Assembly (NCBI GenBank): GCA_035316325.1
Contig: DATHJB010000058.1
Coordinates: 10,578-74,577, forward strand
Reading direction: 5' to 3'
DNA from: Acidimicrobiales bacterium
Lineage (GTDB): Bacteria; Actinomycetota; Acidimicrobiia; Acidimicrobiales; VFJN01
Length of the DNA: 64,000 nucleotides
This document shows positions 1 through 64,000 of this stretch, in pieces. How positions within the stretch are numbered: the stretch's first letter is position 1; each line of letters begins with the position of its first letter. The notes under the pieces are model-generated. The model had not been told where the DNA came from. It made no database searches and saw nothing but the letters and a program-made list of their open reading frames with translations. The position numbers and the translations under genes were made by a program.

Positions 1-824
1 CCGCGGCCGGCGAAAGCGATGAGCACCAGCTCGGCCAGGGCCACGAAACCGGCGGCCTTGGAGAGCACCGACAGGAACGCCGTGATCGGCGTGGGCGCGC
101 CCTCGTAGGTGTCGGGCGCCCACGTGTGGAACGGCACCGCCGACACCTTGAACCCGAAGCCGACCACGCAGAACACGATGGCCAGCGTGACGACCGGCAG
201 GCTCTCGCCGCCGGACAGGGCGGCGCCGATGTCGGCCAGCTTCGTGCTGCCCGTCACCCCGTAGAGCAGCGACATGCCGTACAGCAGGACCGCCGTGGCG
301 AACACGCCCATCAGGTAGTACTTGGCGCCGGCCTCGTTGCCCTTCACGTCGTTCTTGCGCCAGCCGGCCAGCAGGTAGGCGGGGATCGACAGCAGCTCGA
401 GCGCCACGAAGATCGTGATCAGGTCGCGGGCCGAGGCGATCACGGTCATGCCGAGGATCGACGACAGCAGCAGGAAGTAGTACTCGCCCTCGGCGTAGTC
501 GCCCTCCGCGATGTAGTTGGTGGAGAGCAGGACCACCACGTAGCCCGACACCAGGAACAGGGCCTTGAGGACGAGGGCGAAGTTGTCGACCGCGTAGGCG
601 CCGCCGAACATCTCGCGGTCCATGCCGTCGACCGCCAGGGTCAGCACCGGGATGGCCGCGCCCAGCAGGCCCAGGCCGGCCAGCGACGGCACCAGCCCCT
701 TGCGGCCCTCGGGCAGGAAGAGGTCGGCCAGCAGGACGACGACCAGCGTGCCCGTGAGCACGAGCTCGGGCGCGAGGGCATGCCAGTCGAGCGTCGGGCT
801 GACGAACTCTTGCGCTGCGAACAT
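1..824 (-). CDS. nuoN: NADH-quinone oxidoreductase subunit N, set 1 (EFG-less operon). The 3' end runs off the window.
   Basis: Own reverse-strand translation from the ATG at 824-822 gives MFAAQEFVSPTLDWHALAPELVLTGTLVVVLLADL...FKVSAVPFHTWAPDTYEGAPTPITAFLSV. These are antiporter-like NuoN motifs. The frame stays open to position 1, so it is absent from the ORF track (no stop in the window). Confidence 0.85.
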   Translation of the reverse strand, partial: MFAAQEFVSPTLDWHALAPELVLTGTLVVVLLADLFLPEGRKGLVPSLAGLGLLGAAIPVLTLAVDGMDREMFGGAYAVDNFALVLKALFLVSGYVVVLLSTNYIAEGDYAEGEYYFLLLSSILGMTVIASARDLITIFVALELLSIPAYLLAGWRKNDVKGNEAGAKYYLMGVFATAVLLYGMSLLYGVTGSTKLADIGAALSGGESLPVVTLAIVFCVVGFGFKVSAVPFHTWAPDTYEGAPTPITAFLSVLSKAAGFVALAELVLIAFAGR

Positions 825-837
825 CGTTCAGATCCTT

Positions 838-882
838 TCTGTCTTCGCTGGGCCGGCCATGGCCGGGTGAGCGAAGACAGAA
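838..882. repeat. Palindromic intergenic repeat, family 1, copy A (nuoM/nuoN spacer)
   Basis: A 12-bp perfect outer stem, TCTGTCTTCGCT / AGCGAAGACAGA, encloses the perfect palindrome CCGGCCATGGCCGG. The reverse complement matches copy B at 38 of 43 positions. Confidence 0.85.
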
Positions 883-889
883 CGACGGG

Positions 890-2461
890 TTAAGGGGTGG
901 CGGTGGCGGCCAGGTCGACGAAGCGGCCGGCCAGCGCGCTGAGGTTGTCGTCGGTCACGCCGAACACCAGGTTCGGGAACACGCCGATCGCGAGGATCAG
1001 CACCAGCATCGGCGTCCAGGCGATCCACTCGGGGATCGAGACGTCGGGCACCTCTTCGTCGGCGAACTCGGCGGAGGGCGTGCCGAACGCGGTCCGCTGG
1101 TAGAGCCACAGCAGGTAGCCGGCGGCGAACACCGTGCCCACGGCGGCGATCACCATGTAGACCCGGAACAGCTCGTCGCTCAGGCCAGGTGCCGGCTGGT
1201 AGGCCGACAGGATCGCCGGGAACTCGCCCCAGAACCCCGCCAGGCCCGGCAGGCCCAGCGACGCCATCGCCGTGAAGCCGAGGATCCAGCCCAGCTTCGG
1301 CGCCTGCACCAGCAGACCACCCAGACGCTTGATCTCCAGCGTGTGGTAGCGGTCCTTCACCGAGCCGGCGGCGAAGAAGAGCATGCCGGTGATGAGGCCG
1401 TGGGCGACCATCCCCATGACCGCGGCGTTCAGGCCGAAGTCGGTGAGGGTGGCGATGCCCAGCATCGTGAAGCCCATGTGCGACACCGACGAGAAGGCGA
1501 TGAGCCGTTTCATGTCGGTCTGCGCCAGGCAGGCGAGCGCGCCGTAGATGATGCCGACGACCGCCAGCCCGCCGATCCACGGTGCCCACGACACCGCGGC
1601 CTCGGGCAGGATCGGCAGCGCCACCCGCACGAAGCCGTAGGTGCCCAGCTTCAGCAGCACCGCGGCCAGGATCACCGAACCGACCGTCGGCGCCTGCGTG
1701 TGGGCGTCGGGCAGCCAGGTGTGGAATGGGAACATCGGCACCTTGATGCCGAAGCCCATGAACATGCCGCCGAAGATGATCAGCATCGTGGTGTGGCTGA
1801 TCGGGTCGATGCCGAAGGCGCCCGGATCGGCCACGCGGGCAGCCAGTTCGGGGATGGCGAACGTCTCGCCGCCGGTGAGGAAGAACAGCGCCAGGAAGCT
1901 GACGATCATCAGCGCCGAGCCGAACAGCGTGTAGAGGAAGAACTTGAGCGACGCGTACTGGCGCTGCTCACCGCCCCACACGCCGATCAGGAAGTACATC
2001 GGCAGCAGCACGACCTCGAAGAAGACGAAGAACAGGATGAGGTCCTGCGCCACGAACGTGCCGAGCATCCCGGTGTGGAGCACCAGGATGAGCATGAAGA
2101 ACGCCTTGGCGTTGCGCGGCTCGGGGAGGTGGTTCCAGCTGTAGATGATGCACAGCGGCACGATCAGCAGGGTCAGCGCCACCAGCGGCAGCGACAGGCC
2201 GTCGATGCCGAGGAAGAACTTGGAGTTGATGACGTCGATCCAGTCCTTGCGGACCTCGAACTGCATGACGGACGTCTGGTCGTAGTCGAAGTCGGCGAAG
2301 ACGGCGACGCCGAAGGCCGCGGCACCGAGCGAGGCGCCCAGCGCGACGAGCTTGTGCGCCTCCTCGTTGGCCTTGGGGATCAGCAGCATGACCAGGGCGC
2401 CTGCCAACGGCAGGAACACCATCCCGGTCAGACCCCAATCGGTCAGGAACTCGTTGTTCAT
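890..2461 (-). CDS. nuoM: NADH-quinone oxidoreductase subunit M, set 1
   Basis: 523-aa ORF, polytopic membrane protein. It carries NuoM/Mrp-antiporter motifs (FFLGIDGLSLPLV, FFVFFEVVLLPMYFLIG, PMFPFHTWLPDAHTQAPT). It sits between nuoL and nuoN. Confidence 0.95.
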   Translation of the reverse strand: MNNEFLTDWGLTGMVFLPLAGALVMLLIPKANEEAHKLVALGASLGAAAFGVAVFADFDYDQTSVMQFEVRKDWIDVINSKFFLGIDGLSLPLVALTLLIVPLCIIYSWNHLPEPRNAKAFFMLILVLHTGMLGTFVAQDLILFFVFFEVVLLPMYFLIGVWGGEQRQYASLKFFLYTLFGSALMIVSFLALFFLTGGETFAIPELAARVADPGAFGIDPISHTTMLIIFGGMFMGFGIKVPMFPFHTWLPDAHTQAPTVGSVILAAVLLKLGTYGFVRVALPILPEAAVSWAPWIGGLAVVGIIYGALACLAQTDMKRLIAFSSVSHMGFTMLGIATLTDFGLNAAVMGMVAHGLITGMLFFAAGSVKDRYHTLEIKRLGGLLVQAPKLGWILGFTAMASLGLPGLAGFWGEFPAILSAYQPAPGLSDELFRVYMVIAAVGTVFAAGYLLWLYQRTAFGTPSAEFADEEVPDVSIPEWIAWTPMLVLILAIGVFPNLVFGVTDDNLSALAGRFVDLAATATP

Positions 2462-2485
2462 CGTCGGGAACCTTTGGCCTTGCTG

Positions 2486-4630
2486 TCAGATGAAGAGGAT
2501 GAGGGCGCCGGCGAACAGGGCGGTGGCGCCGAACAGGAGCGCGCCGTACTGCTGGACCTTGCCGGAGGTGAGGCGTCGGAAGAGCTGGCCGCCGCCTTCT
2601 GCGGCGAAGCCGGAGCCGTCGACGACGTTGTCGACGATCCCCTGGTCGATGCGGTTGTAGACGAAACGGCCGACCACGGTGGTGATGCGGCCGGCACCGT
2701 TGACGATGCCGTCGATCACGTTCTGGTTGACCCAGTTGGCGGCCCGGGCGATCGGGCCCTTGAAGGCACCGGCGATGCCGTCGGTGTAGAGGCGGTCGAA
2801 GTAGTACTTGTTCTCCAGCAGCGTGAAGCCGGCGCGGGCGGGGCGCGACCGCTGGGTGATGCCGTGGGGACCGGCGCCCTTCCAGAACCACAGGTACGCC
2901 AGGCCGATGCCGATCAGGCCGATCAGCGAGCTGAGGATGGCGATGCCCCAGCTGAACTCGGGGACGTCGAACACGGGGAGCACGCTCGGGAAGTAGGCAC
3001 CCTTGGGCTCGTAGAAGTGCTCGAAGCGCAGCTCGACGCTGTCGGGCGACAGGGCCGCGGGGAGGTTGGCGAAGCCGGCGACCACCGCGAGCCCGGAGAG
3101 GATGTAGAGCGGCGCCACGATCCGGGGCCCCGACTCGTGCGGGTGGCCATGACCGCGGTACTCGCCGAAGAACGTGAGGTAGACGACGCGGGTCATGTAG
3201 GCGGCGGTCATGAAGGCGCCGGTGATGCCCACGATCATGAACGCCGTGTAGTTCCCCTCGCCGCCGAGCTGGGCCGCGCCGGCGAGGATCTCGTCCTTCG
3301 ACCAGAAGCCGGCCAGCGGGAAGATGCCGATCAGCGCGGCGGTCGCCACGAGGAACGTCCGGTAGGTGTGCGGCATCCACTTGCGGAGGCCGCCCATGTC
3401 CTTCTTCATGTCGAAGCTGTGGACGGCGTGGCTCACCGAGCCGGAGCCGAGGAACAGGGAGGCCTTGAAGAAGGCGTGGGTGAAGAGGTGGAAGAACGCC
3501 GCGGTCCAGGCGCCGACGCCCAGCGCCATCACCATGTAGCCGAGCTGGCTGACCGTGGAGTAGGCGAGCACCTTCTTGATGTCGTTCTGGACGAAGGCGA
3601 GGAGGGCGCCGCCGATCACCGTGATGCCGCCGACGACGGCCAGGGCGTTCACGCTGGAGACGCCGATCTGGAGCCCCTCGAAGAACACCCCGTAGAGGCG
3701 GCCGACCATGTAGATGCCGGCGACCACCATCGTCGCCGCGTGGATCAGCGCCGAGACGGGCGTCGGGCCGGCCATGGCGTCGGGCAGCCAGGTGTGCAGG
3801 ATGAACTGGCCCGACTTCGACATCACCGCCGCGAGCAGGCTCAGGCTCGCCACGAGCAGGGCGAGGTGGGTGATGCTGCCGTCGAGCGCCCGGGCGTTGA
3901 TCTCCTCGATGTCGAACGTGTTCCCGGCGGCGAAGAAGAGGGTGATCACGCCGCACAGCAGGCCGACGTCGCCGACGCGGTTGGTGATGAACGCCTTCAG
4001 GGCGGCGTCGCTGTTGGGCTTCTCCTCCCACCAGTGGCCGATCAGCGCGAAGGAGCAGACGCCGACCAGCTCCCAGCAGACGATCAGCTGGAGGGTGCTC
4101 TTGGCCATGATCAGGCCGAGCATCGACGCCGTGAACAGGGAGAGGAAGGCGAAGAAGTGGGTGTAGCGGCGGTCGCCGGCGACGTAGTCGGTGGAGTAGA
4201 CGTGCACCAGCAGCGACACCAGCGTCACCACGAACAGCATCATCACCGCGGGGCCGTCGAGCAGCATCCCGACCTTGATGTCGACGCCGCCGTTCTGGAA
4301 CCAGGTGACCTCTTCGGTCACTGGCGGGACCTCGAAGTGGTGCCCGGCCTCCTCCTCTTCGGCGGCGAGGGCGACGGGGGCCGCGGACTCACCGGTGGCG
4401 AGGGCGTGCTCCTCCTCGACCACTTCCTCGGAGTGCTGCTCGGACTCGTGCTCGGCGTCGGCGACGTGGTCGAACCACTGGAAGTTGGTGACCAGGGCCA
4501 GCACGAAGGCGATGCCGACCGCGGCGATGCCGATCTCGCTGCCCTTGCGGGGCATCCGCTTGCCGAAGAACAGGATCAGGAAGAACGAGGCCGCGGGGAT
4601 GAGCGGGATGATCCAGGCGTTGTCGAGCAC
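2486..4630 (-). CDS. nuoL: NADH-quinone oxidoreductase subunit L, set 1, with an extra His/Glu-rich loop
   Basis: 714-aa ORF with a GTG start. NuoL motifs are present (WELVGVCSFALIGHWW, HTWLPDAMAGPTPVSALIHAATMV, long C-terminal helix region). An insert of roughly 45 aa after TM2 is absent from the second NuoL in the window. Confidence 0.95.
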   Translation of the reverse strand: MLDNAWIIPLIPAASFFLILFFGKRMPRKGSEIGIAAVGIAFVLALVTNFQWFDHVADAEHESEQHSEEVVEEEHALATGESAAPVALAAEEEEAGHHFEVPPVTEEVTWFQNGGVDIKVGMLLDGPAVMMLFVVTLVSLLVHVYSTDYVAGDRRYTHFFAFLSLFTASMLGLIMAKSTLQLIVCWELVGVCSFALIGHWWEEKPNSDAALKAFITNRVGDVGLLCGVITLFFAAGNTFDIEEINARALDGSITHLALLVASLSLLAAVMSKSGQFILHTWLPDAMAGPTPVSALIHAATMVVAGIYMVGRLYGVFFEGLQIGVSSVNALAVVGGITVIGGALLAFVQNDIKKVLAYSTVSQLGYMVMALGVGAWTAAFFHLFTHAFFKASLFLGSGSVSHAVHSFDMKKDMGGLRKWMPHTYRTFLVATAALIGIFPLAGFWSKDEILAGAAQLGGEGNYTAFMIVGITGAFMTAAYMTRVVYLTFFGEYRGHGHPHESGPRIVAPLYILSGLAVVAGFANLPAALSPDSVELRFEHFYEPKGAYFPSVLPVFDVPEFSWGIAILSSLIGLIGIGLAYLWFWKGAGPHGITQRSRPARAGFTLLENKYYFDRLYTDGIAGAFKGPIARAANWVNQNVIDGIVNGAGRITTVVGRFVYNRIDQGIVDNVVDGSGFAAEGGGQLFRRLTSGKVQQYGALLFGATALFAGALILFI

Positions 4631-4640
4631 GATCGGTCCC

Positions 4641-4985
4641 TCAGCCCTTCATGGCGTCGACGTCGTTGAGGTCGACGCTGTGGCGGTTGCGGTAGATGAT
4701 CAGGACGATCGCCAGGCCCACCCCGACCTCGGCGGCGGCGACGGCGATCACGAAGAGGGCGAACACGGAGCCGGTGATGTCGCCGAAGCGGGCGCCGAAG
4801 GCCAGCAGGTTGATGTTGACGGCGTTCAGGATCAGCTCGATCGACATCAGCACCATCACCGCGTTGCGGCGGGACAGCACCCCGTAGACCCCGATGCAGA
4901 ACAGCGCCGCGCCCAGCAGCAGGAACTGGTTGAGCATCAGGCCGTCGTTGCCGGCCGCGGCCTCCTGGACCTGTTGGGCGAGCAT
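4641..4985 (-). CDS. nuoK: NADH-quinone oxidoreductase subunit K, set 1
   Basis: 114-aa ORF with three TM helices and a NuoK core (LSRRNAVMVLMSIELILNAVNINLLAF). Its ATG overlaps the nuoJ stop (ATGA at 4985). An internal Met (MLNQF) is an alternative start. Confidence 0.9.
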   Translation of the reverse strand: MLAQQVQEAAAGNDGLMLNQFLLLGAALFCIGVYGVLSRRNAVMVLMSIELILNAVNINLLAFGARFGDITGSVFALFVIAVAAAEVGVGLAIVLIIYRNRHSVDLNDVDAMKG

Positions 4986-5542
4986 CAGCCGCGGTCCTTC
5001 CGTGCCAGGACGATGGCGCCGACCAGCGCGGCGGTGAGCAGCACCGACACCACCTCGAACGGGATCAGGTAGGTCGTGAAGATGGAATCGCTCAGCGTCG
5101 ACGTGTTGCTGGGGCCCGTGGCGTCGACGACGTTCTCGATCCGGATGTCGTCGGGCAGCTGCTCGTCACCCCAGTAGTCGATCAGGGCGTAGCCCATCAC
5201 CCCGACCAGCAGGACCGCCGTGGCCAGGCCCACCCACCAGTTGTCGTTGGTGAGGTCGACCTCGCGGCCGATCCGCGCCCGGGTGAGCATGATGCCGAAC
5301 AGCATCAGCACCATGATCGCCCCGATGTAGACGAGGATCTGGGTGACCGCCACGAACTCGGCGGCCAGCAGCAGGTAGATGCCGACGATGCTGGCGAACA
5401 CCGTGATCAGGTAGAGCGCCGCCCGCACCACGTTCTTGGTGGTCACCACCGCGATCGCCGCGCCGATGATCACCGCGGCCATCAGGTAGAAGAAGATGCT
5501 CTGGGCGACCGGGGTGCTCGCCACGAGGGCCGGGGCGCTCAT
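4985..5542 (-). CDS. nuoJ: NADH-quinone oxidoreductase subunit J, set 1
   Basis: Begins at the internal ATG at 5542 of ORF 4985..6043: MSAPALVASTPVAQSIFFYLMAAVIIGAAIAVVTTKNVVRAALYL... This is typical NuoJ. The upstream 167 codons of the ORF are an Arg/Pro/Ser-rich read-through overlapping nuoI. Confidence 0.85.
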   Translation of the reverse strand: MSAPALVASTPVAQSIFFYLMAAVIIGAAIAVVTTKNVVRAALYLITVFASIVGIYLLLAAEFVAVTQILVYIGAIMVLMLFGIMLTRARIGREVDLTNDNWWVGLATAVLLVGVMGYALIDYWGDEQLPDDIRIENVVDATGPSNTSTLSDSIFTTYLIPFEVVSVLLTAALVGAIVLARKDRG

Positions 5543-5620
5543 CGCTTCCCGCTCCTGGTGCTTCGCGCCGGGCCGCTCGGGCCACGCTCGCTCTGCGCCG
5601 GGCTTCGCTCGGGGGGCCTC
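5543..5620 (-). repeat. Dispersed GC-rich repeat, family 2, copy X (nuoI/nuoJ spacer)
   Basis: The minus strand reads ...GAGCGAAGCCCGGCGCAGAGCGAGCGTGGCCCGAGCGGCCCGGCGCGAAGCACCAGGAGCGGGAAGCG. It shares the exact 19-mer CGTGGCCCGAGCGGCCCGG and the exact 16-mer CCAGGAGCGGGAAGCG with copy Y. Confidence 0.8.
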
Positions 5621-5639
5621 GCTGCAGACGGATGCTCGC

Positions 5640-6194
5640 TCATCGCGGCACTTTCCGGGGCTTCTGGTCGGAGCCGGACTCGTAGGCCTCGAAGTCGGGC
5701 ACGGCCTGCATCCACTCGCCGAGGCGTTCCTTGTCGTGGAGCAGGTCGGCCAGGCGCAGCTCGGAGTACTCGTACTCGGGGCTCCAGAACATGGCGTCGA
5801 ACGGGCACACCTCGACGCAGATGCCGCAGTACATGCAGAGCGCGTAGTCGATGTCGAAGCGGTCGAGCTTGCTGACCGTGCGGGGCTTGCCCCCGGGTCG
5901 ACGCGGCGGGGCGGTGTCCTTGTGGCCCTCGATGTAGATGCACCAGTCGGGGCAGCTGCGCGCGCACAGCATGCAGACGGTGCAGTTCTCCTCCTTGAGG
6001 GCGATGACGCCGCGGGACCGGTTGGCCGGCGTCTCCTTCTCATGGGGGTACTGGACGGTGACCGCGCCCTTCGACGGGGCGGGGATCAGCGTCTTCAGGC
6101 CGCGCGCCGGGAACGTGGTCTTCACCATCGTCTTGAGGGTGACGCCCAGGCCCTTCACCAGCCCGGGAACCTTGGGAGCAGGAACCTTGCCCAT
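5640..6194 (-). CDS. nuoI: NADH-quinone oxidoreductase subunit I (2x[4Fe-4S]), set 1
   Basis: 184-aa ORF with two ferredoxin-type motifs: CTVCMLCARSCP and CMYCGICVEVCP. Confidence 0.95.
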   Translation of the reverse strand: MGKVPAPKVPGLVKGLGVTLKTMVKTTFPARGLKTLIPAPSKGAVTVQYPHEKETPANRSRGVIALKEENCTVCMLCARSCPDWCIYIEGHKDTAPPRRPGGKPRTVSKLDRFDIDYALCMYCGICVEVCPFDAMFWSPEYEYSELRLADLLHDKERLGEWMQAVPDFEAYESGSDQKPRKVPR

Positions 6195-6208
6195 CAGTGC
6201 ACGACCTT

Positions 6209-7255
6209 CTAGAACGCGACCTTGAGTGCCATGGTCGCCAGGATGTTGACCAGGGACAGCGGGATGAGGATCTTCCAGGCCAGCTGCTGCAGCTGGTCCT
6301 CCCGGAAGCGGGGGTACGTGAACCGCACCCAGAAGACCAGGAAGGCGACGAACATCATCTTCGCCAGCAGCACCACGGGGCCGACGACGTTCATCCAGTC
6401 GGCGCCGTTGTCGAGGAACGGGACGCTCCAGCCGCCGAGGAACAGCGTGGCGGCGACCGCCGAGAAGGCGCCGGCGCTGGCGAACTCGCCGATGAAGAAC
6501 AGCAGGAAGCGCAGGCCCGAGTACTCGGTCATGTAGCCGGAGACCAGCTCCGACTCGGCGACCGGCATGTCGAACGGCGTCTGCGTGAGCTCGGCCTGCA
6601 TGGCGATGAGGAAGATCAGGAAGCCGATCGCCTGCGTGATGATGAACGGGTTGCCGATGCCGCTCCAGCCGAAGATCTCACCGTCGGCCTGGGCGGCGAC
6701 GATGCCCTGCATGTTGAGGGTGCCGGCCTGGATCACCACGCCGACGACGGCCAGCACCATCGGCAGCTCGTAGGCGATCAGCTGGCCCGCGGCCCGGAGA
6801 CCGCCGAGCAGCGAGTACTTGTTGGCCGACGACCAGCCGGCCACGAGGATGCCGATCACGCTGACCGACGACACCGCCAGCACCCAGAAGATGCCGACGT
6901 TGAAGTCGACGAACCAGGCGTCGGGCCCGAACGGCACCACCAGGTACACCAGGAAGACCGAGGCGATCACGATGTACGGGGCGAAGGCGAACAGCCGGCG
7001 GTCGGCCCGCCAGGGGATGATGTCCTCCTTCTGGATGAACTTGCCGACCTCGGCCAGCAGCTGCAGCGAGCCGTAGGGGCCGGCCTCCATGGGGCCGAGG
7101 CGGCTCTGCATGAAGCTCATCATCTTGAAGAGGAAGACGTAGACGAACGTCCCGGCGGGCAGCAGCACGGCCAGGAGCACGGCGATGGAGCGCAGGCTGG
7201 TCTGCATCCACCAGGCCAGCTCGGCGAGGACGAGGGGGGCGGTCGTGGCGATCAT
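6209..7255 (-). CDS. nuoH: NADH-quinone oxidoreductase subunit H, set 1
   Basis: 348-aa polytopic ORF with NuoH/ND1 motifs (RLGPMEAGPYGSLQLLAE, ELTQTPFDMPVAESELVSGYMTEYSG). Its ATG overlaps the nuoD stop. Confidence 0.95.
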   Translation of the reverse strand: MIATTAPLVLAELAWWMQTSLRSIAVLLAVLLPAGTFVYVFLFKMMSFMQSRLGPMEAGPYGSLQLLAEVGKFIQKEDIIPWRADRRLFAFAPYIVIASVFLVYLVVPFGPDAWFVDFNVGIFWVLAVSSVSVIGILVAGWSSANKYSLLGGLRAAGQLIAYELPMVLAVVGVVIQAGTLNMQGIVAAQADGEIFGWSGIGNPFIITQAIGFLIFLIAMQAELTQTPFDMPVAESELVSGYMTEYSGLRFLLFFIGEFASAGAFSAVAATLFLGGWSVPFLDNGADWMNVVGPVVLLAKMMFVAFLVFWVRFTYPRFREDQLQQLAWKILIPLSLVNILATMALKVAF

Positions 7256-8424
7256 CGGTCGATGTCCCCGAGGATGAAGTAGAGGCTGGCGAGGATCGTG
7301 ATGATGTCGGGCACGTAGACGCCCTTCAGCATCCAGGGCAGCACCGAGACGTTGGAGAAGCTGGCCGTGCGGATCTTCACCCGGAACGGGCCGAGGTCGC
7401 CCTTGCTCACCACGTAGTAGCCCATCTCGCCCAGCGGGTTCTCGGTGGTGACGTAGGCCTCGCCCGCCGGCACCTTGATGATGCGGGGGACCTTGGCCAT
7501 GATCGGCCCGCCCGGCAGCTTGTCGCAGAGCTGGTCGACGATCTTGGTCGCCTCCCGGGTCTCCTGCAGGCGGACCCAGCAGCGGGCGAAGCTGTCGCCG
7601 TCGGGGTGGGTCCAGACCCGCCAGTCGACGTCGTCGTGGGCCAGGCCCACCTTTGTGTCGCGCCGCAGGTCCCAGTCGATGCCGGACGCCCGGGCGTTGG
7701 CACCGGTGAGGCCGTACGACAGGGCCACGTCGGCGGGGATCACGCCGACGCCGCGGGTGCGGGCCTCGAAGATCTCGTTGCCGAACAGCAGGTCCTCGAT
7801 CTCGTCGCAGAAGCCGCGCATGCGCTCCATGACGGCCTTGGTGTCGGCGATCCAGCCCTTGGGCAGGTCGTCCTTGAGGCCACCGATGCGGTCGAAGTTG
7901 GGGTGGAAGCGACCGCCGGTGACGGACTCGATCTGGTCGAGCACGTGCTCCCGGTCGCGGAAGGCGTAGAAGGCCGGGGTGACGGCGCCGAGCTGCACGC
8001 CAAGGTCGCCCAGGAACAGCACGATGTTGGCCACCCGGGCCATCTCGAAGAGGATCGTGCGGATGTACGTGGCCCGGGGCGGGGCCTCGATGTCCATCAG
8101 CTGCTCGGCGGCCAGGATGAACGGCACCTCGTTGGCGAAGCTGCCCAGCCAGTCGATGCGGTTCACCAGGGTGGTGACCTGCGGGTAGGTGCGGACCTCG
8201 CAGAGCTTCTCGTAGCCCCGGTGCATGTAGCCGGGGGCGACGTCGGCCCAGACGACCTGCTCGCCGTCGAGCTTGGCGATCACCCGGAGCGTGCCGTGGG
8301 TGGCGGGGTGCTGGGGGCCGAGGTTGAGGGTCATGCCCTCGTCGGTCTCCAGCTCGACGTTCACCCGCATGTCGGCGGCCTGCGAGTCGATGTAGGCCCG
8401 GGCCTGGCGGTCGGTGACGCTCAC
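7252..8424 (-). CDS. nuoD: NADH-quinone oxidoreductase subunit D, set 1
   Basis: The GTG at 8424 overlaps the nuoC stop (GTGA). The translation [11 protein letters not shown]...MTLNLGPQHPATHGTLRVIAKLDGE...FYFILGDIDR is typical NuoD. The rest of ORF 7252..9021 is upstream read-through. Confidence 0.9.
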   Translation of the reverse strand: MSVTDRQARAYIDSQAADMRVNVELETDEGMTLNLGPQHPATHGTLRVIAKLDGEQVVWADVAPGYMHRGYEKLCEVRTYPQVTTLVNRIDWLGSFANEVPFILAAEQLMDIEAPPRATYIRTILFEMARVANIVLFLGDLGVQLGAVTPAFYAFRDREHVLDQIESVTGGRFHPNFDRIGGLKDDLPKGWIADTKAVMERMRGFCDEIEDLLFGNEIFEARTRGVGVIPADVALSYGLTGANARASGIDWDLRRDTKVGLAHDDVDWRVWTHPDGDSFARCWVRLQETREATKIVDQLCDKLPGGPIMAKVPRIIKVPAGEAYVTTENPLGEMGYYVVSKGDLGPFRVKIRTASFSNVSVLPWMLKGVYVPDIITILASLYFILGDIDR

Positions 8425-9194
8425 TCGCCGCCTCCTTCCGCGGTCTCGTCGCCCTCGGCTTCGGCTTCGGTGGCCTCGGGGTCGTCCGACTCGGGCATCG
8501 GCTCCACGTCCACGATTCCTGGCCAGGGCTTCACCATCCGGGCCACCAGCGGGAAGTCCTTGCGGAGGGGGTGGCCCTCGAACCCGCCCGGCAGGTAGAG
8601 GTGGCGGAGGCCGGGGTGGCCGTCGAAGGTGATGCCGAACATCTCCCAGCACTCCCGCTCGTGCCAGTTGGCGCCGGCGAAGAGGCGGGTGAGGGTGGGG
8701 ACGCTGAACGGGTCCTCCGGCACGTCGGCCTTGATGATGACGCTGGTGTGCGTCTTCACGTTGGCCAGGCGGGTGAACACCTGGAAGCGGGTGTCGCCGC
8801 CGGCGTAGCCCTGCTCGATCGTGGCCGGGTCGACCTGCGGGATCCCCGGGGGAGCCGACGAGCCGTTGGTGCTGGGCGTGTCGAGGATGGCGTCCTCGTA
8901 GCGGCCCCACGGCGACGGCATCCAGTCGATCGCGGAGAGGAAGTCGAAGAACGTGCAGCCGAGCTTCACCTTGGCCAGCTCGACGGCCTCGACCCAGTCG
9001 GCCCGGTCGACCCGGACCCACAGCTCGCGGCCGGGGAGGATGTGGCTGCCGAGCAGCCGGTCGCCCAGCGCCTCGGTGAAGGTCGCGAGGAGGCCCTCAC
9101 GCACCTCGTCCTTCGGACCTTCCTCCGGTTCCTCGGCAGCTCCCTTGGTGCCGTCGGCTTCTGCGACGTCGGTGTCGCCCGTCGTGTCGCTCAT
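8421..9194 (-). CDS. nuoC: NADH-quinone oxidoreductase subunit C, set 1, with acidic N- and C-terminal tails
   Basis: The internal ATG at 9194 overlaps the nuoB stop (ATGA). The NuoC core is present ([33 protein letters not shown]). Confidence 0.9.
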
Positions 9195-9691
9195 TGGACG
9201 ACGATCGGGTCGCCGCGCCAGCGGGCCGCGGGGTCTTCGTGGCGGATCTTCTGCTGCAGCAGCACGATGCCCTCGAGCAGCGCCTCGGGGCGGGGCGGGC
9301 AGCCCGGCACGTACACGTCGACGGGGACGATCTGGTCGACGCCCTTGGTGACCGAGTAGCTGTCCCAGTAGGGCCCGCCGCAGTTGGTGCAGGAGCCCAT
9401 CGAGATCACGTACTTCGGGTCGGGCATCTGCTCGTAGAGCCGCTTGATCGACACGGCCATCTTGTCGGTCACCGTGCCGGAGATGACCACGAGGTCGGCC
9501 TGGCGCGGGCTGGCCGGCAGCGGGATGACGCCGAGGCGCATCACGTCGTAGCGGGGGCCGGCGAAGGCCGCGCCCATCTCGATCGCGCAACAGGCCAGGC
9601 CCCACTGGTAGCACCACATGCTGTAGCGGCGGCTCAGGTTGAGGAGCGTGGTGAGTGACTTCGGCAGCTTGCCGCTCTCGACGAGGCCCAT
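9191..9691 (-). CDS. nuoB: NADH-quinone oxidoreductase subunit B, set 1
   Basis: 166-aa ORF. The cluster N2 ligands are intact ([27 protein letters not shown]). Confidence 0.95.
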
Positions 9692-9739
9692 CTCAAGCGC
9701 TCGGGTTCTGTTGCATCGGGTTCATGGGATCGGTTCCCG

Positions 9740-10105
9740 TCAGGTCCAGCGGAGGACGTTCTTCTTCCAGGCGTACAGCAGGCCGAGGGCGAGGATCAGG
9801 ATGAAGACCCCCATCTCGACGAACCCGAACCAGCCGTAGGCCTCGGCTCGGGTGGCGTACGGGAAGACGAAGACAGCCTCGACGTCGAAGAGCACGAAGA
9901 GCAGAGCGAAGATGTAGTACCGGACCTGGCTCTGGGCCCAGCCGGACCCGACCGGGTCGACCCCGGACTCGTAGTTGATGTACTTCTCGGCCTGCGGCCG
10001 CACAGGGCGCAGGAGACGTCCGATGCCTAGCAGCGCGGCGACGAGGGCGGTCGAAACCCCCAGGAAAACGCCGGCTACGAGGTAGGAACGGAGCAGGTCC
10101 GACAT
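9740..10105 (-). CDS. nuoA: NADH-quinone oxidoreductase subunit A, set 1
   Basis: 121-aa ORF with three TM helices and NuoA motifs (YESGVDP, FDVEAVFVFPY). It is the first gene of the operon. Confidence 0.9.
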   Translation of the reverse strand: MSDLLRSYLVAGVFLGVSTALVAALLGIGRLLRPVRPQAEKYINYESGVDPVGSGWAQSQVRYYIFALLFVLFDVEAVFVFPYATRAEAYGWFGFVEMGVFILILALGLLYAWKKNVLRWT

Positions 10106-10118
10106 CGTCTCGGGAGAC

Positions 10119-10136
10119 TAGTGATCGTTTGCACGA
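10119..10136. promoter_or_regulatory. Rex-operator-like palindrome upstream of nuoA (set 1)
   Basis: The site TAGTGATCGTTTGCACGA matches 10 of 14 half-site positions of the Streptomyces ROP consensus TTGTGAA-N4-TTCACAA. It lies 14-31 nt upstream of the nuoA ATG, in a 71-bp intergenic gap. Confidence 0.3.
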
Positions 10137-10176
10137 GCGGTCTAACCATCCGTGGGTTTCTCCCCCTCCGGTGGTT

Positions 10177-11751
10177 CTAGTAGCACCCCTGTCGCTGGCT
10201 GATCGTGCCGGCGTAACCGACCGCGATCTCGGTGACGGTGCGGCCGTCGGTGCCGTAGGCCACGGCCTTGCCGTCCTGGGCGTAGGAGATCATGAGGTGG
10301 CCGCCGGGGTTGACGGGATGGCCGGTCACCTCGACGTTCCCGCGATGGGCGTTGCGGACGTCGTCCTCGGTGGCGCCCAGCCGCACGCCGGGCTCGGTGA
10401 CCCGGGGCGAGCCGGGAGCGGCCGTGATCCCGATCGATGCCAGCTGGCCGTCCTGGGGGTCGGTGACGCCGGTGTCGTCGTCGGGGCTGCGGAAGCGGAG
10501 GGTGAGGTCGGGGGCGCCGGGCACCTTGGCGTCGTAGCAGGCGCCACCGCTGGTGACGAAGGTGGCCTGGTCGACGTTGGCCTTCACACCGGCCGCGGTG
10601 AGGTCGCGGAGGCTGGCGCCGATCAGCAGGGGGCCGAGGCCGTTCGGGGTGAGGCGGGCGTCGGCGGCGAGGCCGGGGACGCTGGGGACCGTGGTGGTGG
10701 GCCGGGCGGTCGTCGCCGTGGTGCTGGGGGCCGCGGTGGTGTTGGTGGTCTCCTCGGCACCCGATGGGTCGTCACGGCGGTTGCCGAGGAAGTTCCCGGC
10801 GGCGAGGACGGCGAGCACCGCGACGGCGAGGAGGATCACCGCCGTGCGGGTGTTGGACCCGTTGGCGTCGCCGAAGCGGCCGCGCAGGGGGGTGTCCGGG
10901 CCCTTCGGGGGTGTCGACGCGGGGGCTGGCGCCGAGGGGCGTGGGCCGCCGCGGCTGTCGCCGTCGGGCGGGTCGATGTCGTCGAAGCCGGCGGGCTCGT
11001 CGCCGGTGATGAGGACGGCGGTGCTGCCGAGGTGGTCGGCCAGCGACGGCTGGCTGAGGGGCGGGGGCTCGGTGATGGGCCGGATCGCCGGCCGGGCGGT
11101 GATGGACAGGGGCGGCTGCTCCGCCATCGCCCGCTCGATGTCCGCCCAGAAGCTGGGCCCGGGCTCCGGCACCGGCAGGGTCGCCAACGCGGCTCTCACG
11201 CCCCGCTGCCGCGACTGCCCCTTCTGCGGCCGCTCCCCCACCGCCGCGACGACGACCGGCTCGGGCTCGTCGTCGGCAGGCTCAGGCTCCTCGACCGCGG
11301 GCGGTGGGTCGGCGGGCGGTGGGTCGGCGGCGACGAGCGGCTCCTCGACCGCGGGCGACGGGTCGACGGGGGCCGGGGACTCGGTGGTCGGCGACGCCGG
11401 GGACGGGTCGGCCGGGGCCGCGGATTCGCTGGTCGGCGACGTGGCGGCCTCCAGGGCGGCGACCGTCGGTGCCGGCGTGGTGAGCTTCGGCCTCGCCCGG
11501 TGTCCCCGCCCACGCCTCGCTGTCGAACGATTGGCTGCGGGCGGCTCCGACGCCTCGACCGGCCCGGCGACCTCCTGCCGCTCGGCGTCGGCCGCTTCGT
11601 CCGGCGGCTCGACCGCGACGGGTTCGGTCGATGCGGTCACCTCTTCCGACGGCGTCGCCTCGGGAGCCTCGTCGGTGGGGGCCGGCGACGTGGAGGCGGG
11701 GTTCGGGCGCCGGGGAGGGGTGCGGCGGCGGGTGTTGCGGGATCGGGCCAT
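10177..11751 (-). CDS. Proline/acidic-rich single-pass membrane protein coupled to the ECF sigma factor. Candidate non-canonical anti-sigma factor.
   Basis: The internal ATG at 11751 overlaps the sigma stop (TGATG). The N-terminus is basic (MARSRNTRRR). It is followed by about 330 aa of Pro/Glu/Ala-rich sequence with repeats, one TM helix (TAVILLAVAVLAVLAAGNFLG) and a C-terminal domain of about 165 aa with 2 Cys. I saw no HxxxCxxC anti-sigma motif. Confidence 0.6.
   Translation of the reverse strand: MARSRNTRRRTPPRRPNPASTSPAPTDEAPEATPSEEVTASTEPVAVEPPDEAADAERQEVAGPVEASEPPAANRSTARRGRGHRARPKLTTPAPTVAALEAATSPTSESAAPADPSPASPTTESPAPVDPSPAVEEPLVAADPPPADPPPAVEEPEPADDEPEPVVVAAVGERPQKGQSRQRGVRAALATLPVPEPGPSFWADIERAMAEQPPLSITARPAIRPITEPPPLSQPSLADHLGSTAVLITGDEPAGFDDIDPPDGDSRGGPRPSAPAPASTPPKGPDTPLRGRFGDANGSNTRTAVILLAVAVLAVLAAGNFLGNRRDDPSGAEETTNTTAAPSTTATTARPTTTVPSVPGLAADARLTPNGLGPLLIGASLRDLTAAGVKANVDQATFVTSGGACYDAKVPGAPDLTLRFRSPDDDTGVTDPQDGQLASIGITAAPGSPRVTEPGVRLGATEDDVRNAHRGNVEVTGHPVNPGGHLMISYAQDGKAVAYGTDGRTVTEIAVGYAGTISQRQGCY
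11297..11326 (-). repeat. Perfect 15-bp x2 tandem repeat inside the proline-rich membrane protein gene
   Basis: GCGGGCGGTGGGTCG occurs twice in tandem and encodes ADPPP-ADPPP. It is flanked by further imperfect Pro/Ser/Ala repeats (ESAAPADPSPA / ESPAPVDPSPA). Confidence 0.8.
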
Positions 11752-12599
11752 CAGCTCTCGAGGACGTCGTCTTCGGGCGGGGCGGTGTCGGGGGCGGCGG
11801 TCGTGGTGCCCGCGGTGCGGGTGCGGCTGGTGGGCTTGCGGCGGGTGCCGGTCGAGCGGGCCCGGGGCGTCGAGCGGCGCGACTTCGCGGGCTCGGCATC
11901 GGCGGCCGGGACGTGGTGGGGATCGCCGTCGCTGTCGCCGTTCGGCTTCACCAGCTTCACGTGGCCGCCCAGCTCCGGCACGACCTCGTCGGCGTCGGCC
12001 AGCTGGGCGGGCGGCGGAGGCTCCTCCGACTCGGCCGGCGGCGGCAGCTCGACCACGGTCTCCTGCGGCGACGAGCCGGGGTCGCCCACCACGAAGGCCC
12101 GCCAGCGGTAGCGGGCCCGGGTCAGGTCGGCGGCCGTCTCGCTCTCGCTGCGGCCCAGGATGCGGGCGGTGGCCTCGAGGCTGAAGCCCTCCCCGTCGAC
12201 CAGCACCAGCGGCACCCGCTCCTCTGGCGCCAGCGCCCGCAGCCCGGCGAGCCGGCGCGACGCCGACGCGAGCGGGAGCGGCACCCGCGGCCCGACCTCC
12301 GCGGGCGGCGCCGGACGTTCGGCGGCCCAGCGGATCTCGTTGATGCAGGCGTTGTAGACGATGCGGTAGAGCCACTCGGCCACCGAGCTCGGCGGCACCA
12401 CCATCGGCAGGGAGCGCCAGGCCCGCAGGTAGGCCCGCTCCAGCACCGGGTCTACCCGGTTGGGCTCGGCGGTCAGGCGCGCCGCCAGCCGCCGGAAGCG
12501 CGGATCGTAGCGGCGCAGCAACGCACCGAACGCCTGCCGGTCGCCCTGACGGGCTCGCCGGAACAGTCTCTTGTCGGGAGGACCTTGTCTACCGCGCAC
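11751..12599 (-). CDS. ECF-type RNA polymerase sigma factor with a C-terminal extension of about 100 aa
   Basis: 282-aa ORF with a GTG start. Sigma-70 region 2 is present (AFGALLRRYDPRFRRLAARL...WLYRIVYNACINEIR), as is region 4 (LAPEERVPLVLVDGEGFSLEATARILGRSESETAADLTRARYRW). The tail is Pro/acidic and then basic. Confidence 0.8.
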   Translation of the reverse strand: MRGRQGPPDKRLFRRARQGDRQAFGALLRRYDPRFRRLAARLTAEPNRVDPVLERAYLRAWRSLPMVVPPSSVAEWLYRIVYNACINEIRWAAERPAPPAEVGPRVPLPLASASRRLAGLRALAPEERVPLVLVDGEGFSLEATARILGRSESETAADLTRARYRWRAFVVGDPGSSPQETVVELPPPAESEEPPPPAQLADADEVVPELGGHVKLVKPNGDSDGDPHHVPAADAEPAKSRRSTPRARSTGTRRKPTSRTRTAGTTTAAPDTAPPEDDVLES

Positions 12600-12668
12600 G
12601 CAGCAGGCATCTCACCACAGACGCGCCCCCCACGCGCGCCATCTGGGAGATCGCCCGCAGGTTCCTCG

Positions 12669-12893
12669 TCACAGGAGCGGGGTCAGACCCGGTCCGTCGA
12701 ACTCACCGTCCTTCGAGCCTCCCAAGAAGGCCGCCCACTCGCTCGGGGTGAACGTGAGGATCGGCCCGGTGGGAGACTGCGAGTCCCGCACCAGAGCGTT
12801 TCCGCTGTCGTCGAACGCTACTTCGACGCAGTTGTCCGCACCGCTGTGCGAACTCTTCCGCCAGCGACCTTGGCCTACTCGGGGACCTGTCAC
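12669..12893 (-). CDS. DUF397 domain protein
   Basis: 74-aa ORF with the hallmark WRKSSHSGADNCVEVAF. The GTG start is preceded by a perfect AGGAGG (12899-12904) at 5-nt spacing. GC3 is lower than in neighbouring genes. Confidence 0.8.
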   Translation of the reverse strand: MTGPRVGQGRWRKSSHSGADNCVEVAFDDSGNALVRDSQSPTGPILTFTPSEWAAFLGGSKDGEFDGPGLTPLL

Positions 12894-12951
12894 GCCATCC
12901 TCCTAGCCACCCGGCTTCACCAGCTCGACGCTGAGAACCTGAGTCCGCCGG

Positions 12952-12972
12952 CCGTACGAGACGTCTCTACGG
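12952..12972. promoter_or_regulatory. Near-perfect 21-bp palindrome in the DUF397/XRE divergent region
   Basis: The sequence is CCGTAcGAGACGTCTCTACGG. The core GAGACGTCTC is a perfect 10-bp palindrome, and the flanks are complementary apart from a 1-nt bulge. Confidence 0.35.
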
Positions 12973-13164
12973 AGTTACGAATAGTAAAGGGATCTTACGC
13001 GGCCACGACCGCTAGTCCTTCTGGACCCGAGGGCTGCGCCCGGCGGCCCAGCGCCAGTCGCAGACGGCGAGAGGTCGCATCGCATGTGTCGAGTGGCCGA
13101 TGTCATAGAGACCAGAGCGCTGTGCTGCTTGCAAAGTGACGGGTGCGGGTAGGTAGGGGCCAAA

Positions 13165-13190
13165 TGCCACCTACTATCTGACAGGTGGCA
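13165..13190. promoter_or_regulatory. Inverted repeat (candidate XRE operator) upstream of the XRE gene
   Basis: The sequence is TGCCACCT-N10-AGGTGGCA, with perfect 8-bp arms. It lies 37-62 nt upstream of the ATG at 13227. A TACTAT (-10-like) hexamer sits in the spacer. Confidence 0.4.
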
Positions 13191-13226
13191 GATTGCTACA
13201 TCAGACAGACCGAGGAGTAGACCAGC

Positions 13227-14132
13227 ATGGTTGCCGGCATTGACGACCCGGCGGTGCGAGGCCGGAGATTGCGCGCCGACCTGAGGCGGCTGCGCGACAG
13301 GGCCGGATTCACCCAACGTGACGTCGCATCGGCGATGGACTGGTCGCTGTCGAAGGTGATCCGCATCGAGAACGGCAGCGTCGGCATCTCCGCCAACGAT
13401 CTCCGGGTCCTCCTCCCGTACTACGGGATCGACGACACCGCGGAGATCAACGGCTTCATCGAGGCCTCCAAGGTGGCCCGGAAGGATCCCTGGTCCGAGT
13501 TCCGCGACGTCCACAGCGCGGCCTTCCTCTCTTACCTGGGCTTCGAGAGCTCGGCGAAGCGGGTGCTGCAGTACGAGCCGGCCCTCGTGCCCGGCCTCCT
13601 GCAGACGGAGGAGTACGCCGACGCCACCATGGCCGGCGTCTACCTGTTCGAACAGAAGTCAGCCAACCGTCGGTGGGCCGCTCGCCAGCGTCGCCAGGAG
13701 CTGCACGAGAGCGCCGACCCTCCGAAGATGCACTTCATCCTCGACGAGGCAGTCATCCGTCGACATGTCGGTGGTGCGTCGGTCATGCGACGGCAACTCG
13801 AACGCCTCAAGTTCTGGGGCGAGCAGAAGCACATCCTCCTCCAGATCGTGCCGTTCAGCGCCGGTGCCCACCCCGGGATGAAGGGCCCCGTGGTGATCCT
13901 CGAGTTCGAGGACGACGACGATCTCCTGTACCTCGAGGATGCGGCCGGCTCGACGACCCGGCGTGACGATCCCGAGGAGACCGCTCCCCGCCGCGAGCTC
14001 TTCTCCAACCTCGAGGAGATCGCTCTCTCGGAGGCTCAGACCCGCGACGTCATCGATGGCGCGATCCGAGACCTCCTGAAGGCCCCCGACAGCAGGACGA
14101 CGAAGAAGGCGACAACCGCGAACAAGACCTGA
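13227..14132 (+). CDS. XRE-family helix-turn-helix regulator with a WhiJ/DUF5753-like C-terminal domain
   Basis: 301-aa ORF. The HTH is LRRLRDRAGFTQRDVASAMDWSLSKVIRIENG. C-terminal motifs (LVPGLLQTEEYA, VIRRHVGG, LQIVPFSAGAH) are typical of the actinobacterial XRE partners of DUF397. GAGGAG lies 9 nt upstream of the ATG. Confidence 0.85.
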   Translation: MVAGIDDPAVRGRRLRADLRRLRDRAGFTQRDVASAMDWSLSKVIRIENGSVGISANDLRVLLPYYGIDDTAEINGFIEASKVARKDPWSEFRDVHSAAFLSYLGFESSAKRVLQYEPALVPGLLQTEEYADATMAGVYLFEQKSANRRWAARQRRQELHESADPPKMHFILDEAVIRRHVGGASVMRRQLERLKFWGEQKHILLQIVPFSAGAHPGMKGPVVILEFEDDDDLLYLEDAAGSTTRRDDPEETAPRRELFSNLEEIALSEAQTRDVIDGAIRDLLKAPDSRTTKKATTANKT

Positions 14133-14139
14133 GCGATAG

Positions 14140-14173
14140 CGGCTGGGCCGGCGCGGCAACGCCGACCCAGCCG
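14140..14173 (+). terminator. GC-rich hairpin downstream of the XRE gene
   Basis: The arms are CGGCTGGGCCGGCG and CGCCGACCCAGCCG (13 of 14 paired) with the loop CGGCAA. It starts 8 nt after the TGA. There is no T-tract. Confidence 0.4.
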
Positions 14174-14306
14174 AAGGCACACTCCTGGCCCCTTTGACCG
14201 AACGAGGAATGTGACGATGGATCAATGTAGCAACACCGGGCGGCGACGTCTGCGTGACTGCGGCGCTACGGGATGTAGCGCAGAAGTCCGGCTGGAGTGA
14301 CCTCCG

Positions 14307-14621
14307 GTGGCCGGGCGAACGAAGCTGATGATGGTCCTCAGCAGTGGCATCACGACGGCCGTGGTGCAGGCGTCGAATGCCGCATCCCGCCTCGGACCGT
14401 CGACGGCCGTGTTCCTGGGCGTCGGGCTGTTCGTCGTCGTGGCGGTCGTCGCGCTGGTGCTGTTCTCCGACAAGGCGACCGACAACCTGGTGCGGGTCAT
14501 CGCGATGGTGCGCGGCATCGTGCCGCGGGCGACGTCGCTCAGCCGCCGGTCGAACGACGTGAACGGGGACGACGCTCACGACGGGGGTGACCGCCAAAGT
14601 TCGCCGGCCGGTGATGGCTAA
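14307..14621 (+). CDS. Hypothetical small membrane protein (1 TM)
   Basis: 104-aa ORF with a GTG start (an internal ATG-ATG is possible). GC3 is high, consistent with coding. There is one hydrophobic helix (AVFLGVGLFVVVAVVALVLF). I recognised no family. Confidence 0.4.
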   Translation: MAGRTKLMMVLSSGITTAVVQASNAASRLGPSTAVFLGVGLFVVVAVVALVLFSDKATDNLVRVIAMVRGIVPRATSLSRRSNDVNGDDAHDGGDRQSSPAGDG

Positions 14622-14632
14622 CGTCGCCGGCC

Positions 14633-15103
14633 GTGGGGCGTGTGATCGTGCAGGGGCTGGATGGGAAGGTGTGGACCGTCAGGCGGCGGTGGGCGCCGCG
14701 GCTGTTCGGGGACTCGCTCTGGAGCCGCCTCCGGCGTCGGGTCAAGGGCGCGATGCACCGGGGCGAGGCGGTGACGGACATCGGGGACGCGGGCTGCTTC
14801 CTCGACCTGTTCAGCGAGCTCGCCGTGGTGCTGGTGGTCGGCGTGGTCGTCTTCCTGGTGGTGTTCGTCGCGGTGCCGCTGCTGGTCGCCCTGCTCGACG
14901 TCGTGCTCGTGCTGCTCCTCACGGCGGGGAGCGTCGTGGGGCGGGTGGTGTTCCGGCGGCCGTGGACGGTCGAGGCCCGGGCCGACAACGGCACGTCGCA
15001 CACCTGGAAGGTGGTCGGATGGCGCGCCGCGCACGCCCACCGTGACGAGGTCGCCGCCAGCCTCGAGGCCGGCATCGTCCCCGCGGAGTCCGTCGTCGGC
15101 TAG
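14633..15103 (+). CDS. Hypothetical membrane protein (2 TM hairpin flanked by Arg/Trp-rich segments)
   Basis: 156-aa ORF with a GTG start and high GC3. The central hydrophobic block is LAVVLVVGVVVFLVVFVAVPLLVALLDVVLVLLL. Its stop overlaps the nuoN (set 2) stop (CTAG). Confidence 0.5.
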   Translation: MGRVIVQGLDGKVWTVRRRWAPRLFGDSLWSRLRRRVKGAMHRGEAVTDIGDAGCFLDLFSELAVVLVVGVVVFLVVFVAVPLLVALLDVVLVLLLTAGSVVGRVVFRRPWTVEARADNGTSHTWKVVGWRAAHAHRDEVAASLEAGIVPAESVVG

Positions 15104-16641
15104 CCCGAAGCGACGAGGACCGGGACGGCGTCCTGGGCCCAGCCGCTGATGGCGCCGGGCCACACACCGACGCCGATGGTGACGACGAGGCACAGCGTCA
15201 ACGCCACGCCCGCGCCCACAGAGACGGCCACACGGCCACCTTCGGGCGCCGCCTCCTCGTCGCCCATGTACATGGCGACGATGATGCGCAGGTAGAGGAA
15301 CGCCGCGATCACGGCGGCGACCATGGCGACGACCGCCAGCCAGGTCGACCCGGCGTCGACCGCCGCCGTGATCACGTAGAACTTGGCGAAGAACCCGGAC
15401 GTCAGCGGCACCCCGGCCTGGGCGAACAGGAACAGGGTCAACGCCAGCGCCAGCAGCGGGCGCTCCCGGCCGAGGCCCCGGTAGTCCTCCAGCGCGTGGC
15501 GGGCATCGCCCCGGCGGCCGACCAGTGTCACCACCCCGAACGTGCCGGCGACCATGAACGTGTAGGCGGCCAGGTAGAACAGCGCCGCCTGGACGCCGTC
15601 GTCGCTGGCGGCCTGCACACCGACCAGCACGTAGCCGGCGTGGGAGATCGAGCTGTAGGCCAGCATCCGCTTGACGTTCGTCTGCACGACCGCCAGCACC
15701 GAGCCCACCAGCAGCGTCGCCACGGCCAGGCCGAACAGCAGCGGCTGCCAGTCGACCGAGTAGGTCTGGAAGCCCACCACGAACACCCGGATCAGCCCGG
15801 CGAAGCCGGCGACCTTCACGCCGGACGCCATCCACGCCACCATCGGGGTGGGCGCGCCCTGGTAGACGTCAGGCGTCCAGAAGTGGAACGGGACGGCCGA
15901 CACCTTGAAGCCGAGGCCCACCAGCAGCAGCGCCAGGCCGGCGAAGACGAGGCCGTCGTTCTCCAGCACGCTGGTGCTGAACAGGCCCATGATCGTGGTG
16001 AGGTTGGTGGTGCCGGTGCCGCCGTAGATCAGGGCGATGCCGTAGAGCAGGAACGCCGAGGCGAACCCGCCGAGGATGAAGTACTTGAGGCCCGCCTCCT
16101 GCGACGTGACCCGGCGGAGGTGCAGCGCCGCCAGCACGTAGACGGCGATCGACAGGATCTCCAGGCCGAGGAACAGGACGATGAGGTCGTTGGCCTGGGA
16201 CATCACCACGCCGCCCGAGGCCGACAGCAGCAGCAGGACGTAGGCCTCCACGCCGTCGAGGCCCTCACGGCGCAGGTAGCCGTCGATCAGCAGGGCCGAC
16301 AGCACGACGCCCGACGCCAGCACGATCGTGGCGAACACCGAGAAGCCGTCGACGCCGAGGGCGCCGTCGAGGGTGGAGTAGGGGCCCCGGTCGCTGTCCT
16401 GCACCCGGTTCCACAGGTAGATCGCCAGGCCGATGGCGGTGATCGCCGAGGCCGACGTGATCAGGGCGTACGCGCCGGGGAACAGCCGCGACCGCACGAA
16501 CGACGTCAGCAGCATCAGCAGCAGCGCCCCGCCGACCAGGGCGAGCATCGGCCCCAGTGCCCACCAGTCGACGTGCGGCGTGTCGATCGGGGTGGGGTCG
16601 ACGGGTATCGGCTGGTTGAGGATGGCGAGCAGGGCGATCAC
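15100..16641 (-). CDS. nuoN: NADH-quinone oxidoreductase subunit N, set 2
   Basis: 513-aa ORF. Its GTG overlaps the nuoM stop. NuoN motifs are present (FKVSAVPFHFWTPDVYQGAPTP, KRMLAYSSISHAGY). Confidence 0.95.
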   Translation of the reverse strand: MIALLAILNQPIPVDPTPIDTPHVDWWALGPMLALVGGALLLMLLTSFVRSRLFPGAYALITSASAITAIGLAIYLWNRVQDSDRGPYSTLDGALGVDGFSVFATIVLASGVVLSALLIDGYLRREGLDGVEAYVLLLLSASGGVVMSQANDLIVLFLGLEILSIAVYVLAALHLRRVTSQEAGLKYFILGGFASAFLLYGIALIYGGTGTTNLTTIMGLFSTSVLENDGLVFAGLALLLVGLGFKVSAVPFHFWTPDVYQGAPTPMVAWMASGVKVAGFAGLIRVFVVGFQTYSVDWQPLLFGLAVATLLVGSVLAVVQTNVKRMLAYSSISHAGYVLVGVQAASDDGVQAALFYLAAYTFMVAGTFGVVTLVGRRGDARHALEDYRGLGRERPLLALALTLFLFAQAGVPLTSGFFAKFYVITAAVDAGSTWLAVVAMVAAVIAAFLYLRIIVAMYMGDEEAAPEGGRVAVSVGAGVALTLCLVVTIGVGVWPGAISGWAQDAVPVLVASG

Positions 16642-18382
16642 GGCGCAGATCCTTCCTCGGCCTCGGCCTCTTCGAGCTCGACGGGACCGTCGGCGGCGAT
16701 CGGCGGTTGCTCGTAGTCGCTGTTGTCCTCGACGTGGTTGATCAGGCGGTCGACCGCGGGCTCCATCCGTTCGAGGACCGGCTTGGGGTAGACGCCCAGG
16801 AACACGATCAGCCCGAGCAGCGGCGCCAGCACCATGCCCTCACGCCAGCTCAGCTCGGCGAAGCCCTTGTTCTCCTCGTCGGGCTCGCCGTGGAACACCC
16901 GCTGGTAGGCCCACAGCAGGTACACGGCGGCGAGGATCACGCCGGTGGCAGCGACGATCGCCCACCAGCGCCGGGTCAGGAACGACCCCACCAGCACCAG
17001 GAACTCGCCGACGAACCCGTTGAGGCCCGGCAGCCCGATCGACGACATCATCACCAGCGTGAACACCGCCGCGAAGATCGGCGCCACCTTCTGGATGCCC
17101 TTCAGCGCCGAGATCTCGCGGGTGTGGCGCCGGTCGGAGATCATCCCGACCAGGAGGAACAACGCTCCGGTGGACAGGCCGTGGTTGACGTTCTGGAGGA
17201 TGCCGCCCTGCAGGCCCTGGGTGGTGATGGCGAAGGTGCCCAGCACGATGAACCCGAGGTGGGCCACCGACGAGTAGGCCACCAGGCGTTTGAGGTCCTT
17301 CTGCATCGTCGCCACCACGGCGCCGTAGACGATGCCGATCACGCCCAACGTCACCAGGGTCGGGGCGAAGAACGTGGCCGCGTCGGGGAACAGGTACAAC
17401 CCGAAGCGGACCAACCCGTAAGTGCCCAGCTTCAGCAGCACCCCGGCCAGGATCACCGACCCGGCCGTGGGCGCCTCGGTGTGGGCGTCGGGCAGCCACG
17501 TGTGCAACGGGAACAGCGGCACCTTCACCGCGAACGCCAGGGCGAAGGCCAGGAAGATCCAGCGGGCCGCGGTCCAGTCGAACGGGTTGGCGCCGGCGTC
17601 GTTGTCGACGACGGTGCGCGACTCGGCGATCGTCACCAGGTCGAAGTCGAGCTTGGCGTCGCCCGACTGGAGCTCCTCGATCCGGGCCGACAGCGCCGAG
17701 TCGGCCTCGATGTCACCGCTGTTGGCCTGGGCGATCAGCTCCTGCGCCTCGGCCTCGTTGCGGTCGTTCATCGCGTCGCGGTGCAGGAACGCCAGGCTCA
17801 CGATGCCGACCAGCATCAACGCCGAGCCGAACATCGTGAACAGGAAGAACTTGAGCGCCGCGTACACCCGCTTGCCGTAGCCCCAGCCGCCGATGAGGAA
17901 GTACATCGGCACCAGCACGATCTCGAAGAACACGAAGAACAGGAAGAGATCGAGGGCCATGAACACCCCGAGGCAGCCGGCCTCGAGGATCAGCAGCCAG
18001 GCGTAGTACGCCTTCTGGTCGCGTTGTGGGGAGGTGCCGATCAGAGCGATCGGGAAGAGGAGGCCGGTCAGCACCACCAGGAACAGCGAGATGCCGTCGA
18101 TGCCGACGTGCCAGGAGATGCCGAAGTCGGCGATCCACGAGCGGTTGATCTCGAACTGGTAGCCGGCGTCGCCCTTGTCGAAGTCGGCCAGCAGGTAGAG
18201 GCTCAGCGCCCCGGCGCCGACGGAGAACAGCAGCGCCACCAGCCGGTGCAGCTCGGCCCGCCGGTTGGGGACCAGCGCGACGGCCAGCGCCCCGACGGCC
18301 GGCAGCGCCACGAGCGCGGTGAGGATCGGGAAGTCGGGCGCGGCATGTCCCGCGGCCTCGCTCGCCAGGACCAGGGTCGACA

Positions 18383-18383
<1 letters not shown>
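16638..18383 (-). CDS. nuoM: NADH-quinone oxidoreductase subunit M, set 2
   Basis: 581-aa ORF with NuoM motifs (FFVFFEIVLVPMYFLIG, PLFPLHTWLPDAHTEAPT). It has a soluble insert of about 75 aa (RDAMNDRNEAEAQELIAQ...). Its ATG overlaps the nuoL stop. Confidence 0.95.
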
Positions 18384-20287
<1,904 letters not shown>

Positions 20288-20308
20288 GGTTCCTGTTCCC
20301 TCGGTCCC

Positions 20309-20626
20309 TTATCCCTCGAGCAGCGCCAGGTCGTCGGCGGACGCCTCCGGCCGCTTGCGCAGCAGGGCGACGATGATCCCCAGGCCGACCACCACCTCGG
20401 CGGCGGCCACGACCAGCACGAACACCACCACGGTCTGACCGCCGATGTCGTTGAGCATCCGCGAGAACGTCACGAACGTGAGCGTGACCGCGTTGAGCAT
20501 CAGCTCGATGCACATGAACATCACCAGCGGGTTCCGGCGGACCAGCAGGCCGACGGCACCGATGCCGAACAGCAGCGACCCGAGCACCAGGTACCAGGCC
20601 GGCGTGACCTCCAGCGCGGCGAGCAT
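20309..20626 (-). CDS. nuoK: NADH-quinone oxidoreductase subunit K, set 2
   Basis: 105-aa ORF with three TM helices (RRNPLVMFMCIELMLNAV). Its ATG overlaps the nuoJ stop. Confidence 0.95.
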   Translation of the reverse strand: MLAALEVTPAWYLVLGSLLFGIGAVGLLVRRNPLVMFMCIELMLNAVTLTFVTFSRMLNDIGGQTVVVFVLVVAAAEVVVGLGIIVALLRKRPEASADDLALLEG

Positions 20627-21306
20627 CAGGCCTTCACTTCCTCGGACTCGGAGCCGGGCCCGGGTTCTTCGAGCTCGGCCTCGGACGGCGCGTCGTAGAC
20701 GTGCGCCCGGACCTCTGCTCTGTGGATGCGCTCGGCGATCTGCTCGGCGCGCTCCTCCTGGCCCGGGTCGACGATCTCGTCGGCCCGACGGGAGCGGCGG
20801 GCCAGCACCACGGCGCCGACCACCGCGATCACCAGCAGCACGGAGGTCAGCTCGAAGGCGAACACGTAGCGGGTGAACAGGGCGTCGCTGAGGACGTTGA
20901 TGTCGTAGGTGCCCTCGTCGGCCAGCGGGCCGACCCCGCTGGTGATGCCGGTGGCCTCGAAGTCGGTGCTGGCCAGGGCGGCGATCACCAGGCCGACCAC
21001 GCCGATGCCGAGCACCGCGGCGGCGATGCGCTGGCCGCCCAGCGGCTCGACCCGCAGGTCGTCGGCCTGGTCGACGCCCAGGAACATGATCACGAACAGG
21101 AACAGGACGACGATGGCGCCGGCGTAGACGATCACCTGCACGGCGGCCAGGAAGTGGGCCTCCTGGGCGATGAACAGCACGGCGATGCCGAACAGCGTCG
21201 CCACCAGCGACAGCGCCGCGTGCACCGGGTTCTTGCTGGCGACCACCCCGATGGCCCCACCCAGGCAGACCGTGCCGGCGACGCCAAATACGAACAGCTC
21301 GACCAT
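20626..21306 (-). CDS. nuoJ: NADH-quinone oxidoreductase subunit J, set 2
   Basis: 226-aa ORF. The NuoJ N-terminus is present (VVASKNPVHAALSLVATLFGIAVLFI). The C-terminal tail is acidic. Its ATG overlaps the nuoI stop. Confidence 0.9.
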   Translation of the reverse strand: MVELFVFGVAGTVCLGGAIGVVASKNPVHAALSLVATLFGIAVLFIAQEAHFLAAVQVIVYAGAIVVLFLFVIMFLGVDQADDLRVEPLGGQRIAAAVLGIGVVGLVIAALASTDFEATGITSGVGPLADEGTYDINVLSDALFTRYVFAFELTSVLLVIAVVGAVVLARRSRRADEIVDPGQEERAEQIAERIHRAEVRAHVYDAPSEAELEEPGPGSESEEVKA

Positions 21307-21992
21307 CAGTGATGCTCCCCCGCGTGCTCGTCGTCCGCGGGCTCCTCAGCAGGCTCCGGCTCCGACTCGGCAGGTGTGGCCGGGGCGTCGACCGACTGGC
21401 CCTGCTCCGCCGGCTTCACTCCGTAGCCCAGCTCGCCGGCCCAGGCGACGATCCCCTCGAACTCGGCAGCGCCGTTGGGAGCCGTGGCCCGCATCCACGC
21501 CGAGGTGTTGGCCTCGACCGCGTCGATGTCGGTCCAGTCCTCCCAGGGGAGCTGCTTCGGGCGGCCGTCGTCGCCCACCACCAGCTCCGCCTTCGTGTAG
21601 ATGGCGTCGCTGCGGTTGGTGAAGCTGAACTCGAACAGCTTCGACTCGGTGATCGCCTCGGTGGGGCACGCCTCCACGCACAGGTCGCAGTGGATGCAGC
21701 GCAGGTAGTTGATCTCGTAGATGAAGCCGTAGCGCTCGCCCGGCGACACCGGGTTGTCGAGCGGGTTGTCGGCCCCCCGCACGTAGATGCAGCGGGCGGG
21801 GCAGACACCGGCGCACAGCTCGCAGCCGATGCACTTCTCCATCCCGTCCTCGTAGCGGTTCAGCACGTGACGCCCGTGCAGGCGCTCGGGCTTCTCCCGC
21901 TTGCCACCCTCGTTCTTCACGTAGCTGCGGGTGAGGCGCGGGAACTCGAACAGCTTCTTGAACGTGACCCGGAACCCGTCGAGGTAGCCCAT
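21306..21992 (-). CDS. nuoI: NADH-quinone oxidoreductase subunit I, set 2
   Basis: Begins at the internal ATG at 21992 (overlapping the nuoH stop): MGYLDGFRVTFKKLF. The motifs CIGCELCAGVCP and CIHCDLCVEACP are present. A C-terminal extension of about 80 aa ends acidic. Confidence 0.9.
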   Translation of the reverse strand: MGYLDGFRVTFKKLFEFPRLTRSYVKNEGGKREKPERLHGRHVLNRYEDGMEKCIGCELCAGVCPARCIYVRGADNPLDNPVSPGERYGFIYEINYLRCIHCDLCVEACPTEAITESKLFEFSFTNRSDAIYTKAELVVGDDGRPKQLPWEDWTDIDAVEANTSAWMRATAPNGAAEFEGIVAWAGELGYGVKPAEQGQSVDAPATPAESEPEPAEEPADDEHAGEHH

Positions 21993-23236
21993 CAGACGAC
22001 GACCCCCTCGTCGAACGCTTCCTCTTCGGCGTGGCGGGCCTGGCCCACCCGCAGGGCGGCCGTGATCGCCACCCAGCCCAGCACCAGCACACCGAACGAC
22101 GCAGCCACCACGATCCACGGCTCCCAGTCGCGGTCGTCGCCGATGCGGATCGCCGCCAGCAGCAGCAACCACCCCAGCGACAGCGGGATCAGCACCTTCC
22201 AGCCCAGGTTCATGAGCTGGTCGTAGCGGAAGCGGGGCAGCGTGGCCCGGAACCACACGAACGTGAAGAGGAACACCATCAGCTTGAGGAAGAACCACAC
22301 GACGCCCCACAGCCAGGCGGGGCCGACGATGGTCGGGCCGGCGGGGCCACCCAGGAACAGGGTGACGATGATCGCCGACAGCGTGACCGTGTTCATGAAC
22401 TCGGCCATGTAGAAGAAGGCGAAGCGGATCGAGGCGTACTCGGTGTTGAACCCGCCCACCAGCTCCTGCTCGGCCTCCACCAGGTCGAACGGCGGGCGGT
22501 TGGCCTCGGCCGTGCCGGCGATCAGGAAGATCACGAACGGCACGATGCCGGTGGCGATGATGTTCCACCGGGGCAGGCCGAAGTCGCCGAACAGGCCGTA
22601 GCCGCCGCCGGACTGGTGCAGCACGATGTCGTGGGTCGACAGCGACCCGGCCAGCAGCACGACGGCCACCACCGACAGGCCCAGCGCCGCCTCGTAGGAG
22701 ACCATCTGCGCGGACGCCCGCACCGCACCCAGCAGCGGGTACTTCGAGCCCGACGACCAGCCGGCCAGCATCACGCCGTACACCGCGATCGACGACATGG
22801 CCAGCACCAGCAGCACCCCGATCGGCGGGTCGGCCAGCTGCATGTAGGTCTCTTTGCCGAACAGCTCGAACGTGCCCTGCTTCTCGCCGTTGAAGCCGCC
22901 GCCGATGGGGATGACCGAGAACGTGACGAACGCCGGCACCAGCGACAGGTACGGCGCCAGGACGAACACCTTCCGGTCGGCCCGGTCGGGGATCAGGTCC
23001 TCCTTGAAGAACAGCTTGGTGCCGTCGGCCAGCGTCTGGAGCAGCCCGAAGGGGCCGGCCCGGTTGGGGCCGAGGCGGTGCTGCATGTCGGCGATGAGCT
23101 TGCGCTCGAACCAGATCATGAGCATCACCGCGACCAGCAGCAGGGCGAAGACGAACACGGCCTTGAGGACGACGATGCCGACCTCGGCCCAGCCGAAGTC
23201 GCCGACGAGCAGCGGATCGAGAGCGAACAGGTGCAT
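21992..23236 (-). CDS. nuoH: NADH-quinone oxidoreductase subunit H, set 2
   Basis: Begins at the internal ATG at 23236 (overlapping the nuoG stop): MHLFALDPLLVGDFGW... Motifs include RLGPNRAGPFGLLQTLADG and EANRPPFDLVEAEQELVGGFNTEYAS. Confidence 0.9.
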   Translation of the reverse strand: MHLFALDPLLVGDFGWAEVGIVVLKAVFVFALLLVAVMLMIWFERKLIADMQHRLGPNRAGPFGLLQTLADGTKLFFKEDLIPDRADRKVFVLAPYLSLVPAFVTFSVIPIGGGFNGEKQGTFELFGKETYMQLADPPIGVLLVLAMSSIAVYGVMLAGWSSGSKYPLLGAVRASAQMVSYEAALGLSVVAVVLLAGSLSTHDIVLHQSGGGYGLFGDFGLPRWNIIATGIVPFVIFLIAGTAEANRPPFDLVEAEQELVGGFNTEYASIRFAFFYMAEFMNTVTLSAIIVTLFLGGPAGPTIVGPAWLWGVVWFFLKLMVFLFTFVWFRATLPRFRYDQLMNLGWKVLIPLSLGWLLLLAAIRIGDDRDWEPWIVVAASFGVLVLGWVAITAALRVGQARHAEEEAFDEGVVV

Positions 23237-25944
23237 CAGGGCCGCTCCACCCGGACGTCGGTGACCACCATCTTGGCGTCGATGAGGGCGTTGACCCGGC
23301 CCCCGCTCTGGTTGACGTGCAGCATCGCCACACCCCGGGGAACGGCATCGCTGGGCCGCACCGGCACCAGCACGTGGGTGCGGGCCGACGAGACCCGGGC
23401 TTCGTCGCCGGGGGCGATGCCGAGCCGCTCGAAGTCGTGGGGGTTGAGGCGCACGACGGCGCCCTCGGACAGCCCCACCAGCGACTCGCTGTGGCGCAGC
23501 AGGGTGCCCCGGTCGTAGAGCTTGCGGGTGGCCACCAGCCGCATCCCGTAGGCGTCGACGGGCGGGGGCTCCACCACGGTCCACTCCGGCAACGGCAGCG
23601 GGGCGGCACCGGCGACCAGGTGGCCGGGATCGCTGGCCGGCGGGGCGACGGCGTCCTCGATGACGGGGGTGGGCTCGTCGGCCTCGGCCTCGACCGCGAC
23701 TTCGGCCTCGGCGGCGGTGTCGTCGGCCGCGGCGGCCGGGTCGGTGGAACCGTTGCCGTTGCCGTCGCCGTTCGACGCTGCGGTCGCCGTGGCGAGCTTG
23801 CGGCTGGGCCACTCGACCACCACGCCGTCGGCGTCGCCGGCCTCGGCCAGCACGTCGCCGATGCCGGCGAAGAGGGGCGCCACCTGGCGCAGCTCGTCCC
23901 ACACCTGCTCGGGCGACTCGATGCCCAGGTCGTAGCCCAGGCGCCGGGAGATGTCGGCGGCGATCACCCAGTCGGTCTGGGCGGTGCCCGGGGCCGTCAC
24001 CTTCTGGGCGACCGTGGTGATGCGGCCCTCCAGGTTGGTGGTGGTGCCCCGCACCTCGGCGAAGCCGGCCGCGGGCAGCACCACGTCGGCCTGCCGCACC
24101 GACTCGGTGAGGAACAGGTCGCTGGCGATCACCGTGCGAGCCCCGGCCAGGCCACGCTCGGCCAGGTCGCGGTCGGGGAAGTCGCTCAGCGGGTCGGCGC
24201 CCAGCAGGATCAGCGTGTCGATCTTGCCGGCGGCTGCGGCGGTCAGGATGCCGGCGGCGTCGAGGCCCCGGTCGGACGGCATCCGGGGCCACAGCCCGGC
24301 GACCGCCTCGGCCCCGGCGGCCAGCGTGGTGCGCCCCGCCAGGAGGCCCGGCGCCATGCCCATGTCGATGGCCCCGTGGACGTTGGCGCGGCGCAGCGCC
24401 GAGAGGAACTTCACCTCGGGGCGGGCGTCGTGGATGGCCTTGGCCGCGGCGGCGATCGACTCGGCGGCCTCGGTGAGGTTGCCCCGCCCGACGATCACGC
24501 TCAACGGGCGCTCGCCCAGCAGGCGGGCGACGTCCTCGATCAGGTCGGCCCGGATGCCGGCGACTTCGGTGGGCAGCTCGGTCTCTTCGCTCGACCCGGC
24601 GGCCAGGAAGGCCTCGACCAGGGCGTGGACCTCGCCGGGGCGGTAACGCAGCGAGTGCGTGGCCAGGTGGCTCGTCGCGGTCTCGACCGACGACAGCTCC
24701 ACCAGGTCGACGCCGCTCTCGAGGATGGCGTGGCGCAGCCGCAGGTACAGGACCGGCAGCTCCTCCTTGGGATCGGGGCCGATCAGCAGCACCACCCCGC
24801 CGGGGGCGCACACCTCGTCGATCGTGGCCCGGGGCAGCCCCACCACCAGCTCGGCGGGCAGGCCGTCGTCGAGCTGGCAGTCGACGTTGTCGGTGCCGAT
24901 CACGCCCTTCGCCAGCTTCACCCAGGCGTAGGCGTCCTCGTTGGTGAGCCGGGAGCCGCCGAGCACGGCGACGCCCTCGGGGCCGCTGCGGTCGATGCCC
25001 TGCTGCAGTGCGGTGGTGGCCCGCTCCAGTGCCGCCGACCAGCTGGCCGGCTCCAGGAGCAGGCCCTCGTCGCGCAGCAGCGGGCTGCCCAGGCGCTCGT
25101 CGCTGTCGACGGCCTCGAACCCGAAGCGACCCTTGTCGCACAGCCAGCCCCAGTTGACCGGCTCCAGGTCGACGCCCTGGTAGCGCAGCACCTGGTTGCG
25201 GCTCGACTGCACCACCATGCGGCAGCCGACCGAGCAGCCGGTGCAGGTGGTCTCGGCCTCCTCCAGGTCCCACGGGCGGGCCTTGAAGCGGAACGGCGTG
25301 GCGGTCAGCGCCCCCACCGGGCAGATCTGCACGGTGTTGCCGCTGAAGTAGCTGGCGAACGGCTGGTCGGGGAACGTGTTGACCTGCGTCTGGTCGGCCC
25401 GGTCGAGGAAGTGGATCAGCGGGTCGCCGGCCACCTCCTTGGCGAAGCGGGTGCAGCGGTCGCAGAGGATGCAGCGCTCCCGGTCGAGCAGCACCACGTC
25501 GCTCACCGGGATCGGCTTCTCGTAGTGGCGCTTCTCCTCGACGAACCGGCTCTCGCCCGGGCCGTAGGACATCGTCTGGTCCTGCAGCGGGCACTCGCCG
25601 CCCTTGTCGCACACCGGGCAGTCGAGCGGGTGGTTGATCAGGAGGAACTCGAGGACACCCTCCTGCGCCTTCTGGGCCGCGGGCGACTCGGTGAGCACGG
25701 TCATCCCGTCGGTGCACTCGATCATGCACGACGGCTGCAGCGCCGGGCCCCGACCGGTGTCGATCTCGACCAGGCACATGCGGCACATGCCCACCGAGCT
25801 CATGCGCGGGTGGTAGCAGAACCGCGGGATGTAGACCCCGTTCCGCTCCGCGGCGGCGATGACCAGCTCGCCCTTCTCGGCGACGATCTCGTTCCCGTCC
25901 ACGGTCACCGTGACGGTGTCCGTGGGCGCCTCGACGTCGGTCAC
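23236..25944 (-). CDS. nuoG: NADH-quinone oxidoreductase subunit G (75-kDa Fe-S subunit)
   Basis: The GTG at 25944 overlaps the nuoF stop (GTGA). An N-terminal 2Fe-2S motif is present (CYHPRMSSVGMCRMCLVE), followed by HPLDCPVCDKGGECPLQD and CILCDRCTRF, then a molybdopterin-like domain. A low-complexity acidic insert lies near the C-terminus. Confidence 0.9.
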   Translation of the reverse strand: MTDVEAPTDTVTVTVDGNEIVAEKGELVIAAAERNGVYIPRFCYHPRMSSVGMCRMCLVEIDTGRGPALQPSCMIECTDGMTVLTESPAAQKAQEGVLEFLLINHPLDCPVCDKGGECPLQDQTMSYGPGESRFVEEKRHYEKPIPVSDVVLLDRERCILCDRCTRFAKEVAGDPLIHFLDRADQTQVNTFPDQPFASYFSGNTVQICPVGALTATPFRFKARPWDLEEAETTCTGCSVGCRMVVQSSRNQVLRYQGVDLEPVNWGWLCDKGRFGFEAVDSDERLGSPLLRDEGLLLEPASWSAALERATTALQQGIDRSGPEGVAVLGGSRLTNEDAYAWVKLAKGVIGTDNVDCQLDDGLPAELVVGLPRATIDEVCAPGGVVLLIGPDPKEELPVLYLRLRHAILESGVDLVELSSVETATSHLATHSLRYRPGEVHALVEAFLAAGSSEETELPTEVAGIRADLIEDVARLLGERPLSVIVGRGNLTEAAESIAAAAKAIHDARPEVKFLSALRRANVHGAIDMGMAPGLLAGRTTLAAGAEAVAGLWPRMPSDRGLDAAGILTAAAAGKIDTLILLGADPLSDFPDRDLAERGLAGARTVIASDLFLTESVRQADVVLPAAGFAEVRGTTTNLEGRITTVAQKVTAPGTAQTDWVIAADISRRLGYDLGIESPEQVWDELRQVAPLFAGIGDVLAEAGDADGVVVEWPSRKLATATAASNGDGNGNGSTDPAAAADDTAAEAEVAVEAEADEPTPVIEDAVAPPASDPGHLVAGAAPLPLPEWTVVEPPPVDAYGMRLVATRKLYDRGTLLRHSESLVGLSEGAVVRLNPHDFERLGIAPGDEARVSSARTHVLVPVRPSDAVPRGVAMLHVNQSGGRVNALIDAKMVVTDVRVERP

Positions 25945-27332
25945 GCCGGTGCCTCCGCGGGCTCGGGTTGCTCGGGTTGCGTGGGTTGCGAGAGGTAGGC
26001 CTTGCCGCCGATGGCGACCGTGACCTCGGCGTCGCCGCCGCAGTAGGCCGCGAACTCGTCCTTGAAGCGGAGCACCGCCGACGCGATCGGCGACACCACG
26101 GACGGGCCCAGCGGGCAGATCGTGGTCTGCTTCGGGGGCCACGTGATCTGCGGGGAGATGTTGTCGCAGACGTCCATCAGCTTGTCGACGTCGCCGGGGC
26201 GGCCCTGGCCGTCGAGCATCCGGCGCAGCAGCTTCTCCAGCCAGGCGGTGCCCTCGCGGCACGGCGTGCACTTGCCGCACGACTCGCGGGCGAAGAAGCG
26301 GACCAGCCGCCAGGCGGCCTTCACCGCATCGGTGGTCTCGTCCATCACCACGATCGCCCCGGAGCCCAGCATCGACCCGGCCGCACCCACGGCCCCCGCC
26401 TCCAGCGGCAGGTCGAGGTGCTCCTCGAAGAACCACGGCGCCGACGCCCCGCCAGGGATGAACGCCTTCAGCTTGTTGCCGTCGCGGATGCCGTCGCCGT
26501 ACTCCTTGCCGTACAGCAGGTCGCGGAACGTCGTCACCCCGAACTCGACCTCGAAAACGCCCGGGCTGTTGACGTGCCCCGACACCGCGAACAGCCGGGT
26601 GCCGGTCGACTTCTCGGCCCCAAGCTCGGCGAACGCCCCGCCGCCGTTGGCGACGATCCACGGCAGGTTCGACAGCGTCTCGACGTTGTTGACCACCGTC
26701 GGCTGCAGGTACAGGCCCTTGGCGGCCGGGAAGAAGGGCGGCTTCAGGCGGGGCATCCCGCGGTTGCCCTCCAGCGACTCGATGAGCGCCGTCTCCTCGC
26801 CGACGATGTAGGCGCCCGCACCCCAGTGCAGCACCACGTCGATCGAGAACTCGCTGCCCATGATGCTGCGGCCCACGTAGCCGGCGGCGTAGGCGTCGTT
26901 GAGCGCCCCGGCGATGCGCTCCTGGGCCAGGGCCATCTCGCCCCGCACGTACAGGAACGCCTGGCCGCAGCCGATGGCGTAGGCCGCCAGCAGCACGCCC
27001 TCGATCAGCTGGTGGGGGTCGCGCTCCATCAGCAGCCGGTCCTTGTAGGTGCCCGGCTCCGACTCGTCGCCGTTGACCACCAGGTAGCGCGGGAACACGC
27101 CCGGCGGGCAGAAGCCCCACTTCACGCCGGCGGGGAAGCCGGCGCCGCCGCGGCCCAGCAGGCTGGCGGCCTTGACCTCCTCGCCCACCTGGGCGGGGGT
27201 CATGGTGTCGAGCGCCTTCCGCAGCGCCGCGTAGCCGCCGGTCGCCTCGTAGCGCTCCAGCGTGAAGCCGTCGTCGACGTCCCAGCGGGACGTGACGATC
27301 CTCGGGATCTCGCGAGGGGTCGCCTCGGTCAT
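25941..27332 (-). CDS. nuoF: NADH-quinone oxidoreductase subunit F (NADH/FMN-binding)
   Basis: The internal ATG at 27332 overlaps the nuoE stop (ATGA). Motifs include GRGGAGFPAGVKW, NGDESEPGTYKDR and ESCGKCTPCREG. Confidence 0.92.
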   Translation of the reverse strand: MTEATPREIPRIVTSRWDVDDGFTLERYEATGGYAALRKALDTMTPAQVGEEVKAASLLGRGGAGFPAGVKWGFCPPGVFPRYLVVNGDESEPGTYKDRLLMERDPHQLIEGVLLAAYAIGCGQAFLYVRGEMALAQERIAGALNDAYAAGYVGRSIMGSEFSIDVVLHWGAGAYIVGEETALIESLEGNRGMPRLKPPFFPAAKGLYLQPTVVNNVETLSNLPWIVANGGGAFAELGAEKSTGTRLFAVSGHVNSPGVFEVEFGVTTFRDLLYGKEYGDGIRDGNKLKAFIPGGASAPWFFEEHLDLPLEAGAVGAAGSMLGSGAIVVMDETTDAVKAAWRLVRFFARESCGKCTPCREGTAWLEKLLRRMLDGQGRPGDVDKLMDVCDNISPQITWPPKQTTICPLGPSVVSPIASAVLRFKDEFAAYCGGDAEVTVAIGGKAYLSQPTQPEQPEPAEAPA

Positions 27333-27949
27333 GTCGTGGTGCCCGTGTTGTTGCGGGCCAGCCACACCGGCTCGACGTTCACGGTCGGGCGGGCGACCCG
27401 GGCCCGGCGCTCGGGAGCCACCTGCTGGCGCACCCGCGACAGGGTGCCGTGCTTGGGCACCTCGTGGGCCAGGCGGCCGAGCGACAGGTCGTCGAGCAGC
27501 TCCTCGACCTGGTCGTGGCTCACCTTGTGGAAGTAGCGGTAGTTGACCTGCAGGCAGGGCGCCTCGGTGCACGCGGCGATGCACTCGACGTCCTCCAGGG
27601 TGAACTTCCCGTCGGGCGTGGTGCTGCCGGCCTTGACGCCCAGCTTGTCCTCGAGCTGCTCCAGCAGCTCCTCGCCGCCCGTGAGCAGGCAGGAGATGTT
27701 GGTGCACACGTTGACGAGGTACTCGCCCACGGGCTCGCGCTTGAACATCTCGTAGAACGAGCAGGTGCCCAGCACCTCGGCCGGGGTCGCCTCGACGAGC
27801 TCGGCGATGTGGGTCATCGCCTCGTCGCTCACGTAGCCGTCCTGCTCCTGGGCCAGGTGCAGCAGCGGGATCATCGCCGACCGCGCGACCGGGTACCGGT
27901 CGATGATCTCGTGCGCCAGCGTGGTGTTCTCGGGTGAGAAGCGCGCCAT
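27329..27949 (-). CDS. nuoE: NADH-quinone oxidoreductase subunit E (2Fe-2S)
   Basis: 206-aa ORF with a thioredoxin-like ferredoxin fold (VCTNISC...ECIAACTEAPC). Confidence 0.92.
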   Translation of the reverse strand: MARFSPENTTLAHEIIDRYPVARSAMIPLLHLAQEQDGYVSDEAMTHIAELVEATPAEVLGTCSFYEMFKREPVGEYLVNVCTNISCLLTGGEELLEQLEDKLGVKAGSTTPDGKFTLEDVECIAACTEAPCLQVNYRYFHKVSHDQVEELLDDLSLGRLAHEVPKHGTLSRVRQQVAPERRARVARPTVNVEPVWLARNNTGTTT

Positions 27950-27952
27950 GTC

Positions 27953-29293
27953 CTACCTGTCCACCTCGCCCATGATCGGGTCTGCCGAGGAGATGACCGC
28001 CACGGCGTCGGCGATCAGGCCGCCCCGCAGCATGTGGGGAAGAGTCTGCAGGTTCACGAACGACGGGCCGCGGATGTGCATCCGGTAGGGCCGCCCGCCG
28101 CCGTCGCTCACCATGTAGCAGCCCAGCTCGCCGCGGGGGCTCTCGATGGCGCGGTAGGTCTCGCCGGGCGGCACCTTGAAGCCCTCGGTGAAGATCTTGA
28201 AGTGGTGGATCAGCGCCTCCATCGACTCGTCGATGCGGGCGCGGGGCGGCGGCGTGACCTTGCGGTCCTGGATGCGGTAGTCGCCGGGCGGCATCCGGTC
28301 GAGGATCTGGTGCACCAGCTTGATCGACTCGCGGACCTCGTTGAGCCGGATGGCGTAGCGGTCGAAGCAGTCGCCGTAGCTGCCGACCACCACCGCGAAG
28401 TCGAGCTGGTCGTAGAAGAGGTACGGCATGTCGCGCCGCAGGTCCCACTCGACGCCGGTCGACCGCAGGATCGGCCCGGTGGTGCCCAGCGCCTGGGCCT
28501 CCTCCTGGGTGAGCACGCCCACGCCCTGCAGGCGCTCCCGCCAGATGGGCTGGCCGGTCATCAGGAGGTCGTACTCCTCGAGCCGCGGCGGGCTGGCGTC
28601 GATCACCCGCAGCACCTCGTCGCGCCAGCCGTCGGGAAGGTCGGCGGCCACGCCACCGGGGCGGATGAAGTTGTGGTTCATCCGCAGGCCGGTGATCGTC
28701 TCCAGCAGCCGCAGGGTCTCCTCGCGGTCGCGCCAGCCGTAGATCATCATCCCGACCGCGCCGATGTCCATGCCGTTGGTGGCCAGGAACAGCAGGTGCG
28801 ACGAGATGCGGTTCAGCTCGACCAGCAGCATCCGGATCCACTGGGCGCGCTCCGGGACGTCGTCCTGGATGCCGAGCAGCGTCTCGGTGGCCAGCGAGAA
28901 CGCCAGCTCGTTGTGCAGCGGCGAGGCGTAGTCCATGCGGGTGACGTTGGTGCCGCCCTGCAGGTACGTCAGCGTCTCGCCCGTCTTCTCCATGCCGGTG
29001 TGCAGGTAGCCGATGATCGGCTTGCAGCGCAGCACGGTCTCGCCGTCGAGCTCCAGCATGAGGCGCAGCACACCGTGGGTGGACGGGTGCTGCGGCCCCA
29101 TGTTGATGATCATGGTCTGGTCTTCGGCCGGGGCCTCGTCGGCGAGCTTCTGGGCCTCGGTCTCCGACAGGCGCAGCACCGAGCCGAGCTCCCGCAGCAG
29201 CTCGGCGGCGCCGGCACCCTTGCGCGACGTGATCTCCTGGGAGCCTTCGGCGGTGCGGAAGCGCTCCTCGGCGGTGACGGAGTCAGCGGGCAT
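27953..29293 (-). CDS. nuoD: NADH-quinone oxidoreductase subunit D, set 2
   Basis: 446-aa ORF with the motifs MIINMGPQHPSTHGVLRL and a C-terminal DPIMGEVDR. Confidence 0.95.
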   Translation of the reverse strand: MPADSVTAEERFRTAEGSQEITSRKGAGAAELLRELGSVLRLSETEAQKLADEAPAEDQTMIINMGPQHPSTHGVLRLMLELDGETVLRCKPIIGYLHTGMEKTGETLTYLQGGTNVTRMDYASPLHNELAFSLATETLLGIQDDVPERAQWIRMLLVELNRISSHLLFLATNGMDIGAVGMMIYGWRDREETLRLLETITGLRMNHNFIRPGGVAADLPDGWRDEVLRVIDASPPRLEEYDLLMTGQPIWRERLQGVGVLTQEEAQALGTTGPILRSTGVEWDLRRDMPYLFYDQLDFAVVVGSYGDCFDRYAIRLNEVRESIKLVHQILDRMPPGDYRIQDRKVTPPPRARIDESMEALIHHFKIFTEGFKVPPGETYRAIESPRGELGCYMVSDGGGRPYRMHIRGPSFVNLQTLPHMLRGGLIADAVAVISSADPIMGEVDR

Positions 29294-29768
29294 CGGTGAT
29301 CCCCTTGAACTGCACCGGGATGGCCCCGACCGGGTAGTCCTTGCGCAGCGGGTAACCCTCCCAGTCCTCGGGCATGAGGATGCGGCTGAGGTCGGGGTGG
29401 CCGTCGAAGCGGATGCCGAACATGTCGAACACCTCGCGCTCCAGCGCCTCGACGCCGGGGTGCACGTCGAACAGCGACGGGCACGTCGGGTCGTCGGCCG
29501 GGACCTGCACCCGCAGGCGCAGGCGCTCCTTCTTGGTGTGCGACAGCAGCCCGACCACGATCTCGAAGCGCTCCGCGGCGATGCCGTCGGGCAGCTCCCG
29601 AGGGGCCGAGTAGGCGAGGTAGTCGACCGCGGTCAGGTCGACGCACACCCGGAAGCCCTCGTCGTCGCGCAGGTCGAGCACCAGCTTCACCAGCTCGTCG
29701 CGCGACGGGTGCAGCACCGTCTGCCCACGACTCTCGGTCGCGGGCATGCCGTGGACGGGCTCGGTCAC
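29283..29768 (-). CDS. nuoC: NADH-quinone oxidoreductase subunit C, set 2
   Basis: 161-aa ORF. Its GTG overlaps the nuoB stop. The NuoC core is present ([37 protein letters not shown]). Confidence 0.9.
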
Positions 29769-30316
29769 GTCGGGGCCGTCTCTTCGAGTTGGACCCCGGC
29801 GCCACGGCCGGTCGACTCGCGGCGGCGGGTCAGCTCACCCGACTGGATCAGCTCGTGGAGCGTGTTGATGGAGTGGATCAGCGTCTCGGGGCCGGGCGGG
29901 CAGCCGGGGGCGTACACGTCGACCGGGACGATCTGGTCGACGCCCTGCACCAGCGCGTAGTTGTTGAACATGCCACCGGTGCTGGCGCACACGCCCATCG
30001 AGATGACCCACTTGGGCTCCATCATCTGGTCGTGGATCTGGCGCAGCACCGGCGCCATCTTCTGCGAGACGCGGCCGGCGACGATCATGATGTCGGCCTG
30101 CCGGGGCGACGCCCGGAACACCTCCATGCCGAACCGGGCCAGGTCGTAGTGGGCGCCACCGGCACCCATCATCTCCAGCGCGCAGCAGGCCAGGCCGAAG
30201 GTAGCGGGCCACGACGAACGGGCCCGCGACCACTTCACCAGGTCTTCCAGCTTGCCGGTGATGAAGTTGTGGTCGAGGCCTTCGAGGCCCTTGTCCATGT
30301 CCCAGGAGAATCCCAT
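29765..30316 (-). CDS. nuoB: NADH-quinone oxidoreductase subunit B, set 2
   Basis: Begins at the internal ATG at 30316 (overlapping the nuoA stop): [13 protein letters not shown]... Motifs are [20 protein letters not shown] and PGCPPGPE. Confidence 0.9.
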
Positions 30317-30822
30317 CAGGCGGCCTCCTTCCCGGGGGCGTGGGGAGCGTCGTCGCCGAAGGACCGGCCCTCGAGCCCGACCCGACGGACCGTGCTCGAC
30401 GCCGTGCGGTCGGCCGAGACCATCCCCTCGGGCGGCCCACCCCGCGTGAGCCGCTGCGCCTGGTTGACGGGGCCCCACTCGAGGGCGCCCTTGCTCACCA
30501 GGTACAGCAGGCTGACCACCACGGCAGCGGCGAACATCAGCACCTCGACCAGCCCGAAGGCGCCGAGGTTCCGGTAGTTCACGGCCCAGGGGTACAGGAA
30601 GATGATCTCGATGTCGAACACGATGAAGATCATCGCCACCAGGTAGAAGCGCACCGGGAAGCGCTCCGGCGTCTCCCGTCCGGGCACGATGCCGCACTCG
30701 TAGGGCGCCCGCTTCTCCGCGGTGCTGCGGCGCGGCGCCAGCAGCTTCGACGCGATCAGGCTCAACGCCGCGAACAGCACGGCGAGCACGATCAACGCGA
30801 GGACGGGGAGGTACTGGCCCAT
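30316..30822 (-). CDS. nuoA: NADH-quinone oxidoreductase subunit A, set 2, with a C-terminal extension of about 45 aa
   Basis: 168-aa ORF with NuoA motifs ([18 protein letters not shown]). Its start lies only 3 nt after the stop of the preceding membrane-protein gene. Confidence 0.9.
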
Positions 30823-30825
30823 GGG

Positions 30826-31758
30826 TCACACTTTGGCAGGCAAGGGCACCGGCGCGGCGAGATGTTGGCTGAGCCGCCGGTCACGGACGTGCAGCATGTA
30901 GCAGAGCAGCCCGAAGATCGTGCCGGAGAAGAAGGTGAACAGCGCCACGGGGAGGCGCCGGTTGCCGATGTCGCGCTCCATGATCACCGAGATCGTCTCG
31001 GCGCTGGGGTCGCAGGTCGGCGACGGCGGGGGCTGACCGGGCTCGGCCGCCTCGGCCCGCGTCTCGGGCGTGCTGGGGCACACCTGGAGGACCAGGTAGT
31101 GCGGCGGGTGGGTGATCTGCAGCGTCTGGTCGACGCGGTTCGTCACCCGGTCCCACCAGCCGTCGCCGGAGCGCTTGTCCTTGCCGCCGGTGTCGAACGT
31201 GTAGGTCGCGACGTAGTCGTCGGGCGTGTCGATCACGTCGGAGGCGTTGAGGCCGACGTAGGTGCCGTTGGCCAGCTCGGTGTCGACGACCGACTTGGCC
31301 TCGCCGAACTCCTTGTCGGACTCGGCCAGGAGCCGCCACGGGTCGGACACCTCGTCGACGGTGGCCTTGATCTCCTCGAGCTCGGCCGCGGTGGCCACGT
31401 TGAGGGCGTCGGGCGCCGGGAGGCCGGCGTCGAGCGCCGCCGGCACGTCGAGCTCGTGGGCCTTCGGCAGGTTCGACTGGGTGAGGTCGCCGTAGTTGAC
31501 CTCGACGACGTCCCAGACCGGCCCCACGCCGGCCGGCCCGGTGGCCGAGGGCTGGATCCACCAGAACAGTCCCATGATCGTCATCCAGCCGAAGAGGCCG
31601 GTGAGAGCGATGAGGAAACCGAGCCGGTTGCCGAGGTTGGTGCCCAGCAGCAGGTACGCCGAGCCCATCAGCACGGCGACGCCGACGACGACGATGAGGA
31701 CGCCGCGGATCTGCGGGTCCCAGGCGATGCCGGCGATCAACTGGGTGAGAGCGATCAT
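30826..31758 (-). CDS. Orphan membrane protein: three N-terminal TM helices, an extracytoplasmic domain of about 170 aa, and one C-terminal TM helix
   Basis: 310-aa ORF with high GC3. Its ATG overlaps the cytochrome c stop (ATGA at 31755-31758). Its stop is 3 nt before nuoA. I recognised no family. Confidence 0.7.
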
Positions 31759-33089
31759 GGGTTCAGAGCCTCTATCGCCTCGTCGGAGCAGAAGGGGGGC
31801 GTCGGTGCGGCGCTCTCCTCGGCGTCCTCACCGTCGGCGACGGTGGTCGTGGTGGTCGGCGGGGGTGCCACGGTGGTGGGCACCTCGGGGAGCGGCTCCT
31901 GGTTGCCCTGCAGGGTGGCGGCGTAGCGGGCGACGGCGCACACCATCTCGCGTGTGTACTGGCCGTCATCGGCGACCGCTTCGGTGTTGGGGTCGTCGCC
32001 GAAGCCCGGCATCCGTCCGCTGCCCTGGCCGCCGATGCCGAAGCCGAGGCCGTCGATGGAGCCGAGGGAGACGAACTCGGCCAGCTCGTCGACGGAGGCG
32101 AACTTGCGGGGGAGGAGGTCGTCCAGCGGGGGTGCGATGCCACCGCCCGAGCCGTCGTGGTAGTCGGTGTAGGGCCCGAGCAGCGCCCCGGCCGACGCCG
32201 GCTCCACAGCCCCGTCGCCCTCGGTGATCATCGACCAGCCCCGCGTGTGGCAGCGGCCGCACGCGTAGGCCCCGCTGGCGAACCCGGTCTCACGGCCCAG
32301 GTTGAACAGCGCCTCACCGGTGGCCAGCGAGTCGTAGTCGATGTTCTTGGCGGCCTCGGCCACCTTCTCGGGGTCCTCGAGGTCGTCGCCCTGGAGCAGG
32401 CCCAGGTCGGCGACCAGCTCGGCCGCGACGGCCTCCTGCGATTCCTCGGAGCTCAGCTGGACCGACGCCAGGTAGTCGATGACGTTCTCGATCTCCTGGG
32501 TGGTCCGCGGGCCACCGCCCTCCGCGCCCCAACCGACCATCGGCGTGCCCGGCCGGCCGTAGGTGATGATGTTGAACACCTCGTCACGGCTGAACCGCAG
32601 CAGCACCGTGTTGAGCGCCGGCGCCCGCCACTGCAGGTTGGCGACGAACCCGCCGTTGGCGTCGAACAGCGTGTAGGGCGCCTGGCCGCCGGTGCCCTCG
32701 GGGCCGTGGCAGTTGGCGCACTGCGACCCCTCCTCGTACTGCTCGAGGCCCCGGTCCGTGAACTTGCGCAGCATGTCGGCCTCGGCGCCCTCCTGGCGAC
32801 CGGGCTCGGCCAGCCAGTAGAGCGGCAGGCCCACGGCGACGATGCCCAGCAGGACCACGCCCGACGCGAGCGTGCGGTTGAGCTTGGTGGTCTCCAGCTG
32901 CTCGTCGTCGTAGTAGGGCTTGCGGTTGGGCGCCAGCTCGATCTCGGAGCCGACCTCGTCGCGCCCCGCCCGCAGGTTGGCGATCACGTAGGCGACGAAG
33001 CCGATCGTCGTCAGCACCGCGATGACGGCGCCGACTGCCTGCACCGTGCTGGCGGCGAGCACGGTGGTGGTCTCGATAGCGATCGACAT
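31755..33089 (-). CDS. Membrane-anchored di-haem cytochrome c (QcrC-like subunit)
   Basis: 444-aa ORF with two CxxCH motifs (CANCH, CGRCH) and two N-terminal TM helices. The C-terminus is Thr/Pro-rich. Its ATG overlaps the Rieske stop. Confidence 0.85.
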   Translation of the reverse strand: MSIAIETTTVLAASTVQAVGAVIAVLTTIGFVAYVIANLRAGRDEVGSEIELAPNRKPYYDDEQLETTKLNRTLASGVVLLGIVAVGLPLYWLAEPGRQEGAEADMLRKFTDRGLEQYEEGSQCANCHGPEGTGGQAPYTLFDANGGFVANLQWRAPALNTVLLRFSRDEVFNIITYGRPGTPMVGWGAEGGGPRTTQEIENVIDYLASVQLSSEESQEAVAAELVADLGLLQGDDLEDPEKVAEAAKNIDYDSLATGEALFNLGRETGFASGAYACGRCHTRGWSMITEGDGAVEPASAGALLGPYTDYHDGSGGGIAPPLDDLLPRKFASVDELAEFVSLGSIDGLGFGIGGQGSGRMPGFGDDPNTEAVADDGQYTREMVCAVARYAATLQGNQEPLPEVPTTVAPPPTTTTTVADGEDAEESAAPTPPFCSDEAIEALNP

Positions 33090-33958
33090 CAGTGGCCGCC
33101 CGACACGCAGTGAGGACCTTGGGCCTCCTGGCCCGTGGTGTTGGTTCCGATCGGCGGGCCGTTGATGACCGTGCCGGTGTCGACGATCAGGGTGTCGCCG
33201 TCGACCGTCATCGCGAAGCGGTCCATCCCGCGGGGGGCGGGACCACCCTTCTTCTCACCGACCTGGTTGTACTGCGAACCGTGGCAGGGGCACTCGAACC
33301 ACTGCGACGTGACGCAGCTCGGCACCCGGCAGCCCAGGTGGGGACACTTCTGGTAGAGCGCCACGACGCCGTGCTCCATGCCGTTGAGCTCCTGCGGGGT
33401 GTACACCGCCCGGGCCTTCTCGAGGGCGATCCCGGGGTACGGGGTGACCCACATGCGGCCCTCGGGGTAGTAGGCGAACCCTTGGCCCTCGACGATCTTG
33501 GCCTCGATGTCGGAGATCTTGCCGACCCGGATCTGGGAGCCGAAGCCGCCCTTGCTCTCCGTGTAGAGGAAGGCGAGCGACGCCGCACCGAAGCCCGCGA
33601 GGCCCACCCCGAACAGCCCGACGATGGAGCGGTTGAAGAACTGGCGGCGGGTCACGCCGATCATCTCGGCGTCGGGCGGCACCCACGGCACCAGCTCGGC
33701 CGGGGTCTCCTCGGGGACGGCGAGCCCGCCGCCCTTGCGCTCCAGCGCCGCGGCCCGCTCGATCTCGCGGCCGGTGACCGGCGGCGCGTCGTCGTCGGCC
33801 AGCGGCGTGACAGGACCACGGTCGCGCTTGGCGGTCTCGGGGCTGAGCTGGCCGATCGCGGCGTCGGTGTCACGCCGGCGGGACGACGCGAACAACAGCA
33901 GCGCCGCCAGCACCACCAGCACGGGGACGGCGATCAGGACGATGGTGGTTGTGCTCAT
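33089..33958 (-). CDS. Rieske [2Fe-2S] protein
   Basis: 289-aa ORF with both Rieske boxes, CPHLGC and CPCHGS. There is an N-terminal TM helix plus a second hydrophobic segment (RRQFFNRSIVGLFGVGLAGFGAA, Tat-like). Confidence 0.9.
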   Translation of the reverse strand: MSTTTIVLIAVPVLVVLAALLLFASSRRRDTDAAIGQLSPETAKRDRGPVTPLADDDAPPVTGREIERAAALERKGGGLAVPEETPAELVPWVPPDAEMIGVTRRQFFNRSIVGLFGVGLAGFGAASLAFLYTESKGGFGSQIRVGKISDIEAKIVEGQGFAYYPEGRMWVTPYPGIALEKARAVYTPQELNGMEHGVVALYQKCPHLGCRVPSCVTSQWFECPCHGSQYNQVGEKKGGPAPRGMDRFAMTVDGDTLIVDTGTVINGPPIGTNTTGQEAQGPHCVSGGH

Positions 33959-33965
33959 CTCTCGC

Positions 33966-34769
33966 TCACAGCTCGAAGAAGATGCCGTCGTTCCAGGGGA
34001 AGACGAAGTTGAAGCCCGGACCCCGGAAGAACGAGCCGATCATCACCAGCACCGCCCAGAACATCAGGAAGAGGGTGAACAGCGAGATCGCGAACTTGCG
34101 GTCTTCCGGCTTGTGGGACGGGTTGCGGTCGGTATAGGGCGCGAAGATCAGCGCCACCAGGCCCAGGCCCGGGATGGTCACACCGGCGACCATCGGGTGG
34201 AACATGGTCAGCAGCTCCTGCAGGCCCAGGAAGTACCAGGGCGCCTTCGACGGGTTCGGCGTCTGGTTGAAGTTGGCCAACTGCAACAGCGGGGCGTTCA
34301 CGAAGATCGAGAACACCAGCAGGAACGCCGTGCAGGACAGGGCGGCCACGAACTCGACGGCCAGCAGGTGGGGCCACACGTGGACCTTGTCCTGCGGGGT
34401 GGCCTTGATGTCCTGGATCGAGCCCGACTTGACGACCGTCAGCAGGCGCTGGGTGTGGCCGCCGGGGCCGGCGGCGAGCGGTGGTGCCGCGGTGCCGGCT
34501 GCTGCGGGGGCTGCGGTCGCCACGGCGGTGGCGGTGCCGGTGGCCTGACCGCCGGCGCTCGCGCCGGGTCCGCCTTCGGCCCGGGCCCGGGCGGCCTTCG
34601 ACCGCTCGAGCAGCGACGCGGGGATGCGGCTCTCGGCCTCGCTGGGCGCGGCGTCACCACCGCCTCCCGCGGGGGGCGCGGCGCCACCGCTGTCGGGGGC
34701 CTTGTTGGCCTCGGCCTTGCGGCGAGCCTCTTCGGCCCGCTTGCGGAGGTGTTCGGGAATCTCTGCCAT
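33966..34769 (-). CDS. Cytochrome b C-terminal half (b6f subunit IV-like) with an N-terminal extension of about 110 aa
   Basis: 267-aa ORF. The Qo-loop motif reads KAPWYFLGLQELL, in the position of PEWYF, and is followed by 3 TM helices. The N-terminus is MAEIPEHLRKRAEEARRKAEA followed by an Ala/Gly-rich linker. Confidence 0.85.
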   Translation of the reverse strand: MAEIPEHLRKRAEEARRKAEANKAPDSGGAAPPAGGGGDAAPSEAESRIPASLLERSKAARARAEGGPGASAGGQATGTATAVATAAPAAAGTAAPPLAAGPGGHTQRLLTVVKSGSIQDIKATPQDKVHVWPHLLAVEFVAALSCTAFLLVFSIFVNAPLLQLANFNQTPNPSKAPWYFLGLQELLTMFHPMVAGVTIPGLGLVALIFAPYTDRNPSHKPEDRKFAISLFTLFLMFWAVLVMIGSFFRGPGFNFVFPWNDGIFFEL

Positions 34770-34793
34770 GGGTCTGTCCTCGTCGCTCCCGGA

Positions 34794-35585
34794 TCAGAGC
34801 GGGCCGGAGATGCCGCCGTCCTTGCGGACACGCCAGAAGTGGATGGCCATGAAGATCACGATCACGAAGGGCAGCAGGAGCACGTGGAGCACGTACCAGC
34901 GCAGCAGCGTGTCGGAGCCGATCTCGGCACCGCCCAGCAGGACGAAGCGCACCTGGTCACCGAACACGGGCGAGTAGCCCATCATGTTGGTGCCCACGGT
35001 GACCGCCCACAGGGCGAGCTGATCCCATGGCAGCAGGTAGCCGGTGAAGCTGAGCAGCAGCGTCAGCAGCAGCAGGATGACGCCGATCACCCAGTTGAAC
35101 TCGCGGGGTGGCTTGTAGGCGCCGTGGTAGAAGACGCGGGCCATGTGCAGGAACACCGACAGCACCATGAGGTGCGCGGCCCAGCGGTGCATGTTCCTGA
35201 CCAGCAGGCCGAAGGTGACCGACGTCTGCAGCGTGTAGATGTCGTCCCACGCCTGCGCCGCCGTCGGCCGGTAGAAGAACATCAGGAAGATGCCGGTGAT
35301 CGTGAGGACGATGAACAGGAAGAAGCTGAGCCCGCCCAGGCAGAGCGTGTAGCTCACCTTCACGGCGTGCCGCTTCACCTTCACCGGGTGCAGGTGGTAG
35401 AGCACGCTGTTCATGATCACGTAGGAACGGTTCCGAGGGCTGTCCGTGTAGCCCTTGCGGAAGATCGAACCCGGCCGGAAGATCGAGTTCCAGACCTGTG
35501 AGCCCTGGATGTTGCCGGGAAGGTCGCGCATCGCCTTCTCGGCCCGCTCCCGGAGGGGCGGCTTCGATTCCATCGTCTTGGCCAT
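34794..35585 (-). CDS. Cytochrome b6-like protein (N-terminal four-helix half of cytochrome b)
   Basis: 263-aa ORF. The helix B histidines lie in RNMHRWAAHLMVLSVFLH. The helix D histidines lie in VLHVLLLPFVIVIFMAIH, with 14 residues between them. The CLGG cysteine is present in helix A (SYTLCLGGLSFF). Confidence 0.9.
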   Translation of the reverse strand: MAKTMESKPPLRERAEKAMRDLPGNIQGSQVWNSIFRPGSIFRKGYTDSPRNRSYVIMNSVLYHLHPVKVKRHAVKVSYTLCLGGLSFFLFIVLTITGIFLMFFYRPTAAQAWDDIYTLQTSVTFGLLVRNMHRWAAHLMVLSVFLHMARVFYHGAYKPPREFNWVIGVILLLLTLLLSFTGYLLPWDQLALWAVTVGTNMMGYSPVFGDQVRFVLLGGAEIGSDTLLRWYVLHVLLLPFVIVIFMAIHFWRVRKDGGISGPL

Positions 35586-35598
35586 TACTCCGTCTCAC

Positions 35599-36015
35599 TC
35601 ATCCCAGACGCATCCCGTAGCCGTAGCCGTGCGTGTTGGTTCGCTGGTGCGAATCGCCCGTCGCCACCGGGTCGCCGACCTTACCGAGGATGATCACCCC
35701 GGTCGGGCACCGGTCGACGCACAGGGCGCAGCGTGTGCAGACGTCGTCGTCGATGACGAAGACGACGTGGTCGGAAGGATCCTCGCCCGGAAGCTCGGTC
35801 TCGACGGCCTCGTCGATGGCCGTCGGGCTGACCATGTGGATGCACTTCCACGGACAGATGTCGACGCAGCCCTCGCACATGATGCACTCGGACTGGTCGA
35901 TGTGGATGAACTGCTTCGGCTTGACCGCCTTGGAGAGCCAGGCCGCGTCGACCTCCTGGAGGACGTAGTCCTCCCGGAACTCCGGCATCGGGGGGTTGGC
36001 GTCGTTCTTGGCCAT
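35599..36015 (-). CDS. 2x[4Fe-4S] ferredoxin-domain protein
   Basis: 138-aa ORF with the motifs CIMCEGCVDICP and CTRCALCVDRCP. There is no TM helix. It lies 13 nt upstream of cytochrome b6. Confidence 0.85.
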   Translation of the reverse strand: MAKNDANPPMPEFREDYVLQEVDAAWLSKAVKPKQFIHIDQSECIMCEGCVDICPWKCIHMVSPTAIDEAVETELPGEDPSDHVVFVIDDDVCTRCALCVDRCPTGVIILGKVGDPVATGDSHQRTNTHGYGYGMRLG

Positions 36016-36033
36016 GGTCGTGACCTGCCCCGC

Positions 36034-36474
36034 TCAGCCCTTCCGAACCAAGGGCCGGCCGTAGCGCGAGGCCGGCACCACTGCCGCCCGCTCCTTGGAG
36101 CGGTCCTGCCAGAAGGCCCAGACGCCGAGGTGGAGGGCGATGCCCAGGCCGTAGACACCCATCACGATGGTGTCCTTCAGAGCCGCGTAGTTGACGTCGA
36201 GGGGCCACCAGCTCAGCCACTCCTGGCCGAACAGCGGCTGGCCCGACTGCGCCAGGAACTTGTCGGTGCCCCAGTTGAGCTCGTTGGTCGCCCACTGCAG
36301 CCACTGGTTGGGGATGACCCCGTACCACCAGAAGAAGACCAGGAAGGCGTAGGTGGCCGCGAACATCGCCTCGCCCCACGACAGCGGGGTGCCCATCGGC
36401 CGGCGCTTGCCCACGACGAACACCACGCCGACAGCCAGCAAGCCGAGCACTAGGGATGTGATGAAGGCGACCAC
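36034..36474 (-). CDS. Orphan Trp-rich membrane protein (3 TM), first gene of the bc/nuo operon
   Basis: The ORF track extends the ORF to 36555. However, codons 36475-36555 have many A/T-ending codons (10 of 26). The GTG at 36474 is preceded by GAGGAG at 9-nt spacing. The protein begins VVAFITSLVLGLLAVGVVFVVGKRRP. Confidence 0.65.
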   Translation of the reverse strand: MVAFITSLVLGLLAVGVVFVVGKRRPMGTPLSWGEAMFAATYAFLVFFWWYGVIPNQWLQWATNELNWGTDKFLAQSGQPLFGQEWLSWWPLDVNYAALKDTIVMGVYGLGIALHLGVWAFWQDRSKERAAVVPASRYGRPLVRKG

Positions 36475-36487
36475 GTCGTGCGACTCC

Positions 36488-36505
36488 TCGTGAAATCGCT
36501 CACAT
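36488..36505. promoter_or_regulatory. Rex-operator-like palindrome at the head of the bc/nuo super-operon
   Basis: The site TCGTGAAATCGCTCACAT matches 11 of 14 half-site positions of TTGTGAA-N4-TTCACAA. It lies in the 199-bp divergent region and abuts the GAGGAG Shine-Dalgarno of the first gene. Confidence 0.4.
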
Positions 36506-36673
36506 TGCTGTTCGCTGATCCGGTCTGCCAGCGAAGGTTTTGGCTGGTTTAGCACGGCCGCTCGCGGGGGTTCACATTCGGCTCATACCTTCCTCGCGAC
36601 ACCGTGTGGTCTTGGTACCGCCCTGGCGCCCATGCGTAGAGTGACCGGCCGAGGTACGTCCGCGGAGGCTTCG

Positions 36674-37450
36674 TTGACAGAAATCCCCGAGCATCTCCTG
36701 CAGCGTTCGCGTGAGCGGCGCGCCGCCCTGGGACTGGGTGGTGACGCGCCCGCTTCCGGGTCAGGTGGTGAAGCCGCATCCACTCCGGCTCCCGCCGAGT
36801 CGGCCGCTGTCCCGGCGACGACCGGTGGCGCTGGTGGTGCACCACCGACGACGCCCGCCGTCCCGGCGGAGCCGACGCCCGAGCCGCCGAAGCCGGTCCC
36901 CGCCTACGTGCAGGCCGCCCAGCGCCGTCGCCGCATCCCGCTGTGGGCGATGCCGGTGCTGGCCGCGCTGCCGATCTGGAGCTACGTCTACGTCCGCACG
37001 CTGGAGCCGGCGCCCGTCGAGAACGACCCGATCGAGCTCGGCGCCGCGCTGTTCGCCCCCTGCGGTGCCTGCCACGGCGGCACCGGCGGCGGGGCGGGTG
37101 CGCCCCAGATCTCCGACGGGCGCGTCGAGGCGACCTGGCCCGACTTCCGGGACCAGCTCATGTGGGTGAAGCTCGGCGCCAAGGAGTGGCCCGGCGACAC
37201 CTACGGCGCCGAGAACATCAGCAAGGAAGCCAACAGCGGCATCATGCCCGGCTACGGCGGCAGCCTCACCGACCAGGAGATCGCCCAGGTGGTGCTCTAC
37301 GAGCGCCGGGAGCTCTCCGACGACGAGGCGCCCGAGGGCGAGGACGACGTCCTCCTGGCCATCGCCAACGGCGAGATGACCTTCGCCGATGCCGGCGTGG
37401 GCGAGCTCTCCGCGGCGGCCGGGCTCACCGAGGCCGACCTCGAGGGCTGA
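36674..37450 (+). CDS. Membrane-anchored mono-haem cytochrome c
   Basis: One CxxCH motif (CGACH), with a Met ligand region (IMPGYG) and one TM helix (IPLWAMPVLAALPIWSYVYV). I favour the TTG at 36674, which has GGAGG 5 nt upstream, giving M-TEIPEHLLQRS. The ORF track starts at 36632, but those 14 codons have poor GC3. Confidence 0.8.
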   Translation: MTEIPEHLLQRSRERRAALGLGGDAPASGSGGEAASTPAPAESAAVPATTGGAGGAPPTTPAVPAEPTPEPPKPVPAYVQAAQRRRRIPLWAMPVLAALPIWSYVYVRTLEPAPVENDPIELGAALFAPCGACHGGTGGGAGAPQISDGRVEATWPDFRDQLMWVKLGAKEWPGDTYGAENISKEANSGIMPGYGGSLTDQEIAQVVLYERRELSDDEAPEGEDDVLLAIANGEMTFADAGVGELSAAAGLTEADLEG

Positions 37451-37543
37451 CCCCCGGTCTCGCCGATCGGGCGACCGGCGTCGGAGACGGCCCGGTAGCC
37501 GCCAGAGTGGACAGGTGGATCGCATGACGACGAAGCCGAGCCC

Positions 37544-38800
37544 GTGACCGACCACCGCTACGACGTGCTGGTGGTGGGGGGCGGGCCGGCCGGCGCCGCG
37601 GCCGCCTACTGGCTGGCGACGGCCGGCCACGACGTCTGCGTGATCGAGCGCAAGACCTTCCCCCGCGACAAGACCTGCGGCGACGGCCTCACCCCGCGGG
37701 CGGTGCGCCAGCTGGCCGACATGGGCCTGGAGCCGGCCATCGCTGCGGCCCACCACCGCCACGACGGGCTGCGGGCGCTGGCCCACGGCATCACGCTCGA
37801 GCTGCCCTGGCCCGACCACCCGGAGTTCCCGTCGTACGGCTACGTCGTGCGGCGCCGCGACCTCGACGGGATGGTCGCCGACCACGCCGCCGCGGCCGGG
37901 GCGACGCTGCGCACGGGGACCGAGGCGGTCCGGCCGGTGCTGCGGGACGGGCTGGTCGCCGGCGCCGTCGTGAAGTCGAAGGAGTCCGGGACCACCGAGG
38001 AGATCCACGCCCGCTACGTGGTGGTCGCCGACGGGTCGCTGTCGCGGTTCGGGCGGGAGCTGGGGACGGCCCGCAACAAGAGCTACCCGCAGGGCATCGC
38101 CATCCGGGGCTACTTCGAGAGCACGCTGTCGAAGGACCCGTGGATCGAGTCGGCGCTCGACGTGCACGACCGCGACGGGCGCAGCCTCCCCGGCTACGGC
38201 TGGATCTTCCCGCTGGGCGACGGCACCATCAACGTCGGGATCGGCCTGCTGTCGACGTTCAAGGGCTACAAGGACGTCAACACGTCGCACCTGATGCGGG
38301 AGTGGGCGGCGACGGCCCCGGAGCACTGGGGCATCGACCCCGAGGCGATGCTGGCGCCCGCGACGGGCGGCCGGCTGCCGATGGCGGGGTCGATGAACCC
38401 GAAGGTGGGGCCGAACTGGGTGGTGATCGGCGACGCCGCCGGGTCGATCAACCCGTTCAACGGCGAGGGCATCGACTACGCCTACGAGACCGCCCGGATG
38501 GCGGCGGGGCTGCTGGACGAGTCGCTGACGACGGGCACGGCCATGCCGCTGCAGCGCTACCCGTCGCTGCTCGACGACGAGTACGGCCTGTACTTCAAGG
38601 TGGCCCGGGCGTTCGCCAAGGTCATCGGCCAGCCGACGCTGATGAAGGAGCTCACCCGGGTGGGCATGCGGTCGCAGACGCTCATGGAGTGGGTGCTGCG
38701 CATCATGGCGAACCTGCTGCGGGAGGACGAGCTGGGGCCGGCCGAGGCGGCGTACCGCTCGGTGGCCCGCATCGCCCGCCTCGTCCCCGAACCGGCCTAG
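37544..38800 (+). CDS. Geranylgeranyl reductase family flavoprotein (MenJ-like menaquinone reductase candidate)
   Basis: 418-aa ORF. An FAD fingerprint is present (YDVLVVGGGPAGAAAAYWLA, KTCGDGLTPRA, GDAAGSINPFNGEGI). Confidence 0.85.
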   Translation: MTDHRYDVLVVGGGPAGAAAAYWLATAGHDVCVIERKTFPRDKTCGDGLTPRAVRQLADMGLEPAIAAAHHRHDGLRALAHGITLELPWPDHPEFPSYGYVVRRRDLDGMVADHAAAAGATLRTGTEAVRPVLRDGLVAGAVVKSKESGTTEEIHARYVVVADGSLSRFGRELGTARNKSYPQGIAIRGYFESTLSKDPWIESALDVHDRDGRSLPGYGWIFPLGDGTINVGIGLLSTFKGYKDVNTSHLMREWAATAPEHWGIDPEAMLAPATGGRLPMAGSMNPKVGPNWVVIGDAAGSINPFNGEGIDYAYETARMAAGLLDESLTTGTAMPLQRYPSLLDDEYGLYFKVARAFAKVIGQPTLMKELTRVGMRSQTLMEWVLRIMANLLREDELGPAEAAYRSVARIARLVPEPA

Positions 38801-38801
38801 T

Positions 38802-40079
38802 TCAGGCCTTCTCGGCCTCCGCCGGCTCGGACTCGTCGTCGTCCTCCGCCGCACCGTTCGAGGGGACGTCGGCCTCCGCGGCTTCCGACTCCTCGGCGTC
38901 GTCGGGCTCGATCTCCTCGGCTTCGGCCTCCACGACCTCGTCCGACTCGGCGACCGGCTCCGGTTCGGCGTCCTCGACGGCCTCGACCTCGTCCGACTCG
39001 GCGACCGGCTCGGGTTCGGCCTCTTCGGTGTCGGCCTCTTCGGTGTCGGCGTCGGCGACCGGCTCCGGCTCGGACTCGGTCTCCTCGTCGGCGTCGGCGT
39101 CGGCCTCGGCTTCATCGGCGGCGGCGGAGGGCTCCTCTGGGGGGGCGACCTCGTCGGGGACCGGGGTGTCGTCGGTCTCGGCGTCGGAGTCCTCGGTGGC
39201 GGCGAGGAGGCTGCCCTCGTCGGTGGCGGGCGCCTCGAGCGGGAGGCCGTCGGCCCCGACCAGCTTCGACACGGCCGGCCGCACCTTGACCCACAGGTAG
39301 ATCCCGTACGGCACCATCACCAGGCTCATCCACTGCGCCCCGGTCATGCCCAGCGCCCGCTCGTCGTTCACCCGCAGGGTGTCGAGCAGGAAGCGCACAC
39401 CGCCGGCCCACACCATGAACAGCGCCACCAGCGTCGCCGGCTTCGGGTAGGTGTCCTTCCGCCGGGCCCAGCCGATCATCGCCGTCATCACCAGGAACAG
39501 AAGTCCCAGCGTGATCAGCTCGTAGAGCGCCGTGTTGTGGAAGGTCATGCCCTTGGTGAGCAGGGTGTCGCCCAGCTCGGGCTCCCGCACCGACCCGCCG
39601 TCGTAGCGGCTGGCCAGGAAGAAGTCGCTCTGGCCGCCGAAGTGCTCGCCCACGGCGTAGCAGCCGACCCGACCCAGGGCCATGCCGATCGTCAGTCCCC
39701 AGGCGTACCCGTTGAGGACGTTCCAGCGCTGCACCCGGGTCCACTTGCGGAACATCGGGTAGCCGACGATCAGCGCCGCGATGAACCCGCCGGAGAACTG
39801 GATGCCGCCCTCCCAGATCGCGATGACGTCGATCGGCTTGTCGATCTGGTCGGTGTGGGTGGCGACCCAGGTCAGGCGGGCGCCGATGATGCCGGCGAGC
39901 ACCATGAGGGTGCCGGTGCGGTAGCTGTCCTCCCGCAGGACGCCGAAGCGCTCGCCGTAGCCGCCGCCCAGGCGGGCGCCGATCAGGACGCCCGCGGCGA
40001 CCATCAGACCGAAGACCCGCAGCGTGAGCGGCCCGAGCTCGATCTCCGGAAATGTCGTGTAGGGAATGGCTGCGATCAC
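38802..40079 (-). CDS. lgt: Prolipoprotein diacylglyceryl transferase with an acidic repeat tail of about 150 aa
   Basis: 425-aa ORF. The Lgt core is present (IAIWEGGIQFSGGF, GRVGCYAVGEHFG, HNTALYELI). The C-terminus is Asp/Glu/Ala/Pro-rich with repeated AEPEPVAESDEV units. Confidence 0.85.
   Translation of the reverse strand: MIAAIPYTTFPEIELGPLTLRVFGLMVAAGVLIGARLGGGYGERFGVLREDSYRTGTLMVLAGIIGARLTWVATHTDQIDKPIDVIAIWEGGIQFSGGFIAALIVGYPMFRKWTRVQRWNVLNGYAWGLTIGMALGRVGCYAVGEHFGGQSDFFLASRYDGGSVREPELGDTLLTKGMTFHNTALYELITLGLLFLVMTAMIGWARRKDTYPKPATLVALFMVWAGGVRFLLDTLRVNDERALGMTGAQWMSLVMVPYGIYLWVKVRPAVSKLVGADGLPLEAPATDEGSLLAATEDSDAETDDTPVPDEVAPPEEPSAAADEAEADADADEETESEPEPVADADTEEADTEEAEPEPVAESDEVEAVEDAEPEPVAESDEVVEAEAEEIEPDDAEESEAAEADVPSNGAAEDDDESEPAEAEKA
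38934..39048 (-). repeat. Coding tandem repeats in the acidic tail of lgt
   Basis: The 36-bp unit GACCTCGTCCGACTCGGCGACCGGCTC(C/G)GGTTCGGC occurs at 38934-38969 and 38985-39020, with one mismatch. A 15-bp unit GGCCTCTTCGGTGTC occurs twice at 39019-39048. Confidence 0.8.
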
Positions 40080-40095
40080 AGGGGCTTATCCTGGC

Positions 40096-40121
40096 CTGCC
40101 TAGCGCTGCCGCGCTAGGCAG
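40096..40121 (-). terminator. Hairpin between zwf and lgt
   Basis: The arms CTGCCTAGCGC and GCGCTAGGCAG form a perfect 11-bp stem with a 4-nt loop. It lies about 100 nt downstream of the zwf stop. There is no T-tract. Confidence 0.4.
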
Positions 40122-40222
40122 CCCCGGACAAGGCCCCATTCCTGTGCCTGCGGCAGGGCGGCAAGCCGCCGCCTCCGGCCGATCCAACACCTCGTCGGCG
40201 CAGCCCAGCCGCCTGCGAAGGC

Positions 40223-41620
40223 TTACAGGGGCTCGATCCAGCCGCCTACTGAGGCCGCCAGAGACTCGGCGTGGGAGGGGCCCCACGTGCCCTTGTGGTA
40301 CAGCTCGACCTCGGGTGGGTTGTCGAGGAGGTGCTGGACGATGCGCCACTGCTCCTCCACGCCGTCGGCCCGGCCGAAGCGCCGGTGGTCGCCGTCCAGG
40401 GCGTCCTCCAGCAGGCGCTGGTAGGCCTCCTGGCGGTGCGGGAAGATCGACTCGTGGTCGACCTCGAGGTCGACCGGCCGGGTGACCAGCTCGTCCCCCG
40501 GGGCCTTGGCCTGGAGCTGCAGGGTGACGCCGTCGTCGTGGCCGAGGCGGAACCGCAGCCGGTTCGGCGTCGGGCGCGACGCCTTGGCCCCGCCGAACAA
40601 CATCCGGGGCGGGGCGTTGAACGTGACCGTGGCCTCCAGCGCGGTGACCGGCATGTGCTTGCCCGCCCGGATCAACCACGGCACCCCCGCCCAGCGCCAC
40701 GACTCGATGCCGAGCCGCAGGGCGACGTACGTCTCGGTGTCGCTGCCGGCGTCGACCCCCGGTTCGTCGACGTAACCCCGGTACTGGCCCCGCACCACGT
40801 GGTTGCGGGCGACGGCCCGGACCTGGCGCCACAGCCGCACCTTCTCGTCGCGCAGGGCGGTCTCGTCGCCCGACACCGGAGGCTCCATCGCCAGCAGGGC
40901 GACCACCTGCAGCAGGTGGTTCTGGAAGACGTCACGCAGCGCGCCCACCGACTCGTAGAACCGCCCCCGGCCGTCGACGCCGAAGTTCTCGGCCATCGTG
41001 ATCTGCACGTGCGACACGTGGTTGCGGTTCCAGATCGGCTCCAGCATCGAGTTGGCGAACCGGAAGACCAGCAGGTTCTCGACGGGCTCCTTGCCGAGGA
41101 AGTGGTCGATGCGGAAGATGGCCTCCTCGGGGAAGACCTTGTGGAGCACCTCGTTCAGCTCGCGGGCCGAGTCGAGGTCGCGGCCGAACGGCTTCTCCAC
41201 CACGACCCGGCTGCCCTCGCCGTTGAGCCCGACCCGGGCCAGGCCCTGCACGACGTCGTCGAACATCGACGGCGGGATGGCCAGGTAGAACAGCGGCCGC
41301 TTCACGCCCGCCAGCCGCTCGGCCAGGTGCTCGAACGTGGCGGCCTCGCGGTAGTCGCCGCTCACGTAGGTCATGCGGGCGGCGAGGCCCTTCCACACGA
41401 CTTCGTCGATGTCGCCCTTGTCGGTGACGGCGCTGCGGGCGTGGTCGCGCAGGTCGTCGTCGCTCCAGTCCGACGAGGCGACGCCGACGATCGGGAGGCC
41501 GGCGCACGTCCCCGAAACCTCCATGGCGTACACCGCGGGGAAGATCTTCTTGTGGGCCAGGTCGCCCGTCGCCCCGAACAGGACGAGGGCGTCGCTGCGA
41601 GGGGCCCCGTTGCCGCTCAT
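40223..41620 (-). CDS. zwf: Glucose-6-phosphate 1-dehydrogenase
   Basis: Begins at the internal ATG at 41620 of the merged ORF. Motifs are [27 protein letters not shown] and EKPFG. Confidence 0.92.
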
Positions 41621-42504
41621 GGCTGTCCTCCGGGCTCCGTGACGACCCCGTGGCCGCCGAACTGGTTGCGCAGGGCGGCGACCGCTTTCATCGCCACCGA
41701 GTCGTCGACCTGCGACACGAACCGGGCCTGGAGCGCGGCGCTGATCGCCGGCGTGGCGACACCCCGGTCGATGGCCTCGAGCACCGTCCAGCGGCCCTCG
41801 CCCGAGTCCTTGGCGACACCGGCGATGCCCTCCAGCCCGGGGCTCTCCTGCAGCGCCCGCACCAGCAGGTCGAGCAGCCACGACCGCACGACCGAGCCGT
41901 GCTGCCAGGCCTCCAGCGCCGCGGTGACGTCGATGCCGAGCCCCGACCGGGCCAGCAGCTCGTAGCCCTCGGCGTAGGACTGCATCAGCCCGTACTCGAT
42001 GCCGTTGTGGACCATCTTGGTGAAGTGCCCGGTGCCCAGCGCCCCGACGTGGGCGTAGCCGCCCTCGGTGGGCTTGAGGGCCAGGAACAGCGGTTCGACC
42101 AGGGCAACGTGGGCGTCGTCGCCGCCGACCATCAGCGAGTAGCCGTTCTCGCGGCCCCACACGCCGCCGCTGGTGCCGCAGTCGACGAAGCCGATGCCGT
42201 GGTCGGCCAGCGCCTGGCCGCGGCGCACCGAGTCGCGCCAGTTGGAGTTGCCGCCGTCGACCACCACGTCGTCGGGGGACAGGAGCTTGGCGAGCTCGTC
42301 GACCGTCGACTGGGTGGGGTCGCCCGAGGGGACCATCAGCCACACCACCCGGGGGACGTCCAGCGCCTGGATCAGCTCGCCCAGCGACCCGACCTGCGAG
42401 GCGTCGCTGAAGGCGTCGAAGCCGACCACCTCGTGGCCCGCCTCGGTGAGCCGGGCGGCCATGTTGGCGCCCATCTTCCCCAGCCCGACCATGCCGACCT
42501 TCAT
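41617..42504 (-). CDS. gnd: 6-phosphogluconate dehydrogenase, short (about 295 aa) decarboxylating type
   Basis: The internal ATG at 42504 overlaps the pgi stop. The translation begins [19 protein letters not shown], and [17 protein letters not shown] is present. Confidence 0.88.
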
Positions 42505-44147
42505 CGTGCGACCTCCAGGAGTTCGTCGAGCGCGACGCGGCCGGCTCGCCGGTCGCGCTGGCGCAGGGTGAGCAGGTCGCCCGCCGCCTGGGCCCGTTCG
42601 AGGGTGGCGAAGTCGTAGGGCTGGCCGGGGATCGGGACCTCGGCGATCGGGGAGCTCGAAGCGTCGCCCACCACCTGGACGAACACCCCGGTGGCCGGGC
42701 CGCCCTTGTGGAGCTGCCCGGTGGAGTGGAGGAAGCGGGGGCCGAGGCCGAGCGTGGTCGCCACCTGCAGCCGGTCGCGCAGCGCGGTGCGCACGGCCTC
42801 CAGGCGGCCGACCACCGGCGAGCCCGGGTCGACGAACGCCTGGATGCCGAGGTAGTCGCCGGGCCGCACCAGGGCGAGGAGATCCTCCAGCGGGACCAGC
42901 GGCTCGTCGGGCAGAAGGAGTTGCTCCCCGCTCTTGGCACCTGCCGGCGCCGGGCCGCTCGGGCCACGGCCTCCCTGGCGGTCGGCCTCGGCGGCCAGCA
43001 CCTGGTTGGTGGCGGCCTTGGCCGCGGCGACGTCGGGCTGGTCGAACGGGTGGATGCCCAGCAGCGCCCCGCAGAGGGCCGTGGCCGCCTCCCACAGCAG
43101 CACCTGGCCGCCGAGGTCGTCGAGGTCGTCGTACGCCACCACGTGGACGGGGTGCCCGGCCGCGGCGAGGGCGTCGAACAGGGCCGCCGCGTGGCCGTCG
43201 GCGTCGCCCTCGGGGTCGTACAGGGCCACGAACAGCCGGTCGTCGCCGTAGATGCCGGGGTCGCCGATGGCCTCCCCGACGACCGGGATCACGCCCGTGC
43301 CGTCCTTGCCGGTCGACTCGGCCAGCAGCTGCTCCAACCACAGCCCGAACGACGCGACGCCCTCGGGCAGCAGGAGCGTCACCTTGTCGCGCCCGTTGCG
43401 GACCCCGGCGGCCAGCACGGCGGCCAGCGTGGCGGCCGGGTTGACCCGCGCCGCGCCGCGCAGGCGCTCCGCCATCGTCGACGCCGAGTCGAGCAGCCGC
43501 CCGGCGTCGAACCCGGCCAGGAGCGCCGGCACGATCCCGAAGTGCGACAGCGCCGAGTAGCGCCCGCCGATGTCGGGTCGGTTGAGGAACACGTGGGCGA
43601 ACGCCCGCTCCTCGGCCAGGGCGGCGAGCGCCGAGCCGGGGTCGGTGATCACCGCGAAGCGGGCCGGGTCGGAGTGGCGCTCCCAGGCCCAGTCGAGGTG
43701 GCTGCGGGTCTCCAGGGTGGTGCCCGACTTCGAGGCGGCGACGTGCAGCGTGCGGTCGGCCGGCAGCTCGGCGGCGAGGCGGGACAGGGCCGCCGGGTCG
43801 GTGGTGTCGACGACGTGCAGCGCCGGAGCCCCCTCGACCCGACCGAACGACGACGCCAGCACCTCGGGGAACAGGCTGGACCCGCCCATCCCCATGATCA
43901 GCACGTGGTCGACGTCGGCGGCGAGCTTGGTGCACTCGGCGCTCAGCGAGTCGAGCCCGACGAGCAGCTCGGGCACCACGGTGAGCCAGCCCAGGCGGTC
44001 GCTGATCTCGGTGGGGTCGTCGCGCCAGAGGGTGTGGTCGGCGGCCCAGAGCCGGGCGACCGCATCGCGCTCGGTGAGCTCTGCGAGGGCGGAGGCGGTC
44101 TCGCCGGCAAGAGGGCCGAGGCGATCCGGGACTGAGTCGAGCGTCAC
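42501..44147 (-). CDS. pgi: Glucose-6-phosphate isomerase (SIS-domain type)
   Basis: 548-aa ORF with the motifs [34 protein letters not shown] and ESTGK. A repeat-derived Gly/Pro loop lies at aa 393-409. Confidence 0.85.
42922..42972 (-). repeat. Dispersed GC-rich repeat, family 2, copy Z, in-frame inside pgi
   Basis: The minus strand reads GAGGCCGTGGCCCGAGCGGCCCGGCGCCGGCAGGTGCCAAGAGCGGGGAGC. The first 24 nt are identical to copy Y and the rest is near-identical. It is translated as [17 protein letters not shown]. Confidence 0.8.
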
Positions 44148-44188
44148 GCCCCTTCTTGCTACCAGCCCCCGACAGGAATCCGCGCCAC

Positions 44189-44256
44189 TGAGGCCGAGCG
44201 ACCGCGAGGCCGTGGCCCGAGCGGCCCGGTGCCGCAGGCGCCAGGAGCGGGAAGCG
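44189..44256 (+). repeat. Dispersed GC-rich repeat, family 2, copy Y (hemL/pgi spacer), opposite orientation
   Basis: The plus strand reads GAGGCCGAGCGACCGCGAGGCCGTGGCCCGAGCGGCCCGGTGCCGCAGGCGCCAGGAGCGGGAAGCG. Confidence 0.8.
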
Positions 44257-44283
44257 CAGCACCTCGCGCCCGGACGAGGTGCC

Positions 44284-45525
44284 TCAACGGAGCGCGTCCA
44301 TCGCCCCCGTGAGTTCGTCGAGGACGTCGTCGCTGTGGGCGAGGCCGGGGAAGAGGACCTCGTAGGCGCCGGGGGCGAGGGCCACGCCGGCGTCGAGGAG
44401 AGCGTGGAAGAGGCGGGCGTAGGCGGCCTCGTCGGTGCGCTTGGCCGACTCGTAGTCGACCGGCAGCTCGTCGCCGAGGTACAGGCCCACCAGCGACGAC
44501 ACGACCGGCACCTGAGCGACGACGCCCGCCTTGTCGAGCCCGGTCCGCAGCACGCCCGCCAGCGCCTCGGCCTGGCGCCGGAGGGTTGCGTACGCCGTGT
44601 CGTCCAGCAGGTCGAGCGCAGCGAGCCCGGCGGCGGTGGCCAGCGGGTTCCCCGACAGCGTGCCCGCCTGGTACACGGGGCCCAGCGGGGCCACCACGGA
44701 CATGATGTCGGCCCGCCCGCCGTAGGCCCCGACCGGGAGGCCGCCGCCGATGACCTTGCCCAGCGTCGTCAGGTCGGGCGTGACGTCCAGCAGCTCCTGC
44801 GCCCCGCCCCGGGCCACCCGGAACCCGGTGATCACCTCGTCGAACACCAGCAGGGCACCCACCCGATCGCACTCGGCCCGCAGTCCCTCCAGGAACCCGG
44901 GCTGCGGCGCCACCAGGCCCATGTTGGCGGCGATCGGCTCGACGACCACGCACGCGACCTGCTCGTCGAGCGTCGGCACCACGTTGTACGGCGCCACCAC
45001 GGTGTCGGCGACGGCACCCTCGGTCACCCCGGCGGAGCCCGGCAGCCCCAGGGCGGCCAGACCGCTGCCGGCCTCGGCCAGCAGCAGGTCGCCGTGACCG
45101 TGGTAGTTGCCGGCGAACTTCACCACCTTCGGGCGGCCGGTGAACCCCCGCGCCACCCGGATGGCCGACATCGTCGCCTCCGTACCGCTCGACACCAGCC
45201 GCACCCGCTCGCACGACGGCACCCGCGCCCGGATCGCCTCCGCCAGCAGCACCTCGCGCTCGGTCGGGGCGCCGAACGACGTGCCGTCGACCGCGGCCTG
45301 CTGCACCGCCTCGACGATGGCGGGATGGGCGTGGCCGGCGACGATCGCCCCGTAGGACTGCACCAGGTCGACGTAGCGCCGCCCCTCCACGTCCCACACG
45401 TGGGCGCCCGCACCCCGGGCCACGAAGTACGGCGTCCCCCCGACCGCCCGGAACGCCCGCACGGGACTGTTCACCCCACCCGGGATCACGTCACAGGCAC
45501 GGGCGAAGAGCTCGTCGTTGGTCAT
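44284..45525 (-). CDS. hemL: Glutamate-1-semialdehyde 2,1-aminomutase
   Basis: HemL motifs are present (IPGGVNSPVRAF, SGTEATMSAIRVARG). The ORF track starts at the GTG at 45540, inside a palindromic repeat. I prefer the ATG at 45525 (MTNDELF). Confidence 0.92.
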   Translation of the reverse strand: MTNDELFARACDVIPGGVNSPVRAFRAVGGTPYFVARGAGAHVWDVEGRRYVDLVQSYGAIVAGHAHPAIVEAVQQAAVDGTSFGAPTEREVLLAEAIRARVPSCERVRLVSSGTEATMSAIRVARGFTGRPKVVKFAGNYHGHGDLLLAEAGSGLAALGLPGSAGVTEGAVADTVVAPYNVVPTLDEQVACVVVEPIAANMGLVAPQPGFLEGLRAECDRVGALLVFDEVITGFRVARGGAQELLDVTPDLTTLGKVIGGGLPVGAYGGRADIMSVVAPLGPVYQAGTLSGNPLATAAGLAALDLLDDTAYATLRRQAEALAGVLRTGLDKAGVVAQVPVVSSLVGLYLGDELPVDYESAKRTDEAAYARLFHALLDAGVALAPGAYEVLFPGLAHSDDVLDELTGAMDALR

Positions 45526-45570
45526 TCTGTCTTCGCTCACCCGGCTATAGCCCGCTGAGCGAAGACACTT
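45525..45570. repeat. Palindromic intergenic repeat, family 1, copy B (hemB/hemL spacer)
   Basis: The sequence is TTCTGTCTTCGCTCACCCGGCTATAGCCCGCTGAGCGAAGACA. The outer stem TGTCTTCGCTCA / TGAGCGAAGACA is perfect over 12 bp. The first 21 nt are identical to the reverse complement of copy A. Confidence 0.85.
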
Positions 45571-45576
45571 CGACGG

Positions 45577-46557
45577 TCAACGCAGCGACTCGGCGACCGA
45601 GCGGGCGGCGTACGTCAGGATCATGTCGGCGCCGGCCCGCTTGATCGCCAGCAGGTGCTCCCGCATCACGGCCGGGCCGTCGATCCAACCCCGCTCGGCG
45701 GCAGCGTGGACCATGGCGTACTCGCCGGACACGTGGTACGCCGCCAGCGGGGCGTCCAGCTCGGCCCGGGCCCGGGCGATCACGTCGAGGTAGGCGAGCG
45801 CCGGCTTCACCATGAGGATGTCGGCGCCCTCCACGTAGTCGGCCCGCAGCTCCTCCATCGCCTCGCGCACGTTGCGCGGGTCCTGCTGGTAGGCCTTGCG
45901 GTCGCCGCCGCCCACGATGGTGACGTCGACGGCGTCGCGGAACGGCCCGTAGAGGGCCGAGGCGTACTTGGCGGCGTAGGCGAGGATCGGCAGCGGCTCG
46001 AACCCCGCGTCGTCGAGCGCCTCGCGGATGGCCATGACCTGGCCGTCCATCATCCCCGAGGGAGCGACGATGTCGGCCCCCGCCTCGGCCTGGGCGACCG
46101 CGACCTGGGCGTACAGGTCCAGCGTGGCGTCGTTGTCGACCTCGCCCGACTCCGTCAGCACGCCGCAGTGGCCGTGGTCGGTGTACTCGTCGAGGCACAG
46201 GTCGGCGATCAGCACCATGTCGTCGCCGAGGTCGCTGCGCAGGTCGGACAGCGCCAGCTGGACGATGCCCTCCGGGTCCCAGGCGCCGGAGCCCTCGGCG
46301 TCCTTGTGCGCCGGCACCCCGAACAGCACGACCCCGGGGATGCCCAGGGCGGCCAGCTCGTTGACCTCCTTGCGGAGGGACTCGCGGGTGTGCTGCACGA
46401 CCCCCGGCAGCGACGCGATGGGCTGCGGGACGTCGATGCCCTCGCGCACGAACAGCGGGGCGATCAGGTCGTCGGCGGAGAGCGAGGTCTCGGCCACCAG
46501 GCGACGCAGAGAAGGGGTCCGGCGGAGACGGCGCAGACGCCGCTGCGGGAAGCTCAC
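45577..46557 (-). CDS. hemB: Porphobilinogen synthase (delta-aminolevulinate dehydratase)
   Basis: 326-aa ORF with a GTG start. It begins RRLRRLRRTPSLRRLV and carries the active-site region VAPSGMMDGQV, plus ILMVKPALAYLD. Confidence 0.93.
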   Translation of the reverse strand: MSFPQRRLRRLRRTPSLRRLVAETSLSADDLIAPLFVREGIDVPQPIASLPGVVQHTRESLRKEVNELAALGIPGVVLFGVPAHKDAEGSGAWDPEGIVQLALSDLRSDLGDDMVLIADLCLDEYTDHGHCGVLTESGEVDNDATLDLYAQVAVAQAEAGADIVAPSGMMDGQVMAIREALDDAGFEPLPILAYAAKYASALYGPFRDAVDVTIVGGGDRKAYQQDPRNVREAMEELRADYVEGADILMVKPALAYLDVIARARAELDAPLAAYHVSGEYAMVHAAAERGWIDGPAVMREHLLAIKRAGADMILTYAARSVAESLR

Positions 46558-46662
46558 TCCCGGATGCTAACTGCCTCGGCGCAGCCGAGACCTCTCGGGG
46601 CGGCGGCGGGGTGGTTGGTATGGGACTACGCCCCGACGGCCACACGCCGGAAAAGCCCGACC

Positions 46663-46699
46663 GTCCCCGAAATCCGGAGCGGCGCCGGATTTCGGGGAC
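46663..46699 (-). terminator. Intrinsic terminator after the liv-like ABC operon
   Basis: A perfect 15-bp stem (GTCCCCGAAATCCGG / CCGGATTTCGGGGAC) has a 7-nt loop. It lies 13 nt after the binding-protein gene stop. On the transcribed strand it is followed by GGTCGGGCTTTTCC. Confidence 0.7.
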
Positions 46700-46711
46700 G
46701 GAGCATGGGGT

Positions 46712-48097
46712 TCAGCCGCCGGTGATGAGGTCCTCGGGGGTGAGGTCGGCGGTCTGGCCCTCGTAGTCGTAGTCCTGCACCACGGTGAAGTAGTTCGGGC
46801 CGTCGGGGCCCGCGAACTGGTACTGCACCAGGTCGAACCGCTCGCCCATGAAGGGGTCGTCCTCGCCGTCGGTGGTGACGCCGGTGCCCGGGGCCAGGAG
46901 CCCCACGTCGTCGCCCACGTCGAGGCTGCGGACCGACTCCATCACCGCCAGGCGGGTGGGGGCCTCGGCCTGCTGCAGGGCCTCGACGAACAGCGCGGCC
47001 TGCGTCCAGCCGTAGGCGACGATGCCGTTCTCGACGTCGGCGTCGGGCGTGAACTGGGCCACCTTCTCGCGGTACAGCTGCATCGCCTCGTCGTCGGCGA
47101 AGTCGGGGCTCAGCGGATCCTTGATGTTGCTGATGCTGTAGACGCCGGCGGCGTTCTCGCCGGCCAGGCCCATCAGCGTCTTCGAGATGCAGGTGCCGGA
47201 CACCCAGGTGATCTCCCGCTCCCAGCCGGCCTGCCCCGCCTTGGCGAGGGCGTCGGGGCAGGGGATGAGGGTGGCGCCGTTGAAGAACACGTCGGCGCCG
47301 GAGCCGGCCAGGCTGGTGATCTGGGCCGACACGTCGGCCGTGGCGCCCGCGGGGTAGGTCTCCACCTGCACCAGCTCGATGTCGGTGCCCTCGATGGCCT
47401 GCTCGAAGCTGTCGCGGTAGCCGGCGCCGAAGTCGTCGTTCTGGATGAGCATCGCCACCTTGGCGTCGGGCTTCTGGTCCTTCAGCAGCTCGGCGAACAC
47501 GTAGCTCTCCAGGCTGTAGGGCGGCAGCGTCGAGCCGATCAGCCACGGGTAGTCCGGGTTGCCCCAGGCCGGCGAGCCGGTGGCGGCGAACACGTCGGGC
47601 ACGCACTGGTCGCCCAGGTTGTCGCGGATGGCGATGTTGTTCGACGTGCCGACCACGCTGAACACGGAGAAGGCGTTCTCGGCGTCGGTGCCGACCAGCT
47701 CCTCGATGTTCGCGGCGGTCTTGGCGGCGTCGTACTCGTCGTCCTGGTCCTCCCACTCGAGCTGGAAGGTCTTGTCGCCGATCTCGACGCCACCCTCCTC
47801 GTTGATCATCTCGAAGTACGACTTCCAGCCGTTGGCGATCTGCGCGAACGCCGCGGTCACGCCGGACTGCGGGAAGCTCGACACCAGCTTGATGGTGTCG
47901 CCCTCGATCTCGGAGGTGGGGTCGACCAGGCAGTCGGCGGTGTCGATGCTGCTGGCGCCGCCACCGTCGCCGCTACCGTCGCCGCCGCTGTCGGTGCCGG
48001 CGTCATCGTCGTCGTCCCGTTGGCTGCACGCCGCCGCGAGCAGCAGCGGGACCAGGAGGACCGACACAAAGCGCACTGCACGGATTCTCTTCATCAA
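46712..48097 (-). CDS. ABC transporter substrate-binding lipoprotein (branched-chain amino acid/LivK-like family)
   Basis: 461-aa ORF. A signal peptide with a lipobox is present (LLLAAAC). The body looks like a type I periplasmic binding fold. It is the last gene of the liv-like operon. Confidence 0.8.
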   Translation of the reverse strand: MMKRIRAVRFVSVLLVPLLLAAACSQRDDDDDAGTDSGGDGSGDGGGASSIDTADCLVDPTSEIEGDTIKLVSSFPQSGVTAAFAQIANGWKSYFEMINEEGGVEIGDKTFQLEWEDQDDEYDAAKTAANIEELVGTDAENAFSVFSVVGTSNNIAIRDNLGDQCVPDVFAATGSPAWGNPDYPWLIGSTLPPYSLESYVFAELLKDQKPDAKVAMLIQNDDFGAGYRDSFEQAIEGTDIELVQVETYPAGATADVSAQITSLAGSGADVFFNGATLIPCPDALAKAGQAGWEREITWVSGTCISKTLMGLAGENAAGVYSISNIKDPLSPDFADDEAMQLYREKVAQFTPDADVENGIVAYGWTQAALFVEALQQAEAPTRLAVMESVRSLDVGDDVGLLAPGTGVTTDGEDDPFMGERFDLVQYQFAGPDGPNYFTVVQDYDYEGQTADLTPEDLITGG

Positions 48098-48103
48098 GCG
48101 CTC

Positions 48104-49180
48104 CTACGTAGGTTCTGGGGCTACCTCTACTGATGCCCGACGGCTGCCCACGCGGGCGAACAGGCGCCGGATCCCTCCCACCACACCGTCGGGCAGCACG
48201 TAGACGAGCAGGATCAGCGCGCCGCCGAAGATGGCCGGCGACAGCACCTCCTTGCCCTCTATGAGGTCCTCGGTGTTGCGGCGGAGCAGGACCACGATCA
48301 GGGCGCCCACCAGCGGGCCGAGGATCGTCGCGGTCCCTCCGATGACGAGCGCCACGAGGAACTCGATGGACAGCCGGAAGTAGAGCGCCGGGTTGGTGGC
48401 GTTCGCCGAGCCGTCGACCATCACCGACAGCGAGCCGGCGATGCCCGCGTAGGCCGCGCTGAGCCCGAACGCCCACAGCTTGGTGCCGGCCAGGTTGACG
48501 CCGACCGTCGCGGCGGCCAGCTCCTGCTCGCGGACAGCGACCATGGCCCGCCCCGGCCGTGCCCGGGTCAGGTTCCAGGCGACGAGGTAGAGGACGACGA
48601 CCACGGCGAGGCACACGTAGTACTTCCACTGGTCGTCCTCGAGCCCGTCGAGCAGCGACGAGAACTCGCGCCGACGGGGCTGGACCAGGGCGATGTTCCC
48701 CGAACCCTTCACGTACTTGGAGGCCACCTGCGGGAACAGCACCGCCAGGCCCAGGGTCACCAGCGCCAGGTAGAGCCCCCGCACCCGCAGCGCCGGGAAG
48801 CCCACGAGGACGCCGAACGTGGCGGTGAGCAGCGCGGCGATCGGGATCGTCGCCTCGAACGTCCAGCCGTGGTCGACCATCAGGATGGCGGTGGTGAACG
48901 CCCCGACGCCGAAGAAGGCGCCGTGGCCGATCGACACCTGGCCGGTGAACCCGGTGAGCAGGTTGAGGCCCATGGCGGCCACGGCCAGGTAGAGCGCCTG
49001 CGACAGCACCTTGTTGTCGACCGGCTGGAAGTACCAGGGCGCGTACAGCGCGGCGAACGCCAGCACGCCGCCGATCACCACCCGCGCCCAGAACACCGGG
49101 CGCGGCAGGGCCGCGTACAGGGGCACGCCGGAGTCGGGTGCGGTCGCCGGCTCGTCGGGGGCGTCGACGTCGGTTGCCAT
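48104..49180 (-). CDS. livM: Branched-chain amino acid ABC transporter permease (LivM-like)
   Basis: The internal ATG at 49180 overlaps the livH stop. The protein is polytopic (NLLTGFTGQVSIGHGAFFGVGAF). Confidence 0.85.
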   Translation of the reverse strand: MATDVDAPDEPATAPDSGVPLYAALPRPVFWARVVIGGVLAFAALYAPWYFQPVDNKVLSQALYLAVAAMGLNLLTGFTGQVSIGHGAFFGVGAFTTAILMVDHGWTFEATIPIAALLTATFGVLVGFPALRVRGLYLALVTLGLAVLFPQVASKYVKGSGNIALVQPRRREFSSLLDGLEDDQWKYYVCLAVVVVLYLVAWNLTRARPGRAMVAVREQELAAATVGVNLAGTKLWAFGLSAAYAGIAGSLSVMVDGSANATNPALYFRLSIEFLVALVIGGTATILGPLVGALIVVLLRRNTEDLIEGKEVLSPAIFGGALILLVYVLPDGVVGGIRRLFARVGSRRASVEVAPEPT

Positions 49181-50064
49181 CAGACCCGCTCCACCGTGCG
49201 ACTCCCGAACAGGCCGTTCGGGCGGACCAACAGGACCACCAGGATCAGCGCCAGCGGCAGCACCACCGGGATGCCGTCGAGCGCGTCGACGTACTCCACC
49301 GCCAGGGCGTCGGCGACGCCCACGACCAGGCCGCCGACCACCGCGCCGACGAGGCTGTCGAAGCCGCCCAACGCCGCGGCGGCGAAGGCGTACACCAGGA
49401 TGATCTGCATGAAGCTGGCGTCGAAGGCGGTGTCGGTGGAGGCGACCAGCGACCCGGCGACGGCACCGAGCGCGGCGGCCAGGCCCCAGCCGAGCATCAG
49501 CATCACGCCGGTGTTGATGCCGACGAGCCGGCTCGAGTCGGGGTTCGACGCCACCGCCCGCAGCCGCAGGCCCACCTTGGTCTTCTGCAGCAGCAGCCAC
49601 AGGAGCAGGCACTCACCGATCAGCACGGCGATCAGCCCCAGCGTCTCCTTCTGAATGTTCGTGTCGCCGATGTGGAACGAGTCCGTGGGGAAGACGTTGG
49701 GCACCTTCTGCGGGTCGGTGCCGAATGCCAGCAGCGCCAGCGAGTTGATGGCGAGGAACATGCCCAGCGTCACGATCACCACGTTCAGCGGGTTGTGGGC
49801 CGACTCCACGGGACGGATCAGGATGCGCTCGATCAGCGCTCCGGCTACGAAGGCGATGCCCGCGGACAGGGCGATGGCCGCAACGACGGGGATGTCGCCC
49901 TCGGTGAACTTCCAGGTGAGGTAGGTGGCGAACAGCGCCATCTCGCCCTGGGCGAAGTTGAGGATGCCGGTCGACTTGTAGATGAGCACGAGCGCCAGGG
50001 CCACGGAGGCGTACACCACGCCGTTGCCGATGCCGTTGAGGAGCTGGGAGATGAACAGCTGCAT
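49180..50064 (-). CDS. livH: Branched-chain amino acid ABC transporter permease (LivH-like)
   Basis: 294-aa ORF beginning MQLFISQLLNGIGNGVVYASVALALVLIYKSTGILNFAQGE. Confidence 0.88.
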   Translation of the reverse strand: MQLFISQLLNGIGNGVVYASVALALVLIYKSTGILNFAQGEMALFATYLTWKFTEGDIPVVAAIALSAGIAFVAGALIERILIRPVESAHNPLNVVIVTLGMFLAINSLALLAFGTDPQKVPNVFPTDSFHIGDTNIQKETLGLIAVLIGECLLLWLLLQKTKVGLRLRAVASNPDSSRLVGINTGVMLMLGWGLAAALGAVAGSLVASTDTAFDASFMQIILVYAFAAAALGGFDSLVGAVVGGLVVGVADALAVEYVDALDGIPVVLPLALILVVLLVRPNGLFGSRTVERV

Positions 50065-50776
50065 CAGAACCCCAGGTAGGCCTGGCGGACGGCCTCGTTC
50101 TCGCGGAGCTCGGCGGCCGACCCCTGCACCGCGATCCGCCCGGTCTCCAGCACGTAGCCCCAGTGCCCGATGTCGAGGGCGAGGTTGGCGTTCTGCTCGA
50201 CCACCACGACCGTCAGTCCCTCCTCGGTGTTGAGCTCGCCCAGCCGGGCGAACAGCTCACGGGTGACCAGCGGCGCCAGGCCCAGCGACGGCTCGTCGAG
50301 CAGCAGCAGGCGGGGTCGGGCCATCATCGCCCGGGCCAGGGCCAGCATCTGCTGCTCGCCACCGCTCATGCTGCCGGCGGTCTGCTTGCGGCGGTCGCGC
50401 AGTCGGGGGAACGCGTCGTACCAGCGGGCCAGGTCGGCCTCGATGCCGTTGTCGCGGCGGGCGGTGGCGCCGAGGCGCAGGTTGTCCTCGACGGTGAGGT
50501 CGGCGAACGTGCCGCGGCCCTGGGGGACGTGGGCGATGCCCATGCGGGCGATGGCCTGGGTGGGCTTGCCGACCAGCGACTGGCCGTCGAAGCGCAGCTC
50601 ACCGTGGGCCTTGACCATCCCGCAGATGGCCCGCAGCGTGGTGGTCTTGCCGGCGCCGTTGGCCCCGAGGATCACCACCACTTTGCCCTCCTCGACGGTG
50701 ACGTCGACACCGCGGAGAACCTGCACCTGCCCGTATCCGCCCTCGACGGCCCGCAGCTCCAGCAGGGGCCTCTCCG

Positions 50777-50780
<4 letters not shown>
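50064..50780 (-). CDS. livF: ABC transporter ATP-binding protein (LivF-like)
   Basis: 238-aa ORF with Walker A (GANGAGKTT), the signature SGGEQQ and Walker B (LLLLDEPS). Confidence 0.9.
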
Positions 50781-51538
<758 letters not shown>

Positions 51539-51611
51539 GGACTTCCCACCCGAGGAGTTGCGACAGTCAAGCACAGGGTGACTGCGGTCACGCTGATGCG
51601 TGTCGGGCCCG

Positions 51612-53111
51612 TCATACTGACTTAGGCGACGGCTCCGAGGCCATCCAGGCGAGGATCGCCTCGACGAGCCCGTCGATCGTGTGGACGGGTGCCTCGATGT
51701 CGACCCGCAGGCCGTGCTCACGGGCCGTGGCGGCGGTGATCGGCCCGATCGTCGCCACCACGGGGGGCACGGCGTCGGGGCCGGCGGCGTCGAGGAAGCG
51801 GGTGACGGTCGACGACGAGGTGAACGTCACCATGTCGGCCGACGCCAGCTCGGCGCGGCGCTCCTCGGGCAGTCCCGCCGCCACCGTGCGGTAGGCCTCC
51901 ACGATCTCCACCTCCCAGCCGCGCGCCGCCAGGCCCTTGGGCAGCACGTCACGGGCCTGCGCCGCTCGGGCCAGGAGGATGCGCCCCGGCCGGTCCGGCG
52001 GGGGGTCCGGGAACACGTCCACCAGCGACTCGGCCACGAACTGGGGCGGCACCAGGTCGACCAGCACGTTCCCGGCCGCCAGCGCCTCGGCGGTGCCCGG
52101 CCCGATGGCGGCGAGCCGGGAGCGCCCGAACGCCCGGGGGTCGAGCCCCAGCGTGCGCAGCGCCTCCAGCAGGGCCCGGGCCCCGTTGGGCGACGTCAGC
52201 ACCACCCAGTCGTAGCTGCCCAGCTCGGCGGCGGCGACCCGCAGCCCGGCGCCCCCGTCCTCGGCGTCCTGCACCGCGATGGCCGGCACCTCGACGGTCT
52301 CCGCGCCGAGCGCGGCCAGCTTGGCGACCAGCTCCGACGCCTGCTCCCGGGCCCGGGTCACCACGATCGTGCGGCCGAACAGCGGCCGCTTCTCGTACCA
52401 CGACAGGTCGTAGGCGGCGACCTCGCCGATCACGATCACCGACGGCGTGCCCAGCTTCTCGGTGCCGATCGTGCCCAGCGTCGCCCGCACGGTGCGCTGC
52501 TCGGGGCGGGTGCCCCACTGCACCGCGGCGACGGGCGTGTCGGGCGAGCGCCCGCCGGCCATCAGGGCGGTGGCGATGCGACCGATGCGCGCCACCCCCA
52601 TCAGCACCACGATCGTGCCGCCCACCTGGGCGACGGCCCGCCAGTCGACGGTCCCCTCCTCGCCGGAGCCGGGGTCCTCGTGGCCGGTGACGATGGTGAC
52701 GCTGGTCGACGAGTGCCGCATCGTGACGGGGATGCCGGCGTAGGCGGGGACGGCGATGGCCGACGTGATGCCGGGGATCACCTCGAAGGGGATGCCCGCA
52801 TCGAGGAGCGCGGCCGCCTCCTCGCCGCCGCGGGCGAACACGAACGGGTCGCCGCCCTTGAGCCGGACGACGGTGGCGCCGTCCTTGCCCCGCTCGACGA
52901 GCAGGGCGTTGATCTCCTCCTGGGTGCGGCGGGTGAGGCCGGGCGCCTTGCCCACGTCGATGCGCTCGGCGCCGAGCGGCGCCAGATCGAGTAGAGATTC
53001 CTGTGACAGACGGTCGTAGACGACCACGTCGGCCCGTTCGAGCACTTCGAGAGCACGCACGGTGAGCAGCCCTGGATCGCCAGGTCCGCCTCCGACGAGG
53101 AACACGGTCAC
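51612..53111 (-). CDS. Fused uroporphyrinogen-III C-methyltransferase / uroporphyrinogen-III synthase
   Basis: Begins at the GTG at 53111: VTVFLVGGGPGDPGLLTVRA. The SUMT core follows (LKGGDPFVFARGGEE, IPGITS). A HemD-like C-terminal half follows that (VVTRAREQASELV...VTFTSSSTV). Confidence 0.85.
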   Translation of the reverse strand: MTVFLVGGGPGDPGLLTVRALEVLERADVVVYDRLSQESLLDLAPLGAERIDVGKAPGLTRRTQEEINALLVERGKDGATVVRLKGGDPFVFARGGEEAAALLDAGIPFEVIPGITSAIAVPAYAGIPVTMRHSSTSVTIVTGHEDPGSGEEGTVDWRAVAQVGGTIVVLMGVARIGRIATALMAGGRSPDTPVAAVQWGTRPEQRTVRATLGTIGTEKLGTPSVIVIGEVAAYDLSWYEKRPLFGRTIVVTRAREQASELVAKLAALGAETVEVPAIAVQDAEDGGAGLRVAAAELGSYDWVVLTSPNGARALLEALRTLGLDPRAFGRSRLAAIGPGTAEALAAGNVLVDLVPPQFVAESLVDVFPDPPPDRPGRILLARAAQARDVLPKGLAARGWEVEIVEAYRTVAAGLPEERRAELASADMVTFTSSSTVTRFLDAAGPDAVPPVVATIGPITAATAREHGLRVDIEAPVHTIDGLVEAILAWMASEPSPKSV

Positions 53112-53166
53112 GGCTTGCGAGGATAGGGGTTGGCCCCCGGCACGCCGGGGTTCGCAGCTGGGGGAG

Positions 53167-54969
53167 ATGCGGTTGGGGAAGTGGAGGCTGTGTGCCGTGG
53201 CCGCGCTGGCGGTGACGATCGGCTCCGGGTCGACCCCGCCCGTGTCGTCGGGCCCGGAGCGACCGGTGGCGCACCGACGGACCGCGCCTCCAACCGACGT
53301 GACCCCAACCGACGTGGCCCCGGCGCCGCGGGTGCTGTTCGTGGGCGACTCCCTGGCGGCCCAGCTCGGCCACCACGCCACCGTGGCGCTGCACGAGGCG
53401 GGCGTCGAGGCCGACGTGGCGGCGGCCTGGGGCATGGGGCTGTTCACCCGGGAGCAGTACGACATGGGGACGCTGCAGCCGAACCCGTCCGACCAGTCGC
53501 TGCTGGGGCTGGCCGCCCACGCGGTCGCCGAGTTCGACCCCGACGTCGTCGCCGTCTACAGCAACCACAACTACTGGCCGCCGCACCCCCGATCAGCCCA
53601 GGGGACGCCCATCACCTGGGAGTCGCCCGAGTTCCCGGGGATGGTCCGCACCCTGCTGACCGAGCTGGTGCGGCGACTGTCGGTCGGCGGGGCGAAGGTG
53701 TACCTGATCGCCCCGATCCCGCTCTTCCCGCCCGACGACCAGCCCGAGGACACGTCGATCTGGGACGCCTACATGGCGGTGCGCGAGGAGCTGGGCGTCG
53801 AGGTGGTCACGCCGGGCGACTTCATGGCCCGCGCCGACGGCGAGCGGGTGGACGCGCTGCCGGACTGCACGGGGGCGCCCCGGCCGGTCCGACCCGGGAT
53901 CGACGTCCACCTCACCTACTTCGGCGCCGGGCTGCTGGGCAGCCGGGCGGCCACGGCGATCGCCGACCGACTGCCGTCGCTCACCCCGTCGACGGGCACA
54001 CGTCCCACCGGCCCCGGGGAGCCACCGGTGGCGCTGCTCCCCGACCACACGGGCTACCGCCTGGTGAGCTGCGACGGCGCCACGTTCCACTTCGGCCGCC
54101 ACACGACGCCCCTGGGCAGCGCCGCCGGGGGCCAGGGCCGCTCCGAGGGCGACCCGGTGGTGGCCGCCGCCGACGTGGACGACGGCGAGGCGGCGCTGCT
54201 GCTGACCCGGGCGGGCGCGGTGCTGCGTCTGGGCGACCCGGACGACCCGACGGCCCCCACGGTCGCCCGGGTCCCGCTGGCCGACGGCGAGGTCGCGGTC
54301 GGCATCGCCACCACCCCCGACGACGGCTTCTGGGTCGCCACCAGCGCCGGCCGGGTCCACCCCCTCGCCGACGCCCCGGCCCTCGGTGGTGTCGAGGACA
54401 GCGTGGTCGCCCTGGCGGCCGCGCCCGATGGCCGGGGGTACTACCTGCTGACCGCCGGCGGGCGGGTCGTCGGGTTCGGGGAGGCGCCGACGTTCGGCGA
54501 CCTCCCGGACGGCGCCGGCGAGCCCGTGGCGCTGGCGATCCACCCGTCCGGCGACGGCTACTGGGTGCTCGACCGGGCCGGCGGCGTCCACGCCTTCGGT
54601 GCCGCCCGGCCCCACGGCGAGGTGGCGGCCCTCCCGATGTGGCACCAGTCCCTCGACCGCGAGAAGGCCGGCCTGCCGCCCCTGCCGGTGCCGGCCGACC
54701 AGGTACCGCCGGTCGACGCCGTGGCGCTGCTGCCCACGCCGACGGGCCGGGGCTACTGGGTGGCGCTGGCGAGCGGCGCGGTGTGCCACTTCGGCGACGC
54801 GCCCACCCTGGGCGGCATCCACCGCGCCGAGGTCGACCCGCTGATGACCTTCGTCGGTGAGCCCTACTGGCCCGAGGGCCCCTGCACCAGCCCACCCCGC
54901 GACCGCTTGATGTCGCTCACCGCCCTCTTCACCGACGTCCGCAAGGTCCTCACCACCGGCGCCCGCTGA
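53167..54969 (+). CDS. Secreted SGNH/GDSL-like hydrolase domain fused to about six GYW-type beta-propeller-like repeats
   Basis: The ATG at 53167 gives a signal-like N-terminus (MRLGKWRLCAVAALAVTIG). The SGNH block I motif LFVGDSLA is present. The C-terminal half holds repeats such as DGRGYYLLTAGGRVVGFGEAPTFGDL, SGDGYWVLDRAGGVHAFGAARPHGEV and TGRGYWVALASGAVCHFGDAPTLGGI. The ORF track starts at 53062, which would overlap cobA/hemD. Confidence 0.75.
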   Translation: MRLGKWRLCAVAALAVTIGSGSTPPVSSGPERPVAHRRTAPPTDVTPTDVAPAPRVLFVGDSLAAQLGHHATVALHEAGVEADVAAAWGMGLFTREQYDMGTLQPNPSDQSLLGLAAHAVAEFDPDVVAVYSNHNYWPPHPRSAQGTPITWESPEFPGMVRTLLTELVRRLSVGGAKVYLIAPIPLFPPDDQPEDTSIWDAYMAVREELGVEVVTPGDFMARADGERVDALPDCTGAPRPVRPGIDVHLTYFGAGLLGSRAATAIADRLPSLTPSTGTRPTGPGEPPVALLPDHTGYRLVSCDGATFHFGRHTTPLGSAAGGQGRSEGDPVVAAADVDDGEAALLLTRAGAVLRLGDPDDPTAPTVARVPLADGEVAVGIATTPDDGFWVATSAGRVHPLADAPALGGVEDSVVALAAAPDGRGYYLLTAGGRVVGFGEAPTFGDLPDGAGEPVALAIHPSGDGYWVLDRAGGVHAFGAARPHGEVAALPMWHQSLDREKAGLPPLPVPADQVPPVDAVALLPTPTGRGYWVALASGAVCHFGDAPTLGGIHRAEVDPLMTFVGEPYWPEGPCTSPPRDRLMSLTALFTDVRKVLTTGAR

Positions 54970-54973
54970 CGTT

Positions 54974-55882
54974 CTAGCTGGCCGACTCCAGCAGCACTGC
55001 GCCGCCCTTGTCGTGGAGGAGGAGGTTGGCGAGGGAACGGCCCAGGGCGGCGCCGGCCGAGGCGGGGCCGGTCATCTCCTCCCGCAGCAGGGTGCGGCCG
55101 TCGACCGTCGAGATCATCCCCTCCACCTTGAGGCCGTCGCCGGCGATCGTGGCGTGGGCGGCGGCCGGCAGCGAGCAGTCGCCGCCCAGCTCGGAGAGGA
55201 ACCCCCGCTCGGCGTCGACGCAGTGCCGGGTGGCCCAGTGCTCGATGCGCTCCACCACCGGCCGTATGTCGTAATCGTTGCGCCGGCACTCCACCGCGAT
55301 CGCGGCCTGCCCGACCTGGGGCAGCATCACCTCGGGCTCCAACCGCTCGGCGATCTTGTCGGCCAGCCCCAGCCGGTCGAGCCCGGCGCAGGCGAGCACG
55401 ATGGCGTCGAAGTCGCCGGCCTTCTCGACGCGGGTCGGGACGTTGCCGCGCAGGGTCTCGAAGCGCAGGTCGGGCCGGACGTGGGCCAGCTGGGCCCGGC
55501 GCCGCAACGAGCCGGTGGCCACCACGCCGCCGGCGGGCAGGTCGGCCAGCGTGGAGCCGACCATGCAGTCGCGCGGGTCCCAGCGAGGCGGCACGGCCGC
55601 CAGCACCAGGCCCTCGGGCGTGGTGGTGGGCAGGTCCTTGGCGGAGTGGACGGTGATGTCGGCGCGTTCCTCGAGCACGGCCAGCTGGATCTCCTTGGCG
55701 AAGACCCCCTTGCCTCCCATCTGCTCGATCGGCGTCTGGGGGTTGCGGTCCGCATGGGTCTCGACGATGACCAGCTCGACAGCCAGAGACGGCTCGACCG
55801 CCTGCAACATCCCGACGACATGCTCGGCCTGCCACAAAGCCAGGGCAGAACCACGGGTCGCAACCCGGAGCGTTTGGGGCAC
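54974..55882 (-). CDS. hemC: Hydroxymethylbilane synthase (porphobilinogen deaminase)
   Basis: 302-aa ORF with the motifs RVATRGSALALWQAEHV, GKGVFAKEIQ and GGDCSLP. Confidence 0.93.
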   Translation of the reverse strand: MPQTLRVATRGSALALWQAEHVVGMLQAVEPSLAVELVIVETHADRNPQTPIEQMGGKGVFAKEIQLAVLEERADITVHSAKDLPTTTPEGLVLAAVPPRWDPRDCMVGSTLADLPAGGVVATGSLRRRAQLAHVRPDLRFETLRGNVPTRVEKAGDFDAIVLACAGLDRLGLADKIAERLEPEVMLPQVGQAAIAVECRRNDYDIRPVVERIEHWATRHCVDAERGFLSELGGDCSLPAAAHATIAGDGLKVEGMISTVDGRTLLREEMTGPASAGAALGRSLANLLLHDKGGAVLLESAS

Positions 55883-57159
55883 TAAGTCTCCGATTGGGTC
55901 TCGATGGAGAAGAGCTCGCGTAGCGCGGCAACGAGCCGATCACCCCGCGGGCTACCCGCAGCGTCCTTGAGGACCACCGTCGGCTGGTGCAGCAGCTTGG
56001 CGACGAGGCTCTTGGTGAAGGCCTCGACGGCCTCCAGTTCCGCGGGCTCCAGAGTAGTGAACCGGTTGCGGAAGCGCCCGAGCTCCGACGTGCGGATCTC
56101 CTCGGCCCGGCTGCGGAGCGCCACCACCAGCGGCGCGACCTCGCGAGCCGACGACTCCTCCAGGTAGCGCTGCAGCTCCTCGTCGAGGATGGCCTCCACG
56201 CTCGTGACCTCCCGCCGCCGCCCCGCGATGCCCTGCTCCGCGAACGCCCGCAGGTCGTCCATGTCGAGCAGCGTCACCCCGGGGATGTCGGCCGCCTCCC
56301 GGTCGACGTCGCGCGGCACGGCGATGTCGACGATCAGCAGCGGCCGGTCGGGTCGCACCGCCATGACCGGGATCAGGTCGATGGCCTCGATCATCGGCAC
56401 GCGCGCCCCGGTCGACGTGAGCACCAGATCGACCTCGGCCAGCTGGTCCGGCAGGTCGACCAGCGGCACGGAGCGGCCGCCGACGCGGGCGGCCAGCTCG
56501 TCGGCGCGGGAGCGGGTGCGGTTGGCGACCCGCACCTCGGCGACGCCGGCGTGCGACAGCGCCGCGGTCATGCCCTCGCCCATCTCGCCGGCGCCGATCA
56601 CCAGCACCGAGCGCTCGTGCAGGTCGCCCAGGCGCTGGGTGGCCATGGCCACCGCCGCCTGCGACACCGAGGCGATGTTGCGGGCGATGCCCGTCTCGGT
56701 GCGGGCCCGCTTGCCGGCCTGCAGGGCGTGCCGGAACACCAGGTTCAGCGTGCTGCCGGTGGTGCCTTCGGCGTGGGCCGCCTCCCAGGCCGCCTTGACC
56801 TGGCCCTGGATCTCGCTCTCGCCGAGCACGGCCGAATCGAGGCCGGCGGTGACGCCCAGCAGGTGGCGCACCGCGGGATCGTCGTAGTGGACGTAGAGGT
56901 GGTCGGAGAAGGCCTCGGGCGGCAGGAAGGACAGGTCGCCGAGGAAGTCGCGGATCTCGCCGAAGGCGGCGTGGAAGCGCTCGGCGACGGCGTAGACCTC
57001 GGTGCGGTTGCAGGTCGACAGCACGACCGCCTCGCTGAGGTTCTCACGCGTCGTGAGGTCGTGGAGCGCCTTGGAGATCTGGCCGTCGCCGATCGCCATC
57101 CGCTCGAGCAGGTCGAGGGGGGCAGTTCGATGGTTCAGTCCGATGACGACGACAGACAC
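55882..57159 (-). CDS. hemA: Glutamyl-tRNA reductase
   Basis: 425-aa ORF with a GTG start. The motifs VIGLNHRTAPLDLLE and LSTCNRTEVYA are present, with an NADPH fold (VLVIGAGEMGE). Confidence 0.93.
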   Translation of the reverse strand: MSVVVIGLNHRTAPLDLLERMAIGDGQISKALHDLTTRENLSEAVVLSTCNRTEVYAVAERFHAAFGEIRDFLGDLSFLPPEAFSDHLYVHYDDPAVRHLLGVTAGLDSAVLGESEIQGQVKAAWEAAHAEGTTGSTLNLVFRHALQAGKRARTETGIARNIASVSQAAVAMATQRLGDLHERSVLVIGAGEMGEGMTAALSHAGVAEVRVANRTRSRADELAARVGGRSVPLVDLPDQLAEVDLVLTSTGARVPMIEAIDLIPVMAVRPDRPLLIVDIAVPRDVDREAADIPGVTLLDMDDLRAFAEQGIAGRRREVTSVEAILDEELQRYLEESSAREVAPLVVALRSRAEEIRTSELGRFRNRFTTLEPAELEAVEAFTKSLVAKLLHQPTVVLKDAAGSPRGDRLVAALRELFSIETQSET

Positions 57160-57767
57160 GCTCGCAAGCGCTCCTTGGCTTCTTCGGACCGTCCGGCCCG
57201 AACGAGGTCCAGAATTCCCGAATCAAGCGCCGCCCGCCAATCGAGCGACTCGGTGCCGCGGCCGTCGGCTTGGATCTCCTGACGCACTTCGGCCAACACC
57301 CCGATGAGCACGTCATATTCCGGCCCGAGCTCGTCGTCAAGGCGTCCGCGCAGCCAAGCGGCCACCGCGGGGCTGTGCCCACCTGTCGAGATCGTGACGA
57401 GAAGCTTGCCCTGCCGCACCCGGGCGGGCAGCACGAAGCTGCAGCGCTCCGGGTCATCCGCGCTGTTGACCCACACGCCGGCGGCCTCGGCGTCGTCGTA
57501 CACCTGCTGGTTCACGGCGGGGTCGCCGGTGGCGGCGATGGCCAGCCGGTAGTCGCCGGCCTCCGGGGATCGGTACGCGCGCTCCGTGACCGCAACACCC
57601 AGCTCCGCGATCGCCGGCAGCACCTCGGGGGCGACCACGGTGACGTCGGCCCGGGCGTCGAGCAGCCCCCGCACCTTCTGCAGCGCCACCGGCCCGCCGC
57701 CCACCACCAGGCAGCGACGACCCTCCACCACGAGGTTGACCGGGTAGAGGGGGGCGTCGACCGGCAT
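57135..57767 (-). CDS. Precorrin-2 dehydrogenase / sirohydrochlorin ferrochelatase (SirC / CysG N-terminal type)
   Basis: 210-aa ORF with a Rossmann fold (CLVVGGGPVALQKVRGLL) and the motifs NSADDPERCSFVLPA and ISTGGHSPA. Confidence 0.8.
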   Translation of the reverse strand: MPVDAPLYPVNLVVEGRRCLVVGGGPVALQKVRGLLDARADVTVVAPEVLPAIAELGVAVTERAYRSPEAGDYRLAIAATGDPAVNQQVYDDAEAAGVWVNSADDPERCSFVLPARVRQGKLLVTISTGGHSPAVAAWLRGRLDDELGPEYDVLIGVLAEVRQEIQADGRGTESLDWRAALDSGILDLVRAGRSEEAKERLRACLSSSSD

Positions 57768-57770
57768 CGG

Positions 57771-58478
57771 TCAGGCCGACGAGGCGTCGCCGGGGCTCGC
57801 GTCGACCGTCACCACCGGGCGCTGACCGTCGGCGGCCTTGCGCCGCTGGTAGAAGCTGAGGATCTGGAGCTCGACCGCCAGGTCGACCTTGCGCAGCGAC
57901 ACCTCCTCCGGCACCGACAGGATCGTCGGGGCGAAGTTGAGCACCGACGTGACGCCGGCGGCGATGAGCCGGTCGGCCACCTCCTGGGCGGCGGGGGCCG
58001 GCGTCGCGATGATGCCGATGGCGATGCCGTCCTCCGCGGCGATCTGCGGCAGGTCGTCGATGTGGCGGACGACCACGTTGTTGATGGTGGTGCCCACCAC
58101 CCGCTCGTCGGCGTCGACCAGCGCGGCGACGGGGAAGCCCCGCTCGCCGAAACCGCCGTAGTTGGCGAGGGCGTGGCCCAGGTTGCCGAGCCCGACGATG
58201 ACGACCGGCCAGTCGTTGGTGAGGCCGAGCTCCCGGCTCATCTGGAACAGCAGGTACTCGACGTCGTAGCCGACCCCGCGGGTGCCGTAGCTGCCCAGGT
58301 AGCTGAGGTCCTTGCGGACCTTGGCGGCGTTCACGCCCGACAGCTCCGCCAGCCGCTCCGACGAGATGGTCGGGGTGTCGTGGTCGGCCACTTCCAGCAG
58401 GCTGCGGAGGTAGAGGGGCAAGCGAGCGACCGTCGCCTCCGGGATCTTCCGTTTCGGCCTCTTCGGTCGCTCGGCCAT
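57771..58478 (-). CDS. rex: Redox-sensing transcriptional repressor Rex
   Basis: The motifs IPEATVARLPLYLR, KDLSYLGSYGTRGVGYDV and the NAD fold VIVGLGNLGHALANY are present. There are two in-frame ATGs, at 58511 and 58478. I list 58478 (MAERPKRPKRK) because a Rex-operator-like palindrome covers 58503-58520. Confidence 0.88.
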   Translation of the reverse strand: MAERPKRPKRKIPEATVARLPLYLRSLLEVADHDTPTISSERLAELSGVNAAKVRKDLSYLGSYGTRGVGYDVEYLLFQMSRELGLTNDWPVVIVGLGNLGHALANYGGFGERGFPVAALVDADERVVGTTINNVVVRHIDDLPQIAAEDGIAIGIIATPAPAAQEVADRLIAAGVTSVLNFAPTILSVPEEVSLRKVDLAVELQILSFYQRRKAADGQRPVVTVDASPGDASSA

Positions 58479-58502
58479 ACCAGGCGACACCCTAACCCGC
58501 CC

Positions 58503-58520
58503 TTGTTCCATTTCTCACAA
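58503..58520. promoter_or_regulatory. Rex-operator-like palindrome upstream of rex
   Basis: The site TTGTTCCATTTCTCACAA matches 10 of 14 positions. It shares the right half CTCACA with the 36488 site. It lies 25-42 nt upstream of the ATG at 58478. Confidence 0.35.
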
Positions 58521-58525
58521 GCGGC

Positions 58526-60025
58526 CTACAAGGCTCGCCGGAGCAGCTTGCCGGCGAGGGTGTGCGGCAGCTCGTCGACGAAGTCGACCTCCACGGGGCA
58601 CTTGTAATGGGCCATGTGCTCACCGCAGAAGTCGACGATCTCCTGTCCGGTCGGCGGCGTGGCACCGGGCGCCGGCACCACGTGGGCGACCACCGCCTCG
58701 CCCGTGCGGGGATCGGGCCGGCCCGTGACCGCGGCCTCGGCGACGGCGGGGTGCAGCATGACCACCTCCTCGACCTCGGCGGGGAACACGTTGAACCCCG
58801 AGACGATCACCAGGTCCTTGGCGCGGTCGACCAGGTAGAGGAAGCCGTCGTCGTCGACCACGGCGACGTCGCCGGTGCGCAGCCAGCCGTCGGCGGTGAG
58901 CGCCGAGGCGGTGGCCTGCGGGTCCTCCCAGTAGCCCGGGAACACGTTGGGCCCCCGCACCCAGATCTCGCCCGGGTCGCCGACGAGCACGTCCTCGGCG
59001 GTGCCGCTCTGCAGCTCGTCGACCAGGCGGAGCGCCACGTGGGGCAGCGGCACGCCGATGCTCCCGTCGGGGGCGCCGACGCCGAGGCCCGACGTGACCG
59101 CGGGCGACGCCTCGGTCAGCCCGTAGCCCTCCACCACGTCGAGGCCGAAGCGGTCGCGCAGGGCACGGCGCACCTCGGGGTCGAGGGCGGCGGCACCGGA
59201 GCTGGCGATGCGCACCTTGGCGAAGGCGTCGGGCGGCACGTCGTCGTCGGGGAGCCTCGACCACGCCGCCCACATCGACGGCACCCCGGGCACCACGGTC
59301 ACGCCGGTGCTCGTGAGCAGGTCGAGCGTGGCGCGGGCGTCGAAGCGCTCGGCCAGCACCACGGCGCTGCCGGCGGCCAGCGACACGCCGATGGCGACGT
59401 TGAGCCCGTAGATGTGGAACGTCGGCAGCACGCCCAGCACGCGGTCGTCGGGGCTCTGGCTGCCGCCGCCGGCCAGGATCTGGTCGACGTTGGCGAGCAG
59501 GTTGCCGTGGGTGAGCATCGCCGGCCGGCTCGGCCCGGCGGTGCCGCTGGTGAAGACGAGGACGGCCAGGTCGTCGGGCTCGAGGTCGACGGCCGGGGTC
59601 GGGTCGGCCTTCCGCAGCTCGTCGAGCCTCTGGGGGCCGACCACCTGCTCCAGGTCGGTCAGGACCGCCCGGTCGAGGGCGGCGGCGGTGGGCTCGGCGA
59701 CGGGGCCGACCACCAGGGCCCGGGCGCCGACCGCGGCCAGCTCGCGCTGCAGCTCCGGCGCCGGGCTCAGCGGGTTGAGCGGCACCACCACGGCGCCGAT
59801 GCCGAGCGCCGCCAGGTAGACCGCCACGAAGTCGGGGTCGTTGGCCTGGGCGACGGCCACCCGGTCGCCCCGGGCCAGGCCCAGCTGTACCAGCCCGCCC
59901 CGCAGGCGGGCGACGTCGTCGCGCAGCTCGCCGTACGTCACCACCCGCCCCGAGTCGGTGCACAGCGCCACCGACTCCGCCGGATGCGACCCCACCACCG
60001 ACGCCAGGTTCACCTCGTCAGTCAA
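58526..60025 (-). CDS. AMP-dependent acyl-CoA synthetase/ligase (FadD-like)
   Basis: AMP-binding motifs are present (LVFTSGTAGPSRPAMLTH, YGLTE, GWLRTGD, a C-terminal GK). The start is uncertain: TTG at 60025, GTG at 60013, or the ORF-track maximum at 60139. Confidence 0.85.
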   Translation of the reverse strand: MTDEVNLASVVGSHPAESVALCTDSGRVVTYGELRDDVARLRGGLVQLGLARGDRVAVAQANDPDFVAVYLAALGIGAVVVPLNPLSPAPELQRELAAVGARALVVGPVAEPTAAALDRAVLTDLEQVVGPQRLDELRKADPTPAVDLEPDDLAVLVFTSGTAGPSRPAMLTHGNLLANVDQILAGGGSQSPDDRVLGVLPTFHIYGLNVAIGVSLAAGSAVVLAERFDARATLDLLTSTGVTVVPGVPSMWAAWSRLPDDDVPPDAFAKVRIASSGAAALDPEVRRALRDRFGLDVVEGYGLTEASPAVTSGLGVGAPDGSIGVPLPHVALRLVDELQSGTAEDVLVGDPGEIWVRGPNVFPGYWEDPQATASALTADGWLRTGDVAVVDDDGFLYLVDRAKDLVIVSGFNVFPAEVEEVVMLHPAVAEAAVTGRPDPRTGEAVVAHVVPAPGATPPTGQEIVDFCGEHMAHYKCPVEVDFVDELPHTLAGKLLRRAL

Positions 60026-60173
60026 CCACTTCCGTCGCCCGAGAGTCGTAGCGGAGTGGCCCTTGACGTCGGAGGACGCGGGGGAACCAAGGCGGCCGAG
60101 GCACAGCCCGCAGCGAGGCTCTCCAGCCAGCAACACCACCGCAACCCGAGTCAGCTGGACCTCCGCTACGCCG

Positions 60174-60260
60174 CTACAAGATCATTAGGAGCTGGATGGT
60201 GCCTGCCAGCAGGATCAGGGCGAGTAGCACCCCGAGCGCGATCGTCGTCCCTGGCCTCAT
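60174..60260 (-). CDS. Possible 28-aa hydrophobic micro-protein
   Basis: The ATG overlaps the stop of the DUF62 gene (ATGA at 60257-60260). The peptide is MRPGTTIALGVLLALILLAGTIQLLMIL, a single TM helix. There is no other support. Confidence 0.25.
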   Translation of the reverse strand: MRPGTTIALGVLLALILLAGTIQLLMIL

Positions 60261-61138
60261 CCTGACTTCCTTCCGAGTGTCACCGAGGTGGTGACCGAGC
60301 CGGGCGACTCGGGCGAGTCGTCGTCGAGGGGCGCCAGCACGATCTCGTCGCCGGTCGCCAGGTCGAGCGTCTCGGCGGCCGAGCCCCGGGCCATGGCGAT
60401 CGCCAGCAGGCCGTAGCTGTCGGTCACCAGGCCCACCTGGCCGCCCTCGAGCTGCTCGAAGGCGTCGATCCGGGTGGCGGTGCGGGAGCCGGGCTTGGGC
60501 TGCGTCCAGCGGACCTGCACCCGCGGCCCCCAGTCGGCGATCTGCGCCGGGTCGACGTTGAGCTGGCAGTTGCCGTAGCGGTCGACCCAGAACACCTGGC
60601 CCACCAGCGTGCCGTCCTCCTCCCGGGAGAGCGGGATCACGCCGGGCAGCAGCGACACGGGATCGACCGGCTCGCCGAGGTCGTACAGCGGCACGCCGTT
60701 GCACAGGTGCGCCGCCGCCGGGCCGAACACGTCGCGGCCGGCGAACGTCGCCCCGGGCGCCTCCAGGTGGTACTCGGGGTTGGAGAGCTCCACGGCATCG
60801 GTCGCTCCCCCGACCAGGCCGACCGCCGCGGCCAGCAGGCCGTTGTCCGGCCCCACCAGGTACGACTGGCCGCCGCCCACCTCGATGGCGACGGCCCGGC
60901 GCTCGGTGCCGACGCCGGGGTCGACCACCGCCATCACCACACCGGGGCACAGGTAGGGCACGGCGCGGGCGAGTGTGAGGGAGCCGCCGCGCACGTCGTA
61001 GGGGGCCACCTCGTGGGTGATGTCGAGCACGGTGGCGTGGGGGGCCAGCGAGCGGATCACCGACTTCACGACGCCCACGAACTCGTCGGTCGTGCCGTAG
61101 TCGGAGAGGAAGGAGATGGTGTCGAACCGGGGGGACAT
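60257..61138 (-). CDS. SAM hydroxide adenosyltransferase / SAM hydrolase family protein (DUF62)
   Basis: 293-aa ORF. It begins ISFLSDYGTTDEFVGVVKSV, and also carries VVDPGVGTERR, GPDNGLL and DRYGN. Confidence 0.8.
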   Translation of the reverse strand: MSPRFDTISFLSDYGTTDEFVGVVKSVIRSLAPHATVLDITHEVAPYDVRGGSLTLARAVPYLCPGVVMAVVDPGVGTERRAVAIEVGGGQSYLVGPDNGLLAAAVGLVGGATDAVELSNPEYHLEAPGATFAGRDVFGPAAAHLCNGVPLYDLGEPVDPVSLLPGVIPLSREEDGTLVGQVFWVDRYGNCQLNVDPAQIADWGPRVQVRWTQPKPGSRTATRIDAFEQLEGGQVGLVTDSYGLLAIAMARGSAAETLDLATGDEIVLAPLDDDSPESPGSVTTSVTLGRKSG

Positions 61139-61163
61139 CCGGATCGCGACGCTAAGGGCTTGG

Positions 61164-61964
61164 CTATCCCTGCCCCAACTCGCGGCTGCGCTCGGTCGCG
61201 GCCATCACCGCGTCGAGCAGCGCGGCCCGGACGCCCTGCTGTTCCAGCACCCGCAGGCCCGCCGCCGTGGTGCCGGCGGGCGACGTGACGGCGGTGCGCA
61301 GCAGGATCGGCGGCTCCCCCGTGTCGACCAGCAGCTTGCCCACCCCGACCAGCGTCTGGGTGGCCAGCGCCGCGCTCACCGGGCGGGTCAGGCCGGCCAG
61401 CACACCGGCGTCGATCAGGGCCTCGACCACGAGGAACAGGTACGCCGGGCCCGATCCCGACAGGCCGGTGACCGCATCGAGGAGCCCCTCGTCCACCCGC
61501 ACCACCGTGCCGACGGCGCCGAGGATGCCCTCGGCCCAGTCGAGCTCGGCGTCGCCGGCCGAGCTGCCGGGAGCCAGCGCCGAGGCGGCCGCCCCGACGA
61601 GGGCCGCCGTGTTGGGCATCGCCCGCACGACCGGGGTACCCGGGGCGAGCCCCGACTCGAGGGTGGCGGTGGTCACCCCGGCGGCGATCGACAGCACGGG
61701 GGCGCGGTCGCCCATCGATTTCAGCGCCCCGCACACGGCGGGGACGTCGGGCGGCTTCACCGCGACGACGTGGCCGGCGGCGGCGACGGGCTCGTCGACC
61801 ACCTGGGCGCCGGGGAACGCCGCCCGCAGGGCCTCGGCCCTACCCGGGTCCTTCTCGACCACGCACAGCTGCTCGGCGGTGGCCCACCCCTTGGCCAGCA
61901 GCCCGGCGAACAGCGCCTCACCCATCTTGCCGCCGCCGATCACCTGCAGTCGTGCTCCAACCAT
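61164..61964 (-). CDS. proC: Pyrroline-5-carboxylate reductase
   Basis: 266-aa ORF with the motifs IGGGKMGEAL, RAMPNTAALVG, SGSGPAYLF and VTSPAGTT. Confidence 0.9.
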   Translation of the reverse strand: MVGARLQVIGGGKMGEALFAGLLAKGWATAEQLCVVEKDPGRAEALRAAFPGAQVVDEPVAAAGHVVAVKPPDVPAVCGALKSMGDRAPVLSIAAGVTTATLESGLAPGTPVVRAMPNTAALVGAAASALAPGSSAGDAELDWAEGILGAVGTVVRVDEGLLDAVTGLSGSGPAYLFLVVEALIDAGVLAGLTRPVSAALATQTLVGVGKLLVDTGEPPILLRTAVTSPAGTTAAGLRVLEQQGVRAALLDAVMAATERSRELGQG

Positions 61965-61989
61965 GGCTGGACGTTACGACCCGGGAGCT

Positions 61990-62029
61990 CCGTCACCGCG
62001 CGGACCTCCCCCGAGGTCGCCGGTGACGG
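61990..62029 (-). terminator. Composite hairpin between the YbjN-like gene and proC
   Basis: The outer 9-bp arms are CCGTCACCG / CGGTGACGG. The inner stem is GACCTC-ccc-GAGGTC. It lies about 47 nt after the stop at 62076. Confidence 0.35.
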
Positions 62030-62075
62030 ACCCCCGGACGCAGGATCAGAGTAGCTGAAAGTGATGGATAGTCCG

Positions 62076-62543
62076 TCAACCCTTGAACAGGCCGGCGAAG
62101 CCGATCCGCATGGCCGGGCGGAAGAACTGCTCCACCCACACGTACAGCGAGCCCAGGATGCGGTCGAGCTCGTCGTCGTCGATGCAGTCGTTGCTCAGCT
62201 GGCCCACCAGGAAGACCGCGTCCTCGTCGCCGACGGCGAACGCGGCGCCGTAGAGCTTCAGGTTGCGCTTCAGGAGGTGCTCGAAGAACTGGGCTTGGTG
62301 GGTCTCCGGCGCCGGCATCACGTAGGTCTCGTAGTGGAGGGTCCGCTGGCGCAGGTGGAACCAGATGCTGAAGACGTCCTTCTGCTCGCCGTGCACCCGC
62401 ACGAACCAGCGCCGCTCCCCCGACTCGACGTCGCGCTCCACGGCGGCGACCACCGGGTTCTCGTCGCGCTGCCGGGCCAGCCACGCCTCGATGCGCGCCT
62501 CCAGGGCGTCGAGCTCGGCCTCGTCGAAGGTGCGTTGGGCCAT
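62076..62543 (-). CDS. YbjN-like (type III secretion chaperone-fold) cytosolic protein
   Basis: Begins at the internal ATG at 62543: MAQRTFDEAELDALEARIEAWL...LHYETYVMPAPE...FAVGDEDAVFLVGQL. This family assignment is from memory and should be treated as tentative. Confidence 0.55.
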   Translation of the reverse strand: MAQRTFDEAELDALEARIEAWLARQRDENPVVAAVERDVESGERRWFVRVHGEQKDVFSIWFHLRQRTLHYETYVMPAPETHQAQFFEHLLKRNLKLYGAAFAVGDEDAVFLVGQLSNDCIDDDELDRILGSLYVWVEQFFRPAMRIGFAGLFKG

Positions 62544-62551
62544 GGCCCCTA

Positions 62552-63067
62552 TCAGAGCCCGGCGGCCACCTCGGTCGCCAGGTCGGTCGCCACGCCGGCG
62601 TCGGCCGAGGGCTCGCCGCTCGACCGCACCGCCACGAGCACCGCCCGGTCGCCCTTGGCGAAGCCCACCGAGCCGCCGTCGGCCGAGCCCTGGCCGACGC
62701 CGACGAACCCCGGGAACGACACAGCGTGGTCGCCGACGCCGGTGACCGGCGCCTTCACGACGAGCTGGTCGACGTAGTCGCTCTGGAAGTCGGCGACCGG
62801 CAGCGTGGAGAGCAGCACCACGGTGCCGTCGCTCTCGGCCCACTCGCACTCGGCGACGCCGTCGCCCATCGAGGTGCCCGACGGGTCCGGCACGCCCTCG
62901 GGGAACACCGGGCCCAGCGCCGCGTCGTCGAGGAGCCCGCAGGCGTCGCCCTGGCTCTCGCGGCCGGTGGGCAGCTTGCCGCCCGACCCGTCGTCGTCGC
63001 CTGGTTCACCACAGGCGGCGACCACCACCAGGCCGACCAGCAACGTTGACAGGGCCAGGTTGCGCAT
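62552..63067 (-). CDS. Secreted lipoprotein (DUF3558-like)
   Basis: The ATG at 63067 has GGAGGT 7 nt upstream. A signal peptide with a lipobox is present (MRNLALSTLLVGLVVVAAC), followed by CGLLDDAAL and a second Cys. Confidence 0.7.
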   Translation of the reverse strand: MRNLALSTLLVGLVVVAACGEPGDDDGSGGKLPTGRESQGDACGLLDDAALGPVFPEGVPDPSGTSMGDGVAECEWAESDGTVVLLSTLPVADFQSDYVDQLVVKAPVTGVGDHAVSFPGFVGVGQGSADGGSVGFAKGDRAVLVAVRSSGEPSADAGVATDLATEVAAGL

Positions 63068-63131
63068 AGGTGCTACCTCCGCCGACAAGGGCTTGGGTGG
63101 CCCACCCCCGCGCGGAGGGTACTCCTGCGGT

Positions 63132-63935
63132 CTAGACCCGGCAGATGATCTCGCCGTGGACGATGGTCAGCACGGCGTCGGGCGTGGCGCCCCACAGGCG
63201 CCAGCCGGCGGCGAGGTCCTCCAGCTCGTCCTGGGTGGCGATGCCGTAGCCCAGCGCCTGCTCGGCGAACGACGAGGCCACAGAGCGCTCGGCCCACACG
63301 TCGCTCCACCAGGCCCGCTCGTCGGGCGTGGCGAACGTCCAGGTGGAGGTGGTGTAGGTGACGTCGTCGAGGCCGGCGGCCCGGGCCCAGGCCGGCAAGT
63401 AGCGACCGGCGGCGGCCTCGGCCCGGTTGCGGCGGGTCACCTCCACGTACGCCTGCTGCCAGCGGTCGAGGCCCGGGTTGGCGGGCGCCCACAGGAACGC
63501 CGACGAGTCGCCGTCGCGGGCGGCCACCACGCCGCCGGGCCGCACCAGGCGGGCCATCGCCGCCAGCGCCCCCACCGGGTCGACCAGGTGCTGGAGCACC
63601 TGGTGGGCGTGGGCCACGTCGAACGACCCCTCGGCCAGTCCCAGCTCCCGGAAGTCGCCCGCCACGAGCTCGACGTTGTCGGCGCCCTGCTCCGCGGCGT
63701 GCCGGCGGGCCTCGGGGAGCACGTCGTCGGCGATGTCGACCGCCACCACCGCGCCGGGCGCCACGCGGGACGCCAGGTCGACCGTCAGCGTGCCCGGGCC
63801 GCAGCCGACGTCGAGCAGGCGCCGACCCGGTGCGAGGTGCGGCAGCAGGTACGCCGCGGAGTTCTCGGCGGTGCGCCAGCGGTGCGACCGCAGCACCGAG
63901 TCGTGGTGACCGTGCGTGTAGACGTCCTCACCCAT
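63132..63935 (-). CDS. Class I SAM-dependent methyltransferase
   Basis: 267-aa ORF. SAM motif I is LLDVGCGPGTLT, with a post-I acidic residue (VDIADD). Confidence 0.85.
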   Translation of the reverse strand: MGEDVYTHGHHDSVLRSHRWRTAENSAAYLLPHLAPGRRLLDVGCGPGTLTVDLASRVAPGAVVAVDIADDVLPEARRHAAEQGADNVELVAGDFRELGLAEGSFDVAHAHQVLQHLVDPVGALAAMARLVRPGGVVAARDGDSSAFLWAPANPGLDRWQQAYVEVTRRNRAEAAAGRYLPAWARAAGLDDVTYTTSTWTFATPDERAWWSDVWAERSVASSFAEQALGYGIATQDELEDLAAGWRLWGATPDAVLTIVHGEIICRV

Positions 63936-64000
63936 CTACCGAAAGCTACGCGCACTCCACCAGCGAGCCCGCGGTGATATCGGCGTAGAGGCGACGCAGG

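Follow-up and report, generated by a model that had tools for sequence, protein, structure and literature searches.

The window, that is, the whole stretch of 64,000 nucleotides that was analysed, belongs to the genome of a soil actinobacterium of the order Acidimicrobiales (6.4 Mb, 70% GC), and it carries on its minus strand eleven contiguous complex I genes, here called set 1, in the order nuoA-B-C-D-H-I-J-K-L-M-N. According to Pfam matches these are nuoA (9740-10105, 121 aa; Oxidored_q4, E 2.6e-34), nuoB (9191-9691, 166 aa; Oxidored_q6), nuoC (8421-9194, 257 aa; Complex1_30kDa, with acidic N- and C-terminal tails), nuoD (7252-8418, 388 aa; Complex1_49kDa), nuoH (6209-7255, 348 aa; NADHdh, E 2.5e-102), nuoI (5640-6194, 184 aa; two Fer4 domains and two [4Fe-4S] sites), nuoJ (4985-5542, 185 aa; Oxidored_q3), nuoK (4641-4985, 114 aa; Oxidored_q2), nuoL (2486-4630, 714 aa; Proton_antipo_N and Proton_antipo_M) and nuoM (890-2461, 523 aa), followed by nuoN (1-824), whose reading frame is open at the window edge. 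An earlier, sequence-only reading had described all eleven genes as intact, which holds for the contig (G000:C58), where nuoN is complete with 499 aa (C58:9902-11401, of which C58:9902-10577 precedes the window), but not for the window, which contains only the first 274 of its 499 codons, at 3-824. No internal stops were found in the set 1 genes. Direct reading of the sequence also bore out the ATGA at 7252-7255, in which the nuoD stop codon overlaps the nuoH ATG with no nuoEFG in between, and a second ATGA overlap joins the nuoC start to the nuoB stop.

The cofactor sites that had been claimed can be read directly in the translations, namely the CC...C...C pattern of cluster N2 ligands in NuoB and two CxxCxxCxxxCP motifs in NuoI (CTVCMLCARSCP and CMYCGICVEVCP), and the description of set 1 as an 11-subunit complex I relative lacking the N-module is supported. 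Pumping residues are retained at motif level in NuoK, NuoL, NuoM and NuoN, including both membrane glutamates of NuoK (motifs SIELIL and AAAEVG) and, by alignment to Paracoccus Nqo13 (8qby_M), the motifs for the TM5 Glu, TM7 Lys, TM8 Lys and TM12 Glu of NuoM. NuoL scores 566.7 bits against the NCBIfam NuoL model (cut-off 556) and carries an acidic insert (roughly 50 aa, around residues 54-105). The suggestion that the acidic tails of NuoC serve as docking surfaces found no backing, as nothing points to docking and the composition of the C-terminal tail (net charge -4 to -8) is conserved within Acidimicrobiia only; the tail is much longer in a locus of another lineage (L028, charge -50) and absent from L026, L027 and the non-actinobacterial 11-subunit enzymes.

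Upstream of nuoA, set 1 has its own conserved predicted promoter (10106-10176, minus strand), with a -10-like TAGTCT and a Rex-like palindrome, GTGCAAACGATCAC, within 10119-10136. Relatives repeat the layout TTTGGC ... GTG-N8-CAC ... TAGGCT, 8-10 nt ahead of the start codon, and in many of them the palindrome overlaps the promoter, a near-perfect TTGTGATAATTTTCACAA being present in that of L057; rex itself is encoded within the window. Further upstream lies set 2, a canonical 14-gene nuoA-N operon including nuoE, nuoF and nuoG (15100-30822, minus strand; Pfam), and the two sets are the only nuo clusters in the assembly (96.8% complete). They are co-oriented and divergent, as had been noted, with 4994 bp between set 2 nuoN and set 1 nuoA, identities of 34-48% when compared subunit by subunit, and the size differences previously given (NuoL 714 versus 634 aa, NuoC 257 versus 161 aa). 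Genes for an ECF sigma factor, a Pro-rich membrane protein and an XRE/DUF5753 regulator occupy the interval, and the NuoD of set 2 is closest to that of M. smegmatis (456 bits).

Comparative data indicate that set 1 is under strong purifying selection with an invariant gene order, which was identical in every contiguous locus sampled from Acidimicrobiia and three other actinobacterial lineages. Across the order, NuoD is 75-94% identical (13 families) and NuoB 83-88% (12 Acidimicrobiales genomes); in these 12 genomes the NuoD range is 78-90%. The same-strand neighbourhood of both sets recurs in Acidimicrobiia and at least three other actinobacterial lineages, the gap narrowing to some 170 bp in L024. 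The phylogenetic placement of NuoD proposed in the sequence-only reading puts set 1 inside a supergroup of 11-subunit enzymes and NdhH, together with those of Bacillaceae, Acidobacteria and NC10, and apart from the host's own NuoD2 (that of set 2) and Thermus Nqo4 (support 97). Within it, the actinobacterial sequences form a monophyletic clade (SH-aLRT 99), which includes Streptomyces nuoD2 and has the Dehalococcoidia 11-subunit NuoD as its sister (support 88); in 21/21 non-actinobacterial relatives nuoD is followed by nuoH or nuoI at a locus without nuoEFG. Set 1 is part of an actinobacterial clade of ancient origin and vertical inheritance, which comprises Streptomyces nuo2 and the truncated nuo of Ca. 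Actinomarinales; it is not an unusual local duplication. The second N-module-less set is a real finding, but a conserved, already published and largely ordinary actinobacterial trait (PMC7771536; bioRxiv 10.1101/2021.02.01.429150).

The quinone pocket of NuoD is a distinctive feature of this clade. In HMMER alignments to 2fug_4 and 6hum_H, His41, Arg67, Trp90 and Gln142 of the set 1 protein correspond to His38, residue 64, Tyr87 and Asp139 of T. thermophilus Nqo4. In canonical complex I, quinone is protonated by Tyr87 and Asp139. By alignment column counts, the former is replaced by Trp in 81/81 and the latter by Glu or Gln in 80/81 of the actinobacterial clade, whereas Tyr was kept in 21/21 non-actinobacterial 11-subunit proteins sampled. 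Because of these replacements normal quinone reduction is an assumption, and the remodelled pocket suggests that acceptor chemistry is not strictly canonical. The NuoD of this clade is, moreover, probably Arg-methylated by a co-inherited NDUFAF7/MidA-like enzyme, the target Arg being present in NuoD1-type proteins and Thr in the host's own NuoD2. In this genome and in 26/41 operon loci the next gene after nuoN is the MidA-like one, and in Streptomyces, Micromonospora and Dactylosporangium it stands beside a lone nuoD2; judged from such neighbourhoods and from genome co-occurrence (90/42/10/159, odds ratio 34), the methyltransferase goes with this type of NuoD, solitary nuoD2 included.

The electron donor had been described as unassigned, and the literature agrees for all non-photosynthetic 11-subunit enzymes (PMC3144371, PMC11238625), ferredoxin being the donor of NDH-1 and proposed for Desulfitobacterium (PMC11238625). 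As a whole, the data are best explained, with a confidence that stays a little short of even, by an N-module-less enzyme with reduced ferredoxin as its likeliest donor, which would reduce menaquinone and pump protons. Cyanobacterial NDH-1 and FpoF-less Fpo take their electrons from ferredoxin. Transcription of set 1 would be driven by its own promoter, a soluble carrier would deliver low-potential electrons to the exposed outer cluster of NuoI, and these would pass along the NuoI-NuoB iron-sulfur chain to N2 and on to menaquinone, with protons being pumped. Reduced ferredoxin might be supplied, for example, by the two 2-oxoacid:ferredoxin oxidoreductases of this genome (two POR_N genes); no ferredoxin gene is linked to the set 1 operon.

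Among donors, ferredoxin is favoured and F420H2 comes second. It is possible, though rather unlikely, that set 1 is an F420H2:menaquinone oxidoreductase, a bacterial counterpart of Fpo/Fqo in which an orphan FpoF/FrhB-like protein would oxidise F420H2 and dock on the NuoI face, and an F420 suggestion has already been published for Ca. Actinomarinales (PMC7771536). The search for fpoF-like genes that had been advised provided a real but not decisive lead: a monocistronic gene on another contig (G000:C210, ~1320-2480, minus strand, 387 aa), with no adjoining catalytic partner, whose product has the full FpoF architecture (a 2 x [4Fe-4S] ferredoxin domain, FrhB_N and FrhB_C) and can be aligned to the NCBIfam FpoF model from end to end (residues 26-367 on 6-317 of 337), although it falls far below the equivalog cut-offs (FpoF 124 versus 475 bits, FrhB 191 versus 269 bits). 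It is 75-93% conserved in Acidimicrobiales, and its closest solved relatives (8riu, 8rja) act as add-on F420 reductase modules connected to other Fe-S enzymes (PMC11493965). CofE scores above its cut-off in this genome, and F420 is therefore probably made. The gene is not linked to the nuo operon, for which the unlinked fpoF of Methanosarcina offers a precedent. FrhB-like genes and Trp-type Nuo11 co-occur (96/36/38/131, odds ratio 9.2 in 301 Actinomycetota genomes, not phylogeny-corrected), and such a protein is present in a 96%-complete genome (G268) in which the set 1 type is the sole complex I and NuoF is absent genome-wide. The f33 genomes also carry FrhB-like genes, and the two inspected have another 11-subunit type. 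Against this, the operon occurs without an FrhB-like gene in f18, f20, f21 and f22, four families within this class, in f66 and in f41 genomes whose NuoD matches that of named Streptomyces in the tree, while another genome (G199) has two FrhB-like copies and no Nuo11.

A link to NADH would also be in keeping with the placement of set 1 in tandem behind the 14-gene operon, repeated across lineages, and with the Rex-like operator, rex being encoded in the window; in that case the single NuoEFG module of set 2 would serve the quinone-module and membrane arms of both sets, or single subunits (such as NuoL or NuoM) would swap between them, as proposed for Streptomyces (PMC3765725, PMC8388888). This is improbable: G268 has the same enzyme type with no NuoF anywhere, nuoEFG is absent from the locus in every sampled member of the supergroup, a predicted promoter of its own precedes set 1, and inter-set interfaces are unlikely to be interchangeable because of the low subunit identity. 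A lone NuoF-like gene (C133) has likely counterparts also in genomes without Nuo11. A duplicate that is silent or in decay is a scarcely credible reading of set 1, since no support for it was found, the reading frames, cofactor motifs and pumping motifs are all preserved, NuoD and gene order are strongly conserved, and Streptomyces orthologues have been reported as transcribed (PMC3765725).

No earlier mention was found in the literature of the clade-wide Tyr87 to Trp and Asp139 to Glu/Gln replacements, of an NDUFAF7-like gene tracking the NuoD type, including solitary nuoD2, of the operon's conserved own promoter and the Rex-like palindrome that many relatives have there, or of an orphan FpoF/FrhB-like protein partly co-occurring with the set 1 type. 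The closest known system is that of Ca. Actinomarinales (class Acidimicrobiia), where an orthologous 11-gene nuoABCDHIJKLMN lies near a complete 14-gene nuo and is likewise followed by an NDUFAF7 gene (Lopez-Perez et al. 2020, PMC7771536; Bulzu et al. 2021, bioRxiv 10.1101/2021.02.01.429150); the NuoD of Ca. Actinomarina (L052) falls in the same Acidimicrobiia branch, with equal gene order. Heliorhodopsin and iron-uptake genes separate the operons there, in place of the regulatory and membrane protein genes found here, and the present genome is not streamlined. Partial second nuo clusters without nuoEFG do occur in Streptomyces, as the sequence-only reading had said: nuo2 consists of nuoA2, B2, D2 and H2-N2 (Moody et al. 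2013, PMC3765725; PMC8388888) and shares with set 1 the NuoD clade, the Trp, Glu, Arg signature in NuoD, the absence of the N-module and the MidA-like association. In contrast to the eleven contiguous genes here, its nuoD2 is detached from the operon, beside the MidA-like gene, and no nuoC2 is listed.

The 11-subunit enzymes of Bacillus cereus, Desulfitobacterium and Dehalococcoidia (Moparthi & Hagerhall 2011, PMC3144371; Willemin et al. 2024, PMC11238625) have the gene set and order of set 1 without nuoEFG, belong to the same NuoD supergroup, with Dehalococcoidia as sister, and have ferredoxin as the favoured donor; unlike set 1, they keep Tyr87 and Asp139, no MidA-like gene was found at their loci, and they are usually the organism's only complex I, whereas the host here has two. 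Cyanobacterial and chloroplast NDH-1, a ferredoxin:plastoquinone oxidoreductase (PDB 6hum), likewise has 11 homologous core subunits and no N-module; its NdhH ranks second among the solved proteins that NuoD1 matches (294 bits) and shares the HRG-motif Arg, but it retains Tyr and Asp, NuoD1 reaches only 329 bits where the NdhH equivalog model requires 583, and NDH-1 possesses extra oxygenic-specific subunits for ferredoxin binding. Archaeal Fpo/Fqo (Methanosarcina mazei, Archaeoglobus) combines an 11-subunit core with the F420-oxidising FpoF, sometimes encoded elsewhere, which the orphan and CofE of this genome parallel; all Fpo equivalog cut-offs are missed here (FpoD 321 versus 600, FpoF as given above), and the acceptor would be menaquinone for set 1, as against methanophenazine for archaeal Fpo.

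The assembly containing the window (C58:10578-74577) comprises 6.37 Mb at 70% GC and is assigned to Acidimicrobiales by its protein matches, and eleven successive minus-strand ORFs in the window match the Pfam families NuoA, B, C, D, H, I, J, K, L, M and N (set 1). The stop codon of nuoD and the start codon of nuoH overlap as ATGA at 7252-7255, and there is therefore no room for nuoE, nuoF and nuoG between these two genes. None of the three products was found in set 1 by ORF and Pfam analysis; in this genome they accompany a complex I operon only in set 2, a complete operon of 14 genes in which Pfam detects the domains of NuoE, NuoF and NuoG (15100-30822, minus strand) and the end of which lies 4994 bp upstream of set 1 nuoA. 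No third nuo cluster is present in the assembly. The ORFs, the Pfam matches and the ATGA overlap thus bear out the sequence-only reading, which had described eleven nuo genes lacking EFG beside a complete nuoA-N. It had also called nuoN intact, which is true of the contig, where the gene encodes a complete protein of 499 aa, but cannot be seen inside the window, where the gene runs for 274 codons before being cut by the window start. Directly upstream of set 2 nuoA (30826-33089, minus strand), two proteins are encoded, one of 310 aa that matches no Pfam family and one of 444 aa that contains a cytochrome c domain.

In the translations of set 1, NuoB retains the N2 ligands in a tandem-cysteine motif (CC, C, C) and NuoI contains CxxCxxCxxxCP twice. 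At the motif level, the charged motifs FFE, GIKVP, LLKLG and FWGEF of NuoM are kept relative to Paracoccus Nqo13, and the conserved charged membrane residues of NuoL, NuoN and NuoK are likewise present. The set 1 NuoD (NuoD1) carries no NiFe-ligating cysteine pairs, its N-terminal region reading GYMHRGYEKL and its C-terminus FILGDIDR, and it matches Thermus Nqo4 with 325 bits versus 146 bits for the membrane-bound hydrogenase subunit 6cfw_L; the lack of cysteine pairs and the far weaker hydrogenase match rule out that NuoD1 is a subunit of such a hydrogenase.

Two subunits bear acidic additions. Near its N-terminus (residues about 54-105), NuoL (2486-4630) has an insert of ~50 aa that is acidic and rich in His and Glu and that explains much of the size gap between the two sets (714 versus 634 aa), and some relatives' NuoL aligns only from about residue 102. 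An acidic C-terminal tail of NuoC (net charge -4 to -8) recurs across Acidimicrobiia and, outside that class, is absent from the other orthologues with the exception of one locus (L028, G082:C1), an 11-gene operon whose NuoC is extended at the C-terminus by about 300 extremely acidic residues (net charge about -50). The proposal that these tails form a general docking surface was rejected, as the feature is not conserved beyond Acidimicrobiia and gives no sign of a docking role.

Orthologues of NuoD1 at 75-94% identity occur in 13 families of Acidimicrobiales, most of these genomes also carrying a second NuoD that is about 40% identical, and wherever both genes share one contig they lie about 18-30 kb apart. 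Among 12 fetched genomes the gene order A-B-C-D-H-I-J-K-L-M-N is invariant, with identities of 83-88% for NuoB, 78-90% for NuoD, 65-82% for NuoM and 48-66% for NuoC. The contiguous 11-gene operon, again downstream of the nuoN of a 14-gene operon, also turns up in a second order of the class and in three other lineages of actinobacteria. Genomes with a name that share it are those of Ilumatobacter, Microthrixaceae, Aquihabitans (locus L035, arranged identically), Ca. Poriferisodalis and Ca. Actinomarina. Judged by its identity across lineages and its fixed gene order, the set 1 operon is under purifying selection and not decaying.

Conservation extends to the region upstream of nuoA (10106-10176), which is promoter-like and has equivalents at the loci L010, L012, L014, L017, L021, L035, L039, L042, L043 and L057 of relatives. 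These share the hexamer TTTGGC, a spacer of about 18 nt and the hexamer TAGGCT, the latter 8-10 nt ahead of the nuoA start, a spacing that suggests a leaderless transcript; no prior mention of this conserved promoter of set 1 was found in the literature. Between both hexamers, many relatives contain a GTG-N8-CAC palindrome resembling a Rex operator, near-perfect in L057 and with four mismatches to the Rex consensus in the copy of set 1 itself. A strict search of the window for the Rex operator (TTGTGAA-N4-TTCACAA, at most three mismatches) returned one weak site at 36488, no more than expected by chance, and whatever weight the putative site upstream of nuoA carries comes from its conservation in relatives. 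The N-terminal domain of a Rex-type repressor (Pfam Put_DNA-bind_N, 68.7 bits) is encoded at about 58302-58448 (C58:68879-69025, minus strand).

The NuoD of set 2 (NuoD2) is closest to that of M. smegmatis (456 bits); NuoD1 is more distant from all solved structures, ranking Thermus Nqo4 first and then cyanobacterial and chloroplast NdhH. Among NCBIfam models, NuoD1 fits the 366-aa PRK12322 type best, over the full length. The phylogenetic placement proposed by the sequence-only reading, carried out for NuoD, puts set 1 with the 11-subunit enzymes and NdhH and apart from canonical NuoD. In this tree of 80 NuoD sequences with SH-aLRT supports, beside which Fpo was compared through NCBIfam model scores, the actinobacterial set 1-type NuoD forms a single clade (support 99) that includes Streptomyces, Micromonospora, Nocardioidaceae and Ca. 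Actinomarina and broadly tracks taxonomy, with Acidimicrobiia, other classes, and then Streptomyces, Nocardioidaceae, Intrasporangiaceae and Micromonosporaceae. Its sister group is the 11-subunit NuoD of Dehalococcoidia (support 88); the clade groups with NdhH and the 11-subunit enzymes of Bacillaceae, Acidobacteria and NC10, and the split of the NuoD1 group from NuoD2 and Nqo4 is supported at 97. None of the 21 relatives from outside the actinobacteria has nuoEFG at the locus. The gene of the NuoD1 type is solitary in genomes resembling Streptomyces and in several others of the Actinomycetes, consistent with the literature on nuoD2. In two actinobacterial genomes of family f33 (G041 and G071, loci L120 and L121), the sole NuoD locus is an 11-subunit operon of another kind, with a Tyr/Asp-type NuoD (GYLHRCQEK ... 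RLDY) resembling that of NC10 bacteria; FrhB-like genes are also present in genomes of this family.

One distinctive property of the actinobacterial clade lies in the quinone site. In T. thermophilus NuoD numbering, work on the 4HEA structure has established His38 and Tyr87 as the ligands of the quinone head group and Asp139 as the partner of His38, and Tyr87 and Asp139 are thought to be indispensable for quinone reduction. According to HMMER alignments, NuoD1 does not match this canonical trio: His38 is kept, position 87 is Trp and position 139 is Gln. Column counts over 105 aligned NuoD sequences (81 from the actinobacterial clade and 24 others) gave Trp at position 87 in 81/81 and Glu or Gln at position 139 in 80/81 members of the clade, and Tyr87 together with Asp139 in all 24 others, namely non-actinobacterial 11-subunit enzymes, NdhH, Nqo4 and NuoD2. 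No prior mention of this clade-wide change was found in the literature.

A second distinctive trait is a neighbouring gene for a MidA/NDUFAF7-like SAM methyltransferase (Methyltransf_28, 107 bits; G000:C58:8763-9900, minus strand), located downstream of set 1 nuoN and just before the window start. Arg85 of mammalian NDUFS2 is the target of NDUFAF7; by numbering, with the offset checked, this residue corresponds to the Arg in the GYMHRG motif of NuoD1, which is present in NuoD1-type proteins and replaced by Thr in NuoD2 and Nqo4. A Methyltransf_28 gene follows nuoN in 26 of the 41 operon loci with enough flanking sequence, and where nuoD2 stands alone, as in Streptomyces, Micromonospora, Dactylosporangium and others, it lies no more than a few hundred bases away. 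No paper was found on NDUFAF7 homologues next to Streptomyces nuoD2, nor any earlier mention of the tie between the methyltransferase and this NuoD type. Across 301 Actinomycetota genomes, the 11-subunit operon type and the methyltransferase occurred together in 90, the former alone in 42, the latter alone in 10 and neither in 159 (odds ratio 34, uncorrected for phylogeny), and the methyltransferase family is nearly confined to Actinomycetota with the Trp-type NuoD (90 of 100 genomes).

As regards the electron donor, ferredoxin ranks first, with a likelihood that falls somewhat short of even: for other members of the 11-subunit supergroup it has been documented or is favoured as donor (PMC11238625), and this genome has two genes for 2-oxoacid:ferredoxin oxidoreductases. 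F420H2, delivered by an orphan FpoF/FrhB-like module, ranks second and is rather unlikely. The search for fpoF-like genes proposed earlier did find an orphan with FpoF domain architecture, a 387-aa protein with a 2 x [4Fe-4S] domain, FrhB_N and FrhB_C (G000:C210, about 1320-2480, minus strand), but it scores under the equivalog cut-offs and is unlinked to set 1. It is monocistronic, lies divergent from an LCP-family gene and is 75-93% conserved in Acidimicrobiales; no informative partner was found in its gene neighbourhood. The closest solved relatives of this protein are plug-in F420 reductase modules (PMC11493965), and CofE scores above its cut-off in this genome. Co-occurrence of the FrhB-like orphan with the Trp-type operon (96/36/38/131, odds ratio 9.2) favours such a link but is partial; several whole families have the 11-gene operon without an FpoF/FrhB-like gene.

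That set 1 borrows the NuoEFG of set 2 ranks third and is quite improbable. Although the conserved tandem position of both operons suggests such sharing, the subunits of the two sets are only 34-48% identical, and in one 96%-complete genome (G268) a complete Trp-type operon is the only complex I and no NuoF is present. A stand-alone NuoF-like protein (Complex1_51K, SLBB and NADH_4Fe-4S domains) is encoded at G000:C133:8122-9537 (plus strand), between a sigma-factor gene and nadD, and neither NuoE nor NuoG accompanies it. The idea that it is the dedicated input module was rejected, since it is unlinked and has likely counterparts, with similarly low scores, in two genomes without the 11-subunit operon (G199 and G245).

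Beyond the choice of donor, it is conceivable, albeit unlikely, that the actinobacterial 11-subunit enzyme is not simply a complex I copy driven by ferredoxin but a distinct enzyme, combining a re-engineered acceptor pocket (Trp and Glu/Gln where Tyr87 and Asp139 are otherwise universally conserved), obligatory methylation of the NuoD Arg by a bacterial NDUFAF7 homologue and, in many lineages, an F420H2 feed through an unlinked FpoF-like protein. If so, it would be the first bacterial energy-conserving F420H2:menaquinone oxidoreductase, or a complex tuned for altered or reversed quinone chemistry, and a functional remodelled site or F420 link would revise the view of actinobacterial respiration and F420 physiology; otherwise set 1 is just the second nuo cluster that Actinobacteria usually have. 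The interest lies in the clade-specific change at the quinone site, the link to NDUFAF7 and the lead from the FpoF-like protein, each of which we infer from sequence. The two-residue change, the NDUFAF7 homologue and the orphan FpoF-like candidate input module offer concrete footholds in a phylum some of whose members are cultured and tractable (Streptomyces, Aquihabitans, Ilumatobacter).

Compared with known systems, set 1 differs from the canonical 14-subunit NADH:quinone oxidoreductase, in which NuoE, F and G accompany the complex. Its subunits miss the NCBIfam cut-offs for Fpo/Fqo (FpoD 320.9 versus 600, FpoC 48 versus 220, FpoI 46 versus 180, FpoL 382 versus 1050), and against the core NdhH model of cyanobacterial NDH-1, NuoD1 reaches 329 bits versus an equivalog cut-off of 583. 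The question of the donor of non-photosynthetic 11-subunit complex I dates from at least 2011, when Moparthi and Hagerhall listed the enzyme in actinobacteria and a partner protein was sought and not found (PMC3144371). A Streptomyces nuo2 without the N-module has been described (Moody et al. 2013, PMC3765725; PMC8388888), and for Ca. Actinomarinales, which belong to this class too, Lopez-Perez et al. (2020) reported two neighbouring nuo clusters, one without EFG, and suggested possible use of F420 (PMC7771536). Bulzu et al. (2021, bioRxiv) described an 11-subunit operon followed by NDUFAF7, with a 14-subunit variant nearby. A literature search combining the words Acidimicrobiia and nuoEFG found no paper linking them. 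The sequence-only reading was sound as far as it went, but the trait it singled out is already known and phylum-wide. Given these published cases, set 1 is thus another example of a described kind, sharing with Streptomyces nuo2 and the truncated nuo of Actinomarinales both NuoD orthology and a position near a 14-gene nuo operon.

Follow-up and report, generated by a model that had tools for sequence, protein, structure and literature searches.

A string of 21 minus-strand genes, running from 36474 to 15100 in the window (the whole 64-kb stretch of Acidimicrobiales DNA that was analysed), links a set of genes encoding a complex III of the cytochrome b6 type to those for a complete complex I. 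It is fairly probable that this string represents a core respiratory operon of the Acidimicrobiales, in which both complexes are expressed as one unit from a single promoter gated by Rex. The half of the respiratory chain that leads from NADH to cytochrome c would then probably be produced together.

Gene content and junctions

All 21 open reading frames (ORFs) proposed in an earlier sequence-only reading of this DNA were confirmed, coordinates included, by an ORF check and by comparison with Pfam and NCBIfam (Table 1). Their order is TM146 (a 146-aa protein), ferredoxin, cytochrome b6, subunit IV, Rieske protein, dihaem cytochrome c, TM310 (a 310-aa protein), and nuoA to nuoN. A family could be assigned to 19 of the 21 proteins, TM146 and TM310 being the exceptions. 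The earlier gene identities proved correct, including the non-canonical split between b6 and subunit IV and the interleaving of three extra proteins (TM146, ferredoxin, and TM310). A 231-aa ORF (29110-29805) considered as nuoC was discarded as an out-of-frame artefact, the real gene being the 161-aa ORF.

Junctions range from -11 to +24 nt across the string, which bears out the claim that there is no intergenic room between the complex III-like genes and nuo. From TM146 to nuoA they measure, in order, 18, 13, 24, 7, -1, -4, and 3 nt, mostly as first read, except that the Rieske and cytochrome c genes share a 1-nt TGATG overlap and not an ATGA. From nuoA to nuoN, the values are -1, -4, -11, 3, -4, -4, -1, -1, -1, -1, 21, -1, and -4 nt. 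On both flanks of TM310, stop and start codons overlap or nearly touch, as this gene overlaps that of the dihaem cytochrome c (ATGA) and ends 3 nt short of nuoA. The first gene starts with a GTG at 36474, with a GAGGAG Shine-Dalgarno sequence 9 nt upstream. Scans for sigma-70 promoters and terminators within the string, based on simple consensus sequences and weak in DNA of 70% GC, revealed nothing above chance, a result with which internal promoters in coding sequence may still be compatible. No Rfam families were found in the 64-kb window.

The complex I genes encode the full NuoA-N set, including the NADH module NuoEFG. A second nuo cluster, consisting of 11 genes and devoid of this module, is located 5 kb away (3-10105).

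Table 1. Features of the gene string and its control region (positions in the window).
Feature	Position	Strand	Remarks
Divergent membrane-anchored monohaem cytochrome c, 272 aa	36632..37450	+	PF00034
Putative promoter	36546..36577	-	conserved islands in otherwise diverged upstream DNA, 13 genomes
ROP-like palindrome ATGTGAGCGATTTCACGA	36488..36505	-	in leader, 14 nt before start codon, overlaps Shine-Dalgarno sequence
TM146 (gene 1), Trp-rich 3-TM membrane protein	36034..36474	-	no Pfam/NCBIfam match
Ferredoxin, 138 aa	35599..36015	-	Fer4 families (Pfam)
Cytochrome b6, 263 aa	34794..35585	-	PF00033 at 6e-47
Subunit IV, 267 aa	33966..34769	-	PF00032
Rieske [2Fe-2S] protein, 289 aa	33089..33958	-	PF00355
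Membrane-anchored dihaem cytochrome c, 444 aa	31755..33089	-	PF13442, PF00034
TM310, 310-aa orphan membrane protein	30826..31758	-	no Pfam/NCBIfam match
nuoA-N, 14-subunit complex I	15100..30822	-	Pfam for every subunit; A-C also NCBIfam
nuoA	30316-30822	-	
nuoB	29765-30316	-	
nuoC, 161 aa	29283-29768	-	overlaps nuoD by 11 nt
nuoD	27953-29293	-	
nuoE	27329-27949	-	
nuoF	25941-27332	-	
nuoG	23236-25944	-	
nuoH	21992-23236	-	
nuoI	21306-21992	-	
nuoJ	20626-21306	-	
nuoK	20309-20626	-	
nuoL	18383-20287	-	
nuoM	16638-18383	-	
nuoN	15100-16641	-	

Conservation across the Acidimicrobiales

The string was compared with 80 related Acidimicrobiales loci, a set that includes the cultured Salinilacustrithrix flava and Aquihabitans sp. 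G128 as well as MAGs assigned to Iamia, Microthrix, and Ilumatobacter. The neighbourhood search suggested by the sequence-only reading revealed the same gene order, collinear in 80 of 80 loci as far as each contig reaches. The stretch from the dihaem cytochrome c gene through TM310 to nuoA is collinear in all 69 loci with a contig long enough, with a median gap of 5 nt between TM310 and nuoA and a gap of at most 60 nt in 62 of them. The gap of 213 nt that seemed to exist in L004 stemmed from a wrongly chosen start codon; the actual distance is 5 nt. Transcription as one unit, also claimed by that reading, gains comparative support from this conserved order and from a conserved putative promoter and operator that precede gene 1 and never nuoA.

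Some loci depart from this compact arrangement. In two of them (L007 and L010) nuoE-N are detached, the bc genes still being joined to nuoABCD. Five others (L008, L011, L012, L045, and L059) hold TM310-nuoA spacers of 39-110 nt with GC-rich hairpins, one of which is terminator-like with a T-run, and at least one locus, L013, has its own Rex operator (ROP) before nuoE. These hairpin spacers and the operator in L013 therefore indicate that sub-operonic control exists in places.

The divergently encoded cytochrome c shares a control region of 157 nt with gene 1 and neighbours this gene in about 68 of 78 loci, in nearly every case on the other strand. Motif scans showed that its N-terminal IPEHLLxRS motif also appears in subunit IV.

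Putative promoter and Rex-type operator

The putative promoter combines an upstream element, ATGTGAA (36577-36571), which resembles half a Rex site or a -35 box, with the extended -10 element GTGCTAAACC (36555-36546). The exact sequence GTGCTARACC occurs only once in the window, and transcription is predicted to start near 36539.

The palindrome in the leader is the sole match to TTGTGAAN4TTCACAA in the 64 kb when up to three mismatches are allowed, and it carries three itself. Of 76 related loci, 49 carry such a site in the 250 nt that precede gene 1, where 0.015 would be expected, and 51 of the 81 matches in 1.38 Mb fall in this position. None was found before nuoA in 69 loci. The remaining 27 of the 76 loci, many Ilumatobacteraceae MAGs among them, show no ROP-like site at three mismatches or fewer. 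The window also encodes a rex equivalog next to hemA/C/D (348.8 bits; cut-off 226), and both sequence features of a Rex regulon, a ROP palindrome in the leader and a rex gene, are consequently present. Rex is thus a putative regulator of the string, to which it would bind at the leader palindrome. The core of this palindrome, TGTGA-N6-TCACA, is also the CRP/GlxR consensus, and the regulator could therefore be a CRP-family protein.

In Streptomyces, the ROPs defined by footprinting resemble the palindrome at 36488-36505, and Rex directly represses nuoA1-N1 through the same type of motif (PMC5355995). The likeness to the Streptomyces Rex regulon (nuoA-N, cydABCD, atp, and rex-hemACD) extends to the 18-bp palindrome type, the location of rex by hemA/C/D, and nuo as a target (PMC5355995). 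The difference is that here the operator precedes seven complex III-type genes and only then nuoA. If a single transcript lies behind the gene-1 operator, control by Rex would extend to complex III.

The cytochrome b6-type complex

The haem ligands of cytochrome b6 show the four-His spacing of the b6 type, with H-x13-H in helix B and H-x14-H in helix D (HRWAAHLMVLSVFLH and HVLLLPFVIVIFMAIH in the translation). The protein has an N-terminal extension of about 56 aa, and among solved structures it comes closest to b6 from cyanobacteria or plants. It also holds a CxGG motif (LCLGG in the translation), whose Cys is a candidate for covalent binding of haem ci; for the APWY clade, described below, this attachment is unverified according to PMC4122944. 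PF00033 and PF00032 fall on separate neighbouring ORFs, and this split between b6 and subunit IV is kept in all loci. The Qo motif of subunit IV is APWY (KAPWYFLG in the translation) instead of P[E/D]WY, and motif scans identified two IPxHLLxR[SA] repeats at its N-terminus. The Rieske protein contains the boxes CPHLGC and CPCHGSQY, in agreement with the CxHxGC and CxCHxS patterns, and its best PDB matches are PetC proteins of b6f; in its N-terminal part, two helices flank a Tat-like motif (TRRQFF). The haem motifs of the dihaem cytochrome c are CANCH and CGRCH.

The ferredoxin holds two CxxCxxCxxxCP motifs for 2x[4Fe-4S] and lacks a signal peptide or TM segment, and is therefore predicted to be cytoplasmic. 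Its median identity over the 80 loci is 80%, the second highest in the cluster behind b6 and level with NuoB. One natural in-frame fusion, on a single contig (P0072, in L081), attaches it to the cytoplasmic N-terminus of b6 and, together with the high identity, favours a role for the ferredoxin as a core subunit. The other three of the four predicted fusions (P0003, P0012, and P0077) were dismissed as frameshift artefacts with Arg/Pro-rich out-of-frame linkers, and the Microthrix-like loci encode ferredoxin and b6 as separate genes.

TM146 is present in 78 of 80 loci and has 246 homologues of 137-146 aa, none of them named, with an invariant C-terminal tail (PASRYGRPLV). TM310, which begins with a helical hairpin, continues with a likely extracytoplasmic alpha/beta domain of ~195 aa, and ends with a C-terminal helix, is located between the dihaem cytochrome c and nuoA genes in 69 of 69 loci. 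Its family comprises 884 clusters at 50% identity, and Pfam assigned no family to ten of its distant relatives. For neither orphan did a search of the PDB by sequence profile, or by fold using the AF2 model and Foldseek (pLDDT 82 for TM146 and 78 for TM310), yield a match. With a median identity of 35-40%, they rank lowest in conservation within the cluster and are most simply explained as clade-specific supernumerary subunits or assembly factors. Position and conservation suggest that the ferredoxin, TM146, and TM310 are members of the complex.

Relationship to known complexes

[quoted passage not shown] However, it differs from them in the Qo motif, which is PEWY or PDWY in those complexes, and in haem c, which is borne here by a separate membrane-anchored dihaem protein rather than by cytochrome f or by a fusion of subunit IV with cytochrome c. 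In addition, it includes the 2x[4Fe-4S] ferredoxin and two orphan membrane proteins, and its genes are arranged as Fdx-b6-SUIV-Rieske-cytC and joined to nuo.

From actinobacterial QcrCAB, the bcc complex of the III2IV2 supercomplex in Mycobacterium and Corynebacterium, it is separated by its split cytochrome b, in contrast to the 540-aa QcrB. Identity with QcrCAB was rejected, all three NCBIfam models failing by wide margins (QcrB, 124.8 bits against a cut-off of 500; QcrA, 24.5 against 275; QcrC, 20.9 against 200). Both systems have in common the phylum, a role in menaquinol oxidation (predicted here), and a dihaem c that replaces soluble cytochrome c. No ctaE was found next to the b6-type genes in the window, and in those actinobacteria that have been characterised qcrCAB is not known to be linked to nuo.

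An APWY clade of Rieske/cytochrome b complexes, which includes Geobacter ExtOPQ and has been proposed to run in reverse, was described by Kao and Hunte in 2014 (PMC4122944). The same study listed Ilumatobacter coccineum (Acidimicrobidae) among the actinobacteria with a split cytochrome b, in the APWY or PEWY-cyt c clades. Judging from its APWY Qo motif and its split b6 with CxGG, the complex studied here belongs to this already known clade, no member of which has been characterised. The description of the clade mentions neither linkage to nuo nor the orphans (PMC4122944). What the sequence-only reading noticed was partly known before: the split Acidimicrobidae cytochrome b had been described in 2014. 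For the bc-nuo linkage, no paper was found in the literature searched.

The b6 protein passes the NCBIfam ExtP model (309.7 bits; cut-off 290), whereas the ExtQ model fails (53.4 bits; cut-off 150). None of the genes that accompany Geobacter Ext (porin, multihaem cytochromes, and rhodanese) appears in the window, and an extHIJKLMNOPQS cluster for selenite/tellurite reduction was accordingly discarded. The name "ExtP" on Acidimicrobiales proteins is an over-annotation. The ferredoxin is not a counterpart of ExtO either, as the latter is a Rieske protein and no 4Fe-4S ferredoxin has been reported in that system (PMC5877670).

Proposed mechanism and alternatives

In the proposed mechanism, one primary promoter ~65 nt upstream of gene 1 would drive 21 translationally coupled genes, and Rex, a repressor that senses NADH/NAD+, would gate it by binding the leader palindrome. 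The products would be a cytochrome b6f-like menaquinol:cytochrome c oxidoreductase and a 14-subunit NADH:menaquinone oxidoreductase. In the former, b6 would bind haems bL and bH, and probably also haem ci, subunit IV would supply the APWY Qo site, and the Rieske protein would be of the b6f type; the anchored dihaem cytochrome c, a cytoplasmic 2x[4Fe-4S] ferredoxin, TM146, and TM310 would complete the complex. When NADH rises, Rex would leave the DNA and the segment from NADH through MK to cytochrome c would be made in fixed proportion, with the divergent membrane-anchored cytochrome c, expressed from the same control region, passing electrons to a terminal oxidase.

Promoters inside the coding sequence of the dihaem cytochrome c and TM310 genes, and/or processing, could instead generate separate bc and nuo mRNAs, and the conserved neighbourhood would then reflect co-regulation or shared ancestry and not one operon. 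Internal promoters are common in operons of 21 kb, and the hairpin spacers of five loci, the ROP before nuoE in L013, and the detached nuoE-N of L007 and L010 would suit such a scheme, which we nevertheless regard as rather unlikely given the 5-nt median gap, the overlapping stop and start codons around TM310, and the fact that no promoter- or terminator-like site exceeds chance in the window. The absence of a Rex-type site before nuoA in 69 loci also argues against it, since nuo is a classical Rex target.

Beyond a Rex-gated operon, the two complexes might form one physical megacomplex, with TM310 and/or TM146 as bridges and with the ferredoxin linking haem ci/bH to the peripheral arm, or to cytoplasmic donors, like an iron-sulfur wire on the n-side. 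Such an assembly is improbable. TM310 is translationally coupled to both of its neighbours and never absent, the bc genes stay with nuoABCD when nuoE-N leave, and the ferredoxin equals NuoB in conservation; moreover, subunit IV and the divergent cytochrome c both bear the IPEHLLxRS peptide, a hint that they may dock to the same cytoplasmic partner. Nevertheless, the orphans show no similarity to any chain of solved supercomplexes or to known bridging or assembly proteins (PDB sequence and fold searches), their low identity is unusual for a precise interface, and gene adjacency is neither needed nor enough for a supercomplex. The dedicated NADH-to-cytochrome c supercomplex or shared assembly line envisaged in the sequence-only reading is purely conjectural.

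More doubtful still is the idea that the complex of b6 and ferredoxin departs from ordinary quinol:cytochrome c reductases, and that the ferredoxin serves as an n-side electron gate. Menaquinol oxidation would then bifurcate to yield a low-potential reductant, or ferredoxin electrons would enter the pool via haem ci, possibly together with the second nuo cluster, whose lack of NuoEFG fits this idea. Bifurcation has been proposed for anammox Rieske/cyt b complexes that bear additional FeS or NAD(P) modules, and the CxGG motif does occur here together with a dedicated 2x[4Fe-4S] protein. The APWY clade, moreover, is uncharacterised and has been suggested to run non-canonically (PMC4122944). Nonetheless, the Rieske protein of the cluster is a normal one and is accompanied by a dihaem cytochrome c, the operon holds no gene for a partner enzyme, and an adjoining full NADH-oxidising complex I under an NADH sensor fits plain aerobic respiration.

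Significance

Soils, freshwater, oceans, sponges, and activated sludge all harbour abundant Acidimicrobiales, whose respiratory chain has so far been interpreted as a set of ordinary complexes I-IV. The complex III encoded in this string is b6f-like, from an uncharacterised clade, with an extra ferredoxin conserved like a catalytic complex I subunit, and its genes form one closely coupled series with those of complex I, apparently controlled by an NADH sensor. The misleading annotation "ExtP, selenite/tellurite reduction" is systematic in public genomes of this order.

It is conceivable, although improbable, that the ferredoxin is a stoichiometric n-side subunit which docks on the N-terminal extension of b6, beside haem ci, and that with TM310 and TM146 the complex joins complex I in one NADH-to-cytochrome c machine. 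If true, this would be a respiratory b6-type complex with a built-in iron-sulfur gate to the cytoplasm, a natural stable form of the link between ferredoxin and haem cn that has long been debated for photosynthetic b6f, and the first case in bacteria of a CI-CIII unit hard-wired by its operon. The cultured hosts offer a system to address whether operon fusion mirrors a physical association of complexes I and III in bacteria, what role haem ci and an n-side iron-sulfur partner play in a non-photosynthetic b6-type complex, and how the stoichiometry of two large membrane complexes is set.

Gene content and junctions

The window has a GC content of 70%, and real genes were told apart from shadow ORFs by third-position GC. 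A string of 21 minus-strand genes runs from 36474 to 15100, including two orphans, TM146 (gene 1) and TM310, the latter located between the gene for cytochrome c (cytC) and nuoA. The sequence-only reading, which proposed a single respiratory super-operon, holds for gene content, order and tight packing, and is amended in two details: the Rieske-cytC junction is a 1-nt TGATG overlap, instead of ATGA, and nuoC corresponds to a 161-aa ORF overlapping nuoD by 11 nt. From TM146 through nuoA, the successive junctions measure 18, 13, 24, 7, -1, -4, and 3 nt, and those inside nuo span -11 to +21 nt. Gene 1 starts with a GTG at 36474, preceded at a distance of 9 nt by the ribosome-binding site GAGGAG; TM146 homologues are 137-146 aa long. 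At the 3' end, two plus-strand ORFs without family (14633-15103 and 14307-14621) show good coding statistics; the former (156 aa) converges with nuoN, and their stops overlap by 4 nt, which leaves no space for a terminator.

Features of the window (identities of genes 2-6 and 8-21 from Pfam and NCBIfam)
Feature	Position	Strand	Remarks
TM146	36034-36474	-	gene 1; 146 aa; no Pfam or NCBIfam family match
Ferredoxin		-	gene 2; 138 aa, 2x[4Fe-4S]
Cytochrome b6		-	gene 3; 263 aa
Subunit IV		-	gene 4; 267 aa
PEHLL motif copies in subunit IV	34722-34760 and 34587-34625	-
Rieske protein		-	gene 5; 289 aa
Cytochrome c (cytC)		-	gene 6; 444 aa, two CxxCH motifs
TM310	30826-31758	-	gene 7; 310 aa; no family match
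NuoA to NuoN		-	genes 8-21
Island 1, ATGTGAA			half site or -35; 13-genome alignment
Island 2, GTGCTAAACC			extended -10; unique in window
Island 3, ROP-like palindrome	36488-36505		abuts ribosome-binding site; 13-genome alignment
Membrane-anchored monohaem cytochrome c	36632-37450	+	upstream neighbour of gene 1
PEHLL motif copy in monohaem cytochrome c	36683-36721	+
MenJ-like geranylgeranyl-reductase family protein	37544-38800	+	343.6 bits to MenJ, below 700 cut-off
nuoA2	9740-10105	-	nuo2
nuoB2	9191-9691	-	nuo2
nuoC2	about 8420-9194	-	nuo2
nuoD2	7252 to about 8440	-	nuo2
nuoH2	6209-7255	-	nuo2
nuoI2	5640-6194	-	nuo2
nuoJ2	4985-5647	-	nuo2
nuoK2	4641-4985	-	nuo2
nuoL2	2486-4630	-	nuo2
nuoM2	890-2461	-	nuo2
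nuoN2	runs past window edge	-	nuo2
rex	57771-58511		NCBIfam Rex equivalog, 348.8 bits (cut-off 226)
Sirohaem-synthase-like gene	57135-57767		haem block
hemA	55882-57159		haem block
hemC	54974-55882		haem block
cobA-hemD	51612-53465		haem block
hemB	45577-46557		haem block
hemL	44284-45540		haem block

About 5 kb downstream of the main-operon nuoN, the minus strand also encodes a second, complex I-like nuo cluster (nuo2; 11 genes; 3-10105), which is without nuoEFG, the NADH module. The stretch between the two encodes an ECF sigma factor (11751-12599) and an HTH/DUF5753 regulator (13227-14132).

Conservation across Acidimicrobiales

Close relatives of the b6 protein number in the thousands, and those with names come from Acidimicrobiales. 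Scanning one genome per species yielded about 600 candidates, the best 80 of which (b6 identity 83-92%) were compared. Save for a few evidently mislabelled MAGs, their hosts belong to the Acidimicrobiales/Acidimicrobiia, including the cultured Salinilacustrithrix flava and Aquihabitans sp. G128, and MAGs assigned to Iamia, Microthrix, Ilumatobacter, and sponge-associated lineages. The sequence-only reading had called for a gene-neighbourhood search, and the order does recur: among these best 80 of about 600 candidates, tblastn with the window proteins found order and strand preserved in all 80 as far as contigs reach, and cytC-TM310-nuoA collinear in 69 of 69. The TM310-nuoA gap has a median of 5 nt, and in 62 of 69 loci no more than 60 nt separate the TM310 stop from the residue at which the NuoA alignment begins. 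A minority of lineages (loci L008, L011, L045, and L059) show TM310-nuoA spacers of 39-110 nt with GC-rich hairpins (L008, 15088-15128; L011, 7897-8008), the L008 hairpin being followed by TTTT, like a terminator. These hairpins may tune the bc:nuo ratio, either as attenuators or by stabilising the mRNA.

In S. flava (L007) and in locus L010 the string stops after nuoD, indicating that the complex III genes keep nuoABCD even when nuoE-N have moved away. An ABC transporter comes after nuoD in L007 (16320-19465). The related locus L013 has a 162-nt nuoD-nuoE spacer with its own Rex-type site, TTGTGCAAGGATTCACGA (17927). The three loci look like a lineage in which nuoE-N turned into a separate Rex-controlled unit.

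Putative promoter and Rex operator-like site

The rex gene of the window adjoins hemA, hemC, and cobA-hemD, the same arrangement as Streptomyces rex-hemACD. It heads a haem-biosynthesis block (44284-58511) broken up by a branched-chain amino acid ABC transporter (46712-51721). Rex of Streptomyces avermitilis acts as a repressor of nuoA1-N1, cyd, atp, and rex-hem, and its footprinted operators include TTGTGACCTGCTTCACAT and TTGTGATACGGTTCACGA (PMC5355995). A search with the pattern TTGTGAAN4TTCACAA, allowing up to 3 mismatches (Rex operator-like, or ROP-like, sites), gave a single match in the whole window, ATGTGAGCGATTTCACGA, with 0.16 expected; this palindrome is located 14 nt upstream of the gene 1 start. 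Among 76 related loci, 49 hold such a site no more than 250 nt ahead of gene 1 (expected 0.015) and 27 hold none upstream of this gene at that stringency. In the 1.38 Mb of related loci, 51 of the 81 matches lie upstream of gene 1, and none with 3 mismatches or fewer precedes nuoA. Upstream of rex itself, no ROP-like site with 3 mismatches or fewer was found. The TGTGA-N6-TCACA core is also common to CRP/GlxR regulators.

An alignment of 13 genomes revealed three conserved islands in otherwise diverged upstream DNA. They place the predicted transcription start near 36539, within the interval proposed in the sequence-only reading. The position of the ROP-like site means that the classical site of a nuo regulator stands before the complex III genes, and this is the best indirect indication that nuo is transcribed from the putative gene 1 promoter.

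A 157-nt control region is common to gene 1 and a divergent monohaem cytochrome c, which adjoins gene 1 in about 68 of 78 loci and, with few exceptions, is encoded on the other strand. The charged motif (T)E[IV]PEHLL[KR]R[SA]xxxR appears in one copy at the cytoplasmic N-terminus of this cytochrome and in two copies at that of subunit IV; kept in every examined locus (L001-L080), it may be a common docking or targeting peptide. The cytochrome gene is followed by a MenJ-like gene, a neighbourhood kept in 35 loci, whose product is probably a menaquinone side-chain reductase encoded beside a quinol-using operon.

Type of complex III

Judging from its sequence features, this complex III is assigned to the b6f-like type, not to the actinobacterial bcc type. 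The b6 protein and subunit IV are encoded by separate genes, helix D of b6 has the H-x14-H spacing of b6, and b6 carries the CxGG Cys for haem ci in the form LCLGG. Among solved structures, cyanobacterial and plant b6 (E = 4e-49) and, for the Rieske protein, PetC come closest, whereas mycobacterial QcrB is a much weaker match; none of the three NCBIfam actinobacterial bcc models was passed. The Qo motif of subunit IV is APWY. Kao and Hunte defined the APWY clade, with hosts in Deltaproteobacteria, Chloroflexi, Nitrospirales, Planctomycetes, Actinobacteria, and some deep-branching Firmicutes, and listed Ilumatobacter coccineum among the actinobacteria with split cytochrome b (PMC4122944), so the split b6 itself was already known. 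The same authors noted that none of the APWY-motif homologues has been characterised and that their haem ci binding is unverified (PMC4122944).

The b6 protein passes the NCBIfam cut-off of Geobacter ExtP, but subunit IV falls below that of ExtQ and none of the Ext gene context surrounds b6, which makes the name "selenite/tellurite reduction operon cytochrome ExtP" misleading here. NCBI gives this name to Acidimicrobiales b6 proteins (e.g., database entries P0031 and P0042) because they pass the ExtP HMM cut-off; with the Ext context missing, this is a systematic over-annotation.

Ferredoxin and orphan proteins

The ferredoxin holds two canonical CxxCxxCxxxCP motifs, and its sequence shows neither a membrane segment nor an export signal. 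Across 80 loci, its median identity (80%) is second only to b6 (87%), equals that of NuoB, and is far higher than those of the Rieske protein (59%) and the dihaem cytochrome c (41%), a profile that argues for a core subunit and not a diffusible carrier. In one metagenomic contig (L081, 1600-2733), the ferredoxin is cleanly fused in frame to the b6 N-terminus (377 aa) within the usual gene order. Three other apparent fusions (database proteins P0003, P0012, and P0077) were rejected as frameshift artefacts. In b6f complexes the b6 N-terminus is on the cytoplasmic side; the ExtP model does not cover residues 1 to ~56 of b6, which could form the ferredoxin docking site.

TM146 is a Trp-rich protein of three helices with the invariant C-terminal tail PASRYGRPLV. 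In TM310, a helical hairpin precedes an alpha/beta domain of ~195 aa, and a further helix forms the C-terminus. Their AlphaFold models are confident (pLDDT 82 and 78, respectively), and no PDB relative by sequence or fold and no Pfam family was matched. The TM310 family is large, comprising 884 clusters at 50% identity. The two orphans are the least conserved proteins of the cluster; from their position, they may be supernumerary subunits or assembly factors.

Interpretation of the operon

No paper describing the bc-nuo linkage was found in a literature search that covered few subscription journals. The sequence-only reading had taken the arrangement to suggest a supercomplex or a shared assembly line. 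A physical complex I-complex III machine is compatible with the data, although its probability is low, and the same applies to the proposal that the ferredoxin acts as a gate at haem ci. The most economical interpretation of the sequence data is that the 21-gene string constitutes a Rex-controlled core respiratory operon, which would supply complex I together with a b6-type menaquinol:cytochrome c reductase at a fixed ratio.

Follow-up and report, generated by a model that had tools for sequence, protein, structure and literature searches.

The locus lies in a 64,000-nucleotide stretch of DNA (the window) from a soil actinobacterium of the class Acidimicrobiia; soil DNA metagenomes were the only places where the sequence of the window occurred. 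The genes of a cytochrome bc-type complex (Table 1) followed each other in the order three-helix membrane protein, 138-aa 2[4Fe-4S] protein, cytochrome b6-type subunit, subunit IV, Rieske protein, dihaem cytochrome c, 310-aa membrane protein and nuoA, with intergenic gaps of -4 to 24 nt. The start of the 310-aa gene overlapped the stop of the dihaem cytochrome gene by 4 nt and its own stop was 3 nt from nuoA, from which the complex I operon (nuoA to nuoN) reached down to about 15100. The operon scan revealed no terminator signals above chance, the promoter and terminator counts both being at chance level. The neighbours of the bc genes were nuo, cytochrome c, menJ, lgt and hem genes. The divergently encoded monohaem cytochrome c had an N-terminal cytoplasmic EIPEHLLQRS motif and a moderately hydrophobic segment at about residues 101-121, which is a candidate anchor, and no helix above the hydropathy threshold.

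Table 1. Coordinates and properties of the genes at the locus, in window positions.
Feature	Position	Strand	Properties
nuoA	30316..30822	-	Oxidored_q4; directly after the bc genes; in 69 loci
310-aa membrane protein	30826..31758	-	N-terminal helices, ~200-residue extracytoplasmic part, C-terminal helix
Membrane-anchored dihaem cytochrome c	31755..33089	-	444 aa; CANCH and CGRCH
Rieske [2Fe-2S] protein	33089..33958	-	289 aa; cluster boxes CPHLGC and CPCHGSQY
Subunit IV	33966-34769	-	267 aa; three-helix core; APWY at residues 176-179
Cytochrome b6-type subunit	34794-35585	-	263 aa (29.9 kDa), four helices; 47-residue N-terminal extension before the b6 core
138-aa 2[4Fe-4S] ferredoxin-like protein	35599..36015	-	Soluble; Fer4 families; stop 13 nt upstream of the b6 start
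Small membrane protein	36034..36474	-	Called 146 aa; longest ORF to 36555 = 173 aa; three predicted helices
Monohaem cytochrome c	36632..37450	+	Divergent; 272 aa; CGACH; in 70 loci
MenJ-like geranylgeranyl/menaquinone reductase	37544-38800	+	MkRedMenJ E 1.4e-102, below cut-off; GG-red-SF above cut-off

The cytochrome b and its operon partners

The initial annotation had described a split cytochrome b with TLCLGG in helix A, a 14-residue histidine spacing in helix D and KAPWYFLG in the Qo loop, and had assigned it to the b6 type. All of these points held. TLCLGG formed residues 80-85 of the 263-aa protein, with the cysteine at C82, and the haem b ligands were H133, H147, H234 and H249. The last two lay in VLHVLLLPFVIVIFMAIH with 14 residues between them, and the histidine spacing (13 in the helix B pair and 14 in the helix D pair) was kept in 81/81 sequences. 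The hydropathy scan called helices A, C and D, while the less hydrophobic helix B bears H133 and H147. In a phmmer search against the PDB, cytochromes b6 ranked first (6rqf, 2zt9, 1q90, 7r0w and 1vf5; E 4e-49 to 6e-48), compared with about 6e-32 for proteobacterial cytochromes b and about 1e-24 to 1e-26 for mycobacterial and corynebacterial QcrB. The alignment was gap-free, with query residues 77-263 on b6 residues 30-215. The columns, whose check had been suggested earlier, were all in register: C82, H133, H147, H234 and H249 corresponded to b6 C35, H86, H100, H187 and H202 at a constant offset of +47, and C82 fell on Cys35 in five solved b6 chains. The C-terminus (...RKDGGISGPL, against ...RKQGISGPL in b6) aligned to the last b6 residue, so the cytochrome b is split at the b6 position. 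Among the NCBIfam models, ExtP scored 309.7 bits and cytochrome b6 216.7 bits, while the actinobacterial QcrB model (NF050120, bc1_QcrB_actin), which has its cut-off at 500 bits, reached only 124.8 bits. The b6 core was 42-45% identical to cyanobacterial b6. These b6-type sequence features were far beyond chance.

Subunit IV began with a cytoplasmic low-complexity extension of about 100 residues containing two IPxxLLxRS motifs, followed by the strongly conserved GHTQRLLTVVKSGSIQD and by the core with WPHLL..EF and APWY, in which hydropathy showed three clear helices. When its profile was compared with Chlamydomonas PetD, hhalign gave a probability of 92% and placed KAPWYF on LPEWYF. SKAPWYF was present in 77 of the 78 subunit IV homologues, and the protein weakly matched ExtQ in NCBIfam. 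In the Rieske protein, a cytoplasmic loop linked the N-terminal helix to a TRRQFF twin-arginine motif, after which came a second helix. The protein carried the S-Y pair, a high-potential signature, which was found in 72/74 homologues. Similarly, Rieske proteins of the APWY clade were reported to have Mid+ to high-potential signatures (Kao and Hunte, 2014). The dihaem cytochrome c kept its two CxxCH motifs in 70 of 72 homologues and scored only 20.9 bits against bc1_QcrC_actin. It takes the part of cytochrome f/c1 and is an analogue of actinobacterial QcrC.

The two membrane proteins were less easily named. The 146-aa protein, whose C-terminal tail SRYGRPLV was invariant, had no Pfam or NCBIfam match; its gene lay upstream of Fer4 at 78/80 loci. 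The protein had 371 relatives, mostly of 137-146 aa, nearly all of which were labelled 'hypothetical protein' and none of which had a functional name. Its AlphaFold2 model (pLDDT 85) consisted of three long helices, and Foldseek found no analogue of this model in the PDB (best E 5.2). The 310-aa protein, the position of whose gene was kept in 70 loci, had no family match, and PDB sequence searches with both proteins returned no relatives. The 146-aa protein is a candidate extra subunit or assembly factor, and we infer that both membrane proteins and the co-operonic 2[4Fe-4S] protein may be subunits of the complex.

Clade placement and occurrence in Acidimicrobiia

This type of cytochrome b has been published as the "APWY clade" (Kao and Hunte, 2014), which equals subfamily G (Dibrova et al., 2013, 2017) and groups A1/A2 (Baymann et al., 2012). 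The nearest diverse relatives of the window's cytochrome b carried APWY and were 58-67% identical to it, well above the identity to cyanobacterial b6. It grouped with the APWY cytochromes b and not with the cyanobacterial, firmicute or actinobacterial clades. The neighbour-joining tree was built only from representatives without taxon names, and its deep branch order is therefore unreliable.

To our survey we retrieved 80 species-level Acidimicrobiia genomes out of at least 597 matches. The b6-type split cytochrome b genes were present in 80/80 of them, the motifs YTLCLGG, H-x14-H, ...GISGPL and SKAPWYF were invariant or nearly so, and the gene order was kept at all 80 loci as far as each contig extended. 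The arrangement had initially been considered unusual for an organism whose other genes look actinobacterial. This was not borne out, because the class Acidimicrobiia carries the split b6-type complex as its standard, already catalogued arrangement. A split cytochrome b was in fact reported from Ilumatobacter earlier, and I. coccineum was listed among the split actinobacterial cytochromes b in the APWY or PEWY-cyt c clades (Kao and Hunte, 2014). The Cys-bearing APWY enzyme of the b6 type is apparently the everyday, main complex III of Acidimicrobiia and is vertically conserved. KO-based and PGAP annotation mislabels or misses it: the homologues appear as 'ExtP selenite/tellurite reduction', and KO tables score complex III as absent. 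In one KO table (PMC11697166), qcrB was given as 0 for the majority of the genomes in the first 45 columns, which is a hint only, the columns being without names.

Proposed function and alternative readings

We propose that the locus encodes a menaquinol:cytochrome c oxidoreductase (complex III) with b6 architecture that belongs to the APWY clade, with a probability of about 0.8. Menaquinol had been suggested as the substrate before, and it is likely: the window contains the MenJ-like gene, and Salinilacustrithrix flava, a cultured relative with the same operon and a 90% identical b6, contains MK-9(H8). The MenJ-like reductase, judged from its family match, supports a partly saturated menaquinone pool. 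The reasoning that had led to menaquinol from the proline at position 2 of the Qo motif did not stand, however, since the literature ties menaquinol oxidation to PDWY instead and APWY forms a separate uncharacterised clade (Kao and Hunte, 2014). RNA contigs of S. flava covered the membrane-protein, Fer4, b6 and Rieske genes, indicating that they are transcribed; these short contigs bridge no gene borders.

In the proposed mechanism, menaquinol would be oxidised at a Qo site with APWY instead of the carboxylate-bearing PEWY or PDWY. The first electron would pass to the Rieske cluster, which has the high-potential S-Y signature, and from there via the dihaem cytochrome c in the membrane to a terminal oxidase. 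The second would traverse the membrane via haems bL and bH and arrive at the Qi site, where C82, in its conserved CxGG context, would hold a covalent haem ci.

The 2[4Fe-4S] protein had two CxxCxxCxxxCP motifs with an insert of 38 residues between them, as well as conserved N- and C-terminal extensions (...THGYGYGMRLG), and both motifs were present in 81/81 sequences. We give somewhat less than even odds to its being an ordinary ferredoxin, soluble and linked to the bc genes only by a joint transcript, with no role as a subunit or as a dedicated partner. Such a reading is favoured by its gene being always a separate ORF, by the lack of a membrane anchor (the hydropathy scan found no hydrophobic helix), by other clade members doing without a Fer4 protein and by the database names, which are generic only. 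Apparent Fer4-b6 fusions were rejected as evidence of contact: three of them (P0003, P0012 and P0077) were frameshift artefacts with out-of-frame junk between the parts, and a fourth (P0072) came from a single contig of one sample, with 0/80 reference loci fused. The AlphaFold2 model of the protein was unusable (pLDDT 38.6, from an alignment of 30 sequences that were 83-93% identical). Against an ordinary ferredoxin, the gene occupied the same position at 80/80 loci, 4-176 nt from b6, and its identity across genomes (72-93%) exceeded that of the Rieske protein (50-80%) and the dihaem cytochrome c (36-59%), the conservation extending to the non-cluster extensions. Furthermore, the protein was 35% identical to the C-terminal dicluster domain of an NAD(P)-oxidoreductase-like gene preceding a related cytochrome b. 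In this metagenomic operon (L084) a 666-aa NAD(P)-oxidoreductase-like FeS-flavoprotein gene occupied the Fer4 slot, and the aligning dicluster domain was the one proximal to the cytochrome b. The parallel is imperfect, because the L084 cytochrome b lacks the Cys and the Rieske protein there has a low-potential (G-F) signature. The 138-aa protein itself had only the two [4Fe-4S] motifs and neither a Pyr_redox nor a Fer4_20 domain. A more speculative reading, which we regard as unlikely, is that it is a cytoplasmic subunit that docks on the b6-type complex from the n-side and exchanges electrons with haem ci and bH. The complex III of Acidimicrobiia would then be a minimal version of the anammox-type Rieske/cytochrome b machines. 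As menaquinol is oxidised by the high-potential Rieske protein, the second electron would be driven over b haems of very low potential to an acceptor at the level of ferredoxin. The POR and OGOR of a reversed oxidative TCA cycle could be supplied in this way where the quinone is the sole entry point for electrons, as with sulfide and SQR. In the opposite direction, the Qi site could receive electrons from reduced ferredoxin, a ferredoxin:quinone reductase role of haem ci that has long been debated.

The haem ci assignment was examined from the residues around C82. YTLCLGG was found in 80/81 sequences, with C82 and both glycines invariant in these, the equivalent of b6 Arg207 was retained and that of PetD Phe40 was tentatively aligned. 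Among 67 representatives at 50% identity, nine had the Cys; all nine also had GG and eight were split, the single unsplit exception being an apparent Fer4-b6 read-through gene call. This co-occurrence agrees with earlier surveys (Baymann et al., 2012; Dibrova et al., 2017), and CxGG was reported in the APWY clade (Kao and Hunte, 2014). Judged from these residues, C82 most likely carries a covalent haem ci, as in the b6f and Bacillus bc complexes. It is rather unlikely that the Cys is kept for another reason and that the complex is a two-haem bc-type enzyme with b6 architecture, although several observations point that way. Haem ci binding has never been demonstrated for any APWY-clade protein (Baymann et al., 2012; Kao and Hunte, 2014), and the Tyr that precedes the Cys in all experimentally confirmed haem ci binders (Kao and Hunte, 2014) is replaced by Leu here. 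Close relatives function without the Cys, which was patchy among them, many having Gly there. In addition, family searches recognised no homologues of the CCB maturation factors among the operon proteins. Firmicutes attach haem ci and are not known to use CCB proteins for it, so this absence would be uninformative.

We infer the direction of turnover from the operon and from S. flava. Reverse operation has been proposed for APWY complexes, with a reverse Q cycle suggested for the one from Geobacter metallireducens (Kao and Hunte, 2014). It is improbable that the complex of Acidimicrobiia normally runs in reverse, consuming proton motive force to pass electrons from a high-potential donor to menaquinone. 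The Pro at position 2 of the motif, which takes away the proton-accepting carboxylate, and the high-potential signature of the Rieske protein are consistent with such a reversal, which nevertheless fits poorly with a conserved operon that runs straight on into the complex I genes and includes a dihaem cytochrome c, as for a forward respiratory chain. The class is moreover aerobic and has the complex universally. S. flava has no other annotated complex III; its electrons join the chain at the quinone via SQR and exit via cytochrome c oxidase, and a forward quinol:cytochrome c step is therefore needed.

Taken alone, the complex changes little, since it is one more member of a clade known from papers of 2012 to 2017. 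In the Acidimicrobiia, aerobes that are abundant and can in part be cultivated, it is apparently the everyday complex III, and for this reason they offer a practical system to study haem ci and a carboxylate-free Qo site in the APWY clade. The conserved Fer4 protein in the slot of an FeS-flavoprotein, together with a high-potential Rieske signature and menaquinone, also allows a direct test, in a non-photosynthetic organism, of whether electrons enter or leave at haem ci on the cytoplasmic side.

Comparison with known systems

The ExtOPQ proteins of Geobacter (Rieske protein, cytochrome b and membrane protein of the extHIJKLMNOPQS cluster) gave the top NCBIfam model for the cytochrome b, ExtP, which scored above its cut-off. 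Around the bc genes of the window, however, there were no porin, rhodanese or multihaem ext genes and no extHIJKLMN context, and a selenite/tellurite cluster was therefore rejected. The name 'selenite/tellurite reduction operon' on Acidimicrobiales homologues is an over-propagated annotation.

QcrCAB of Mycobacterium and Corynebacterium comes from the same phylum as the complex and likewise uses menaquinol and has a dihaem cytochrome c; in both, the Rieske protein has at least two helices and a twin-arginine motif inside its sequence. QcrB has a 13-residue spacing and is not known to carry the Cys or haem ci. It is also unsplit, with about 540 aa and PDWY (Kao and Hunte, 2014). Although the host is actinobacterial and its cytochrome c is dihaem like QcrC, an ordinary QcrB that was recently split is refuted by the PDB ranking and the NCBIfam scores, as well as by the helix D spacing of 14, the b6 terminus and APWY in place of PDWY, and this origin is virtually out of the question.

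In the anammox (Kuenenia) Rieske/cytochrome b complexes, the cytochrome b lineage is likewise subfamily G, the b6-type genes are accompanied by one for a cytoplasmic FeS module and a high-potential Rieske protein is paired with menaquinone. From this pairing it was proposed that the low-potential branch reduces a cytoplasmic acceptor (Dibrova et al., 2017). The window differs in having the 2[4Fe-4S] module alone, without an FAD/NAD(P) domain, and in lacking multihaem or HAO-like partners. An anammox-type complex with an NAD(P) oxidoreductase was rejected, the Fer4 protein aligning only to the C-terminal dicluster domain.

The QcrABC and PetBD complexes of Bacillus and Heliobacterium, b6c-type menaquinol:cytochrome c reductases with proven haem ci, have in common with the window a split cytochrome b of the b6 type in a Gram-positive menaquinone user; the 216.7 bits of the cytochrome b came from the NCBIfam model PRK03735. 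They differ by PDWY or PEWY, YCxGG and a low-potential Rieske protein. The subunit IV of Firmicutes is fused to cytochrome c, whereas here it is free and the dihaem cytochrome c is a separate gene.

The best structural relatives are the b6f complexes of cyanobacteria and chloroplasts (PetB/PetD/PetC; 1q90, 1vf5 and 6rqf), which share the split point, the His ligands, Cys35, Arg207, tentatively the PetD Phe40 equivalent and the Rieske box CPCHGSQY. Nevertheless, a cytochrome b6f in the strict sense was rejected. In place of cytochrome f there is a dihaem cytochrome of class I, no small Pet-like ORFs were identified, and APWY replaces PEWY as Leu replaces the Tyr before the Cys. The quinone is probably menaquinone, not plastoquinone, the context is non-photosynthetic and the N-terminal extensions of b6 and subunit IV are longer.

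With the APWY clade, the complex shares the split cytochrome b with seven helices in total, the CxGG Cys, the 14-residue helix D spacing, APWY and a Mid+ or high-potential signature in the Rieske protein. The operon with the 2[4Fe-4S] protein is the less well described part of the locus: we found no description of the dihaem cytochrome c, the small 2[4Fe-4S] protein, the two membrane proteins and the run-on into nuoA in the accessible APWY-clade literature, and these set the locus apart from the clade. Two further differences are (T)LCLGG, compared with WCMGG typical of the clade, and the status of the enzyme, which in Acidimicrobiia is conserved vertically and apparently serves as the main complex III instead of being an additional copy from lateral transfer.

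Split cytochrome b and subunit IV

The open reading frames, TLCLGG, the 14-residue helix D spacing and KAPWYFLG of the initial annotation were all confirmed (see table). Among all PDB sequences, the best matches of the 263-aa protein were the cytochromes b6 of spinach, Nostoc, Chlamydomonas, Synechocystis and Mastigocladus (E 4e-49 to 6e-48), query residues 77-263 aligning essentially ungapped with b6 residues 30-215. Proteobacterial and mitochondrial cytochromes b scored about 1e-31, and mycobacterial or corynebacterial QcrB about 1e-24 to 1e-26. C82 of TLCLGG aligned with b6 Cys35, and H133, H147, H234 and H249 fell on the ligands H86, H100, H187 and H202 at a constant offset of +47, which places the helix D pair 14 residues apart. 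The C-terminus (...RKDGGISGPL) ends exactly where b6 ends. The top NCBIfam model, at 309.7 bits, was ExtP, which describes the cytochrome b in the Rieske/cytochrome b cluster ExtOPQ of Geobacter; cytochrome b6 scored 216.7 bits, and actinobacterial QcrB 124.8 bits against a cut-off of 500. A recently split actinobacterial QcrB is excluded by these scores, and the b6-type assignment holds. Close homologues in Acidimicrobiales MAGs are named 'selenite/tellurite reduction operon b-type cytochrome ExtP' by NCBI, since 309.7 bits exceeds the 290 required by NF040969; with the ext cluster genes all missing around 34794-35585, the name has been over-propagated.

The 267-aa protein matched Chlamydomonas PetD (phmmer; 92% probability in family-profile hhalign), with KAPWYF on LPEWYF. 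In a lower-confidence stretch of the phmmer alignment WPHLL..EF lies on WPNDLLYMF, and Phe40, which covers haem ci in PetD, therefore appears to be retained. Two copies of the motif IPEHL(L/R)x(R/K)(S/A) lie in the N-terminal, cytoplasmic extension of subunit IV (34760 and 34625, minus strand) and a third at the N-terminal end of the monohaem cytochrome c that is encoded divergently (36683, plus strand); the rest of the six-frame-translated window has none. The motif is kept in 74 of 78 subunit IV and 51 of 71 cytochrome c homologues from other Acidimicrobiia, and may be a docking or targeting peptide common to both proteins.

Features of the window and their coordinates
Feature	Coordinates	Strand	Remark
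Three-helix small membrane protein	36034-36474	-	first in operon
138-aa 2[4Fe-4S] protein	35599-36015	-	second in operon
b6-type cytochrome b, 263 aa	34794-35585	-	Pfam Cytochrome_B, E 6e-47
Subunit IV, 267 aa	33966-34769	-	Pfam Cytochrom_B_C/PetD, E 4e-8
UbiE-family methyltransferase	63132-63935		supports menaquinone context
Second complex-I-like gene set	890-7255		left end
NuoL-like antiporter subunit	2486-4630		in second set
nuoH	6209-7255		in second set
nuoG frame	23236-27120		
Long open reading frame	25941-28841		probably holds nuoF
Haem biosynthesis cluster	44284-58511		
Branched-chain amino acid ABC transporter	46712-51721		within haem cluster

Operon organisation and host class

From the two leading genes the operon continues through b6, subunit IV, the Rieske protein, a dihaem cytochrome c and a 310-aa membrane protein to nuoA, with intergenic gaps of -4 to 24 nt and no terminator signals above chance. 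Of at least 597 places in GTDB contigs (one genome per species) that matched, the best 80 were compared with it. The order was conserved in 80/80 loci as far as the contigs extend (Fer4 gene 80, small membrane protein 78, subunit IV 77, Rieske 73, dihaem c 71, 310-aa protein 70, nuoA 69), indicating that the complex combines a b6-type core with a dihaem c of actinobacterial style and is organised together with complex I. Of the 70 loci reaching that far, 69 have the bc genes running directly into nuoA (30316-31758; gap of 3 nt), so complexes III and I may form one super-operon in Acidimicrobiia; the complex I genes go on from nuoA down to about 15100. The second complex-I-like gene set is consistent with the KO table of PMC11697166, where genomes have two nuo copies each. 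In DNA of this high G+C content, the nuoG frame is open for about 400 codons before its first domain, a stretch without family match that overlaps the long open reading frame probably holding nuoF in another frame; the longest open reading frames here overstate gene lengths.

For the small membrane protein the longest open reading frame (36034-36555) encodes 173 aa, and its true start is probably 36474, given the 137-146 aa of the homologues and the database gene call. AlphaFold2 gave a confident three-helix model with no PDB analogue, and the C-terminal tail SRYGRPLV is invariant. RNA contigs of the cultured relative Salinilacustrithrix flava cover the membrane-protein, Fer4, b6 and Rieske genes.

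Nearly all of these best 80 matches were labelled Acidimicrobiia or unclassified Actinomycetota, three labels being evidently mis-binned (e.g. Bifidobacterium, Acidobacteria). They included uncultured Acidimicrobiales (92% identical), S. flava (90%) and Aquihabitans (89%), together with Iamia, Microthrix and Ilumatobacter. DNA near-identical to the window came only from soil and permafrost metagenomes. The window has 68-75% G+C; lgt, a MenJ-like reductase and two nuo clusters are encoded in it as well, and so is a haem biosynthesis cluster (hemL, hemB, a cobA/hemD fusion, hemC, hemA, a sirohaem-synthase-like gene, then the redox-sensing repressor Rex), which is broken by the ABC transporter. 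The host is an actinobacterium of the class Acidimicrobiia, outside the class Actinomycetes, to which the textbook actinobacterial complex III, QcrCAB, belongs. Thousands of clusters in the protein database share more than 80% identity with the b6 subunit. Across the 80 best-matching genomes we found YTLCLGG in 80/81 sequences, H-x14-H in 81/81, HFWRVRKDGGISGPL in 80/81, SKAPWYF in 77/78 homologues and WPHL...EF in all, and the Rieske boxes CxHLGC and CxCHGSxY were fixed. Because the motifs are fixed in these Acidimicrobiia-type genomes, the view that such a complex is unusual for an organism with actinobacterial-looking genes fails at the class level.

Probable haem ci, quinone substrate and electron flow

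Judged from the alignments, a haem ci at C82 is the most economical reading: the invariant Cys stands in the right column, both glycines and the Arg207 equivalent are conserved, and the Phe40 equivalent apparently aligns. Of the original haem ci proposal, the Cys column and the glycines were borne out, while we infer the bound cofactor itself. Leu precedes C82, and Tyr before the Cys is conserved in all experimentally confirmed haem ci cases (Kao & Hunte 2014, PMC4122944). Family searches recognised no CCB-type maturation protein among the operon proteins. Menaquinol as the substrate, also proposed initially, is well supported by context: the MenJ-like reductase adjoins the locus, a UbiE-family methyltransferase is encoded in the window and S. 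flava contains MK-9(H8). The initial rule linking a Pro in the second position to menaquinol oxidation does not agree with the literature, which ties PDWY to menaquinol and treats APWY as a separate clade (Kao & Hunte 2014, PMC4122944).

The best-supported reading is a menaquinol:cytochrome c oxidoreductase that would run forward in a Q cycle, with a probable haem ci at the Qi site and electrons that would exit via the Rieske protein and then the dihaem c. Kao & Hunte (2014, PMC4122944) reported Mid+ to high-potential signatures for the Rieske partners of the APWY clade and suggested reverse running as possible. Reverse operation as the normal mode fits poorly here: the complex I placement is conserved in all 80 genomes retrieved, and S. 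flava respires electrons from sulfide, which SQR delivers at the level of the quinone and which cytochrome c oxidase finally receives; for complex III, a b6f-type Rieske subunit is all that its authors annotate. A more novel but unlikely reading is that the 138-aa FeS protein links haem ci to the cytoplasm. Menaquinone (about -80 mV) paired with a high-potential Rieske signature implies very low-potential b haems, as has been argued for anammox complexes. As ferredoxin-dependent POR and OGOR are moreover almost universal in Acidimicrobiia, quinol-driven reduction of a ferredoxin-level acceptor, or the opposite ferredoxin-to-quinone flow at the Qi site, is conceivable.

The FeS protein is 72-93% identical across the class, more conserved than the Rieske protein and the cytochrome c, and hardly any variation is seen in its N-terminal segment or in its C-terminal tail, THGYGYGMRLG. 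It is probably cytoplasmic, since neither a hydrophobic helix nor a signal sequence was found in it. Databases name it only 'ferredoxin' or '4Fe-4S binding protein', and the 80 loci of reference genomes contain no FeS-b6 fusion. Among more distant relatives, one locus (L081) has cytochrome c, Rieske, b, subunit IV and multihaem c without the FeS gene, and another (L088) has b, Rieske and cytochrome c. At a third, L084, the cytochrome b is 56% identical and its gene start is overlapped by a 666-aa gene that combines Fer4_20 and Pyr_redox_2 with a dicluster domain at the C-terminus. The alignment of the FeS protein falls exactly on this domain and takes in the long insert that separates the two cluster motifs (35% identity; pairwise E 3e-13). 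In the L084 operon (metagenome contig, 1431-5550) the cytochrome b lacks the Cys and reads TWGLGV, subunit IV has AAWY, and the Rieske protein has the low-potential G-F signature. The parallel is only suggestive, as the similarity exceeds that of generic ferredoxins only modestly and L084 lacks the Cys and carries the low-potential signature; with the module present and the Cys absent, cytoplasmic FeS modules of the clade are not tied to the haem ci cysteine.

Relation to the published clade

When 1.84 billion cluster representatives were searched, the nearest of the diverse relatives shared 58-67% identity over the core, with APWY wherever the C-terminal part is fused; cyanobacterial b6 was 42-45% identical. 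The Cys was patchy among 67 representatives, accompanied by both glycines in 9/9 and almost always by the split form. Published work leads to the same placement. Kao & Hunte (2014, PMC4122944) defined the APWY clade, listed split actinobacterial cytochromes b only for Rubrobacteridae and Ilumatobacter coccineum (Acidimicrobidae), and noted no characterised APWY protein and that haem ci binding is to be verified experimentally. The same sequences are groups A1/A2 near the green clade, where the Cys always accompanies the split, seven-helix form (Baymann et al. 2012, PMC3509893), and the taxonomically broad subfamily G, often beside genes for NAD(P)-binding FeS oxidoreductases, e.g. in Kuenenia, short cytochromes b being linked to CxGG (Dibrova et al. 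2017, PMC5600118). The locus is a further member of an already published clade; what remains of interest is the conserved FeS protein, together with the cultivable Acidimicrobiia, which are suited to settle haem ci in APWY-clade enzymes. The window fits the APWY clade, or subfamily G, in every point, down to the S-Y signature (CPCHGSQY) of its Rieske protein.
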